Shown: piece after piece, positions 1 to 35,199 of the stretch
Position numbering within the stretch: position 1 is the first letter of the stretch
Layout: each line of letters opens with the position of its first letter
Source: a virus
Taxonomy: Duplodnaviria; Caudoviricetes
Strand: one strand, 5' to 3'
DNA length: 35,199 bases
IMG/VR virus record: IMGVR_UViG_3300035548_000056
Coordinates: 1-35,199 of that record
Made by a program: the position numbers and the translations under genes
The notes under the pieces: generated by a model
Seen by the model: the letters and a program-made list of their open reading frames with translations, nothing else
What the model was told of the DNA's origin: nothing
Databases searched by the model: none

Positions 1-127
1 AGGGCACAGAAGCAACTTTCAATATCGGTTATGGCAGCCAATTAGGAGAGTTGGTAAGTGGAGTTATAAAAAATATAGAAATGGATACTAAAACAATTAC
101 ATTCGATATAATGTCATCCCATGAAAC
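1..127. repeat. 127-bp terminal direct repeat (copy 1); circular assembly overlap
   Basis: Bases 1-127 are identical to 35073-35199, and a CDS reads in frame across the join. Confidence 0.95.
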
Positions 128-611
128 TTACAGCCAAGACTTTTCCCAGTGGTATGATAGATATGTAAGAGAGGATTACATTGTAGAAGATATAGCCACT
201 AATTTAGGTTTTACACTTACTGGATCAGAATACTTGGAAGAGTATAGGCAGGTTTCGGGATACACGGTTACAGGGCAAGGTATAAACTCTATAATAAAAA
301 TTTGTAATAACAGAGGCCTTTCTGTAACCACTAGAGGAAACATAGTAGAAATATATAAAACTGATAGCTCAGGTATCGCAAGTAGCATACTTTTCAAATA
401 TGATAGTGGCCTTATAGATGTAAATAAATATGTGGACCAGAAAAAAAAGTATGATTATATATTAAAGGCCCTGCCAATCTCTGGGCTTGCTCAGGGAGAC
501 ATAGTAAAAGTAGAGCATTTCAAATTAAATGGTATCTGTAAAATAATAGATTATGAAATAAAAGGTTCTACTAATTGGGAAGCTAAGTATTTTGTAAAAG
601 TGATAGGATAA
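1..611 (+). CDS. 3' part of putative baseplate hub protein (260 aa in full; starts at 34901 and spans the circular join)
   Basis: The frame is open from ATG 34901 through the overlap into ORF 51..611; lies just before the spike gene. Confidence 0.65.
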   Translation, partial: GTEATFNIGYGSQLGELVSGVIKNIEMDTKTITFDIMSSHETYSQDFSQWYDRYVREDYIVEDIATNLGFTLTGSEYLEEYRQVSGYTVTGQGINSIIKICNNRGLSVTTRGNIVEIYKTDSSGIASSILFKYDSGLIDVNKYVDQKKKYDYILKALPISGLAQGDIVKVEHFKLNGICKIIDYEIKGSTNWEAKYFVKVIG

Positions 612-643
612 TATGGTATAATTTATAATGAAGGAGGTGGATT

Positions 644-1183
644 ATGAGTGATATTGAAAGTTATATAAGGCTTGTCACTGATAAGTTTTATACTAACACC
701 TTAGGAAAGGTCATGGAAGTTCAAACAGGAAGATTTTGCAAAATTAAACTAATTTCAGCGACAGAGAACGAGATTGACCTCCCAGTTGTAAATGTCCCTA
801 TAGGAAGGTGGATTGGAACGAGTTCTCCGGTATCAGTTGGTATGATAGTTCCTGTATATTTTAGTAAATGGGCCATGAACCAGGTTATTATAGCAGGTAC
901 AGAGAACACTAATGGAACGCCATTAAAAGAGCTTCAATTCTCAAGAAATGGGGCCTATGCTTTGCCGATAATATTTGACGATATGTTAGATGATAGTTTC
1001 CCTGAAGAGATCAGATTCCATCAAAAACCTATTTTTGAAGAAGGTGCAGAGTTTCAAAAGGCTACTGAATTCAATGACTCTGTAACCATAGAGGGCACAA
1101 CTACAGTAGCAGACTTAGAGGGGGACACAGTGAATGTAACAACTAGTGTTTCTAAGAATAATGTGCCTTATAACCATCCATAA
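644..1183 (+). CDS. putative baseplate central spike protein
   Basis: GGAGG RBS; OB-fold-like N-terminus, beta-repeat C-terminus ending YNHP; position between hub and gp25-like gene. Confidence 0.65.
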   Translation: MSDIESYIRLVTDKFYTNTLGKVMEVQTGRFCKIKLISATENEIDLPVVNVPIGRWIGTSSPVSVGMIVPVYFSKWAMNQVIIAGTENTNGTPLKELQFSRNGAYALPIIFDDMLDDSFPEEIRFHQKPIFEEGAEFQKATEFNDSVTIEGTTTVADLEGDTVNVTTSVSKNNVPYNHP

Positions 1184-1194
1184 GGAGGTGTGAA

Positions 1195-1542
1195 ATGAAA
1201 GGTTTTATGTTTTATAAAGGCGATATATCCATTGAGGATGGGGAGCTTGTAATGGTTGAGGACTCAGAGTTATTGAAATATGAACTTGAAAATTTTATTT
1301 TATGTGATCCTCTAACTTGTCAGTGGGATATAAACAGAGGATTGGACAGAAAAATTATATTTTCAAGTAACGAATCTGCTATAAAAAGTGAAATAAGAAC
1401 AAAAATATTGAAGTATTTTTCAGATAGGGTATCTGATGTATATGACATAGATGTGACTATAGAAAGCGGAAGTATTTCTGTAGAAGGCACAATGGAAACC
1501 ATATATGGGACTCTGACTTTAAATACTGAAAGGAGGATCTAA
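1195..1542 (+). CDS. putative baseplate wedge / gp25(gpW)-like sheath initiator
   Basis: 115 aa with GD.....G.L and W....GLD pattern, directly upstream of baseplate J. Confidence 0.65.
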   Translation: MKGFMFYKGDISIEDGELVMVEDSELLKYELENFILCDPLTCQWDINRGLDRKIIFSSNESAIKSEIRTKILKYFSDRVSDVYDIDVTIESGSISVEGTMETIYGTLTLNTERRI

Positions 1543-1545
1543 TTA

Positions 1546-2673
1546 ATGGCAATAGTAACATTGACACAAACTGAAATAATGACATATTTACAGGAGCTCG
1601 CTCAAAGTGAAGATGCTTTTGGGAGTGACTTAAACGTGTCAGAAAATAGTGACTGGTATGGCCTAAATTGGCCGGTTGCTACTATAGCAAAATATGTATT
1701 AGATTATACCCAGAGTAGATTTGATAACCTGGAATTAAGAAAAGCAGAAGGTACTTATTTTGATGGTGGAGCAGCTAACTTTCTTCATTATAAAAAGATG
1801 CCAGATTACGCAATATCTTATCAAATGCAAGCTACTAATCCAACTATTGGAGCAACTGCAAGTGTTGGACAATTACAAATAAAAAAAGAAAATACTGATA
1901 TTGTGTATGTAAATACAGAAGCTATCACAGTAGATGAAGTCCCTTTTACATTTACAGCTAGATGTTCTACAATTGGCGAGATCGGAAATGCTGATATTGG
2001 AGAAGTCAATACAATACAGTCCACGCCTTCTAACTGGGGAGACACATTTACAAATATTGCAGCTTTTGAGGGCGGTCAAGACTTGGAAACTACTGAGGAA
2101 TCGCGGAAAAGGTTCTTCAATCAAGAATCAGAGGAAACTTTATGGAATGAAGACGGTGTATATGCTGAACTTATAAAATTAAGTGGTGTAAATTCTGTGA
2201 ATGTAGTTCAAAACAGAACAGATATAGAGGTTGATGGAGTAGCAAGAAGGGCTATTCATATTGTTGTAGATGGCGGCGTGACTAGTGAAATAATACAAGC
2301 TATATTCAGCAAGGTGTTGCCTTCTACTTATACCGTAGGAAGTGAAAGAGAGGATATAACCACATTAGCTGGAAACACTGTGAATATAGGTTTTGATAGA
2401 CCGACTGAGATTGATACAGACTTCTTAATTGAAACTGTACCTGCTTCTTATCCTACGACTTTCACAGATGCTGTAATCGAATATGGAGAACAGGTAAAAA
2501 TAGCTGGATATGTAACGACAAGCGACGCGGTTGACTATATAAAAGATAATGTTGACGAGGCTTCTAACTATGATGCTATAAATGTAACATTTAAAAAATC
2601 CACTGACACAGAATATATAAATGTAATAGCATATGGAAGTAATGAAAAACCAAACATGATTGAGGGGTCTTAA
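1546..2673 (+). CDS. baseplate J/gp47 family protein
   Basis: AEG.YFD, G.IGN, GG.D.ET.EE.R.R and V.V.GG motifs; 375 aa. Confidence 0.9.
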   Translation: MAIVTLTQTEIMTYLQELAQSEDAFGSDLNVSENSDWYGLNWPVATIAKYVLDYTQSRFDNLELRKAEGTYFDGGAANFLHYKKMPDYAISYQMQATNPTIGATASVGQLQIKKENTDIVYVNTEAITVDEVPFTFTARCSTIGEIGNADIGEVNTIQSTPSNWGDTFTNIAAFEGGQDLETTEESRKRFFNQESEETLWNEDGVYAELIKLSGVNSVNVVQNRTDIEVDGVARRAIHIVVDGGVTSEIIQAIFSKVLPSTYTVGSEREDITTLAGNTVNIGFDRPTEIDTDFLIETVPASYPTTFTDAVIEYGEQVKIAGYVTTSDAVDYIKDNVDEASNYDAINVTFKKSTDTEYINVIAYGSNEKPNMIEGS

Positions 2674-3253
2674 TATGAATGTATATGATATGTTTATAAA
2701 TTTAACTCCTGACGTGTATCTGAATGAAGAAAACAGCATGAAACTGATAAAAACTTGGTCAGATTTATTTGAGAAAATAACTAGTTACGTGGACAGCTTA
2801 CCCGAATACTTTTACATAGACACTGCACCTCTTGAGTATCTGAAAATATTGGGATCTAATGTTGGAAGGGAATATTCGGAGGGTGAGGATGAAGATGTTT
2901 ACAGATCAATTTTAAAGATAGCTTACTACAACTTCTTCATAGTTCCTAATCACAACAACTTACTGAGGGCTACAAAGGCAGTAACAGGGTTTTATCCAAC
3001 TTTAAAGCCACTATGGGAGGAAGAAGGAACAGACTTTGAAACTGATAACACTGATTCAGCTTATAAACTGAGTTATGACTTAACACCTACTTTTTCTACA
3101 GAAATATTAGACGAATTAGAAAAGTTCTACCCTGCAGGAGTAAAATTAATAAGGCCATATTTATATAAACTAACTAGCAAAGATTTGAAAGTTGCTGGTG
3201 CTATGTACAATTATGATGTTATACAAATAGGATTTAAAGAGGAGGTTATTTAA
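2660..3253 (+). CDS. baseplate protein (gp48 / P2 gpI-like); probable start at ATG 2675
   Basis: IDTA....L..LG..VG and PAGV motifs; follows baseplate J. Confidence 0.75.
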   Translation: MRGLNMNVYDMFINLTPDVYLNEENSMKLIKTWSDLFEKITSYVDSLPEYFYIDTAPLEYLKILGSNVGREYSEGEDEDVYRSILKIAYYNFFIVPNHNNLLRATKAVTGFYPTLKPLWEEEGTDFETDNTDSAYKLSYDLTPTFSTEILDELEKFYPAGVKLIRPYLYKLTSKDLKVAGAMYNYDVIQIGFKEEVI

Positions 3254-4422
3254 TGGCATTTCAAGATTTTGAACTTACAGACGATGGAGTAGCACTTTTA
3301 TCTCAAGTCCAAGCTGAGTTAGGAAGTTTAAATTTCACAAAAATGAAGATAGGTAACGGAACTTATACTGGTGATATAAAAGACTTAACAGATATAGTAA
3401 GCAGCTTTCATGAATTTGATGTGTCAAGCACAGGAGTGATGGATGATAATTCTGTCAAAGTACAAGGGACTTTTAACAACACGACTTTCGGTACATCTTA
3501 TGAGTTCAGAGAGATTGGTGTGTATGCAAAGCTAGGTGATACAGGGGCAGAAATACTATACTCTTACTCAAAAGATGAAACCCCAGACACTATTCCTGAC
3601 AGTTCTACTATATACAAAAGAACTCTCGATATAAGAAATTGTATATCAGACGTTGACACAGTCACCTTGACAGTAACAGAGATACAAGACAGATATGATT
3701 TTAATACGGTCGCAGAAATGCAAACAGCAGGTTATCTTACGGAAGGGGACAGGTGCAAAACTTGGGGATATTCTACACTAGGCGACAAGCTAGGAAATGA
3801 ATATGAGGTCGTAGCACCTTCTACAGGAACAGACGATGGATGGAACTATATAAATTTGTCAGGTTCAAGTGTCCAGGCCAAGCTATTATCAAGGGCTTTA
3901 ACTGATACAGGCTACACTGTAGATGGGTTCCTGCTAGGGAAAACAGAACTTGTATCTGATACACAATACATGGCTGGGGATGGATACTGGTGGAAACTAA
4001 AAAGTGACACAACTTCACCTTGTGTCCACGATACAACAGATACACCAGACAGCACATATTTAGAAAAAATAACGCATAAAGAAACTTTAGATAAAGTAGA
4101 AAGTTTATTTACAGTCAAAGAAATTTCCAACACTATTTACAATTCCACCGGGAATAAAACACTTTCAACTTCATTAGACAATACTATGAATTATATTTAT
4201 GTTTATGTAGGTTATGGTGCTGATAGCGATATAAAAATATGTAGGATTCCTTATGAATATAAATATAAAAGCTATTCTGTATATGGGGCTACGGCTTCTA
4301 CTAGTGAGACCGAAAGAATAGTTTTTCGTTTCATAAGTGATTCGATACTAGATATTTCTACATATGATGTAAGTGGAGCTGAACAGGTTAACATCGTAAA
4401 AATAGAACAAAGAAATATATAA
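3253..4422 (+). CDS. tail fibre protein (N-terminal tail-collar/baseplate anchor, variable tip after DKVESL)
   Basis: LT..G..L, F.KM.IG.G and FREIGVYAK....EILYSY anchor motifs; position after baseplate genes. Confidence 0.85.
   Translation: MAFQDFELTDDGVALLSQVQAELGSLNFTKMKIGNGTYTGDIKDLTDIVSSFHEFDVSSTGVMDDNSVKVQGTFNNTTFGTSYEFREIGVYAKLGDTGAEILYSYSKDETPDTIPDSSTIYKRTLDIRNCISDVDTVTLTVTEIQDRYDFNTVAEMQTAGYLTEGDRCKTWGYSTLGDKLGNEYEVVAPSTGTDDGWNYINLSGSSVQAKLLSRALTDTGYTVDGFLLGKTELVSDTQYMAGDGYWWKLKSDTTSPCVHDTTDTPDSTYLEKITHKETLDKVESLFTVKEISNTIYNSTGNKTLSTSLDNTMNYIYVYVGYGADSDIKICRIPYEYKYKSYSVYGATASTSETERIVFRFISDSILDISTYDVSGAEQVNIVKIEQRNI
4091..4108 (+). repeat. ATAAA-N8-TTTAT site (spacer GTAGAAAG, class D), inside tail fibre at DKVESL
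   Basis: ataaagtagaaagtttat. Confidence 0.8.
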
Positions 4423-4436
4423 ACTTTAAACTTTAT
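4419..4436 (+). repeat. ATAAA-N8-TTTAT site (spacer CTTTAAAC, class E) overlapping the fibre stop codon
   Basis: ataaactttaaactttat. Confidence 0.8.
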
Positions 4437-4449
4437 AAGGAGGCAACAA

Positions 4450-5109
4450 ATGCAAATATACATACAAAACACAGAAAAACAAACACTCAAATCAATACCC
4501 TACTCAGACATCTACAAAACTAGATATGATAACAGGGAATACACAAAACTATTCCCTTCATATGATTCTACACTTCACACTATAACAGTAGCAGACACAG
4601 AACCATGTCTAACAAACTATGAATTATACCTCAAAGGTGAATATACATTGGGTGAAGGAGAATACATAGAATCAGAATCCATTGCAAAGGCTGTAAAGCC
4701 ATCTAGCTACTATGAATGGGATTATGAGAACTTAGAGTATACTATCTCAGATGAAAAACTTGCAGAGTGGCAAGAGTCTATTGTAGATACACTAGGAGCT
4801 TACAGAGATACAATGCTAGCAACAGGGACAACTTTTGAAGATGTATACACAATTAAAGGAAGGGTGCAAGATTCCTCAGATGCTATGACTTGTTTCATAA
4901 CAGTTTCAAATGGACTACCTGTCACATGGCATTACTCAGATGATACAGGAAGTGAATTGGTATCAGAGGTTGCTAGAATGACAACAATCCTAACAGCAAT
5001 AGGAACATTCAGGAGTTCACAGTTTGACAGAGAAACAGAACTGAAAGCGATCGTGAGAGCTATGACAGGGGAGGAACTGCAAAACTTCGTACTTAGTGAA
5101 ACTTGGTAA
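4450..5109 (+). CDS. putative tail fibre assembly chaperone (DUF4376-like C-terminus)
   Basis: Follows the fibre; P...YEWD, R......G, F.RE.ELK and terminal W pattern. Confidence 0.65.
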   Translation: MQIYIQNTEKQTLKSIPYSDIYKTRYDNREYTKLFPSYDSTLHTITVADTEPCLTNYELYLKGEYTLGEGEYIESESIAKAVKPSSYYEWDYENLEYTISDEKLAEWQESIVDTLGAYRDTMLATGTTFEDVYTIKGRVQDSSDAMTCFITVSNGLPVTWHYSDDTGSELVSEVARMTTILTAIGTFRSSQFDRETELKAIVRAMTGEELQNFVLSETW

Positions 5110-5120
5110 AAGGGGGCTGA

Positions 5121-5450
5121 ATGGAAGAATTGAAATTAAAAGACCTAGAATATGTTGATGGATATAAGGAAGTCATCGAAGAATATAAGTACAAAGACAT
5201 AATTATACCAGAAGGTTTTATGTTTGACGGTGCAAGCATTCCAAAGTATTTAAGGTGGCGTTTTGATCCTTTTGATCCAAGATGGATAAGGGCGGCCTGC
5301 ATTCATGATAGGTTATATTATACACATGAAAAGCCTAGAAAAATTTGCGACAAAATATTAAGAGAAGTAATGCTAGAAGATGGTTCTCCTAAAAGAACTG
5401 CATGGGAATTTTATTATGGAGTAAGACTATTTGGAGGTTCGCATTATTAA
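5121..5450 (+). CDS. DUF1353 family protein
   Basis: IPEGF.FDGASIP, AAC.HD.LY and VRLFG motifs. Confidence 0.85.
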   Translation: MEELKLKDLEYVDGYKEVIEEYKYKDIIIPEGFMFDGASIPKYLRWRFDPFDPRWIRAACIHDRLYYTHEKPRKICDKILREVMLEDGSPKRTAWEFYYGVRLFGGSHY

Positions 5451-5467
5451 AGTAGGAGGTATTGTTT

Positions 5468-5599
5468 ATGTTTAGCTGGTTAAAAAGTTCTTTCGTCAAG
5501 GCTCTGATAAAAATAGGATTAAAAGCATATACAGAAAAGAATGACAATGAAATAACAAATTCTATAGTTGAAGAGATAGAAAAAGAACTAGACGAATAA
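5468..5599 (+). CDS. small hypothetical protein (43 aa, MFSWLKSSF...)
   Basis: AGGAGG RBS, ATG and a stop directly before a terminator; not in the ORF track. Confidence 0.6.
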   Translation: MFSWLKSSFVKALIKIGLKAYTEKNDNEITNSIVEEIEKELDE

Positions 5600-5628
5600 A
5601 AAAAGAGGGGCTTAGTCCTCTCTTTTTT
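5599..5628. terminator. bidirectional intrinsic terminator between convergent operons
   Basis: A-tract, gagggg...cctctc stem, T-tract. Confidence 0.8.
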
Positions 5629-5737
5629 GTAAAATACATTTTTTCAATCTGCAAACTACTATTGTTATACTTGTGTAACCGCGCCCCAGTATTTTAATTT
5701 GCGAGTTTAAACATTTATCACACTCTTTTTTTCTCAT
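5612..5737 (-). CDS. small Cys-rich hypothetical protein (41 aa, MRKKECDKC...)
   Basis: AGGTG RBS; CxxC and CxxxxC. Confidence 0.5.
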   Translation of the reverse strand: MRKKECDKCLNSQIKILGRGYTSITIVVCRLKKCILQKRED

Positions 5738-5755
5738 TCGCGCACACCTAACCTT

Positions 5756-5773
5756 ATAAAATTCTGACTTTAT
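5756..5773 (-). repeat. ATAAA-N8-TTTAT site (spacer GTCAGAAT, class B-like) right after the stop of 5774..5989
   Basis: Reverse strand ataaagtcagaattttat. Confidence 0.8.
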
Positions 5774-5989
5774 TTATAATTTTTCTAAGTCAGCTCTTTC
5801 TCTTATTAAATCTATTAACTCTTTTAATTTTTCTACTATGATCTCATCATTATTAATATCTGGATGTAAAGTACCTAAGCAACTACCCATTTTACCTTCT
5901 TTTTTATATTTCTTATAATTAAATCTAATATAAATTAAAGGTATACTAGTTCTTTTTTCAGTAAGTATATTTCTTAAAAATTTAAACAA
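5774..5989 (-). CDS. hypothetical protein (cassette cargo)
   Basis: GGAGG RBS, TTG start; bounded by two 18-bp sites. Confidence 0.7.
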   Translation of the reverse strand: MFKFLRNILTEKRTSIPLIYIRFNYKKYKKEGKMGSCLGTLHPDINNDEIIVEKLKELIDLIRERADLEKL

Positions 5990-6010
5990 TTTTCAAACCT
6001 CCATTTTCTT

Positions 6011-6028
6011 ATAAAGTCATCACTTTAT
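6011..6028 (-). repeat. ATAAA-N8-TTTAT site (spacer GTGATGAC, class A) overlapping the stop of 6025..6474
   Basis: Reverse strand ataaagtgatgactttat. Confidence 0.85.
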
Positions 6029-6474
6029 ACAATGAATAATACGCTAATAAAAGTCATAACATTCAACAATAATAAAAGGTCTCTAAGTTTAGTTAAACTT
6101 CTATTTTCATCATGTAGTAATTCATTTCGAAGCATAAAAACATCCCTACAAGCACAAACGTTTTCATACATCTCAATAACTTGCTCTTTGCTTTTTTCTG
6201 AACACTTCACATAAGATTCTTCTATTAACTCGGACGGTTCTTTTACTATACCGTGAACTTCTTCAAGTGTTTTATGAATATAGCACGACTTTCTTTTGTT
6301 ATCCTTCCTGAGATTAACATAGAGGTATTCATGATTTTTGAAGTTTTTAACTTGTGGAGTTAATACTAAGCCTTTTATATGTCTTCCATCTCTAGTCAGT
6401 CTATCAAGCGATCTAACTTGACCTTTGTCGTTTATTTGGTACAGCCCCTCATACCCAGGTATATCTTTATACAT
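6025..6474 (-). CDS. NUMOD4-domain protein, HNH part lost, hydrophobic C-terminus
   Basis: KDIPGYEGLYQIN..G.VRS NUMOD4 motif; no HNH motif after IHK. Confidence 0.75.
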   Translation of the reverse strand: MYKDIPGYEGLYQINDKGQVRSLDRLTRDGRHIKGLVLTPQVKNFKNHEYLYVNLRKDNKRKSCYIHKTLEEVHGIVKEPSELIEESYVKCSEKSKEQVIEMYENVCACRDVFMLRNELLHDENRSLTKLRDLLLLLNVMTFISVLFIV

Positions 6475-6704
6475 TTACTCCCCTCCTAGTTTATAAAAAT
6501 ACTCATCATTATCAAGCTTTACATTAAACCCATCGTTAAAAATCCACATTGAGCATACATCACGGTGACTAGATTCAACTCTTAACCACTATCACAGGCA
6601 CCACTTTATCCACAACATAAGGTCATCTAGTTCATCAAAACCAACTATACCAAAAGGATCTTTTTTTACTCTGCCATCCTCATAATACCAAGTACATTTT
6701 CCAA
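6475..6704 (-). pseudogene. probable decayed small ORF with internal TGA-TAG
   Basis: Frame LENVLGYEDG...KWCL**WLRVESS...GGE* fills the gap between neighbouring genes; upstream GGGGAG. Confidence 0.4.
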
Positions 6705-6729
6705 ACATTTTAAGCTCCCCCCCAGTTTT

Positions 6730-7188
6730 TTATAAGTATTCCACGCATCCACAAAACAACTTTTCCTCAGCTTTTCTTCTCCTAACTAGACCGTTTACAA
6801 CTTTTCCACCTGCTTTATTCCACCTTCTAAATTCTAGAGCTGCAGCTGGATAATCACCTTCTTTTAGCTTTTTAAGTAGAGTCGACTTCCTAAAAGCCGT
6901 AGAACCTATATTGTAGGTGAAAGATACAAGCGCATCAAATTGATCTTGAGATAATTTTACATCTACAACTTTATTTATTAGCGTTTGAAACCTGTTTATA
7001 TCCAATCTGAGCAATTCCTCTGCTCTTTCCACTGTGATTGTATCACCTTCTTTTACATGCCTGTGAGTGTCCTTGTAATAGGTTGTTCCAATTCCTATAG
7101 TCCAAATACCGGCACTGCATTGATAAGCTTCTAGCTTCAATCCTTCAAAATGTTTTATTAATTCAATACCTTTTTTACTTATTAACAT
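6730..7188 (-). CDS. lysozyme / endolysin, GH24 family
   Basis: FEGLKLEAYQCSAG.WTIG.G, QFDALVSF.YN.G and GLVRRR.AE motifs. Confidence 0.95.
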   Translation of the reverse strand: MLISKKGIELIKHFEGLKLEAYQCSAGIWTIGIGTTYYKDTHRHVKEGDTITVERAEELLRLDINRFQTLINKVVDVKLSQDQFDALVSFTYNIGSTAFRKSTLLKKLKEGDYPAAALEFRRWNKAGGKVVNGLVRRRKAEEKLFCGCVEYL

Positions 7189-7231
7189 TCTTCCCCCTGT
7201 TTACCACATTTTTTACAAGTCATAATCCCTC

Positions 7232-7744
7232 CTATTTTTTCGTACTGTCAAACTTACCTTCTCCACGCTCAGACTCAAAGGCTAACACTTCATCGGCTCC
7301 ACACTCTCTTATATCCATTTTAGGCACTTCTAAAAACATAACCTGAGCAATTGCTTTGCTTACTGGATAAACGATACAATCGCCTTTTTCATATACTTTT
7401 TCAACAAAGTCTGTTATATACAATATTTTTTCATTACAATTAGTAATGACAACATTCCAGATGCCTCTATAATTACTATCTATTACACCGCTACCGTATT
7501 TCATGCCTTTTATCCCAGTGCTTCCTCTCTCTTGAAATTGCGCATAATACTTTTCTGAGAAAACAGTCCTTATTCCGGTACTTAGTATTGCAGTGCTTAG
7601 CGGAGGTATAGACAACCAACCTTGGTGTTCTTCTCGGAACCATACAGGATTGACATAAAGGTCAAATCCTGCATCTCCATTTCTTTTGCTTAGAGGTTTA
7701 CACTCTTCATTCTCTCTAGAAAACAATAATTCCAACTCTTTCAT
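7232..7744 (-). CDS. dut: trimeric dUTPase
   Basis: DAGFDL, ERGS, GVIDSNYRG, IAQ and RGEG.F.ST motifs I-V. Confidence 0.93.
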   Translation of the reverse strand: MKELELLFSRENEECKPLSKRNGDAGFDLYVNPVWFREEHQGWLSIPPLSTAILSTGIRTVFSEKYYAQFQERGSTGIKGMKYGSGVIDSNYRGIWNVVITNCNEKILYITDFVEKVYEKGDCIVYPVSKAIAQVMFLEVPKMDIRECGADEVLAFESERGEGKFDSTKK

Positions 7745-7905
7745 ATTACCTCCTTGAACTTTTTACACGCCGGGCTCTCTATTGTGTTTCTTTCGTACTT
7801 CTCAGGGTGTTCATAGTAACACAATTCATAATGTAGGTAATCACAACAACATTTGCCAACTAATTTATCTGTAAGCCACATTTTTAAATCTATCCATAGT
7901 GACAT
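7741..7905 (-). CDS. small Cys-containing hypothetical protein (54 aa)
   Basis: AGGAGG RBS; stop overlaps the dUTPase ATG (ATGA). Confidence 0.65.
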   Translation of the reverse strand: MSLWIDLKMWLTDKLVGKCCCDYLHYELCYYEHPEKYERNTIESPACKKFKEVI

Positions 7906-7928
7906 TTTGTACCCTCCTATAATTTTAT

Positions 7929-7946
7929 ATAAATACCAAAATTTAT
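7929..7946 (-). repeat. ATAAA-N8-TTTAT site (spacer TTTTGGTA, class C) right after the stop at 7947
   Basis: Reverse strand ataaattttggtatttat. Confidence 0.85.
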
Positions 7947-8386
7947 TTAGATTTTTAAAGCTTCACGCACATCTTCGGCGGTATGCCCGTCAAACTCAAA
8001 TAATGCTCTTTCAGTTTTCTTACATTTAAATAAGTCCCAATCTTTAACTTTGTAGTGGTTAGATATTTGTCCAGTAGGTAACATGGCCACTACTATAAAC
8101 CATCCACCACCGAAACACTCCTCGCCATCAAAGTGTCTTAAAGACTTATGTACATTATACTTGCCTTGCTCATACCATTCATTAAACAAACAAGCATTAT
8201 ATAATTTCCTAAATTCATAAAGCTCATTAAAACTATGGTATCCATCAGATAACTCGCCACTTTCTATTTGTTTTTCAATCAGTTCTAGTTCTTTTTTTAT
8301 AATTCATAAGACTGTAAATGTAACATCATTTGTCTGTTTATTTTGAATCTTTTCCTGAGTTCGATTATAAATTCTTATCTAGTCAT
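7947..8386 (-). pseudogene. phage protein with SDGYHSFNELY...FDGH motifs, 5' end disrupted
   Basis: The conserved-looking frame extends upstream of the called start to ~8300; upstream ATGs (8307, 8386) are out of frame, and 8386 hits TAA at codon 4. Confidence 0.65.
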
Positions 8387-8502
8387 TAATCTTCCTCCGC
8401 GAGAACTATTTTCCATGCTTCTTTTAAAGTTATATCGCCATATTTACTTAATAAAATGTCTATAACGTCTAATTTATCAACTGTTGTAAATTTCTTTTTC
8501 AT
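8386..8502 (-). CDS. small hypothetical protein (38 aa, MKKKFTTVDK...)
   Basis: AAGGAG RBS immediately after an 18-bp site. Confidence 0.55.
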   Translation of the reverse strand: MKKKFTTVDKLDVIDILLSKYGDITLKEAWKIVLAEED

Positions 8503-8517
8503 AATTAACTCCTTTGG

Positions 8518-8535
8518 ATAAAGTTCTGAATTTAT
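8518..8535 (-). repeat. ATAAA-N8-TTTAT site (spacer TTCAGAAC, class B) overlapping the stop of 8532..8729
   Basis: Reverse strand ataaattcagaactttat, identical to 16182-16199. Confidence 0.9.
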
Positions 8536-8729
8536 ACAGGTATTTTTAATTCTTTGCAGATCTCTTTATAGTTCATTTCATCCATTAAAAATTTATACAA
8601 TTTAGGGTGCGTTTGCTTAAGTTTAATCATTCTGTTTTCATCGGCACCTTTATAGCAACCATACAAACAACCATAACATCCAGTTCTTTTATACCCGTGC
8701 TTTGTGTAAGCTTCGGATAAATTCATCAC
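8532..8729 (-). CDS. C-terminal fragment of a phage PAPS-reductase-like protein
   Basis: Y..GY.RTGC..C.YG......R...LK..HPK.Y motif without the N-terminal nucleotide-binding domain. Confidence 0.6.
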   Translation of the reverse strand: MMNLSEAYTKHGYKRTGCYGCLYGCYKGADENRMIKLKQTHPKLYKFLMDEMNYKEICKELKIPV

Positions 8730-9208
8730 TTTATTGTTAAATTATTTTTCACTTCAATGTGTGCCCCAGGGACTTCACGAGTATTTAACTCTTTTTTAAG
8801 TTCTACTTTGCTTATTTCATATTCTACCTTTAAAAAGTTATTAGGCACCTTGTCAGCGTCATCTATAACCACAGAAGAGGATTTCCTAAGACTAATATCC
8901 CCTATAGAGGTTTCTATTTTTTTTAGTTCCAACTTCTCCATGTTTAAAACAACATATTTTTTGAAGTTTTCGATAGCCTTTTGGCGTGCAATTCTCAAGT
9001 TTTTTAGCCTGGATTCTTCATTTTTTATAGTTTCAATGTCACTTTCAAGGTTTTTTATAACTTTTATTATCCCAGCACTTTTTTTTTCAAGTGCTTTTTC
9101 AAGTTCAACCTGAAGGGCAGACAAGGCGTCTGCATCCTCCAAAGTTTCACAACTATACATTAATTCCTCAAGTGCGTTTTCTTCATTTACGATATCATAT
9201 AATTTCAT
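8726..9208 (-). CDS. siphovirus Gp157 family protein
   Basis: MKLYDI start, coiled coil, RKSSSV.I.D...P and VPGA motifs. Confidence 0.88.
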   Translation of the reverse strand: MKLYDIVNEENALEELMYSCETLEDADALSALQVELEKALEKKSAGIIKVIKNLESDIETIKNEESRLKNLRIARQKAIENFKKYVVLNMEKLELKKIETSIGDISLRKSSSVVIDDADKVPNNFLKVEYEISKVELKKELNTREVPGAHIEVKNNLTIK

Positions 9209-9218
9209 ATTTTACCTC

Positions 9219-9581
9219 CTAAAATGGATAATCTTCTGTTGTCTCAGGTTCTTGCTGCTTCTGTGGTGCTTCCTGTGTCTTCTTACTGTCCAGGAACTCT
9301 ATCTGATCGACAATAACATCATAAGTGGTTATTTTTTTCCCCTCTACCTCGTACCGATTCATTTGAAGCCTTCCTTGTATTCCTAGTTTGCTCCCTTTCC
9401 TCATATACTCACATAAAAGCTCGGCAGTCTTTCCAAAAGCCACACAGTTTATAAAGTCCACATCGTCTTTTTTAAAAGGTCTGTCTACCGCTATTGAGAA
9501 CCTGCAGTAAGCTTTACCGCCTTGAGCATATTTTAATTCCGGGTCTCTTGTCATTCTACCTGTTAAGATTGTTAGATTCAT
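9219..9581 (-). CDS. ssb: single-stranded DNA-binding protein
   Basis: L.GR.TRDPELKY, DFINCVAFGKTAE and acidic DYPF tail. Confidence 0.96.
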   Translation of the reverse strand: MNLTILTGRMTRDPELKYAQGGKAYCRFSIAVDRPFKKDDVDFINCVAFGKTAELLCEYMRKGSKLGIQGRLQMNRYEVEGKKITTYDVIVDQIEFLDSKKTQEAPQKQQEPETTEDYPF

Positions 9582-10105
9582 TTTTTTACCTCCATATATA
9601 TTTTTTTAAGATCTTCTAACGACTTGTTTTTTAAAGTTTCTTTTGTATATTCATCGGTTAGTTTTATTATACTTCCAACCGCTGCATCTATTCTCTTATT
9701 CTCCTCTATAACGTGTTGTATATCTTCTCCGGTATAAAAACTCAAACCTATACCAAACATGGCTATATTCTTAGCCAAGCACCTCACGATTGCATCTCCT
9801 ATCTGCCGGCTATTTGGGTTAGGAACTGCCTTAAATTTATTGTCCATAACAGGGAGGAACATTTTTTTAGTTAGCCCAAATGCAGTGACTGAGGTTTTAA
9901 CAAAATGACTCTCCCCTCTGCTAAAACAAGGGAAACCATTTTCATCCTCTAGAACTTCATAAGTGGCAGTTACGTCTTGTTCAAGTAGCAACTTATAAGC
10001 GTTGGCCCAGCTGATATATTTTATTCCTTGGTAATTTTTTTCTGTGACTTTTAGAGTTTCCTCTAAGTTATAATTTTTAATAAATATTTCTTTACTGAAT
10101 TTCAT
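9578..10105 (-). CDS. single-strand annealing protein, Sak3/DUF1071 family
   Basis: Y.SWA.A, LPVMD and RCLAKNIAMFG.GL..Y.GED motifs; adjacent to ssb. Confidence 0.88.
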   Translation of the reverse strand: MKFSKEIFIKNYNLEETLKVTEKNYQGIKYISWANAYKLLLEQDVTATYEVLEDENGFPCFSRGESHFVKTSVTAFGLTKKMFLPVMDNKFKAVPNPNSRQIGDAIVRCLAKNIAMFGIGLSFYTGEDIQHVIEENKRIDAAVGSIIKLTDEYTKETLKNKSLEDLKKIYMEVKK

Positions 10106-10359
10106 TATTCACCCTCCTCAAAACTTATAGTCTCCCAGCAGGAAGCTTTTATTTTACTTTTTATTTCTACTTTTTTATATTCTTTCGTAAGTTTCTGTGC
10201 GTATCTAATGGCGTCATGTATTTCTCTGAATCCCTTCACTTCTTTTCTGACTGTAAACTTTTCGCCATCTATTATTTCATCTTCACATATAACCCCCACC
10301 TTAAAGTTGCAAGGCGGGGTTAAAAAGTCGGTCGTAATTACTGGATTATTCATCTTCAT
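10105..10359 (-). CDS. hypothetical protein
   Basis: Translationally coupled on both sides. Confidence 0.65.
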   Translation of the reverse strand: MKMNNPVITTDFLTPPCNFKVGVICEDEIIDGEKFTVRKEVKGFREIHDAIRYAQKLTKEYKKVEIKSKIKASCWETISFEEGE

Positions 10360-10643
10360 TCCGAGTACTCCTGGCTTGTGACTTCTTTATGTATTTTCTC
10401 AATCTGGTATTTTTCAAGTTCATATAGTTCGTCCTCTGTCCACCTAAAAGAGTGATCCAGTATATCAGAAACTAGGTTTTCAAAAGTATTTTTAACGTCT
10501 ATCTCCCAGGTTAAGCCGTAACCTTCAAGTTCGTTTACACTCTGTCCACATATACATTGATATTGCCTTTCGTAAGGTTCAGTATAACCATCTCCCCACC
10601 TTCTAGTTACTACCATATCTTTACCGCATAGATTACATATCAT
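10356..10643 (-). CDS. hypothetical zinc-ribbon protein (start MICNLCG)
   Basis: GGAGGGG RBS before the internal ATG; CxxC and CxC. Confidence 0.65.
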   Translation of the reverse strand: MICNLCGKDMVVTRRWGDGYTEPYERQYQCICGQSVNELEGYGLTWEIDVKNTFENLVSDILDHSFRWTEDELYELEKYQIEKIHKEVTSQEYSE

Positions 10644-10721
10644 TTTAACCCCTCCAAATAAAACCACTATTATTGCCATTGTTACCATTTCGAGTACCTG
10701 ATCTTTGTTTTCAGAAGGTGT

Positions 10722-10841
10722 TTAATTAGTTTTATCAACTTCATTCCTCCATTCACAAAAGTCTTTTACTGTTATTTTTTCTAATTCTAACCCTAATCTT
10801 TTTAAGTTTTTAACAATCGTGTTTAGTTGTGAAAGCTTCAT
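10722..10841 (-). CDS. small hypothetical protein (39 aa)
   Basis: AAGGAGG RBS, MKLSQLN... Confidence 0.55.
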   Translation of the reverse strand: MKLSQLNTIVKNLKRLGLELEKITVKDFCEWRNEVDKTN

Positions 10842-10855
10842 ATTAATCCTCCTTT

Positions 10856-10875
10856 GAGGCCCCGAAGGGCCTTTT
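10856..10875. terminator. hairpin / probable terminator
   Basis: aggccc-cgaa-gggcct followed by Ts. Confidence 0.55.
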
Positions 10876-10877
10876 AT

Positions 10878-11027
10878 TTATTTTACTGCATCTCTTATAA
10901 TCTCATCAAAAGCAATCTGCGATAATTCAGCTTTGCAAGAATCCATTGCTACACTGTAACCGAATCTTTTAATCGTCTTTCTTATAGTTTCTTTTCTTTT
11001 TTCAATTTCTTGTCTCGTAAATTTCAT
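10878..11027 (-). CDS. small hypothetical protein (49 aa), first gene of the leftward operon
   Basis: GGGAG RBS, MKFTRQEIE... Confidence 0.6.
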   Translation of the reverse strand: MKFTRQEIEKRKETIRKTIKRFGYSVAMDSCKAELSQIAFDEIIRDAVK

Positions 11028-11068
11028 TTTTCACTCACTCCCTTTTCGTGTTGCCCTTTGATACTTAG

Positions 11069-11165
11069 ATATTACTTTATTTTTTAAACTATGTCAACAC
11101 TTTTTATAATTGAATTATAATTAAATATTTTTAACTTGTATTTATATAAAAAAGTATGTTATACT
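11069..11165. promoter_or_regulatory. divergent sigma70-type promoters with a palindromic operator candidate
   Basis: Minus strand TTGACA-17-TAATAT (11097-11069); plus strand TTGTAT-18-TATACT with extended TG (11136-11165); TTATAATT-G-AATTATAA at 11104-11120. Confidence 0.7.
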
Positions 11166-11184
11166 TAAAATATAGAAAAAGGAG

Positions 11185-11376
11185 ATGAGAAAAATGGAAC
11201 ACCTAAATGAAATGTTATTCAGAATAAAGTATGAGATGAAGCAAAAGAATATAACTATCAAACAAGTGGCTAAAGAGTTGGGTTATACTCAAGCCACTAT
11301 AAGTAACTTACTAAACGGAAACTCCGGAACTTTTGACACATTAAAAAAAATTTTGAAATATTTAGAGACTAAATAA
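11185..11376 (+). CDS. Cro/XRE-like HTH regulator
   Basis: IT.KQVAKELGYTQATISNLLNG. Confidence 0.9.
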   Translation: MRKMEHLNEMLFRIKYEMKQKNITIKQVAKELGYTQATISNLLNGNSGTFDTLKKILKYLETK

Positions 11377-11414
11377 AGGAGGTTGCATAAATATAAAATT
11401 AAAGGGGATGTAAT

Positions 11415-14120
11415 ATGGCTTTTTGCAAAAGTTTAGCTGACAATTTGATCAAAAACGGTTTGCAGCCTTTTATTTTTAGGTCTAGTAATAAAAAAGGACA
11501 ATATAATAATAAGTATTTTAAAAATGAAAAATTAACTTTAGGCAATACTAGGGAAATACTGGATTATATGGAGTTTTTCAACATTACAGATGATTCAAAC
11601 GTAGGTATTTTTTTAAAAAATACTAAAATAAGGGATGCTAATAAAGGATTTTTCTTTTTAGATTTTGATTTAAAAGGGAATGACGACATGTCTGTGTTTG
11701 ATGATATAGTCAAAGATTTGAAAATCTATGGATATTGGGAGCAGGTTGAAAAAAAGAGGAATGGTAAAGGCTATCACCTTTGTTTGAAAACATCATTAAA
11801 AGATATGGAACTCTTGGAGGCCCAAGGCAAAATATACAGAGGTGAGAGTTCTTTTGTTGAGGTGTTAACAGCTGGGAAGTTTTTGAGGTTATGCCCTAAC
11901 CAAGATTACATAATAGACGATACAGAAGGAAAACATATTATTTTTGAAAATGTAAAGACTATAAAAATTGATGAATTGTTAAGCCTTTCAAAGAACAACA
12001 ACGCCGATAAAATATTGAAAAGAAGTTCTACCAAAAAAACTAAACACATAGTAAAGGCTGACATAGATTTTTCTAAAATAAAAAACAGCACAGAGTTCGT
12101 ACAGCCTGAAAAAACTTTAGTTTGCAACTATATACTTTCTAAAAAAATGGAATATGACGAGGCACTGCAAATGACTTGCGGGCTTGGTGCACTTCAATGG
12201 TTTGATGTTTTTAAGAGTAGTATACCCAATGAAAAAATTGGTGAATATATTGGACTGTTTGAAAAGAGCATTAAAGAAAAACCTTATAAAACTAATTATA
12301 TGAAAAGCTTATTAAATGCTCTGGAAGATTCAAAGTATAAAAAAATCATAACCGGAAACTATTTAGATGTGGAACAAGTGAAGGAGATTTTTAATTCAGA
12401 TAATAAAAAACATCTTGTTGTTTCACCTACTGGTACAGGTAAAACTCATGCTTTCTTAAATGCTGCAAAAGAACTAAAAGAAAAAATAATTTTTACAGTT
12501 CCTAACGTAGCAGTAGCTCATCAATTTGGTAGCAAGTATGACTTTATAAAAGTTTCACACTCAAATATATCGTTTGAAAAAGCCATACATTCAGGTGACA
12601 TAATAGTTTGCACAATTGACAAGCTAGCTAATTGTCCTGAGCATATTGATTTAGAGAACCATATAATCATAAATGATGAAAAACACTCGCATGTTACAAG
12701 TGCTGATTTTAGAACCAAAGCGGTTCACTTTTCAAATAAAGTAAGCAAAAGAGCAAAAAAAATTATAGATATAACAGCTACACCAGAGCCATTATATATG
12801 GGTGACTATGATAAAAAAACATTATTTTGTAAGAAGGATGAAAAAAAGTATGATGTTAATGTATATTCGACTAAAAAAGTTACTAAAACAGTTTTAAAGC
12901 TACTAAAAGAAACAGAAGGGCAAAAAAGAATTGTTTTGAATAACAATATCGCTTTTAACGAAACATATGCAAGTACCAATCAAAATTATATTTCTTTAGA
13001 TTCAACTAAAAAGAAAAGCGACGTTTATAATTATCTTGTGAATAATAACAAAATACCTGAGAGTGTAGAAACTGTGTTGACAACTGATTTATTCAGTGCA
13101 GGTCTGAATATCAACAATGATGGAGAATGGCATGTTATAATAGCTGGTTTTAAAGACCCTGCGACTATTAGACAGTTTGTAGCCAGATTTAGAAATGTGA
13201 AAAATATAAAGGTTTCAATAATTATATCCAGAAATGACGTAAAAGAAATAGATCTTGAAAGTTACACAGATTTTTTATTTTTAGTTAATGAGAAACGAAT
13301 GAAAGAACTAAATAAAAATACAATGACGGCAGTGGTGAAGGAAAAAGGAATACTTCAGGATGATTGTTTTATACTTTCTGAAGACAGTGGAAATTACGAA
13401 ATGGTTCATGATAAAATATTAAATGATTCGTGGAAGTATTTTGTGAAACACATATCACCTTATGACTTGATGATGTGCTTTGATGATGACTCCTATACGT
13501 TGAATGTTGAATATTTAGATGAAGAGGAATATGAAAACGAAATTCTCGAGAATATAAAGGAAACTCGGGAACAAAGGAAAAACATAAAAGTTTCAAAGAA
13601 ATACAAAACTATTGAAGCTTTGGAAGTATATCAGGACCTTTGCTATATATTCAAAGACGATAAAGATTATGATAATGAAATACTAGACAAATATTTGAAA
13701 TTGAGTAACGAATACAAACTACCGCATTCGGTTGTTATGAAATTTTGTGAAAATAAAGATTTTGATTATGAAGTAAGATTTAGAACTATGGCATATTTTT
13801 TACAAAAGAAGGGGTCAGATGAAATATTGCGTAAAAACAAAATATATAAAATAACAAAGTATGTATATAACATAAGAAAAGGCAGTATTTTAAATATCAC
13901 AGACTTGGCAAACGACAAAAAATTCAAGAGGTTGGATTTGAAAAGATGCTTTGATAGTTTGTGGGAATATGAAGAAATAAGAGATAAAAATAAAAGGAAT
14001 ATAAAATTATTATCTAGAAAAAACAAAAAATTATTCAGTATGAAAGAGTTTAAAATATTGCTTTCTACAGGGTATATTTTAGATAAAAAAACAGCTAATA
14101 TTTTACAACTGCAATTTTAA
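11415..14120 (+). CDS. primase-polymerase-like domain fused to an SF2 (origin-binding type) helicase
   Basis: N-terminal FLDFD and GKGYHL (AEP motifs); SPTGTGKT, NDEKH, TATP, AGLNI and Q..ARFR. Confidence 0.8.
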   Translation: MAFCKSLADNLIKNGLQPFIFRSSNKKGQYNNKYFKNEKLTLGNTREILDYMEFFNITDDSNVGIFLKNTKIRDANKGFFFLDFDLKGNDDMSVFDDIVKDLKIYGYWEQVEKKRNGKGYHLCLKTSLKDMELLEAQGKIYRGESSFVEVLTAGKFLRLCPNQDYIIDDTEGKHIIFENVKTIKIDELLSLSKNNNADKILKRSSTKKTKHIVKADIDFSKIKNSTEFVQPEKTLVCNYILSKKMEYDEALQMTCGLGALQWFDVFKSSIPNEKIGEYIGLFEKSIKEKPYKTNYMKSLLNALEDSKYKKIITGNYLDVEQVKEIFNSDNKKHLVVSPTGTGKTHAFLNAAKELKEKIIFTVPNVAVAHQFGSKYDFIKVSHSNISFEKAIHSGDIIVCTIDKLANCPEHIDLENHIIINDEKHSHVTSADFRTKAVHFSNKVSKRAKKIIDITATPEPLYMGDYDKKTLFCKKDEKKYDVNVYSTKKVTKTVLKLLKETEGQKRIVLNNNIAFNETYASTNQNYISLDSTKKKSDVYNYLVNNNKIPESVETVLTTDLFSAGLNINNDGEWHVIIAGFKDPATIRQFVARFRNVKNIKVSIIISRNDVKEIDLESYTDFLFLVNEKRMKELNKNTMTAVVKEKGILQDDCFILSEDSGNYEMVHDKILNDSWKYFVKHISPYDLMMCFDDDSYTLNVEYLDEEEYENEILENIKETREQRKNIKVSKKYKTIEALEVYQDLCYIFKDDKDYDNEILDKYLKLSNEYKLPHSVVMKFCENKDFDYEVRFRTMAYFLQKKGSDEILRKNKIYKITKYVYNIRKGSILNITDLANDKKFKRLDLKRCFDSLWEYEEIRDKNKRNIKLLSRKNKKLFSMKEFKILLSTGYILDKKTANILQLQF

Positions 14121-14184
14121 ATTTTTTTATGGGAAATGAATTCAATTGTGGGTGTCTATTTTATTAGCTTTGACGCAAAAAAAA

Positions 14185-14235
14185 GATGACAAAAAGTGCT
14201 CTATATTTTATAAAAATAACGTTTTTTTTGTCATC
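14185..14235. repeat. 11-bp inverted repeat with AT-rich spacer
   Basis: gatgacaaaaa ... tttttgtcatc. Confidence 0.7.
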
Positions 14236-14251
14236 AAAAAGGGTGTGAAAA

Positions 14252-14542
14252 ATGATAGTGAAAATTAAATTTTTAAGAGAAGAATTAAGCGAATATTTAA
14301 GACTAAATCCAGAAGAAAAAACTCGTATTCATGAAAGAATAAAAGAAATATCAAAAAGGGTGTCTACTTATGAACATTTATCGCCCGGGGATGATTTTTA
14401 CTGCGGAGTACACATGTTAAAAAAAGCAATAAATAAAGATTTTGACGAGTGCTTATTTTACACACTTGAAAAAATAACTGAAGTTGGTAATCCAAAAGTA
14501 AAATTGGTGAGTTATATTGTAATGCCGTTTATATGTATGTAA
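14252..14542 (+). CDS. hypothetical protein
   Basis: ORF with RBS in the rightward operon. Confidence 0.6.
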   Translation: MIVKIKFLREELSEYLRLNPEEKTRIHERIKEISKRVSTYEHLSPGDDFYCGVHMLKKAINKDFDECLFYTLEKITEVGNPKVKLVSYIVMPFICM

Positions 14543-14551
14543 GGAGGTAGC

Positions 14552-14830
14552 ATGTATAAAACTCAAACCTTAGACGAGCTAAAAGACTTATACAAGGTAG
14601 AATTAAAAAAATACAATGCACAGGAAAAGTGGATTGAAGCTAACCCAAACAAGGCACATAAAATTATTAAAGGTAAGATTCCATTTAAGATGTTTTTAGA
14701 AACTCTAAGCAACTTAGGACAAATAGGTTATGAAATGGAAGATAGATTCAACTATATACAATCTACAGAAGAAAGGTTCGGGGAACTTGGACCTTTTCAG
14801 AAAGAAGTAATTGAGAGGTTAGGATTATGA
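14552..14830 (+). CDS. hypothetical protein
   Basis: AAGGAGG RBS. Confidence 0.7.
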   Translation: MYKTQTLDELKDLYKVELKKYNAQEKWIEANPNKAHKIIKGKIPFKMFLETLSNLGQIGYEMEDRFNYIQSTEERFGELGPFQKEVIERLGL

Positions 14831-15162
14831 AAATCATAAAAGGCACAGTCCTAAAAGATATAGCTATTTTTAATCATCAACGTAAAATAGTATCATGGAC
14901 AAAAGAAGAAGCCAAACTACCAGCCAAAACTTTTATGATAGAAGGTTACTGTCATATATTTGAGGATAAAATAGACTTCAAAGATCTGTATAAAATGTAT
15001 GGCTATAAACCTCCTGAGAAGCTCACAAAACAAAATAAATATGATATCCTAGCACTTACAAGGGATAGACATCAAGAAGGCACATTAAACCACACATACT
15101 GGAACTACTTCTGTGAAAAGTTTATGCCGTCACATTTAAAAAACCAAATAAAATTATTCTAA
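14827..15162 (+). CDS. hypothetical protein
   Basis: ATGA coupling to the upstream gene. Confidence 0.65.
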   Translation: MKIIKGTVLKDIAIFNHQRKIVSWTKEEAKLPAKTFMIEGYCHIFEDKIDFKDLYKMYGYKPPEKLTKQNKYDILALTRDRHQEGTLNHTYWNYFCEKFMPSHLKNQIKLF

Positions 15163-15174
15163 CAAGGAGCAATT

Positions 15175-15924
15175 ATGGAAAAAATTGTAAATGAAGTATT
15201 TAAAAATGTAAATGACCGTGAATACCGTGTATTGTCCTATGAAGGTAAAGAAAAGAAAGGTAAAGCATATAAGCACTTTTATAAAATACAGTTCCTCGAC
15301 ACTAAAAACGAGTATCTGGAAGAGCGAACCAAGGTCAGGACGTCAAAATGCAAAGACTTGCTGCACATCAAACTTATGAAGTCTAAAATTAAACAACAAA
15401 AGCTAAAAGAACGTGCAAGAGTTACGAAACGTGATAAGAACACTCTAAAACGCTTTGATTTTGATTTTAAGACCATTCTGTCACTCGACCTAAGTACAAA
15501 GTCGTCCGGCTGGTGTGTAGGCTCTAAAACGTGTATAAAGGCTTTTGGTTGCATATCACAAGATAGCAATAATTGGAGAGAAAGAAACTATAATACAATA
15601 GTTGAAATTGAAAAAATAATAAACACCTACAAGGTGGACATAGTATTTATAGAGGCAACCTTCCTTGGTTTATCCAGTTCCGTACTTGAGAAACTATGTG
15701 AGTTACGAGGTGGGGTATTTAAACTTATTATGGAGTATAACTGTGAATATGAAGTAATAATGCCTAATACCTGGAAACATTACCACAATTTAGGTGTAGG
15801 AAGACAAGAGCAGAAGGCGGCTAGTGTAAAAAAAGCTAGTTCAATCTTAAAAAGTAAAGTAAATGATGATGTAGCGGACAGTTGTTTGTTGTATATATAC
15901 GCAGTAAAAAATCTAATAAAGTGA
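15175..15924 (+). CDS. RuvC-like Holliday junction resolvase with N-terminal extension
   Basis: ILSLDLSTKSSGW, DIVFIE, P.TWK and DDVADS acidic motifs. Confidence 0.85.
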   Translation: MEKIVNEVFKNVNDREYRVLSYEGKEKKGKAYKHFYKIQFLDTKNEYLEERTKVRTSKCKDLLHIKLMKSKIKQQKLKERARVTKRDKNTLKRFDFDFKTILSLDLSTKSSGWCVGSKTCIKAFGCISQDSNNWRERNYNTIVEIEKIINTYKVDIVFIEATFLGLSSSVLEKLCELRGGVFKLIMEYNCEYEVIMPNTWKHYHNLGVGRQEQKAASVKKASSILKSKVNDDVADSCLLYIYAVKNLIK

Positions 15925-15933
15925 TGAATTTAT
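15916..15933 (+). repeat. ATAAA-N8-TTTAT site (spacer GTGATGAA, class A) containing the resolvase stop
   Basis: ataaagtgatgaatttat; 17/18 identical to the 6011 site. Confidence 0.85.
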
Positions 15934-15951
15934 TTAGAAAAGAGGTCATGT

Positions 15952-16185
15952 ATGAAACATACAATTAAGTTGATTAATAATTATAAAGAAATTTTAGAAA
16001 AAAATTATTCAGATGAACCAGAGTTGCTAGATAAGTACTTAAAACAATATAAATCATTAGAAAACATTGAGGTAGAAGTTGATAGTAAAAATATTTTTGG
16101 AGTTTTTAATGAACTATTTGAAATTAACGGTTATGAAAAACAGGTTTTCTGCACAGATTATTTTAAACTTTTAAAATCTAAATAA
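15952..16185 (+). CDS. hypothetical protein (cassette cargo)
   Basis: GAGG RBS; bounded by two 18-bp sites. Confidence 0.7.
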   Translation: MKHTIKLINNYKEILEKNYSDEPELLDKYLKQYKSLENIEVEVDSKNIFGVFNELFEINGYEKQVFCTDYFKLLKSK

Positions 16186-16199
16186 ATTCAGAACTTTAT
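16182..16199 (+). repeat. ATAAA-N8-TTTAT site (spacer TTCAGAAC, class B) overlapping a stop codon
   Basis: ataaattcagaactttat. Confidence 0.9.
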
Positions 16200-16232
16200 T
16201 GGGTTATATAAATAAAAATATTGGAGGCAAAT

Positions 16233-16640
16233 GTGAATATTATAAAAATAAAAGAATTGAAAGATCAGAAATATGATGAAAATTATGTTGCGATAGATGG
16301 TAAAGATATGGTCATCGAAATAGACGATCTCGGAGAAGAAATTTATTGGATTTAAAAAGAAGGTGAGATTGAAGATCTAAAAGTTCATCCAACTAGAAAA
16401 GAAGTGTTTTCTTTAGATGCTGATTCAATAGTAGAAAACTTTTACGATAGTGGTGTTATATTTGAAGATTGTGAATTTCCAAGAAATCGTACAAAAGAAT
16501 TACAGGAGCTTTTAGATAAATGGTGTGAAGAGGTTAAAGGAGAAGTAGATGTTTGTTACGAGATTTATTACGAAACTCTTATAGATGTATCTGAAATTAT
16601 CGAGGAAGTAAAAAGGAAAATCGAGGATGAAACCAGATAA
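16233..16640 (+). pseudogene. 135-codon acidic hypothetical ORF with one in-frame TAA (16353-16355)
   Basis: GGAGG RBS + GTG 16233 is in frame with ORF 16404..16640, with a single stop between them. Confidence 0.7.
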
Positions 16641-16654
16641 ATTTTGGAATTTAT
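16637..16654 (+). repeat. ATAAA-N8-TTTAT site (spacer TTTTGGAA, class C) overlapping a stop codon
   Basis: ataaattttggaatttat; 17/18 identical to the 7929 site. Confidence 0.85.
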
Positions 16655-16680
16655 AAGTAATTATGAGGGGGATTGCATAA

Positions 16681-16923
16681 ATGCGGGAAATAAAATTTAA
16701 GGCGTGGGATGATGACGATAAAAAAATGCTAGAAGCTCAGGATTTGACACAGAATTCTGAATATTGGAAGTGGCTTGGTAAAAAAGATGTAAAACTATTA
16801 CAATTCACAGGTAAGAAGGATTCAAAAGGTGTAGAAATCTACGAAGGCGACATAATACAGTCTGTAAATGGACTGAAATATGTAATTTATTACAACAAAA
16901 ACAGTGCAGCTTTTGATGCCTAA
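16681..16923 (+). CDS. YopX family protein, probably C-terminally truncated
   Basis: MREIKFKAWD and QFTG.KD.KG.EIYEGDI; lacks the usual EVIGN ending. Confidence 0.85.
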   Translation: MREIKFKAWDDDDKKMLEAQDLTQNSEYWKWLGKKDVKLLQFTGKKDSKGVEIYEGDIIQSVNGLKYVIYYNKNSAAFDA

Positions 16924-16952
16924 TGTATTAAAAGAATATAATTTGATAATTG

Positions 16953-16978
16953 AAAGGGCCTAATTGCCCTTTTTTTTT
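16953..16978 (+). terminator. intrinsic terminator
   Basis: aagggc-ctaatt-gccctt + T-tract. Confidence 0.8.
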
Positions 16979-17007
16979 ATGTATAGTATAATATAAGTAA
17001 AGGGGGG

Positions 17008-17379
17008 GTGCATGAAAAATACAGGGGAGATCATATTAGGAGTAGGGTTGTTCACGATGCATCTGATTTGGAAGGTAATATGTATCAGAAGATGATATAC
17101 TTCCATATGTGTAGGTTAGCAAATGAAGATAATGAGTGCATTGTTAGCTTAAGAAGGCTTAGAGAAAGAGTAAAATGTAACAATAAAGTTTTTCTTAAGG
17201 AATTTAATAGTCTTAAGAAGTCGGGTCTTGTTGTTCCAGTGGGTAAAGGAACAAGAGGAGATGAGTTTGGAATGTGTAAATTTGAAGATACAATTAGATA
17301 CAAGGTTGAAAACTATGGTCTTAATTCAACACTTACTGAACTAATGAATCAAGTCGATGAAAATTATGGTAAAAAATGA
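17008..17379 (+). CDS. winged-HTH protein, replication-initiator-like N-terminal fold
   Basis: K..Y..MC..A....C..S...L......N.......L...GLV pattern; directly precedes the large palindrome. Confidence 0.55.
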   Translation: MHEKYRGDHIRSRVVHDASDLEGNMYQKMIYFHMCRLANEDNECIVSLRRLRERVKCNNKVFLKEFNSLKKSGLVVPVGKGTRGDEFGMCKFEDTIRYKVENYGLNSTLTELMNQVDENYGKK

Positions 17380-17383
17380 TTTT

Positions 17384-17568
17384 GGACATTTTAGAAGTAC
17401 ATATAAGAAACATAATATTTAAAACCATATATACTATTATTATATTATATACTATATATACTGTATTTAATTATACATAGTACTATATATAGTATTACTA
17501 TAAGTAAGTATATATAATTAAATGATGTTTTTAATTAATTGTTTCTTATATGTACTTCCCATTTGTCC
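17384..17568. repeat. ~185-bp imperfect AT-rich palindrome (candidate origin / cruciform)
   Basis: Perfect 19-bp arms 17394-17412 and 17540-17558; the interior is also imperfectly self-complementary. Confidence 0.8.
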
Positions 17569-17842
17569 TTTTTCTTTCTTGGGATTCGATGTAAGAGGCT
17601 TATAACTGGCTTTTCCTTGTGGTGAATAGTATATTGTGTTATATTGTTTTTGTGGATACAAGGTGTATAATGGGGTTCTGAGAAAGTATATAAACTATTT
17701 ACTGTGTTTAATTGCTCAGATTGTTTGATTCTTTTGTATTGTTCCCCTTTAGTTACATTTAGCATCTAAACCAATATACAGTAGTAGCAGTTGTATGAAG
17801 ATTTTTGTTTCACAAACATTTGACATAATTTAACATGATACT

Positions 17843-18700
17843 TTGGAGGTTTTAAAATTGGCTAGAAAAAATAAATTGATACAACCATTTCTGAAATGGG
17901 CTGGAGGAAAAAGACAATTATTAGAAGAAATAGATAAATACATTCCTAGTAAAATATCTACATATTACGAACCATTTGTAGGTGCTGGGGCTGTTCTTTT
18001 TGATTTGCAACCTAAAAAAGCAATTATAAATGATGCTAATGAGGATTTAGTAAATGTTTATAAGGTCATTAAGGATAATGTGGACTTGCTAATTGAAGAT
18101 TTAAAGAAGCATAAGAATGAAAAAGAGTACTATTATGAGGTAAGAAAACTAGACAGAACTGATGTCTATGAGAAAATGAGCGATATAGAGAAAGCATCTA
18201 GAATCTTATTTTTGAACAAGACTTGCTTTAATGGGCTTTTCAGAGTTAATAGTTCAGGTGAGTTCAATGTTCCATTTGGTAGGTATAAGAACCCTAATAT
18301 TGTTAATGAAGAAGTGCTTAGGGCAGTTAGTCATTATTTGAATAATAATAATGTAAAAATTATTCATGGTGATTTTGAAGATGCAGTAAAAGGTATGAGA
18401 AAACAGGCTTTTGTATATTTTGACCCACCATATCACCCACTATCAGATAGTTCTTCTTTTACAGGGTACACTCTAGATGGGTTTGATAAGAACGACCAAA
18501 TACGACTTAAAGAACTATGTGATGATTTGAATGAAAGAGGTTGTAGATTCTTATTATCTAATTCAAGTGCCTCTTTTATTTTGGAACTTTACAAGGACTA
18601 TAATATTGAACTTGTAGGTGCAAGCAGAAGCATTAACTCTAAAGGAAATAAAAGAGGAGAAGTCAAAGAGGTGTTGGTGAGTAATTTTGATTTGGAGTGA
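17843..18700 (+). CDS. dam: Dam-like (D12 class) DNA adenine methyltransferase; probable start TTG 17858
   Basis: PFLKWAGGKRQL, EPFVGAGA, LNKTCFNGLFRVN..G.FNVPFG and DPPY. Confidence 0.93.
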   Translation: MEVLKLARKNKLIQPFLKWAGGKRQLLEEIDKYIPSKISTYYEPFVGAGAVLFDLQPKKAIINDANEDLVNVYKVIKDNVDLLIEDLKKHKNEKEYYYEVRKLDRTDVYEKMSDIEKASRILFLNKTCFNGLFRVNSSGEFNVPFGRYKNPNIVNEEVLRAVSHYLNNNNVKIIHGDFEDAVKGMRKQAFVYFDPPYHPLSDSSSFTGYTLDGFDKNDQIRLKELCDDLNERGCRFLLSNSSASFILELYKDYNIELVGASRSINSKGNKRGEVKEVLVSNFDLE

Positions 18701-19062
18701 TTTTAATGGGAAGAAAGAAAAAAAAGAATACAAATAAAGACAGGCTTGTAGATAAGAAATGGGATAAGTTATTTGAGAAATACGATATTCTTCATAAAAT
18801 AGGACAAGATGGTTACTTTCATATAACCTCTACACAAATAAATGAGTTTAGGGAAGCAAGATTGATGACTAAATTCGACCACAGAAATAATTTGCCTAAC
18901 TTATTTTTTAGAAATAATTTAAGCATTTTGCCTACAACTAGAGGTTCTTATATTATTGGTAAGTTTAATGCTTATCAAGATATAAATTTAGATTATTCTA
19001 AAATAGAGGTTAAAAAGGTTTCTTTTCCAAATTGGATTGAGGGGGGACCAGCACACCTATAA
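18697..19062 (+). pseudogene. N-terminal fragment of a putative type II restriction endonuclease cognate to the MTase
   Basis: Overlaps the MTase stop; W..LF.KY.I, REARLM.KFDH...LP and ILP..RGSY.IG.F..Y; ends abruptly after PNWIE. Confidence 0.65.
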
Positions 19063-19094
19063 ATAATAATAGTAATGCAGAAAATAATATAAAA

Positions 19095-19310
19095 ATGGAG
19101 ATTACAAACGTAAATAACACGAATATAATTGATATAAATTCGTGTGATATTGAATCTCTGTTAAAACTCAGGGGGGTTGGTAAGAGTGAAGCATTGAGAA
19201 TCGTAGAAAATAGGCCGTATGAAAATAAATTTAGTTTAGTTGAAAAAGGAATCATAGACTTAAAAACTCTGGAAAATAACAAAGATTTAATTAAGGTAGG
19301 TGATTCCTAA
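19095..19310 (+). CDS. helix-hairpin-helix (ComEA-like) DNA-binding protein
   Basis: IDIN......L..L.GVG...A.RIVENRPY. Confidence 0.8.
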   Translation: MEITNVNNTNIIDINSCDIESLLKLRGVGKSEALRIVENRPYENKFSLVEKGIIDLKTLENNKDLIKVGDS

Positions 19311-19564
19311 TGGATTTCAAAGATCTTTTGAATTTACCTCTCGATGTCATTATATTAGGGACCTTGGTAATTGTCATCAAGTGGCTCTTACAGAAGGTAG
19401 ATGACCTTATACAGGATTCTAAAGAAGATAGATCAAGATATATAGATTCAATTAATAGCATATATAAAAAAATGGATAAGATGGATAGCATGGATAAAAA
19501 AGTAGACTCTATGGACACTAAAATAGACGTTATTTATGATATAATGAAGAGAGGTGATAGATGA
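19310..19564 (+). CDS. putative holin-like protein (one TM segment + coiled coil, BhlA/UviB-like)
   Basis: VIILGTLVIVIKWLL followed by a charged heptad tail. Confidence 0.55.
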   Translation: MDFKDLLNLPLDVIILGTLVIVIKWLLQKVDDLIQDSKEDRSRYIDSINSIYKKMDKMDSMDKKVDSMDTKIDVIYDIMKRGDR

Positions 19565-21351
19565 TGGCTTATGACGATCAGTCGGAAGAAGTAAACGGAT
19601 TATTAAATGAAGATGGGACAGTGACTACATATAGCGGGGAGGTGGTGGACTTGTCAGCGGCAACAGAAGAATATAAAAGGCGATTGCCACGAGTAAATAA
19701 ATTTTTAAACCCTGATGGTAGCGTGTCTACGTTTGGAGATGTGAGTGGTGTTAATTTCAAGCTAGACACAGGGTATGAAGACGGGGGGCTGTTGTTAGGG
19801 GTGACTCAAATAACATCAACAGAGATTGTATATTTGGCTGGAGATGGTGTGCATTATAAGCTCATAACTGGTACAACGGTTCCTTACACGCATGACGGGA
19901 CAGATGCTCCGAATATGACATATTTTGAAGAAGTTAGCTACAAGACGACTTCGGATAAATTAGAGAATTTACAAGAAGTTGTATTTAATACCGATAAGGT
20001 TTATGGTGTTGAGTTTAGTGGTAGTGACCCAGTCGGCACTAGAATATTAGATGCAATAGATATGGTAGCAGAGGTCGGGCTTGACGATTCTACAGTTACA
20101 AATGATTTTGATAGCGTGAGTTTTTTTGACAGACCTATTTGCTGTGGAACTCATGACTCAGATGGCAACTTCACAGTTAATGCCTACAAAGGGGATCCCG
20201 ACTTTGCAAGTGACGGAAGTAATGGAGAGGTGTTTTATGAATGTGCGCCTTTCTATTGGAATGAAAGTTACGACAGACCATGTGTAACTGCTAGTGCTAG
20301 AAGCGGATTCAAGCTTGCTCCAATGTTTAAAAATGATAAAAACAAGGTATATCTCCCTGTGTACTGGTTGTCAATGGTGGATGGAGTTGCGACTTCTAGA
20401 AGTGGGACATTTGGCACTTATAATTCAGTTAACAGGCATATGACTAATGCAAGAACTTACAACGCAACTAACGCACATATCGAGACTATGAAAGTGAGAA
20501 TATCTGAATATGTCTTGCAGTTAGTGGAGTTTGCCACAAAAGACTTTCAGACTGTCATGATGGGTGCTAGTTCTATGGCTTACAGTGATTTGCATGTGGC
20601 TACAGTTGCTGAAACTTCTGCAAATAGAATAATAATAAGTAACGCTTATTCGGGACAATTCGTGGTAGGGCAGACGATAGCTATAGGAAGTTCTCGTGGT
20701 TCAAATTCAGTCGCATCAGACAGGTTAATAACTTCTATAGACACTTATGATACTGAAAACGACGCTATCACATTCGACGGGGATGCCGTAGATATAACTG
20801 CAGGCGACGTAGTAAGCTCGCGACCATGGGTGAACGGTGCCCTGGATGTAGTCGAGGCTTCAAGTGGTTCAATAGGTTCTAATACTAGCGGGAAATATCC
20901 TTGCATTTGGAGAGGGAAGGTTGATCCATGGGGAGATGCCTTTTCCGGCTTATGTGATGTGCTTATTCAGAGAAATGGAACTGGAAGTGGCGAAGACCCT
21001 TACACTTACAGGCCTTATATCTTAGAAGACCCTAGGCTGTACTCTGGTGGGACTATAACAGGTGATTATATAGAACTTAATTACGACACTGCTCAGTCTG
21101 ACGGGTATGCAAAGACTCTAGGGAAAGACTCGAGATACCCTTATGCGTCGTTGACGAGTGAGGTCGGCGCGGCCAGCACTACTTATCTTAGTGGATATTA
21201 TTATTATCCTAGGTATGACGTGAGCGTGGTTTTTGCCGGCGGTGTCTGGTACAGCGGCCGGTTTTGTTCTCCGGTGTTCTTCGTCCTGTACGATTCCCCG
21301 TCTAGCTCGCAAATCAACCGTCTTGCCCGCCTTTTTGTTACCCGGGCTTAA
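19561..21351 (+). CDS. second fibre / receptor-binding protein with C-terminal CLec-type (DGR-target-like) domain
   Basis: Shares a ~69-aa domain with the tail fibre; WRG...PWG and terminal AGG.W..G..C...F......S......ARL motif. Confidence 0.8.
   Translation: MMAYDDQSEEVNGLLNEDGTVTTYSGEVVDLSAATEEYKRRLPRVNKFLNPDGSVSTFGDVSGVNFKLDTGYEDGGLLLGVTQITSTEIVYLAGDGVHYKLITGTTVPYTHDGTDAPNMTYFEEVSYKTTSDKLENLQEVVFNTDKVYGVEFSGSDPVGTRILDAIDMVAEVGLDDSTVTNDFDSVSFFDRPICCGTHDSDGNFTVNAYKGDPDFASDGSNGEVFYECAPFYWNESYDRPCVTASARSGFKLAPMFKNDKNKVYLPVYWLSMVDGVATSRSGTFGTYNSVNRHMTNARTYNATNAHIETMKVRISEYVLQLVEFATKDFQTVMMGASSMAYSDLHVATVAETSANRIIISNAYSGQFVVGQTIAIGSSRGSNSVASDRLITSIDTYDTENDAITFDGDAVDITAGDVVSSRPWVNGALDVVEASSGSIGSNTSGKYPCIWRGKVDPWGDAFSGLCDVLIQRNGTGSGEDPYTYRPYILEDPRLYSGGTITGDYIELNYDTAQSDGYAKTLGKDSRYPYASLTSEVGAASTTYLSGYYYYPRYDVSVVFAGGVWYSGRFCSPVFFVLYDSPSSSQINRLARLFVTRA
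19955..19972 (+). repeat. ATAAA-N8-TTTA(C) site (spacer TTAGAGAA, class D) at DKLENL
   Basis: ataaattagagaatttac; same protein position as the 4091 site. Confidence 0.7.
21226..21351 (+). other. DGR variable-region-like segment
   Basis: Only 10 A in 114 nt (21226-21339); scaffold codons are A-free and interspersed with NNC/NNT codons. Confidence 0.75.
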
Positions 21352-21377
21352 GGGGGTTTGGGGGAACCTTCCCCCAA
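21352..21377 (+). other. GC-rich hairpin directly after the VR (DGR target-recognition type)
   Basis: gggggt-ttgggggaa-cc-ttcccccaa, with no following U-tract. Confidence 0.7.
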
Positions 21378-21431
21378 TGGAATTTTGAATAAATAAACAT
21401 AAAATAAAAAAACTTAAAGAGGTGATAAGGA

Positions 21432-21758
21432 ATGAAAGCAGAAAGCACGATTATGCCCGCATCTCCATATGAGATAACGTTCAATGGAGACTACGCAGAA
21501 ATTGAATTTTTTACAAATATTACTGAATCGGAGGTGGAAGAGGGCGAGGCCGCCAAATGGGAGTATGACCACTACAGGTATACTACTAGATACAGAGACA
21601 CGTTAATAACAAGTTTAGATAACAATTACGACAGTTGGCTAGAAAAAGCTATAGAAAAAGAAGAAGCTGAAAACACTGTTGAAGAAACCGAGGCAGAGAA
21701 GATAGAAGAGTTGGAAAGTGCACTTGAAATACTTATTTTAGGCAGCTTGGAGGTGTAA
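21432..21758 (+). CDS. putative fibre chaperone (XkdW-like position)
   Basis: Acidic 108 aa with C-terminal T.AEKI.ELE.AL helix; lies between the fibre and an XkdX-like gene. Confidence 0.6.
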   Translation: MKAESTIMPASPYEITFNGDYAEIEFFTNITESEVEEGEAAKWEYDHYRYTTRYRDTLITSLDNNYDSWLEKAIEKEEAENTVEETEAEKIEELESALEILILGSLEV

Positions 21759-21759
21759 T

Positions 21760-21882
21760 ATGTACTCGATTTTGAAAAAAATGTATGTAGCAGGTAAATT
21801 GACAGAAACAGGGCTAGACAATGCTATTGCAAAAGGATGGATAACAGAGGTGGAAAAAGAAGAGATACTTGCCTCCTTATAA
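21760..21882 (+). CDS. XkdX-like small protein (40 aa)
   Basis: GGAGG RBS; MYSILKKMYVAGKLT...A.AKGWITE.E.EEI. Confidence 0.75.
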   Translation: MYSILKKMYVAGKLTETGLDNAIAKGWITEVEKEEILASL

Positions 21883-21896
21883 ATTCTAAAATTTAT
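21879..21896 (+). repeat. ATAAA-N8-TTTAT site (spacer TTCTAAAA, class E) overlapping the XkdX-like stop
   Basis: ataaattctaaaatttat. Confidence 0.8.
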
Positions 21897-21985
21897 CCAA
21901 ACTAAAAATACAAGCTCAGTATCTGACGGAGTAGCACATACTACGCTGGTATGGTACGAGAGTGGGGAATAAAGGAGGTGGACCT

Positions 21986-22402
21986 ATGGCCAGAGGTAAT
22001 AAGTTAACTTTAAAGCAGGAAATGTTTGTCCAAAGCCTGCTGGCCGGCAACACAAAAAGAAAAGCTTATGAAGACGCTGGGTATAGTATGAATATGGATG
22101 AGATAAAAACAGATATAGCAGCTCAAAAGGTATTTAACAATCCTAAGGTCCAGCTAAGGTATAACAATTTGATAAACGAGCACAAAGAAAAAGCCATGTG
22201 GGGGCGTGAGAGGGCCTATAAAGAACTTTTGGAGCTTATCTCAGATAGTAAGAAGGATGGCAACTACAACGGCCGTTTAGGAGCTATAAAAGAGTTAAAC
22301 AGTTTAGACGATTTATACCCGAAAGAAAAGAAAGAAGTTGATTTAAAAGTAAGCTCTTCAGATGTTTTTTCAAAATTAAAAGGGGCCTTGAAAGATGGAT
22401 AG
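21986..22402 (+). CDS. terS: terminase small subunit
   Basis: AAGGAGG RBS; LT.KQE.FV.......AY..AGYS and A.KEL motifs; precedes terL. Confidence 0.88.
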   Translation: MARGNKLTLKQEMFVQSLLAGNTKRKAYEDAGYSMNMDEIKTDIAAQKVFNNPKVQLRYNNLINEHKEKAMWGRERAYKELLELISDSKKDGNYNGRLGAIKELNSLDDLYPKEKKEVDLKVSSSDVFSKLKGALKDG

Positions 22403-23899
22403 TTTAAAAAATATATATACTAAAAAACAGTATGAAGTTTTGAGATATTCCATTAATAAAGAGCCTAAAATATTAATTTGTAATGGTGCAAAAAGGGCGG
22501 GGAAGACTTTTATACTTATACAGGCTTTTTTACTTCATATGCACGAATATAAGGGTATGGGTGTATCTTTTATAATAGGAGGTGCAACAAGCTCATCAAT
22601 ACAAAGAAATATTTTAGATGACATGGAACAGTTGATAGACGGCGAAATAAAGTTAAATAAAAATGGTGGGTTTGAACTGTGGGGCAATATGGTATATTGT
22701 TTCGGTGGTGCCAATAGTGATTCTTGGAAGAGTGTCAGAGGATTTACGGCAGCAGGGGCCTTCTTAAATGAGGGTACTGCATTGCACGACAGTTTTGTGA
22801 AAGAGGTAATATCTAGATGCTCATATAAAGGCTCTAGAGTATTTATTGATACCAACCCAGAGAACCCTATGCACTCTGTAAAAACTGATTATATAGATAA
22901 TGACGGCCAGTTATTGAGTGACGGAAGAGTTAATATAAAATCATTTAATTTCACCTTGTATGATAATGATAAATTGCCTAAAGACTATATAGAAAGTATT
23001 GAAAGGGTTACACCTTCAGGGATGTTTTATGATAGGGACGTTTTAGGCCTATGGGTAGCCGCCGAAGGTGTGGTATATAAAGATTTTGATAAGGATATAC
23101 ATTTGATTGATCATATTCCAGGAACTGAGGAAATAGATTATTATATAGGTGGTATTGATTATGGTTTTGAACATTATGGGAGTATTGTAGTAATTGCAAA
23201 ATGTAAAAGTGGTAATTATTATCTAATTGAAGAGGTGGCAGAACAGCACAGATATATAAATTGGTGGATTGATGTTGCACTTGAATTACAGGAAAAATAT
23301 CCATATATACAATTTTATGGAGATTATGCTAGAACCGAATATATTCAGCAGATGAAGGAAGCTGGAATCAATATAGAATTTGCAAACAAAAGTGTTGTAG
23401 AAGGGATAAATACTGTGGGATCCCTTTTGAAAACTAAGAAGCTATTTTTTATTAAAGATAAATTTAAAAAAGGCTTAGATGAAATGTACCTTTATGTTTG
23501 GGGAAGTACAAAGGCTAATGGTAAAGAAGAGGTCGTGAAAAAGAACGATGATGTGCTTAACTTATATCGGGTTCATCATAAAAAAATTGCGTAAAAAAAC
23601 TGGGACGCTGAAAATGCCAATCAGAGCTGAAGTTGTCGATGTAAAAGGCGATAACAGGCGCAGAGACTAGGAGTTGAGGAAACAATAATACTCCCACGAA
23701 CACGCAACGTTTTAATTTGATTAATATTGTAGCCGTAGATGTTCCAAATTAAAATGAAGATATAGTCCGAACTAATAGGAATAAAAACTATTAGAACTAA
23801 GTGATAAACACGCTTAGGATAACAAAATGCGACGGTGTTAGGTATGCTATATTCACAGATAAACAGTCATGCGGTGATGACGATATCACATTTTTATAG
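22395..23899 (+). CDS. terL: terminase large subunit (PBSX type), spliced: exons 22395-23557 and 23830-23899, 410 aa
   Basis: GAKRAGKT, LNE, DTNP and GIDYG; splicing restores KNDDVLDGVRYA. Confidence 0.92.
23558..23829 (+). ncRNA. group I self-splicing intron (IA-like, 272 nt, no ORF)
   Basis: Exon ends in U paired with IGS GGTTCATCAT (23570-79); P3 TTGCGT/ACGCAA; CAGAGACTA and AAGATATAGTCC (P7); P9 hairpins; terminal G. Confidence 0.92.
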
Positions 23900-23922
23900 T
23901 ATAATAAGTAGGAGGTGATAAA

Positions 23923-25176
23923 TTGAACATAATTAAAGCTGTAAAGAACATGTTAGCCAAGCCTTACGGATATATGACAAATTTGGGATATCAAAGATAT
24001 TCTGTTAATTACAACACGTTTTTAAAAGATGCTTATGACAATCCTTTCTTTTATGCTTGTATAAAGGAGATAGTAGACGATTTTAACAGCGTGGATATAA
24101 AAATATATAGGCAGTTAGGCGACAAAGTAGAAGAATCAAAAGGGCATATAGTACAAAAGTGGCTAGATGATCCTAATCCACAACTTACAAGGTCGCAGTT
24201 TAATGAGTATTTCATTACGTGGCTTATAATAGGCGGCGGATTGTTGCTTAATAAAACTAAAGGTTCTATGACTAAGTATCTGAATATATACTCACCAGAC
24301 TCGTTTGAAATAAAAAAAGATACTGGTATGAATATATCAGGGTATAAAATAGGATCTACAGTTATACAAGGTAATGAAATGAAATACTATAGATGCGTAA
24401 CCTCTGTAAATCCTTGTGATGGCATCGCAGGATATGGAACGGAGTTTAGAAGTCGTATAAAATCGGCTGCAAAGCCTGGGGATTTAACGAACTTTGCATT
24501 TAACCATATGAATTCACAACTTTCAAATAGTGGTAAAAGAGTAGGGATATTAAGTTATAAGAAGTTTCTTAATCCTCAAGCGAAAGAGGAAGCTAAAAGA
24601 AGTTTTGAATCAATGGGAAGCGGTACCAGCGGGGCCGGAAGGATAGCTATGTTAAATGGTGAGAACTTCGATTTTAAACAGCTTGATTTGACACCTCAGG
24701 AGTTAGACTGGCTTAATTCTATGACACTAATGAGGGAAATTATATGCTCTACATTGGGTGTCCCTGTCCAATTAATATCAAGAGATGGCAGCACTTACAA
24801 TAATATCTCTGAAATGAAAAAGAAGATATATCAAGATACAATTGTACCTCTATTGAAAGAATACTGTGAGCAGATGACGGCCTTCCTAAAAGACGAACTA
24901 GGAGAGAACCACTACATCTGGTATGACCTTTCCAGTATCAAAGAATTGCAGGAGGATAATACAGACTCAGCTCAAAAGACAGTTGAACTTCTTAATGGTA
25001 TAGCCACTAAAAACGAAATAAGAGCTATATTAACAGAAAAATATGGTTTCAATCTACCTAAAATGACTGGTGAATGGTATGATAAGACTTATGTAAGCTC
25101 GTCTGAAATTCCTCTTGAAAGTGCTGGTGAAGTAATAGATCCAGAAGAAGGAAGTGGGATAGATGGCGAAGAGTAA
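23923..25176 (+). CDS. portal protein, HK97 family
   Basis: PNP.LT, G.L and REIICS.LGVP.....STYNN.E....YQ.T..P. Confidence 0.92.
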   Translation: MNIIKAVKNMLAKPYGYMTNLGYQRYSVNYNTFLKDAYDNPFFYACIKEIVDDFNSVDIKIYRQLGDKVEESKGHIVQKWLDDPNPQLTRSQFNEYFITWLIIGGGLLLNKTKGSMTKYLNIYSPDSFEIKKDTGMNISGYKIGSTVIQGNEMKYYRCVTSVNPCDGIAGYGTEFRSRIKSAAKPGDLTNFAFNHMNSQLSNSGKRVGILSYKKFLNPQAKEEAKRSFESMGSGTSGAGRIAMLNGENFDFKQLDLTPQELDWLNSMTLMREIICSTLGVPVQLISRDGSTYNNISEMKKKIYQDTIVPLLKEYCEQMTAFLKDELGENHYIWYDLSSIKELQEDNTDSAQKTVELLNGIATKNEIRAILTEKYGFNLPKMTGEWYDKTYVSSSEIPLESAGEVIDPEEGSGIDGEE

Positions 25177-25960
25177 AGTCACGCAGGCAGAATTAAAACA
25201 AGCTAAGAATCTTAGAGTGTATAGTGAAAGGACTGCCGCAATGCGTGTCAAGTATATTAGGAGGCCTTATACTAAACTAGCTAGTGCGATAAAAAATAAA
25301 TATAACAAATCAGATGATAAGGATCTAAGTAAGTTTATAGAGAAAGAAATAAAAAATACTTTCGGGCCTGCTATGGAGCAACAATTGTTATTTGTTTGGA
25401 AACTAAATATTGATCAATTTATTGATTACTTTGTGGACAAATTTAAAAGAAATATAGTAACCGATAAAATAGACGTTGTAAAATCTAAGTTATTGAAAGA
25501 GTTTTCAAGTAAATATATGGCTAAAAAGGTAACCTCTATCTCTGAAACTACAGAAAGTATATTAAATACTAGAATAGCTAAATATACAGAGGAAGGTTTA
25601 AGCTTTAGGGACATGGCTAATAAAATAGTTGAAGATACAGGTGGGGAGATAAGCCGAACACGTGCCAAGCTGATAGCAAGTGAGGAAACTAGTCAGGCTA
25701 TCTCTGTGACTAATCATAAAACGGCTCAAGAGGCCAAGTTGAAATATAAAAAGTGGATCCACAGGGGTGGAGCTAAGGTTGACAGACCTAACCACCTTGC
25801 CATGGATGGCGTTATAGTCGGAATAAATCAAAAATTCAACGTTCCAGGTCATGAAAGTTGTCCTCCTACTAAAATGAGGTTTCCTAAAGACCCTGAAAAT
25901 GGAGTAGCCTGTCAAATAATTCGGTGCTTCTGTGGAGTTGTCTATACTAGAACCAAGTAA
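25163..25960 (+). CDS. minor head protein (SPP1 gp7 / Mu gpF-like)
   Basis: RA.LIA.EE, K.W.......R..H...DG, M.FP.DP and I.C.C. Confidence 0.88.
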   Translation: MAKSKVTQAELKQAKNLRVYSERTAAMRVKYIRRPYTKLASAIKNKYNKSDDKDLSKFIEKEIKNTFGPAMEQQLLFVWKLNIDQFIDYFVDKFKRNIVTDKIDVVKSKLLKEFSSKYMAKKVTSISETTESILNTRIAKYTEEGLSFRDMANKIVEDTGGEISRTRAKLIASEETSQAISVTNHKTAQEAKLKYKKWIHRGGAKVDRPNHLAMDGVIVGINQKFNVPGHESCPPTKMRFPKDPENGVACQIIRCFCGVVYTRTK

Positions 25961-25993
25961 AATATGGTATAATATACTAAAAGGGGGTGGAAA

Positions 25994-27670
25994 ATGGGGC
26001 AAGAGTTTAAGAAAATCTATGTAATACAAAAAAATGATGAAGATATCTATGACATCGAGGGTATTGCAACGGAATATGGAATAGTTGATAAATCGGGCGA
26101 AATAATGGTAGAAGGTGCCTTTGACAATGATATTGGTAAAGTGATACCAGTTTATGTCATGCACGAAGGTGTATCCTCTACTGTAGGGACTGTACAATTG
26201 AGCAAAGGTCCTGGAAAAGTACTTGTGAAAGGCCGTTTATTTGACAATGACCTTGGTAAAACCATTGCACTTGCTAAAAATGCAGGGGTAAAGTATAATC
26301 TAAGTATAGGCGGGAATAGAATAGAATACGGCTGGGTAGAAAACAACGGGAAAGAGTATCTTGAAACTAGAAAAGGTACAATCTCTGAGGTTAGCATAAC
26401 GCCCGAAAACGAGCAGGTACATCCAAGTGCTGTGGTCACAAAATCATTAAAAGAGGGGGAAAAGATGAACGAAGAAATACTAAAAGCTATAAAAGGGCTT
26501 GCTGAAAGAATGGACAAGGCCGAGGATGGACAAGCAGAAAAAGAAGAGATGCAAAAAATGAAGGTTGAAATTGCAGATTTGAAACTTGAAAAATCAGAAG
26601 GCCTTGAAAAGAGTGCTAAGTTAGAAGAAAGATTAAACTCATTCGTTGCAGTAGTCGAGAAAATGGACAAAACAATGAACGAAATATCGGCTCCAGGAAA
26701 CTTTGAAGGTGGGATTAATAAATCTATGCAAGAGGAGTACGAAAAGTTTGAGAAAGCACTTCATAATAAAGCCCTAGAAGGTCAAGAGTTCGCAAAGGCT
26801 ATGGATTCTACACAAGGGGCAGCGCTTATCCCAGAATTGTTAGCGAATGAAATTATCAAAGACTTGAAAGTAGCTTCACCTTTCTACGCAGACTCTAAAA
26901 TCTACAGAGGTTCTGGGAAATCTCTAGAAGTACCAATCAGGGCTTCATGGACTAACACAGTTGAAGCGGTAGCAGAAGGCTCTGGAGTAGTTACAAAAGG
27001 GACTCCTGACTTCACCGCTAGATTAGAAATCACAGCAGGGGTATTACAATCAGAAATACCAGTTACTGACGAAATGAGAGACGATTCAGCATTCCCAATA
27101 GACCAAGAAATTAGAGAGATAGCTACAGAGGATTTTGCGGAAACTCTGTCAACTCAGATTCTTAGTGGAACTGGTTCTGGCGAGTATAAGTTTGAAGGTA
27201 TCCTAACTAATGCAACTCTAATCGCTAATGCACTAGCAACAGAGTCAGCCTCTAAAGTAACAGCAGACGACCTTCTAAATATGGAAACTGAGATTAAAAA
27301 ACAATATAGAAGCGGAATGGCAAAATACTATGTTTCTACTGACCTTTACAGAGAGATGAAGAAATTCAAAGGTTCAGATGGGCAGTATCTATGGCAGGCC
27401 CCGGTTGCAAGTGGAGCACCTTCTACTTTCAACGGATACCCAGTTGTAGAGTGCGAGGACATGGCAGACATTGCAGATGGAGCATACCCTTGCTTCTTTG
27501 GAGACCTAACTAAAGGTTATGCGATCTTTGAAAGAGTAGGGATGGAAACAGAGATGGACAGGCTTGCATCTAACAGAATGTGGAACCACATTACCAGAAT
27601 GAGAGTCGGAGGTAAAGTAAGAAACTCAAACGCTCTTGTACTTTTAGAAGTAACAGCAGCCAAAATATAA
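25994..27670 (+). CDS. prohead protease fused to HK97-fold major capsid protein
   Basis: D..GE...GAF, H, LSIG and EVS in the N-terminus; G.LIPE, G.G...F.GI, K..DGQYLWQ, G.PV and FGD in the C-terminus. Confidence 0.93.
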   Translation: MGQEFKKIYVIQKNDEDIYDIEGIATEYGIVDKSGEIMVEGAFDNDIGKVIPVYVMHEGVSSTVGTVQLSKGPGKVLVKGRLFDNDLGKTIALAKNAGVKYNLSIGGNRIEYGWVENNGKEYLETRKGTISEVSITPENEQVHPSAVVTKSLKEGEKMNEEILKAIKGLAERMDKAEDGQAEKEEMQKMKVEIADLKLEKSEGLEKSAKLEERLNSFVAVVEKMDKTMNEISAPGNFEGGINKSMQEEYEKFEKALHNKALEGQEFAKAMDSTQGAALIPELLANEIIKDLKVASPFYADSKIYRGSGKSLEVPIRASWTNTVEAVAEGSGVVTKGTPDFTARLEITAGVLQSEIPVTDEMRDDSAFPIDQEIREIATEDFAETLSTQILSGTGSGEYKFEGILTNATLIANALATESASKVTADDLLNMETEIKKQYRSGMAKYYVSTDLYREMKKFKGSDGQYLWQAPVASGAPSTFNGYPVVECEDMADIADGAYPCFFGDLTKGYAIFERVGMETEMDRLASNRMWNHITRMRVGGKVRNSNALVLLEVTAAKI

Positions 27671-27675
27671 AATAG

Positions 27676-27704
27676 AATAGGGGGGTTTATGTCCCTCTAT
27701 TTTT
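27676..27704 (+). terminator. probable intrinsic terminator after the capsid gene
   Basis: atagggggg...ccctctat + Ts. Confidence 0.65.
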
Positions 27705-27720
27705 ATAAAGAAGGTGGGAT

Positions 27721-28287
27721 ATGTCAAATTTATTAACGGATTTAAGCACTGATATAAATGAAATACTAGGCGAAACTGTATCTGATTTGTGGCTGGAGAT
27801 AGCCTGGGAAATGTTGGTGAGTGAATTAGGGTATGATCCAAGCTATGGAGAAAAGACAGACGAAACAGTCGGAACAGGCGATAAGATAGTATATTTACAG
27901 AAAAGGCCTGTAAAAGAAATAACCTCTGTATATATTAATGGTGTTTTAAAAGACACAGATGAGTTTTCAGTGTATAAAGAGAGGGCCTGTAAGTATAAAG
28001 AAGGTATTTTCCAACAAGGGCGAATTAAAAACTACAAAAGGACTCTAAGTAATTTCAAGAATGATGACGAAATAGAAATAACTTATAATGCTGGTTATAC
28101 ATCTGACGAGTTCCCAAAAGATTTATTATTTCTAGTATGCGACATGATAAAAACTAGCGGTATGATAGCTGATGGAAGTGCCAATCTTAAAAGTTATAGT
28201 ATATCTGATATTTCATACAGTTTTAGAGATTACACAGAAACTAATTCACGTTGGAATAACACACTTGATAAATATAGAAGCCCTTAG
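27721..28287 (+). CDS. head-tail connector / adaptor
   Basis: L..RPV.EI.SV and ITY.AGY....P.DL; follows the capsid gene. Confidence 0.8.
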   Translation: MSNLLTDLSTDINEILGETVSDLWLEIAWEMLVSELGYDPSYGEKTDETVGTGDKIVYLQKRPVKEITSVYINGVLKDTDEFSVYKERACKYKEGIFQQGRIKNYKRTLSNFKNDDEIEITYNAGYTSDEFPKDLLFLVCDMIKTSGMIADGSANLKSYSISDISYSFRDYTETNSRWNNTLDKYRSP

Positions 28288-28311
28288 AAACGATATAAGG
28301 CGGTAGAAATT

Positions 28312-28779
28312 ATGGTGAGAATCACACGAAAAACTCCTAAACTTGACAAGTTACAGAAGGAGGTTAAATATCTCTCCAAACATGGCGTGAAGGTTGGGGT
28401 GTTTGGTAGTAAGGCAGAGCAGGAGCAAGACGGGGTAAAAATATACGAATATGCTTTATATTTGAACTTTGGAACTGTTTTCATGCCGGAAAGACCTTTC
28501 TTTGATAAAGCAGTGAAGCATAAAAGTGGTAGGAATTTAATAATAGCAGAGCAAAAAGAAATATTAAGACTGGTTTACAATGGAACTTTAACGGGTAAGC
28601 AAGGATTGACACAACTAGGGATCTTCATAAAACAACAGATTCAAGAACAAATTATGTCAAATGACTTTGCACCTCTGAAAGCTAAAACAATAAAATATAA
28701 AGAGAAGAACAAGGGAAACATTCTCAGAGAAAATGATTTTCTTCTGAATAGTATCAATTATGAAATAGTTAGGATATAA
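28312..28779 (+). CDS. neck / tail completion protein
   Basis: V.VG, A...NFGT..MPERPF and L.NSI.YE. Confidence 0.75.
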   Translation: MVRITRKTPKLDKLQKEVKYLSKHGVKVGVFGSKAEQEQDGVKIYEYALYLNFGTVFMPERPFFDKAVKHKSGRNLIIAEQKEILRLVYNGTLTGKQGLTQLGIFIKQQIQEQIMSNDFAPLKAKTIKYKEKNKGNILRENDFLLNSINYEIVRI

Positions 28780-28789
28780 GGAGGTAGGT

Positions 28790-29128
28790 ATGATTAAAAT
28801 TAAGCCTATCCTCTATGGCGAGTTTATAGACGTTAATGTTTATAGCTCGGCTGAATGGATAGATGGAGTATTGACACAAGGCACGTTACAATCTGTAGGT
28901 AGTGCTATAGTAATGCCCTGGAATACAAACAAAGATAAAGAGTATATACAGGCTGGGAGCTATACTGTAGATGATAGGAAAGCATATAGTTATGACAAGC
29001 TACATGAAAGCTCTGAAGTCCGTGAAGTTGTTATTGGTGGCGTGTATTATAAGTTACAATATATCAAGGAATATAACGAATCAAGCGGTTACTTTTACGG
29101 GCTTAAAAAGTTTGAGAAGGTGGTATAA
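28790..29128 (+). CDS. putative head-closure protein
   Basis: Size and position; W.DG start. Confidence 0.55.
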   Translation: MIKIKPILYGEFIDVNVYSSAEWIDGVLTQGTLQSVGSAIVMPWNTNKDKEYIQAGSYTVDDRKAYSYDKLHESSEVREVVIGGVYYKLQYIKEYNESSGYFYGLKKFEKVV

Positions 29129-29646
29129 TGGCGAGTGTATCAGGTTTTATAAGTATCTTGAATAGTAAGTTTGCAGGTGAAACCTTTCAAATTATACCAG
29201 CTTATTCTTTTGAGAGTTTACCTTCTACACCTTTTGCAACTTGGAGGGTGTCAGAGGCTCCTAGTGAGATTATGTATCGTTTAGATGGACGAACAGAGGA
29301 CGCAGTGAACAACGTGGTTATAGACAAGGCTAACTTTTACGAGCAAGCAAATATAAGTTTAAGGGTATATTCTTACAATAAGGAAGAAGCCTTTGAATAT
29401 GCTAGAAAATTATTATACGGTATAAAATTTCAATGGAAATATGGTATAATTATAGAGGGATATGGAATAATATCATGTGAAAGAGCCGGAGAACTGCCTG
29501 AGAAGCTAGATGAACAGTATTTGCAGTGCTACGTTGTGAATGTAGTAGTTGATTTTAATAATGAAGTTGAAAGGAATATTGACTATCTAGAAGAGGTTGA
29601 TTTGACCGGAGATGTAGAAAAAACAATTACAATAAAGGAGGGTTAA
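29128..29646 (+). CDS. putative tail terminator protein
   Basis: P..PFATW; directly before the sheath gene. Confidence 0.6.
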   Translation: MASVSGFISILNSKFAGETFQIIPAYSFESLPSTPFATWRVSEAPSEIMYRLDGRTEDAVNNVVIDKANFYEQANISLRVYSYNKEEAFEYARKLLYGIKFQWKYGIIIEGYGIISCERAGELPEKLDEQYLQCYVVNVVVDFNNEVERNIDYLEEVDLTGDVEKTITIKEG

Positions 29647-30813
29647 ATGAGTTTAAAAGTAGCTATTAACAATTTTAACAGGGTAGCTTCCAACATAGAG
29701 ATAGAGTCACTGTTAAGCAACGAAGCTATGAACGCAGTAACTTTTATTTCTACAGTTGGAGCTATAGATACACAAGCTTTTGCTGGATCAGTAACAAAAG
29801 CAGAACTAACAAGCACTTTGGGGGCTGGTGATCTAGTAGAAAAAATAGATATGTCACTAGGGCAAAGCACTGCAGGAGGTACTTCTATATTGCCAGAAGA
29901 GTTCTACGTTTCAGGAACTGTATTGGCTGCTACTCCTGGAGCTGTCACTGAGCAAGAAAAAGAGGACTTCTTGGCATACTTAGATCAAGTCTTATATGAC
30001 GTAACAGTCATCAATGATAGACAATTTACTTGCTTAGTATTTGATGATCTAACAGACATAATCGGAGATGAGGATTTCATACTTGAAATAAACTCTAAAC
30101 TTGCGTCTTGGTTCTCTGTGGCTTTTGTAAAAGCTAACGAGATTACAGATATAACTGATACTATGAGAGACGAGTGCACAAACATATATTTTATCCAGAG
30201 CTATGAAGAGTCTGAGGGCGTATTTGAAGATTATGCAGATGGGGCACTTGCTGGGCGTATAATTTACCAAGGTGTAGGAAATACTCAAGGGGTAGCCAAG
30301 GAGCTTACAGGGATAACAGCTTATAAACCTTCGTTTGTAGGTGGAGAAGTTGGAAAAATGTCAACTACAGAAGCGGCGGCCTGGATAACTGCAGGATTTA
30401 ACATTTACACAAGATATATAAATAATAAAAATGAAACCTCTGGGGTAGTTTCGCCAGTTGGGGAAGACTTTACAAACATTTGGGCCTTGTATAAAGTAAG
30501 TTCTGATCTTTCACAAGACTTGCACGATCTAAGACACAATGAGGAAGTCCTAACAGTTCAAGATGAGGGTACCGTAAGGGCGGCAATAGTTGACAGGATG
30601 GCAAAGTTAAAAAGGCCAGTGTCACAAGGTGGGCTTGGAATAATCTACGACTATAAAGTGACATCTGCAAACTTAGATTATACATTAGAAAGCAATCAAG
30701 GAAGGTTTGGGTTTAACGTTGAAGTAAGCTTATTCCAAGAAGGTAAAAACTTTACACTTAATATCACAGGTTACAAAGACTTAACACAATTTGATATCGA
30801 ACAAGCTGCTTAA
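29647..30813 (+). CDS. putative tail sheath protein
   Basis: 388 aa; K.L.G, G.N.Y and G....GE.F patterns; position before tube; baseplate J present. Confidence 0.7.
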   Translation: MSLKVAINNFNRVASNIEIESLLSNEAMNAVTFISTVGAIDTQAFAGSVTKAELTSTLGAGDLVEKIDMSLGQSTAGGTSILPEEFYVSGTVLAATPGAVTEQEKEDFLAYLDQVLYDVTVINDRQFTCLVFDDLTDIIGDEDFILEINSKLASWFSVAFVKANEITDITDTMRDECTNIYFIQSYEESEGVFEDYADGALAGRIIYQGVGNTQGVAKELTGITAYKPSFVGGEVGKMSTTEAAAWITAGFNIYTRYINNKNETSGVVSPVGEDFTNIWALYKVSSDLSQDLHDLRHNEEVLTVQDEGTVRAAIVDRMAKLKRPVSQGGLGIIYDYKVTSANLDYTLESNQGRFGFNVEVSLFQEGKNFTLNITGYKDLTQFDIEQAA

Positions 30814-30825
30814 AAGGAGGTTTAA

Positions 30826-31248
30826 ATGGCTGTACATAGAAATATAGAAAATTTATCAATTAGAATAGTTCCACAGGATGATTCATACTCAGCAAGGACT
30901 ATATTATCGGATAACTTGCTAAACTGGGATCCAGGAGCTCAACCAGAACAAACCACGCTAGGAGATACACCAGCTATAAATGGAGAAGTACCTTCTATGA
31001 CTAGAAGAAACTATTCACGGACTGGAAGCATGACTGTGCTAGTAGGTTCAAGTGACGAGGCGTACATAGATACATTATGTCAGAACGCTGTAGAGTGTAA
31101 TATAACAGTTATTGATGACTCGTCGAGTAACTACGGAAAAGAAACTACAGGCTCTAGGGTGTTCTTTGAAGAACCGGAAGATCCTTATGATGGGACCTCA
31201 AGAGATTTCATAGTTAAAATTGGTAAATATACTAAAAAGAGGGTGTAA
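30826..31248 (+). CDS. putative tail tube protein
   Basis: 140 aa between sheath and chaperone. Confidence 0.65.
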   Translation: MAVHRNIENLSIRIVPQDDSYSARTILSDNLLNWDPGAQPEQTTLGDTPAINGEVPSMTRRNYSRTGSMTVLVGSSDEAYIDTLCQNAVECNITVIDDSSSNYGKETTGSRVFFEEPEDPYDGTSRDFIVKIGKYTKKRV

Positions 31249-31572
31249 TTGATGGAAAATAAGTTTTTATATGACGTTTACGACCACGAAATGAAAACTT
31301 TTAGAGACTACGAGGTAGAGATACAAAACATGGACAATTTCATATATAATGATATGCAGGCTGATCTAGTGAAAAAGACAGACACCAAGGCATATTATGA
31401 GAAATATTTGAAAAACATGGTGTTAAAACCTTCTGAGTTTAGAGATATAAACTTTTGGAGAAACGACTTTGAAGGGTTAGAAGGCCTAATTGCTATACTT
31501 GACACTTATCAAGCATCTTTTATGAAGAGGTCAGAGAAAAGAAAAGGTTTCAGGACAATAAAGCAAGACTAG
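31249..31572 (+). CDS. tail assembly chaperone (G-like)
   Basis: Position between tube and tape measure. Confidence 0.65.
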   Translation: MMENKFLYDVYDHEMKTFRDYEVEIQNMDNFIYNDMQADLVKKTDTKAYYEKYLKNMVLKPSEFRDINFWRNDFEGLEGLIAILDTYQASFMKRSEKRKGFRTIKQD

Positions 31573-31841
31573 AAGCCAAAAAATTAAATAATGATACTGA
31601 TAGGTTGTTAAGATGGGCTTTGTTCGAGGATTTAAGTTATTTAGGGGTAAAAATCCCGATCACTTATATTTTGGGATGTGAAGTCCATCTTTTTTATGAG
31701 ATGATTTACAGGTATCAAGATTCTTTGACCTCGATAAAGCTTATGAAGTGGGACAGTGCATCTAAAAAAGAAGTTGTGGACGATAGAAACAGCAGAAAAA
31801 GACAAAATATGTGGTTAGAGGTGGTGAATGATGGCAGATGA
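31545..31841 (+). CDS. tail assembly chaperone extension (T-like), probably reached by -1 frameshift
   Basis: The -1 frame is open 31503-31841 and has a weak start of its own; A-GGT-TTC at 31545-31551. Confidence 0.55.
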   Translation, partial: RFQDNKARLEAKKLNNDTDRLLRWALFEDLSYLGVKIPITYILGCEVHLFYEMIYRYQDSLTSIKLMKWDSASKKEVVDDRNSRKRQNMWLEVVNDGR

Positions 31842-33642
31842 TAGATTAATCGTCGAAGGCCAACTGAAGTTTGAAAATCAACCTTTCAGACCTTTTGAAA
31901 ATGCAGTGAAAAAGACTAGTAATTTCATAAAAAAACTAGAAGGAAGTACGAAAAAATTACAAGCTACTTCTACACAAACGAGTAAAAAGTTAAATAAAAT
32001 GTTAGATGATTACAATAACAGAGGTAAGAAATCCCAAAGTGTGACTGGGAAACTTATAAAAGGTATAGGTGGGTTGGCGGCCGCTTATATTGGAGTATCA
32101 AAGGCTTTTGAAACTGTAAACTTAGCATCTGAAATGACAGAAACACAAAATAAATTAAATGTTGTATTCGGTAAAATGGCTGGGGATGCTAACAAGTGGG
32201 CTGAAGAATACTCAAACTCAATGGGATTCTCTGTTATGAAAACTAAAGAAGGCATGGGAGATATACAAAACTTGTTTACTGGCTTTGGTATGGCTAGAGA
32301 TGTATCTTTTGGCCTCACTAAAGAGATAGTTAAATTGGCTAATGATTTGGACAGCTTCAATAATCTGTCTGCTAAAGGTGTGAATGTTCAGAAAACTATG
32401 ATATCGGCCTTGATGGGAGAAACAGAAGCTGCAAAGACTTTGGGGGCTTCTATACTTGAAACTAACTTGAACACGGCAGCAGCTGAAATGGGGCTTGGGA
32501 AATATTCCGCCAAAATGGATGAAGCTACAAAGATACAAATTAGACTTCACGCCATACAGATGCAGTCTAAAGACGCTATGGGAGACGTTGCAAGGAACCT
32601 TGAAACAGAAGTAGGGCTCAGAAGAAGGCTAAACGCTCAGATTGAAAATAATAAAATTGCAATAGGTAACAAATTAATGCCCGTATGGATGAAACTATTA
32701 AAAACTGGAATAAATGTATCAAATAGCATAACTGAAAATATAGATAAGTTTGATACTTTCGCTAAGGCTATAAGTGGAGTATTTGATATAGGGAATAAGT
32801 TTGTTGAGATGATGACAGGGGCATCTTTCCAAGCTAGAGCCTTACAAGTGGTCGTAGGAGCGCTTACAGGGGCCTTCTTGACCTATAAAGCAGTAGCTTT
32901 AGGGGTATTCTTGATAGAAAAGGCACGTGCTGGGTATAAGGCAGCAGTTGAGATACCTTTATTTTTCAAAGAAAACTTAATGATTATAAAAAATACAGGT
33001 CTTTTAGTAGCTCAGAAAGTAGCTTTAGGTGCTAGTTATGTGGCTTCTAAGCTTTTCACAGCTGGACAATGGGCTTTGAATCTAGCTTTAAATGCCAATC
33101 CTATAGGTTTGGTAATTGCTGGAGTAGCTTTATTAGGTGGGGCCTTTATGCTTGCTTATAAAAAGATAGAGCCGTTTAAAAATTTCATAGATTCCATATG
33201 GGAAAAGTTAAAAAATAGTGCTTTTGCTAAAGTAGTTGGGAAGCTAATGGGTGGTGGTGAGTCTACTGTAACATCTGTTAACAAAACTATACCTCAATAT
33301 GCTAATGGTACGAGCAATCATCCAGGTGGTATGGCTTTAGTAGGCGAACAAGGGCCGGAGTTGATAAACCTACCTAGAGGGTCGAGTGTAACCAACAATA
33401 CTAAAACCAACTCTTTTTTTGAGAGTGGCCCAGAACTTGTAAATCTACCTAGAGGGTCCAATACTACTAATAACACTACAACTAATAAAATTGGCGGAAA
33501 CTCTATCTCTGTACAAGGCGACAGCATAAGTATAAATATTAGCGGTGGTGGTAGTCCAATCGATATTTGGGAACAGATAAAGCCTAAACTAGATCAATAT
33601 AACAGAAGAAAAAGGGAAAGATTAATAGCTTCATTGACATAA
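31828..33642 (+). CDS. tape measure protein
   Basis: 604 aa, helical Ala/Gly-rich; LNANPIGL.I and YA.GT.....G.ALVGE.GPEL. Confidence 0.92.
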   Translation: MMADDRLIVEGQLKFENQPFRPFENAVKKTSNFIKKLEGSTKKLQATSTQTSKKLNKMLDDYNNRGKKSQSVTGKLIKGIGGLAAAYIGVSKAFETVNLASEMTETQNKLNVVFGKMAGDANKWAEEYSNSMGFSVMKTKEGMGDIQNLFTGFGMARDVSFGLTKEIVKLANDLDSFNNLSAKGVNVQKTMISALMGETEAAKTLGASILETNLNTAAAEMGLGKYSAKMDEATKIQIRLHAIQMQSKDAMGDVARNLETEVGLRRRLNAQIENNKIAIGNKLMPVWMKLLKTGINVSNSITENIDKFDTFAKAISGVFDIGNKFVEMMTGASFQARALQVVVGALTGAFLTYKAVALGVFLIEKARAGYKAAVEIPLFFKENLMIIKNTGLLVAQKVALGASYVASKLFTAGQWALNLALNANPIGLVIAGVALLGGAFMLAYKKIEPFKNFIDSIWEKLKNSAFAKVVGKLMGGGESTVTSVNKTIPQYANGTSNHPGGMALVGEQGPELINLPRGSSVTNNTKTNSFFESGPELVNLPRGSNTTNNTTTNKIGGNSISVQGDSISINISGGGSPIDIWEQIKPKLDQYNRRKRERLIASLT

Positions 33643-33666
33643 AAAAAGGGGCGTAAAGCCCCTTTT
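33641..33666 (+). terminator. intrinsic terminator
   Basis: aaaagggg-cgtaaag-cccctttt. Confidence 0.75.
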
Positions 33667-33696
33667 GTATAGTATAATATAACTAGGAGGTGCACA

Positions 33697-34509
33697 ATGA
33701 GTATACTAAGTACAATAAATAAATTAGACAAATATAGAGATCAAATACCAGATATTACAGATGTATCTGAGCTACAGGAGATTATATCATCCTGTAAAGA
33801 CCTAACAGAGGCATATTCTTACGATTTAAAAGGTATCCCTTACAAGTTTCAACGATGGTATGATTATTTAAATAACATTGATTTTTTTACTCAGAATACC
33901 GATAATGAAACTTTATATCGTGATATATTAGTCGATTCAGTAAAAGAAGGAAGTGTATCTGCTATAGACGACACAGAGGAACTTATGAGAGACAAATTGA
34001 AAGAGCTAGACGATAATAGCGACAGTGTAACAAGTAGCGAGGCGTCGTATTATATAGGGGATGTGGAAGTCGATTACTTAATAACTCCGAATCCTAGTTA
34101 CTCAGCTAGTGCGGTAAGTACTCCGATAGTCACTGATGAGCTACAAGACACACTCAATGAGGATGTAGAAGTAAATAACACGACTATCTCAACTACTATA
34201 GTTCTAGAAGGCGACGATATAAGCGACCGTTTGAGTGCATTAGTTACTTACATGAATAGTAAAAGCAGAATTAAGCTTATATTTGATGAGGTTTACAACA
34301 GCGTTGTTATAACTAGTATAAATCCTGTAAAAGATGGGTCTATAAACTCAATAAAAATAGGTATTTCTTTTGAAAATATATTTGTAGCAACTACTCAAGT
34401 TACAAAAGTTCCTTCTAGTTCCTTCTCTACTTCTGAAAAGTCAGTAACAAGTTCAGGGAAGCAAGGAACAAAATCAGTCAGTAGGCAGACAGGAACACAA
34501 GAATTTTAA
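33697..34509 (+). CDS. putative baseplate / tube initiator protein
   Basis: Position after tape measure; AGGAGG RBS. Confidence 0.55.
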   Translation: MSILSTINKLDKYRDQIPDITDVSELQEIISSCKDLTEAYSYDLKGIPYKFQRWYDYLNNIDFFTQNTDNETLYRDILVDSVKEGSVSAIDDTEELMRDKLKELDDNSDSVTSSEASYYIGDVEVDYLITPNPSYSASAVSTPIVTDELQDTLNEDVEVNNTTISTTIVLEGDDISDRLSALVTYMNSKSRIKLIFDEVYNSVVITSINPVKDGSINSIKIGISFENIFVATTQVTKVPSSSFSTSEKSVTSSGKQGTKSVSRQTGTQEF

Positions 34510-34523
34510 AGGGGGGGTGAACA

Positions 34524-34901
34524 ATGGCGAGGTTTTACAGTAAAATACCTGAAAAATATATTGAAATTAAAAAAGATAATATTCCTTATGAGTTCACACT
34601 AGATAACATTTATTACTGGGAAATAAGGTACAATACTTATGAGGACAGATTCAGATTTATTTTGTACGACAGATCATACGACGAAAACGACGGTAAAGGG
34701 CGCGTGTTAGGTGATGGAGAAGAAAAAGCAGTCTTAGACTTCCCTTTGTTTTTCATATTCAACTCTGATTCAGATGGTGGTAGAAATGATGCTTACCCTT
34801 CTTATGACTTAATACCTCGTAGTATTGATGGATTAGAGTATGAAGTGAACTGGGATAACTTGGGAGAGACTATATTTATAGAGGTGGATGGTGATATATA
34901 A
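34524..34901 (+). CDS. putative baseplate plug protein
   Basis: I.K..IPY.F, .RYN...D.F and V..DNLG.T.F patterns; position. Confidence 0.6.
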   Translation: MARFYSKIPEKYIEIKKDNIPYEFTLDNIYYWEIRYNTYEDRFRFILYDRSYDENDGKGRVLGDGEEKAVLDFPLFFIFNSDSDGGRNDAYPSYDLIPRSIDGLEYEVNWDNLGETIFIEVDGDI

Positions 34902-35199
34902 TGGTGTTGTTTGATAGAGCGGCTGAACTAGTTCTCTCTAATGGATATACATACTCTATAGAGAATGGGGCACGTTTTAGGTTTGATTATTCGACCACAG
35001 GAGAAGAAAGTTTACCTACCTTTACAATTACTTTATTAAATCTTTCTAGGGGTCTAAGAGAGCAAATTACAGAGGGCACAGAAGCAACTTTCAATATCGG
35101 TTATGGCAGCCAATTAGGAGAGTTGGTAAGTGGAGTTATAAAAAATATAGAAATGGATACTAAAACAATTACATTCGATATAATGTCATCCCATGAAAC
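34901..35199 (+). CDS. 5' part of putative baseplate hub protein (continues to 611)
   Basis: ATG 34901 coupled to the upstream TAA; frame open to the window end. Confidence 0.7.
   Translation, partial: MVLFDRAAELVLSNGYTYSIENGARFRFDYSTTGEESLPTFTITLLNLSRGLREQITEGTEATFNIGYGSQLGELVSGVIKNIEMDTKTITFDIMSSHE
35073..35199. repeat. 127-bp terminal direct repeat (copy 2)
   Basis: Identical to 1-127. Confidence 0.95.

What the first reader, a model, noticed from the sequence alone, without database searches (positions are those of the whole stretch)
4091..21896. Eleven ATAAA-N8-TTTAT sites delimit accessory genes and fibre tips: candidate site-specific cassette-exchange system
Seen: 10 perfect copies (4091, 4419, 5756, 6011, 7929, 8518, 15916, 16182, 16637, 21879) and one single-mismatch copy (19955). 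Nine overlap or directly follow a stop codon, usually with the next RBS just after. The other two lie in frame at the same domain junction of two fibre genes. By base composition roughly one chance copy would be expected, and I noticed none in the core head, tail or replication genes (scan by eye, mainly of gene boundaries). Established: two inverted arms around an asymmetric 6-8 bp spacer is the architecture of tyrosine-recombinase crossover sites (lox, FRT, dif, shufflon sfx). Inference: the variable genes of this phage are mobile cassettes joined at these sites, in an integron- or pdif-like way but with a different site. No recombinase is encoded here, so it would have to act in trans from the host or a co-infecting phage.
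Basis: partly seen in the sequence, partly recalled or inferred. Interest (0 to 1): 0.93.

Follow-up and report, generated by a model that had tools for sequence, protein, structure and literature searches.

The report
Addressed gene-swap sites shared between phages
Twelve copies of an 18-base palindrome sit at points where relatives of this phage carry different small genes and tail-fibre tips, and an otherwise unrelated prophage uses the same four-letter centres in the same kinds of slot, so the sites likely act as addressed crossover points for a still unidentified, probably host-supplied, recombination enzyme.

Summary
Real and larger than reported. There are 12 sites (11 perfect against 0.45 expected; 8717 was missed). 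Consensus ATAAAKT-N4-AMTTTAT, with looser arms to about 28 bp. Ten carry or abut a stop codon; two lie in frame in fibre genes. Relatives break at them: 6 of 29 joint ends, and 5 fibre alleles with 4 tips diverge at the site's last base. Centres recur by slot (GATG, CAGA, TTGG; fibre AGAR to YTAA). An unrelated prophage in a Fusobacteriaceae genome reuses these centres at 7 of 8 sites, including both fibre sites. The same site is abundant in some Ilyobacter-type chromosomes, so the binding protein is likely the host's. No recombinase is encoded and none was tied to the site. Best reading (0.55): pdif-like two-step exchange between co-resident genomes. Main rival (0.3): Sak/RecT annealing at protein-bound sites. 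This scan found the looser SPbeta-type motif earlier on other DNA; my nine literature searches found no description.

The parts
4091..4108 (+). site, centre AGAA, in frame (DKVESL) at the start of the fibre-1 tip
   Evidence: relatives' joint at 4108
4419..4436 (+). site, centre TTAA, holds the fibre-1 stop; followed by RBS of the DUF4376-like chaperone
   Evidence: relatives' joint at 4419
5756..5773 (-). site, centre CAGA, directly after the stop of a 71-aa gene
   Evidence: joint at 5769
6011..6028 (-). site, centre GATG, holds the stop of the NUMOD4/HNH-like gene
7929..7946 (-). site, centre TTGG, directly after the WDGH-domain ORF; kept in relative L020
8518..8535 (-). site, centre CAGA, holds the stop of the PAPS-reductase remnant
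   Evidence: joint at 8536
   Evidence: two joints at 8717
15916..15933 (+). site, centre GATG, holds the RuvC-like gene's stop
   Evidence: relatives diverge at 15933
16182..16199 (+). site, centre CAGA, holds the stop of a 77-aa gene
16637..16654 (+). site, centre TTGG, before truncated YopX; kept behind a different gene in G004
19955..19972 (+). site (one mismatch), centre AGAG, in frame (DKLENL) at the start of the fibre-2 tip; 24 bp identical to the fibre site of the G039 prophage
21879..21896 (+). site, centre CTAA, holds the XkdX-like stop; closes the fibre-2 tip module
3253..4422 (+). tail fibre 1 (389 aa); tip = residues after 285
4450..5109 (+). DUF4376-like fibre chaperone; homologue follows the CTAA site in the G039 prophage
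19561..21882 (+). fibre 2 (596 aa), 108-aa gene and XkdX-like gene; the part between the AGAG and CTAA sites is the tip module
5774..5989 (-). 71-aa cargo gene in a GATG-CAGA slot; 40% homologue in a 167-kb phage
7947..8729 (-). left-arm cargo: PAPS-reductase remnant (GATG-CAGA slot), 38-aa gene and damaged WDGH gene (CAGA-TTGG slot)
15952..16640 (+). right-arm cargo: 77-aa gene (GATG-CAGA slot) and a split gene (CAGA-TTGG slot); replaced in relatives
9578..10105 (-). Sak single-strand annealing protein; the actor in the main rival explanation

Best explanation
The palindromes are fixed joints at which relatives carry different accessory genes and fibre tips, and they likely work as crossover sites for a site-specific recombinase, probably of the tyrosine type and probably supplied by the likely Ilyobacter-type host, whose crossing over would need matching centres. 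Shown: position, enrichment, breakpoints at the sites, slot-specific centres shared with an unrelated prophage, many copies in host-lineage chromosomes, no recombinase in the phage. Inferred: a dimeric protein reads the two arms on double-stranded DNA. A first crossover between same-centre sites of two co-resident genomes (infecting phage and prophage) would fuse them, and a second at the next same-centre pair would resolve them with the piece between exchanged, as proposed for Acinetobacter dif modules. Different centres at the two ends of a slot would stop a gene from deleting itself and keep tips in frame. The enzyme is not identified.
For: Arms conserved and spacing strict while the centre varies; arm positions 6 and 13 pair in only 5 of 12 sites, as chance gives, and 11 of 12 sites fold weakly, so the site is read as duplex half-sites. 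Conservation runs to about 11+6+11 bp. 7 identical-centre pairs among 12 sites against 0.76 expected, all in the same orientation to transcription (P 1.5e-5). 6 of 29 joint ends in relatives at sites (P 5e-6 uniform; 5 of 18, P 0.02, within gene junctions). 4 different tips in 5 fibre-1 proteins begin right after the site-encoded peptide, one tip on two different N-termini. The G039 prophage shares no DNA with the window except one 24-bp site, yet has AGAG in frame at its tip start, CTAA at its tip end, and a GATG/CAGA array between small early genes; 7 of 8 centres match the window's set (0 of 100000 random draws). Copies of a 9.6-kb element in G006 are 99.7% identical up to a CAGA centre, differ, and rejoin at an AAAA site. 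Host lineage: 28 against 1 control in G006, 122 against 3 in G049. Precedent: in Acinetobacter, Xer joined plasmids only at sites with closely related centres (PMC11705084, passages).
Against: No enzyme is tied to the site. The motif beside the conserved terminus Xer-like gene of Fusobacteriaceae is different. Site-rich G024 has only four PF00589 genes and no PF00239 gene, and no recombinase family specific to all site-rich genomes emerged. In the host repeat the variable arm base travels with the outer end, not with the interior (P 3e-4), so interior inversions there are not crossovers in the centre. 23 of 29 joint ends are elsewhere; loss of the fibre-2 module in G004 and the PAPS-reductase deletion used short homologies. 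No site-to-site joint is listed for the source-like run, and same-centre direct pairs persist. Both phages encode annealases. In SPbeta all centres differ within the genome.
Confidence: 0.55

Rival explanations
1. The sites are kept because a host DNA-binding protein needs them (chromosome organisation, transcription or translation coupling at gene ends). Being the only 18-25-bp identities between diverged genomes, they seed ordinary exchange by the phages' own annealases (Sak, RecT). Centres look like addresses because identical centres give the longest homology.
For: Sak, SSB, gp157 and RuvC-like genes in the window; RecT and YqaJ in the G039 prophage. Short-homology deletions occur in this phage group. 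Shared identity extends beyond the 18-mer (24 bp; 42 nt at 76%). Host-repeat linkage does not place crossovers in the centre. Conserved motifs around receptor-binding domains have been proposed as homology hotspots (PMC10408124, passages).
Against: It does not explain why a protein site should sit in frame at the same codon of three fibre genes, nor why slots have different centres at their two ends; identical direct repeats would serve homology better. No annealase was seen among the six proteins of the 9.6-kb element that I scanned.
Confidence: 0.3
2. The sites are operators or roadblocks for a regulator (the phage's Cro-like protein or a host repressor), and breakpoints fall there only because gene junctions are where mosaics break.
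For: An 18-bp palindrome with 7-bp arms is typical of dimeric regulators (general knowledge). A recombinase-fold protein serves as a pure repressor in SPbeta (PMC10516654, passages). Enrichment within gene junctions alone is only P 0.02.
Against: No site in the divergent control region 11000-11420 (best 4.1 bits); sites sit on stop codons and inside fibre genes; recurring asymmetric centres are unexplained.
Confidence: 0.08
3. The sites are single-strand hairpins cut by a HUH (REP-associated) transposase or an integron-type integrase.
For: Host copies bound repeats rich in hairpins; site 19955 folds well (-10.3 kcal/mol, z -4.6).
Against: No covariation of arm bases; 11 of 12 sites fold at -0.5 to -6.1 kcal/mol; 0 of 11 Y1-transposase loci carry the site.
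Confidence: 0.05

Closest known systems
pdif sites and dif modules of Acinetobacter plasmids (XerC/XerD; PMC6449649 abstract, PMC11705084 passages)
   Same: Many copies of a roughly 28-bp two-armed site in accessory regions; enzyme in trans from the host; neighbouring sites with different centres; exchange modelled as cointegration then resolution.
   Different: Here the arms are symmetric and lack the ATAA-centre-TTAT spacing quoted in PMC11705084; carriers are phages; sites overlap stop codons or lie in frame in fibre genes; no link to the host's terminus Xer-like gene was found.
PeSL cassettes of T4-type phages (PMC2839356, abstract)
   Same: Repeated short elements in hyperplastic regions at which genes are inserted, deleted and replaced.
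   Different: PeSLs are promoter plus terminator stem-loop; these sites fold weakly, are 18-28 bp, lie inside coding sequence too, and occur in host chromosomes.
Conserved motifs flanking receptor-binding domains of coliphage tailspikes (PMC10408124, passages)
   Same: Motif between anchor and receptor-binding domain and another downstream, shared across phage genera.
   Different: Those are 20-95-nt homologies of 63-81% identity; here one palindromic site serves fibres and accessory genes, with slot-specific centres.
Fibre invertase systems (Mu Gin/gix, P1 Cin/cix) and the R64 shufflon (recalled, no call)
   Same: A recombination site in frame inside a fibre or adhesin gene switches the C-terminal tip.
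   Different: No recombinase gene and no inverted silent tips beside the gene; alternative tips are found in other genomes.
Integron cassettes (recalled; IntegronFinder papers seen only as search listings)
   Same: One gene per unit, with the stop codon often inside the site.
   Different: No integrase, no attC-like hairpin, several slots spread over the genome.
TAAAA-N6-TTTTA junction palindromes of SPbeta and its kin
   Same: Same TAAA-N8-TTTA spacing, on stop codons of accessory genes, at swap points.
   Different: Looser arms, every centre different within the genome, and SPbeta-like phages encode their own tyrosine recombinases.
Neisseria dRS3/NIME mosaic repeats (structure recalled; one passage of PMC3454330 seen)
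   Same: Short palindrome with a variable centre, in many chromosomal copies flanking mosaic repeats and linked to rearrangements.
   Different: Different sequence and taxon; no role in phage fibre exchange is known to me.

Membership tests
Xer/pdif sites | about 28 bp: two 11-bp arms around a 6-bp centre | tested here: met
   conservation from -5 to the T-N4-A centre on both arms; outer positions only weakly conserved
Xer/pdif sites | ATAA-centre-TTAT directly flanking the central region | tested here: not met
   motif quoted in PMC11705084; here ATAA and TTAT are 10 bases apart
Xer/pdif sites | distinct XerC and XerD arms | tested here: not met
   arms symmetric in 24 of 24 half-sites
Xer/pdif sites | resembles the host's chromosomal dif | tested here: inconclusive
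   host dif not established; the motif next to the terminus Xer-like gene (22 of 30 loci) differs from the site
Xer/pdif sites | recombination depends on Xer | not testable with these tools
   needs a knockout or purified protein
Integron | integron integrase beside the array | tested here: not met
   no PF00589 match in the phage or within the G039 prophage among the matches listed
Integron | attC-type single-strand hairpin | tested here: not met
   no covariation, weak folding in 11 of 12
Fibre invertase / shufflon | site in frame at the constant-variable junction | tested here: met
Fibre invertase / shufflon | recombinase gene in the locus | tested here: not met
Fibre invertase / shufflon | alternative tips on an invertible segment | tested here: not met
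   one tip per fibre gene; no inversion joint listed
PeSL | terminator stem-loop | tested here: not met
PeSL | strong sigma-70-type promoter in each element | not tested
   no promoter scan was run
REP/RAYT | Y1 transposase flanked by the repeat | tested here: not met
   0 of 11 loci from five site-rich genomes
Phage repressor operator | site in the divergent promoter region | tested here: not met
   best score 4.1 bits at 11000-11420

The most novel reading that the evidence does not exclude
A lineage of bacteria supplies a general, undescribed site-specific exchange service: one host recombinase and one site, with a shared code of centres that assigns cargo to slots (fibre tip start, tip end, early-gene slots). 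Unrelated phages, small phage-like elements and chromosomal repeats plug into it and trade receptor-binding tips and accessory genes in frame; the SPbeta junction palindrome would be the Bacillus counterpart.
Probability: 0.35. Interest if true: 0.92.

Novelty: new variant of a known kind. Interest (0 to 1): 0.8.

Why it matters
How unrelated phages swap single genes and fibre tips at precise points is an old question, usually answered with illegitimate or short-homology recombination plus selection. Here two phages that share no other DNA use the same site and the same centres for the same slots, and host-lineage chromosomes carry the site too. That narrows the search for the protein to a few genes of a culturable anaerobe group, and a looser version in SPbeta offers a test in Bacillus subtilis. 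If an enzyme is found, it would be a natural multi-address cassette-exchange system.

Tried and rejected
Host guess from habitat (oil field) was Halanaerobium; SSB relatives pointed to Fusobacteriaceae instead, and 0 of 32 CRISPR spacers of one G006 array match the phage beyond the site itself, so the host is inferred only. Paired-site scan of viral contigs gave 6 loci; 4 looked like AT-rich chance, and the stricter matrix gave fewer than 2 hits in each; the 167-kb phage G001 has 15 plain motifs against 3 control and three tyrosine recombinases but is only a looser relative. 80 SSB loci (1.37 Mb) held 2 sites against 5 control, so the site is not general in Fusobacteriota or Firmicutes prophages; the GATG-centre site was in 5 of 190 genomes. 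Host dif: the motif by the terminus Xer-like gene (found in 51 of 81 genomes) is different and not enriched genome-wide. Serine recombinase: none found in site-rich G024 and G019. Y1 transposases: no sites. Inversion of host-repeat interiors at the centre: linkage says otherwise. I first took the 9.6-kb G006 element for an inovirus; it encodes a lysozyme and a Mutator-type transposase. Close relatives L001, L002 and L271 end before the fibre site.
Full report
Observation. The window is a virus record with a 127-base terminal repeat, encoding baseplate, fibre, head and replication genes. ATAAA-N8-TTTAT occurs 11 times against 0.45 in shuffles, one more than reported (8717), plus the one-mismatch copy at 19955. 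The consensus is ATAAAKT-N4-AMTTTAT, with pyrimidines 3-5 bases outside each arm (23 of 24 at -3), about 11+6+11 bp in all. A matrix built from the 12 sites, ignoring the centre, scores them 18.6-23.8 bits and nothing above 6.6 in the core regions or above 4.1 in the divergent control region. All 10 non-fibre sites hold or follow a stop codon.

The site is read as duplex DNA. The two variable arm bases pair in 5 of 12 sites, about what independence gives, and 11 of 12 sites fold weakly; only 19955 folds well. Strict spacing with free arm variation points to a dimeric protein (inference).

Centres recur by slot. Read with transcription, the left arm runs GATG (8717), CAGA (8518), TTGG (7929), then GATG (6011), CAGA (5756); the right arm runs GATG (15916), CAGA (16182), TTGG (16637). 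The fibre modules run AGAA to TTAA and AGAG to CTAA. Seven identical pairs against 0.76 expected: P 5e-4 ignoring orientation, 1.5e-5 with it.

Relatives break at the sites. Contigs of four runs were laid on 3500-17400 (15 of 19 joints shown). Six of 29 distinct joint ends fall on a site: 4108, 4419, 5769, 8536, 8717, 15933 (P 5e-6 against uniform; 5 of 18, P 0.02, among ends in gene junctions). The other 23 do not. In L019 identity ends at the last base of site 15916 and another gene follows. Of 8 fibre-1 homologues I aligned the best 5: all share the linker and DKVESL, the peptide the site encodes, then show 4 unrelated tips, one of them on two different N-termini. For fibre 2, 6 of 144 homologues were aligned; likeness to the distant ones begins just after the site. 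Against a single mechanism: G004 lost the fibre-2 module by a deletion outside the sites, and the window's PAPS-reductase remnant arose at a 9-base repeat overlapping the end of site 8717. No site-to-site joint is listed for the source-like run X2.

The site belongs to a host lineage. The phage SSB is closest to Fusobacteriaceae (74% to an Ilyobacter MAG); the host is inferred from this only. That genome, G006, has 28 exact sites against 1 control. Among 61 family genomes, six have 6-19 strict sites with controls 0-1, and 55 have 0-4. G049 has 122 CAGT/CAAT-type sites against 3, mostly as inverted pairs about 26 bases inside the ends of a 350-600-base non-coding repeat; a named Ilyobacter polytropus plasmid holds 20 places like it. 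At two orthologous loci of G049 and G024 the outside and the site are kept and the interior differs from the site's inner edge. But the variable arm base follows the outer end, not the interior (P 3e-4), so interior flips there are not crossovers in the centre. Three copies of a 9.6-kb element in G006 have a slot from a CAGA to an AAAA site with two different contents, identity ending one base after the centre. One of 32 spacers of a G006 CRISPR array contains a CAGA site.

An unrelated prophage uses the same code. A prophage in G039 shares with the window only one 24-base blastn match, the fibre site, and protein likeness in lysin and chaperone. Its fibre has an AGAG site in the same frame (DKLENL) before an esterase plus LamG tip, and a CTAA site just after the stop, followed by the chaperone. 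Six more sites separate small early genes: GATG, GATG, CAGA, GATG, CAGA, CGAA. Seven of 8 centres are in the window's set (0 of 100000 random draws). Its cargo genes have no tblastx match in the window.

No enzyme found. The phage has no PF00589 or PF00239 match. The prophage has a large serine integrase, RecT and YqaJ. G024 has four tyrosine-recombinase genes and no serine recombinase. The conserved Xer-like gene at the GC-skew switch (51 of 81 genomes) has its own, different motif. Y1 transposases lack the site (0 of 11 loci).

Wider family. In 124 of the 134 kb of SPbeta, TAAAR-N6-YTTTA occurs 37 times against 1-11 at other spacings; 17 lie within 30 bases of a gene end (P 2e-9), all with different centres. 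Six of 20 alignment ends against phage Goe13 lie at such sites, which cover 1.9% of the stretch. I ran the first of these before seeing that this scan had noted the SPbeta-type motif five times; those notes are not independent support. Whether both motifs share a protein family is untested.

Mechanism. Most likely (0.55) a host site-specific recombinase joins same-centre sites of two co-resident genomes and a second crossover resolves them with one slot swapped. This is the model supported for Acinetobacter plasmids, where Xer joined only sites with closely related centres and deletion within a molecule was not seen (PMC11705084, passages); that would also explain why same-centre direct pairs persist here. 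The rival (0.3) is Sak/RecT annealing at protein-bound sites. It works like a dif-module system but fails the membership tests for Xer sites, integrons, invertases and PeSLs.

Literature seen. Passages: PMC10516654, 10.1101/2025.11.27.690993 (97), PMC3454330, 10.1101/542381 (116), PMC11705084, PMC10408124. Abstracts: PMC2839356, PMC6449649. No supplements were read; motif tables there could bear on novelty. Searches listed no description of this site or of the SPbeta junction motif; the library lacks most subscription papers. Gin/Cin, shufflon, integron, dRS3 and DGR features are recalled.

Verdict. Observation confirmed; the exchange-joint reading is well supported; the enzyme is open. New variant of a known kind, interest 0.8.

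Noticed in passing
window 19561-21378: The fibre-2 C-terminus looks like a diversity-generating-retroelement target (recalled pattern): the last 40 residues are 72% identical to the closest allele against 86% upstream, with changes at fixed positions, and a GC-rich hairpin follows the stop; no reverse transcriptase was found among the ORFs scanned.
   Followed up: partly
window 17052-19044: A 2-kb block (HTH_36 gene, AT-rich inverted repeat, Dam-type methylase, truncated DUF6996) absent from relatives L019 and G004; its ends are not at the sites.
   Followed up: partly
window 11384-14541: The 901-aa helicase-like replication gene is replaced by a different module in L019 and in run X17.
   Followed up: no
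window 23559-23878: The terminase large-subunit ORF stops early before a 0.3-kb insert; relative G005 has about 0.6 kb more here, suggesting an intron or a decayed mobile insert.
   Followed up: no
window 4419-4446 and 21869-21896: The 10 bases right of site 4419 are the reverse complement of the 10 bases left of site 21879 (28 nt, 89%), as if a half-site had been joined in reverse at a near-symmetric centre.
   Followed up: partly
G049 and G024, e.g. L127:3500-4060: About 60 copies of a modular non-coding repeat with degenerate outer inverted ends, an AT-rich target duplication and mosaic hairpin interiors.
   Followed up: partly
L184-L213: A conserved, apparently intact Xer-like recombinase at the replication terminus of Fusobacteriaceae with an AAGTCCT-containing motif beside it in 22 of 30 loci, next to a degenerate XerC-like gene elsewhere: a candidate single-enzyme dif system.
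   Followed up: partly
L265:2679-12328, L266, L267: A 9.6-kb element in three copies in G006 with a lysozyme, a Mutator-type transposase and genes of no known family: possibly a small transposable virus.
   Followed up: partly
L268:7351-9075; L269:14784-15892: Runs of sites (centres CAGG, CAAA, AAAA) bracketing single chromosomal genes in G006.
   Followed up: no
L026:7486-7570: Two identical ATAAACT-TTTT-AGTTTAT palindromes just after a TTGACA hexamer in a Fusobacterium-type phage contig, probably true operators.
   Followed up: no

Follow-up and report, generated by a model that had tools for sequence, protein, structure and literature searches.

Tail-fibre mosaicism between unrelated phages is commonly ascribed to homologous or illegitimate recombination. 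A dedicated tip switch is known in the Rin shufflon of Bifidobacterium prophages, which the sections of PMC6109161 concerned with it describe as a constant N-terminus followed by a variable receptor-binding C-terminus, with crossover sites within the gene and right after its 3' end, a predicted arm-less tyrosine recombinase encoded next to it, spare tips, asymmetric 11-bp sites and inversion as the outcome. In Min (p15B), Gin (Mu) and Cin (P1), covered by the same sections, a fibre tip is also joined in frame at a recombination site, by serine invertases whose gene is linked and which act through local inversion. The pdif modules of Acinetobacter plasmids, according to the parts of PMC13141974 that treat them, combine many sites per replicon with an enzyme acting in trans and with partners set by spacer identity, and single modules are replaced between replicons through a cointegrate; their sites are built as 11-6-11, the XerC arm being distinct from the XerD arm (PMC13141974 and the corresponding part of PMC2731167).

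Herein we analysed a phage record (IMGVR_UViG_3300035548_000056; the window, that is, the whole stretch of 35,199 nucleotides) that is circular at 35.2 kb, has a 127-nt terminal repeat and whose gene set includes baseplate and fibre genes, Sak, SSB and RuvC. Like Rin, it joins a constant N-terminus to a variable, presumably receptor-binding C-terminus and has sites within the gene and right after the 3' end, and the candidate enzyme is again predicted to be an arm-less tyrosine recombinase. Unlike Rin, it has no enzyme gene and no spare tip, its sites are palindromic with entry and exit spacers that differ from each other, and these sites are found 12 times over the genome and are common to unrelated phages. 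The multiplicity of sites, the proposed supply of the enzyme in trans, the proposed pairing by spacer and the replacement of single modules are all as in pdif. In contrast to pdif, the cores here are separated by 10 bp, the two arms of a site resemble each other, phages are the carriers and two of the sites are read in frame inside genes. The serine invertases, linked gene and local inversion of Min, Gin and Cin have no counterpart in the window, and an integron was not matched either (no intI-type PF00589 gene; sites that are 18-bp palindromes inside and between genes). The system is thus a pdif-module-like form of a Rin-type tip switch and a member of neither group, because spare tips, a linked invertase and the 11-6-11 spacing are all missing from it. 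A literature search over main texts (subscription journals and supplements lying outside it) found no published description of these sites, and the parts of PMC8138268 and PMC12386605 that it covered add nothing on them.

The palindrome ATAAA-N8-TTTAT is present in 11 exact copies, compared to an expectation of 0.43 ± 0.72 (30 simulations under a second-order Markov model); spacing the arms by 4-7, 9-11 or 13 gave no exact copy, and spacing them by 12 gave three. Together with the site at 19955, which has one mismatch (TTTAC), the total is 12, and the refined motif is ATAAA-[G/T]T-N4-A[A/C]-TTTAT, where a T adjoins the core in 23 of the 24 arms. This geometry and the conservation of the spacers fit a tyrosine recombinase site (inverted arms around an asymmetric spacer of 6-8 bp), the cleavage positions being putative, and the arm ACTTCGGATAA is identical at 10 of 11 positions to one pdif XerC arm in Table 1 of PMC13141974. 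A dif site was ruled out by the spacing, since the ATAA/TTAT cores are 10 bp apart and the dif spacing (gap 4) gave no exact copies. Spacing also ruled out loxP, in view of the features of loxP and rox. All 12 sites are accounted for and none heads a spare start-less tip. Genes for a tyrosine recombinase (PF00589), a resolvase (PF00239) or a reverse transcriptase (PF00078) were not found in the circular 35.2-kb record, in agreement with a preliminary description of this DNA, which had noted no linked invertase. The circular record also lacks an integrase and encodes its endolysin on the minus strand, in the midst of early genes, and four 27-nt repeats with TATAAT (at 16981, 25962, 26288 and 33667) look promoter-like. 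The runs in which most of the fibre region is present carry an oil-field metagenome label.

Two genes, both likely to serve host recognition, carry a site in frame. Fibre 1 (3253..4422, plus strand, 389 aa) consists of a tail-collar N-terminus, a shared domain and tip 1, comes after the baseplate genes, and matches the tail fiber phrog_7037 (E 4e-27) and, below the cut-off, PF12571 (E 0.0017). Gene 2 (19561..21351, plus strand, 596 aa) has a short N-terminus, the shared domain and tip 2, and matches the tail protein phrog_5302 and phrog_17147 from residue 131; it is likely a second receptor-binding protein outside the tail operon, and we call it a fibre from the family of its tip. The shared domain is a small beta domain of about 69 aa that ends in DKVESL in fibre 1 (3904..4107, plus strand, model pLDDT 66) and, by alignment with that copy, in DKLENL in gene 2 (19765..19971, plus strand). 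It had been put at about half identity, which is what we found: 49% over 70 columns (69-70 aa) for the domain proper, and 36 of 80 residues (E 5e-16) between residues 218-297 of fibre 1 and 69-148 of gene 2. Fold matches of the domain are weak (Z ≤ 4.0, to chitin-binding and tailspike N-terminal domains), and an Atlas match at 0.87, with PF02839 on 14% of members, is a lead rather than a firm fold. DKVESL and DKLENL are the sites 4091 and 19955 translated in one common frame (each D at codons 4090-4092 and 19954-19956), and the similarity does stop there as described, identity per ten residues being 6 before the motif and then 1, 1, 0 and 3. The junction of gene 2 is predicted to be helical, with low local model confidence.

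Each of the two tips lies between an entry site and an exit site. In slot 1, the entry site (4091..4108, plus strand, spacer GTAGAAAG, core AGAA) is followed in frame by the coding part of the tip 1 cassette (4108..4422, plus strand), and the exit site (4419..4436, plus strand, spacer CTTTAAAC) holds the stop codon of the fibre and is followed by the ribosome-binding site of the next gene. Tip 1 has 104 aa, close to the ~105 anticipated, and gave no family, PHROG or PDB sequence match. The next gene (4450..5109, plus strand), a likely fibre assembly chaperone of DUF4376 type (PF14301, E 4e-4; phrog_2837), is outside the cassette; its C-terminal half (4754-5120) is swapped in the related record L003 and in contigs of X14 without any site. 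In slot 2, the in-frame entry site (19955..19972, plus strand, spacer TTAGAGAA, core AGAG) leads into tip 2 (19972..21351, plus strand), whose 459 aa likewise agree with the ~460 proposed. A 108-aa chaperone-like gene and a 40-aa XkdX gene (PF09693, phrog_134) follow within the cassette (21432..21882, plus strand), and the exit site (21879..21896, plus strand, spacer TTCTAAAA) holds the XkdX stop codon. The spacers had been called alike and the sites direct, and both statements stand in part: the spacers are similar, yet the entry pair and the exit pair each differ at 3 of 8 bases, and the entry sites are direct whereas exit 21879 with its flank matches exit 4419 best when inverted (28 nt, 89% complementary). 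A single crossover between the direct entry sites would be expected to excise 15.9 kb with lysis and replication genes.

The catalogue of what follows DKxExL, which had been put forward as a check, comprises 12 tip families in 19 proteins (P0041 and two fibres of an Ilyobacter polytropus prophage counted in; motif degenerate in P0011, P0012 and P0016). The family was gathered by searches with both heads and with a profile of the shared domain, for which 11 of 19 matches were members; the eight others, made of many short stretches, were dropped, and the two of these that were inspected (P0015 and P0020) are unrelated repeats. In a test set beforehand, homologues neither kept the same C-terminus across the motif nor diverged at random positions. 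For example, the heads of P0001, P0002 and P0003 are identical at 93-98% of 285 aa and each is followed by a tip unrelated to the other two, and P0006 and P0009 are 98% identical as far as DKLENL and different beyond it. Across seven homologue pairs, identity is 9-10 of 10 in the last ten residues through the motif and 0-3 of 10 after it, the unrelated tips beginning at the first residue after DKxExL. The reverse case, one tip behind unrelated heads and aligned from tip residue 1, is seen three times: P0041, which is without the 69-aa domain, has the tip of P0007 (94%) from the residue after DKVENL, and the two Ilyobacter fibres, with another upstream domain, have the tips of P0013 (fibre A) and P0009 (fibre B), at 74% each, beginning right behind KKLESL and QKVETL. 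One tip can thus stand behind unrelated heads, so that the joint is the site and not the shared domain, which is not required.

The same boundaries are seen in DNA. Compared to L003, the window is identical at 101 of 120 positions before the entry site, 18 of 18 within it and 39 of 120 after it, and at 32 of 120 before and 107 of 120 after the exit; homology runs to the final base of the entry site (4108), gives way to a different cassette of 323 bp and resumes at 4416. The L003 tip, like that of P0003, is unrelated to tip 1, as is that of P0002. The spacers of the two genomes agree at 8/8 and 7/8 bases, which makes this a module replacement between flanking spacers, seen also against Ilyobacter, with exit-site DNA covering three lineages (window, L003 and Ilyobacter). 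Contigs of X14, which may be the same strain as L003, have the same joint, and X14 depth over tip 1 falls from 61 to 7.5. The tips are therefore in-frame cassettes exchanged exactly at entry and exit, as the preliminary description had it. Within 3 bp of a site edge lie 6 of the 32 distinct breakpoints that we listed by hand from L003, L004, G002 and X14 (0.28 expected, P 3e-7), a list that leaves aside contig ends, X14 joints repeating L003 or L004, two weak G002 matches, one further X14 entry, the joints and loose ends of X3, X10 and X11, and 93 further loose ends; a joint at 5769 was taken as 5774, five bases fitting on either side. The remaining 26 are off-site, so ordinary mosaicism also goes on. 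Away from the sites, the helicase gene (901 aa, 11415-14120) is replaced in L004 by a 638-aa gene, with off-site breakpoints and X14 depth almost nil. L004 also lacks 17053-19043, a methylase block that is an insertion not bounded by 18-bp sites; at 18697-19062 a DUF6996 gene beside the Dam-type methylase is apparently cut short at about 19043.

Tip 2 has the fold of a DGR variable protein. Its model (pLDDT 89) had one significant fold match, the C-type lectin-like TaqVP (PDB 5vf4; E 8e-8, TMq 0.37), and it shares with that protein adenine-codon variation towards the C-terminus (21238..21327, plus strand) and a downstream hairpin (G/C hairpin at about 21352-21378, 3' of the variable region). 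Against templates taken from two other phages, the variable region differs at 11 of 13 adenine-bearing codons and 1 of 17 others (L009), and at 11 of 11 and 3 of 19 (L007). It is identical to that of P0050 at 19 of 30 positions, compared to 386 of 400 for the bodies. Both L007 and L009 have the same target with template, reverse transcriptase and, after the latter, a gene similar to the 108-aa one, and the 18-bp site is absent from both records. A complete DGR differs from the window in exactly these parts: a self-search for a template repeat returned the variable region only, a reverse transcriptase (PF00078) is absent, and the target sits in a site-bounded cassette. Tip 2 is thus an orphan DGR target packed in such a cassette, and from its family it would bind a receptor. 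The tip-2 family is widespread and is elsewhere fused to collar (PF12571), BppU (PF10651) or collagen domains; the motif precedes the tip in 7 of 74 rows (its own cluster and P0008) and in none of 67 other members, and therefore the site was added to the tip. A second, unrelated tip resembling a DGR target (PF03781) is present behind the site in P0007 and P0041, where differences concentrate in the last 36 residues.

The four-base cores recur in distant genomes. G002, a 63-kb fragment that otherwise hardly resembles the window, contains seven sites, six of them with a core that the window also has; the same is true of 6/6 sites of the Ilyobacter prophage (chance 0.06 each in both). In Ilyobacter, the entry core of fibre A is AGAA and its exit 18-mer is the same as the one at 4419; the entry core of fibre B is AGAG, found also in G002, and its exit has the spacer of 21879. 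Because Ilyobacter keeps these two distinct entry/exit pairs, each of the two genes is a slot with a pair of its own. The eight remaining sites of the window form A-B and B-C slots, each around one small gene. An A-B slot lies at 5756..6028 (minus strand; sites 6011 and 5756, 71-aa ORF), with an X14 joint at the edge of 5756. Full A-B-C series lie at 7929..8734 (minus strand; sites 8717, 8518 and 7929, ORFs of 65 and 80 aa), with an X14 loose end at 8717, and at 15916..16654 (plus strand; sites 15916, 16182 and 16637, ORFs of 77 and 78 aa), where L004 homology ends at 15933, the last base of site A. The A-B-C order is common to the window and G002, and B-C is found in the Ilyobacter prophage. 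From site 8518, 144 bp are 98% identical to G002; this piece, which ends at a site on one side only and to that extent counts against the site-specific exchange proposed below, is the 3' part of the 65-aa ORF (8535-8729, minus strand), which matches part of the PAPS-reductase family and has a possible GTG or ATG start inside site A. A further caution is that the entry spacers are also constrained by the protein, the slot-marking base being a synonymous Glu position (GAG in 122 of 384 Glu codons). Nor are the slots absolute, since the P0009 tip family is also found behind the P0016 head, and in one X14 contig a domain like that of fibre 1 is joined to a site of slot-2 type (loose end at 4073). 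Heads can thus move between slots, apparently when the crossover falls upstream of the site. Pattern scans of viral contigs for entry and exit sites returned G002 and G003 only; G004 has two motif copies with another spacer, G005-G007 have none, and L001 was rejected as a chance match.

The replacement of tips at the sites, with the two entry/exit pairs recurring in the two fibre genes of the Ilyobacter prophage, points to two slots, each with an address of its own, whose tips phages likely trade with one another. The explanation that we favour, and hold to be probable, is that the tips are cassettes bounded by 18-bp palindromes and exchanged between phage genomes slot by slot, by a tyrosine recombinase acting in trans. 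Two phage genomes in one cell would recombine at matching entry sites into a cointegrate, which would be resolved at matching exit sites, so that a tip is swapped without loss; a cointegrate followed by resolution is also the route proposed for the replacement of single dif modules in the relevant part of PMC13141974. The central 4-6 bases would act as an address (AGAA...TTAA for slot 1, AGAG...CTAA for slot 2, GATG-CAGA-TTGG for the small-gene slots) that blocks deletion inside one genome, the enzyme would come from an arm-less family supplied by a co-resident prophage, and the swap would alter receptor specificity. We infer recombination here from sequence comparison, and the enzyme is a candidate.

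Linker-mediated mosaicism occurs in lambdoid phages, and one alternative, which we regard as unlikely, takes the sites as conserved linkers, perhaps relics of a shufflon, that annealing by Sak, SSB and RuvC crosses through short homology with no current site-specific recombinase. The window indeed has these three genes and no recombinase, most breakpoints are off-site, and a crossover 17 bp before the site would fit the X14 loose end at 4073; against this, the pairs P0007/P0041, Ilyobacter A/P0013 and Ilyobacter B/P0009 have almost no upstream sequence in common (0-3 of 10 residues), palindromic arms and non-coding exit spacers are kept as far as a marine-mud prophage, and plain homology needs no palindrome. 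That the 18-mers bind a repressor or nucleoid protein, with DKxExL a helical neck where domains happen to swap, would suit a motif that is palindromic, often intergenic, enriched on the Ilyobacter chromid (22 copies versus 2 controls) and predicted to be helical at the junction. It is the most improbable of the readings, because DNA homology stops with the last base of a site whether or not that site is coding, the motif is missing before 67 other members of the tip-2 family, and the spacer cores fall into few classes whose order is kept across unrelated phages.

The preliminary description had the two genes of one genome trade tips, and an intragenomic switch of this type, with fibre 1 and gene 2 exchanging through their entry/exit pairs and gene 2 as the store, would account for the common frame, the similar spacers and the X14 contig in which a fibre-1-like domain meets a slot-2-type site; some pdif positions, in the part of PMC13141974 on them, also tolerate single spacer mismatches. 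We consider it very doubtful and the claim unsupported, given that none of 69 tip-2 homologues (327-1043 aa, a range that includes the expected 744-aa hybrid) had the head of fibre 1, that the spacers are unlike at 3 of 8 bases and slot-specific in Ilyobacter, and that gene 2 has its own start and N-terminus. Contigs over 2600-17400, with gene 2 outside, point the same way: record 23 of X3 covers this stretch without a difference, and no joint leads from 4108 to elsewhere in it save the X14 tip replacement. Over the same stretch, contigs of X3, X10, X11 and X14, which drop rare variants, showed no inversion joint at a site.

For exchange in trans between phages, the search for an enzyme leads to Fusobacteriota. 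In Fusobacterium, Funu1, phiRTG5 and the SB029 prophage have a homologous xLENL/xLNNL junction at the same position of the fibre, inverted start-less tips and an adjacent PF00589 recombinase of the candidate family. Shufflon-like loci at the tail tip, with inverted start-less tips, were examined in four GenBank records of Fusobacterium phages (KR131710.1, 34773-37748; OR492272.1, 31416-34027; NZ_CP077186.1, 25293-28230; ON464760.1, 38715-39965). They differ from the window in the inverted tips, in a recombinase beside the fibre (3 of the 4 records examined) and in half-conserved sites, which match the right part of the palindrome only. In JD-Fnp2 the site is perfect and a single tip is inverted, but no homologue of the candidate recombinase was found. 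The literature search found no published account of these loci. In the Ilyobacter prophage, ILYOP_RS10110 is a 45% identical homologue without an arm domain, located 1.0 kb from site C and adjoining a second, arm-bearing integrase. From this position and homology, the arm-less tyrosine recombinase family of ILYOP_RS10110 is the best candidate enzyme. Among viral contigs the candidate matched only its own prophage, and the 63-kb G002 fragment yielded neither a PF00589 nor a PF00239 gene. Ilyobacter and Fusobacterium phages are among the top matches for the N-terminus of the fibre (weak tblastn); these and the shared sites make a member of Fusobacteriota the likely host, with no relative found in scans of genome contigs.

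In contrast to mosaicism as commonly understood, the joints here are fixed, palindromic and address-coded, and common to phages without other homology. Dedicated exchange of tips between phages becomes directly testable, with ILYOP_RS10110 a named candidate from a cultured strain; it would suggest a way for a phage that has no DGR to carry a tip diversified by one, and would offer a natural set of recombination sites that do not cross-react. More tentatively, and with slightly less than even confidence, we suggest that Fusobacteriota phages share one address-coded pool, with one trans-acting recombinase, at least four slot types defined by spacer pair, and the same site ending repeats on a host replicon. 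If so, a 35-kb myovirus, a phage of more than 63 kb and a marine-mud prophage would draw tips, some of them DGR-diversified, and small accessory genes from a common pool. Of the 19 motif copies that the Ilyobacter chromid (NC_014633.1) has beyond the prophage, 13 share core CAGT and form the end of intergenic repeats of one family, which gave no Rfam match in four loci. The three repeats read to both ends (350-520 bp; 223699-224077, 230347-230870 and 549533-550042) have a second, degenerate and inverted site, and are possibly a non-autonomous element using the same recombinase. A small recombinase, ILYOP_RS12465, is encoded near one chromid repeat.

Follow-up and report, generated by a model that had tools for sequence, protein, structure and literature searches.

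Tyrosine recombinases need matching centres between partner sites, as is established for the enzyme class, and engineered recombinase-mediated cassette exchange uses heterospecific lox or FRT sites. An integron array consists of an integrase with attI, and one folding attC per cassette. The dif modules (pdif) of Acinetobacter Rep_3/OrfX plasmids are bounded by XerC/XerD sites; the parts of PMC13141974 drawn on here describe the system as uniquely Acinetobacter and propose that the modules move via cointegrates. In the Rin shufflon of Bifidobacterium prophages, rix is an asymmetric 11-bp repeat at a single locus beside the invertase (PMC6109161, section on the site). Phage mosaicism is usually ascribed to illegitimate or relaxed homologous recombination, which is favoured because boundary sequences are not found at most junctions (PMC3029335, passages on junctions).

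We analysed 35,199 nt of phage DNA (the window), in whose early operons a preliminary description had seen a slot-addressed recombination system. This reading was partly supported. We observed that twelve 18-bp sites mark the positions at which the gene content of related phages differs. As the class order is shared by unrelated phages and gene content changes at the sites, these are likely labelled crossover points; judged from sequence, we lean towards the view that they are used by a tyrosine recombinase encoded outside the window, most likely of a 331-aa family. The literature that we searched held no description of this site system.

Sites and cargo in the window

The motif ATAAA-N8-TTTAT was present in 11 copies in the 35-kb window, against a mean of 0.545 expected (maximum 4; 200 local dinucleotide shuffles). 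The arms occurred 11 times at spacing 8 and not at all at spacings 0-7 and 9-11, and the pair ranked top among 5-mer arm/spacing pairs genome-wide (Poisson p 8.5e-10). A one-mismatch copy at 19955 completes the set of twelve. A degenerate copy at 8201 was dropped, as it lies inside a broken gene. A stretch beside some tail sites, which we take to resemble loxP, was also rejected (arm spacing 12 rather than 8). The seven sites reported earlier proved correct in coordinates, spacers and orientation, as did the 16-18/18 identity of paired sites; further sites at 8717, 4091, 4419, 21879 and 19955 had been missed.

When we compiled 39 sites, we observed mirror-image arms (ATAAA-N and N-TTTAT) around a 6-bp centre, i.e. 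the two inverted arms and 6-8-bp centre general to crossover sites of tyrosine recombinases. Position 2 of the 8-mer was T in 39/39 and position 7 was A in 38/39, and positions 1 and 8 differed among sites of one class; the class label is therefore the central 6 bp rather than the whole 8-mer. Only a few centres occur, each keeping one orientation, along transcription. A purine run lies within 10 nt downstream in 13 of the 39. The two ends of a module carry half-centres inverted relative to each other, TGA..TCA in A-B, AAA..TTT in D-E and AGA..TCT in D'-E', and the arm with its inner 3 bp is inverted at the ends of these modules and of a host repeat element. This pairing was seen in 7/7 tail modules; the ends of B-C modules gave an inverted match in 2/3 bases only. 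Since A/B, D/E and D'/E' are inverted half-matches, 'unlike' pairs may not be inert.

In the right operon, a class A site (TGA/TGA; 15916..15933, + strand) overlaps the stop of a RuvC-like gene, and the alignment of relatives in the public runs X13, X16 and X19 to the window ceases at 15933. The cargo that follows is a 77-aa ORF (15952..16185, +) without a family match and with scant or zero cover in four public runs; its stop lies inside the left arm of a class B site (TCA/GAA; 16182..16199, +). The next 135 codons (16233..16640, +) had been described as a gene, but contain an in-frame TAA at 16353-16355. They lead to a class C site (TTT/GGA; 16637..16654, +), and the sequence of a close relative (G006, 16.9 kb), retrieved via the site pattern, comes together with that of the window 9 nt ahead of this site.

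In the left operon (- strand throughout), a class A site at 8717..8734, which is 18/18 identical to that at 15916, overlaps the stop of a Gam-like gene and the start of a 65-aa ORF; X13 and X19 have a joint end here and X16 a loose end. The ORF (8532..8729) is a C-terminal piece of a PAPS-reductase-like protein. The last 144 nt of this cargo, including the class B site (8518..8535), are 97.9% identical with the unrelated phage G002, and the homology stops at 8517, the edge of the site; X13 has a joint from 8536 to 8717. The B-C cargo (7947..8502) was said to be two genes, but comprises a 38-aa ORF plus what is left of the 3' end of a broken gene; two relatives have 73 letters instead of the window's 4 at 8297-8302. 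After 7962, 15 extra letters were present in 4/4 public runs. A variant class C site (TTT/GGT; 7929..7946) ends this run. Further along, a class A site (6011..6028) after an HNH-like ORF, a 71-aa ORF without a family match (5774..5989) and a class B site (5756..5773) follow, and X16 and X19 have an 80-nt joint from 5769. The order is A(8717)-65-aa ORF-B(8518)-C(7929), with A(6011)-B(5756) further on, and the A site at 8717 therefore gives a full A-B-C run in both early operons. The window has three A-B slots (two had been counted) and, as counted before, two B-C slots.

The flanks of the sites, described as dissimilar, are not always so, since the sequences just upstream of 7929 (C) and 16182 (B) share 80% identity in a 35-nt alignment. 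Direct repeats of like class lie on one strand (A 8717/6011 and B 8518/5756), with the endolysin gene between the two A sites, and such repeats are also present in G108, a host genome with two prophages. It had been suggested that unlike spacers prevent deletion; as like-class direct repeats exist, deletion is not generally blocked. Divergent promoter-like hexamers lie near 11069-11121, away from the sites, in agreement with the earlier remark that a simple operator fits less well. A Sak-like single-strand annealing protein is encoded at 9578..10105 (-).

The tail-gene sites are all on the + strand. A class D site (TAG/AAA; 4091..4108) is in frame in a tail fibre gene (3253-4422), where it reads DKVESL. 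The D-E module (4109..4418) is the variable C-terminal part of the fibre, and the class E site (TTT/AAA; 4419..4436) falls on its stop; X19 has a joint from 4108 to 4419, and an X24 record terminates at 4108. The class D' site (TAG/AGA, one arm mismatch; 19955..19972) is in frame in a 596-aa tail-like gene, reads DKLENL, and occupies a position paralogous to that of 4091. PHROG matches of the 596-aa protein start at residue 131. The D'-E' module (19973..21878) holds the C-terminal part of this gene and a 108-aa ORF, and is followed by the class E' site (TCT/AAA; 21879..21896). The D'-E' protein had no match among solved structures.

Class order and breakpoints in other genomes

Both the site classes and their order recurred in two unrelated phage records (G002/G004 and G009) and in the two G108 prophages. 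Early-operon neighbours were A-B or B-C in 12/14 cases, which 0/100,000 permutations reached, in a sample where class had served to find the seed site of each outside phage, and where these phages do not count as independent cases. The predicted non-random order was thus borne out. However, a strictly ordered A-B-C series did not hold, since G108 has, besides an A-B-A-B run, a single step from B to A and a junction at which B and A are fused. A YopX-like gene (likeness by eye) lies after C in the window and between B and C in G002, contrary to the expectation that homologous cargo keeps its flanking pair. G009 carries D/E/D'/E' sites in its tail as well as a B-C pair. D/E sites were absent from two prophage tails (G110 and G107:C1), and the D sites may be shared through descent of the fibre genes.

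Among 58 class-B and 38 class-C viral matches, we retained those in G002/G004, G009 and G006 alone, which had either a second site or homology to the window. A class-A scan of genome contigs gave 65 single matches with no second A/B/C site nearby, which we ascribe to chance. RuvC-like and SSB queries of viral contigs returned distant loci only, and the primase alignment search returned weak unrelated matches in metagenomes and viruses and none in genomes. The 116-kb phage G005 carries 23 copies of ATAAA-N8-TTTAT, all with different centres, and its recombinase adjoins the 331-aa family in the tree on a long branch.

The two G108 prophages align over 3,275 bp at 92% until 5 nt beyond A; unrelated cargo of 921 versus 161 nt follows, and homology is back at the first base of B. 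Relatives hold differing cargo between one and the same site pair, as the claim of cargo swapping had it. We therefore have exchange products with breakpoints at a site, at a resolution of the 18-bp site rather than a single base. In the four public runs, surveyed over window positions 3000-17400, 6/28 distinct joint ends fell on the 10 strict sites (p 2e-6), compared with 3/28 near 20 site-less stops as a control. The other 22/28 were off the sites, and some breakpoints coincided with a terminator or with gene ends devoid of a site.

Candidate recombinases and rival explanations

The 331-aa tyrosine recombinase family was present in 39/190 Fusobacteriota genomes (E <= 1e-30) and retains R-K-HxxR-H-Y, the tyrosine recombinase catalytic residue set. 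Its best structure matches were weak, to Xer-like/XerA chains. At 30 loci of the family, the core motif peaked at the same spacing (25 vs 0-7). In Fusobacteriota prophages, tail-fibre shufflons adjoining this recombinase invert at class-D sites: between G051a and G051c, 596 bp are inverted at 99.8% identity with both ends on D-type sites, and 10/17 inverted matches end on a D-type site, a motif drawn up after inspection of shufflon regions. The named phage Funu1 has the same layout, and in G009 a recombinase of the family lies 1 kb downstream of the B-C pair. For class D, inversion points next to a tyrosine recombinase can thus be demonstrated; the window itself encodes none (no PF00589 match in 35,199 nt). 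We saw no member of the 331-aa family in G113 or in the fragment G002, and G108 gave only a 27% match, to its Xer-like gene. In 20 regions beside the family, no motif peak was seen in the 30 kb upstream (15 vs 6-26). In the Lysinibacillus phage LC76P1 (165 kb; 47% homolog), 90 kb of accessory DNA contained no copy of ATAAA-N8-TTTAT, and palindromes sought de novo gave no peak either in this DNA or in 50 kb of structural genes.

Six of 190 host genomes were rich in the motif (53/5, 33/10, 36/5, 86/8, 70/6 and 21/4 vs reversed-pattern controls). A host repeat element has the same arms as the phage sites, and its interior was replaced at its two sites in 2/2 orthologous loci examined (G107/G110/G111); no Rfam match was seen in six loci and no autonomous copy in the loci examined. 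It is possible, if rather improbable, that the mechanism is the same and the enzyme a host chromosomal tyrosine recombinase, the sites being phage counterparts of dif modules. Five of the six motif-rich hosts lack the 331-aa family at E <= 1e-30 (G107 is the exception), and several other tyrosine recombinases are present in the hosts, one of them of 235 aa in 11/61 genomes including G107, G108, G110 and G111. However, neither G113 nor G114 gave a match to this protein. A 324-aa recombinase is near-universal (58/61 genomes) and cannot explain a motif that is enriched in 6/190; beside its gene, a recurring GGAC/GTCC-type sequence looks unlike the motif (by eye, 20 loci). We found no matching dif for a host Xer, and no paper on the host dif in the literature searched. 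The D-type inversions adjoin the phage enzyme instead.

As the main alternative, the sites might be boundary sequences that are conserved, and may be remnants of a recombinase system, and that phage annealing proteins use as short homologies; like would pair with like because 16-18 bp match. We regard this as unlikely, although the window has a gene for a Sak-like protein and none for a recombinase, G108 has a RecT-like protein, breakpoints at site edges are equally expected, and breakpoints at a terminator and site-less gene ends fit it as well. Annealing leaves unexplained the two-fold symmetry and constant arms despite differing class centres, the inverted half-centre pairing, the precise D-site inversion beside a recombinase, and the occurrence of the same arms on a host repeat. 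A palindrome of fixed spacing would suit a dimeric binder, and the recombinase-fold repressor MrpR of SPbeta, with its repeated sites, is a precedent for operators or roadblocks (PMC10516654, part on binding sites). Yet the MrpR peaks reported there are in promoter regions and our sites are on stops or in frame inside tail genes. Of an operator one would expect neither oriented classes of centre nor any inversion or exchange of cargo at the site; we hold this reading very improbable. Chance with selection for stops, TGATG stop-start overlaps and ribosome-binding sites in AT-rich DNA would account for TAA in the arms, TGA-TGA and ATG in class A, and the purine runs. The sharp peak at a single spacing refutes it for the motif itself, and the same centres in unrelated genomes and in-frame copies in tail genes leave it next to no weight.

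Proposed mechanism and known systems

For crossover by an outside recombinase, the reading that we favour, we infer that a recombinase tetramer would synapse two sites with matching centres. With two genomes in one cell, fusion at one class and resolution at the next would exchange the gene or fibre tip between them, and the centre would serve as an address common to different phages of one host group. The window phage, which encodes no recombinase, would borrow one. Like-class repeats within one genome could allow deletion or inversion, and products that lose essential genes (e.g. the endolysin gene between the A sites at 8717 and 6011) would be purged by selection.

More tentatively, the mobile DNA of one host clade could share a recombination address code, with slots of inverted half-centres served in trans by a tyrosine recombinase that derives from shufflons and is present in only some of the prophages. 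The slots A-B, B-C, D-E, D'-E' and the host repeat would draw on a small alphabet of 6-bp centres with common arms; unrelated phages lacking a recombinase would trade accessory genes and fibre tips between corresponding slots, and this chemistry would also reshuffle the multicopy host element. If true, such a code would amount to cassette exchange in nature with multiple addresses, across phage families and the host chromosome. One site family connects the shufflons of tail fibres with the turnover of accessory genes and with a host repeat. As the junctions bear a defined, class-coded site common to unrelated phages, and the candidate enzyme has intact catalytic residues, site-directed module exchange is testable by plasmid assay; the system may also provide cassette exchange with a recombinase that has several orthogonal sites of natural origin.

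In comparison with known systems, replacement of cargo between sites of unlike centre with the flanks retained resembles engineered cassette exchange; the present system is natural, with a 6-bp centre, inverted half-match ends and like-class repeats in one genome. Unlike an integron array, the window has no integrase, and its modules lie between two different 18-bp sites. Short conserved gene-end sequences mark module junctions in the boundary-sequence model as well, but there, in the passages of PMC3029335 on this model, homology suffices, and neither symmetry, arms common to classes nor inversion is predicted. Unlike MrpR/SPBRE sites, as far as the portion of PMC10516654 drawn on extends, ours are on stops or in genes, and the candidate 331-aa enzyme keeps the catalytic set that the MrpR-type fold lacks.

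As with the dif modules portrayed in these parts of PMC13141974, accessory genes are divided into modules by sites that have two arms and a 6-bp centre, rearrangement joins sites of identical or near-identical centre, and the enzyme acts in trans (here proposed). Whereas those have distinct C and D arms and reside on Rep_3/OrfX plasmids, the window arms are symmetric with polarity from the centre, the carriers are tailed phages and a host repeat, and the window sites all face transcription, with a small fixed set of centres in fixed order. In common with Rin, in the sections of PMC6109161 on its layout, a tyrosine recombinase family is linked to tail genes, and an in-frame crossover site (4091 and 19955 here) connects variable tips with an N-terminus that stays constant. 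In Fusobacteriota, the D-site loci are Rin-like, with an adjoining invertase and, in G051a/c, inverted silent tips. The window differs in having neither of these; its four tail sites share the + strand, its tips are framed by two sites that are unlike and in direct order, and members of the site family also occur in the early operons. Together, these comparisons led us to conclude that the site system is a member of neither the Acinetobacter dif modules nor the Rin shufflon, but works like both.

Site anatomy, classes and order

We observed eleven copies of ATAAA-N8-TTTAT in the window at spacing 8 and none at spacings 0-7 and 9-11, while 200 local shuffles averaged 0.545 copies and never gave more than 4. 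The seven sites listed in the preliminary description were correct as given. It had overlooked an A site at 8717, with which the left operon has the full A-B-C series, and four tail sites (4091, 4419, 19955, which has one mismatch, and 21879). Compiling 39 sites, from the window and from five further records, showed a fixed frame, ATAAA-N-T-xxxx-A-N-TTTAT. The central 6 bp gives the class label: TGATGA for A, TCAGAA for B, TTTGGA for C, TAGAAA for D, TAGAGA for D', TTTAAA for E and TCTAAA for E' (the D and E letters were coined in this analysis). Every class had a single orientation relative to transcription. The early-operon sites overlapped stop codons, and D and D' were in-frame within two tail proteins, at positions paralogous to each other (45% over the 80 residues that lead up to the site).

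The window is a circular 35.07-kb tailed phage with a 127-nt terminal overlap, and it carries baseplate, head, lysis and replication genes and a Sak-like annealing protein. Its two early operons diverge at about 11.1 kb. No tyrosine or serine recombinase was found among its 51 scanned ORFs, PF00589 being absent. The primase has a 39% homolog labelled Fusobacteriaceae, and the site classes also occur in prophages whose host genomes belong to the same phylum as G007 (its locus bears the title Leptotrichia); from these two features we infer a probable Fusobacteriaceae host. Window DNA was present in public runs whose labels are oil field, shale gas, gas well, rock and freshwater, and contigs of 34-42 kb encoding proteins of the window are on record. 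An imperfect 57-nt inverted repeat flanking an AT-rich stretch (17384-17568), 3' of a DnaD-like gene, is possibly a replication origin. Several early genes appeared truncated or interrupted, most of them adjoining a site: HNH (6025-6474), PAPS reductase (8532-8729), the B-C gene (16233-16640), YopX-like (16681-16923) and DUF6996 (18697-19062).

Unrelated phages had the same classes. In G002, a 63-kb phage fragment carrying a DnaE-like polymerase gene of its own, and to which G004 is nearly identical, we saw A-B, A-B-C and one lone B, and a provirus (G009) had B-C, D-E and D'-E'. The two prophages of one host genome (G108) had A-(B/A fused)-B-A-B and A-B, with D/E-type tail sites also present. 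Early-operon neighbours less than 700 nt apart were A-B in eight cases, B-C in four, and A-A and B-A once each; two sites contribute no neighbour, namely the B that stands alone in G002 and the C of G006, a 16.9-kb close relative of the window. The proposal that adjacent-class order is non-random was borne out, since 12 of the 14 neighbours were A-B or B-C, a count that 100,000 label permutations never attained, although the outside records were each picked up via one class pattern and are not independent.

Sites were also seen in other settings. At G108:C1 (about 63,169-63,197), the left arm and centre of B are joined straight onto the centre and right arm of A. In G113:C17 (L298:1490-1530), a B-class site lies in an apparent spacer of a CRISPR-like repeat array, adjoined by a small tyrosine recombinase gene. 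A small phage-like element of the host chromosome (L311:12561-13077; G113:C37:72,561-73,077) has, on its left edge, a B site together with a site of another class, whose centre is TAAAAA. The 116-kb phage G005 (IMGVR_UViG_3300037502_002145; L067, L387) has 23 copies of ATAAA-N8-TTTAT against 1 of the control, with centres all different, and a 339-aa tyrosine recombinase that is a long-branched tree neighbour of the 331-aa family described below.

Changes of gene content at the sites

An alignment of the two prophages in G108 ran over 3,275 bp at 92%, up to 5 nt beyond A. Unrelated DNA followed (921 vs 161 nt), and the alignment restarted on the first base of B. The window and G002 had 144 bp in common (97.9%), terminating at site B, and G006 converged with the window 9 nt ahead of C. 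G006 also lacks the Dam-like methylase and DUF6996 fragment (window 17100-19040) and a block with the D'-E' module (19640-21961), the ends of both lying away from sites, and its large terminase differs from that of the window.

We further compared contigs from four public runs with window positions 3000-17400. Joints were seen from the end of D to the start of E (4108-4419), from B to A (8536-8717), at the A end (15933-16944), and at 8695-8717 and 5769-5850; in one loose end, the main fibre carried the D' variant. For 15 of the 19 joints, the 10 strict sites accounted for six of 28 distinct joint ends (p 2e-6), three lay within 10 nt of 20 site-less stops taken from the ORF list, and the remainder lay elsewhere. 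These breakpoints are resolved to the site and not to the base, because the arms are common to all classes.

The identical A sites at 8717 and 15916 are oppositely oriented, with the replication genes and the divergent promoters between them. Inverting this central 7.2 kb would leave every gene sense-oriented and exchange the downstream cargo of the two operons; no such inversion was seen in the reads.

A candidate recombinase and a host repeat element

In G009, a 331-aa PF00589 protein (L304:17848-18840) is encoded 1 kb downstream of C, in addition to the integrase of this provirus. The family was present in 39/190 genomes of the phylum and retains the catalytic set R-K-HxxR-H-Y. Entries from Bacillaceae, Paenibacillus and Clostridium are among its closest homologs (50-55%). 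Judged from ORF starts at 30 loci, the gene mostly adjoins tail-fibre-like genes, and TAAA.T-N4-A.TTTA occurred 25 times in these loci, against 0-7 at other spacings. Small ORF pieces, oriented either way and preceded by in-frame xLENL sites, are found upstream of the gene. D-type motifs there numbered 38 in 16 of 19 regions (0.56 vs 0.065 per kb, with the motif defined after viewing the regions). Since the same 596-bp stretch (at 99.8%) was inverted between two prophage tail loci, G051a and G051c, with both ends on D-type sites, and 10 of 17 inverted matches had an end on such a site, the D-type sites beside this family are real inversion points.

Tail-fibre shufflons beside the recombinase were seen at G051:C1 near 800,800, 915,600 and 1,387,000 (about nine pieces in G051b), and in the phage Funu1 (KR131710.1, 34,773-37,748), annotated just as 'integrase' and hypothetical proteins. 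Several results speak against this family as the enzyme. It was absent from the window and was not found in G002 (a fragment), G108 or G113. No early-region motif peak was seen in 20 regions beside it, D/E sites were missing from two prophage tails, and the scanned stretches of LC76P1, a Lysinibacillus phage with a 47% homolog, gave no site-motif signal.

ATAAA-N8-TTTAT was enriched in 6/190 genomes (motif/control 53/5, 33/10, 36/5, 86/8, 70/6 and 21/4). Most fetched copies from G107 and G108 came in pairs, each copy facing inwards from one end of a 360-590-bp non-coding repeat that has hairpins adjoining both ends. This element is multicopy in G107, G108, G110 and G111 (e.g. L415:2536-3018), with about 40 nt conserved outside each site, and DNA matches were found in 18/190 genomes. 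Rfam gave no match to it, and autonomous copies were not seen. Of 30 bases compared between its left end and the A site of G002, 26 matched. In a comparison of two orthologous loci, G107, G110 and G111 kept the outer flanks and differed in the entire interior between the sites. The element and about 40 nt beyond each site were missing from G108 at both loci and from G109 at one, and these empty places contained no palindrome. The sites are thus internal exchange points of the element rather than its insertion target.

Mechanism and comparison with known systems

The site anatomy, the common classes and their order, the breakpoints and the inversion at D were all demonstrated; the pattern is real, and probably a working recombination-site system. 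In the mechanism that we lean towards, by a modest degree, a tyrosine recombinase supplied in trans would join two genomes at one site class, and the joined genomes would then be resolved at the next; the enzyme would be of the 331-aa family. A host enzyme acting in trans seems a good deal less probable, and it is still a candidate because the 331-aa family is missing from five of the six genomes rich in sites. Host recombinases to consider are of 324, 298, 286 and 235 aa. Against a host enzyme, the 235-aa host recombinase (11/61 genomes) covers four of those six only. The 324-aa host recombinase is near-universal (58/61 genomes), but in many of 20 loci (L512-L527) its gene is adjoined by a GGAC/GTCC-type motif that differs by eye from the site motif and is a candidate chromosomal dif.

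Alternatively, annealing proteins such as the Sak-like protein of the window might exploit the A, B and C sites as short homologies; we consider this unlikely, though less so than a host recombinase. That the sites are operators is very improbable, as their position at stops and inside genes fits this role poorly. The claim of the preliminary description that unlike spacers prevent deletion was too strong, because like-class direct repeats are present.

When the 6-bp centres were divided 3+3 and the inner halves of each module compared, these were reverse complements in D-E (AAA/TTT, 3/3 modules, one E having three arm mismatches), D'-E' (AGA/TCT, 4/4 modules) and A-B (TGA/TCA). The host element also gave TGA/TCA in 28 pairs, which were selected by that very feature, and in B-C only two of three bases matched. 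These cases count as three or four module types that are independent of one another, rather than as seven separate events. It suggests that modules bring an arm and half a centre, and that 'unlike' ends may still begin exchange.

The full texts covered, mainly non-subscription ones, described neither class-coded sites within the early operons of phages nor this site in Fusobacteriota. We tentatively propose a recombination address code common to the mobile DNA of one host clade, across phage families and the host chromosome, and served by a trans-acting, shufflon-derived recombinase. The Acinetobacter dif modules (PMC13141974) and the Rin shufflon (PMC6109161) work in a similar way, and the system of the window is a member of neither. 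One likeness to dif modules lies in what a module contributes, which is an arm in dif and, as proposed here, an arm with half a centre.
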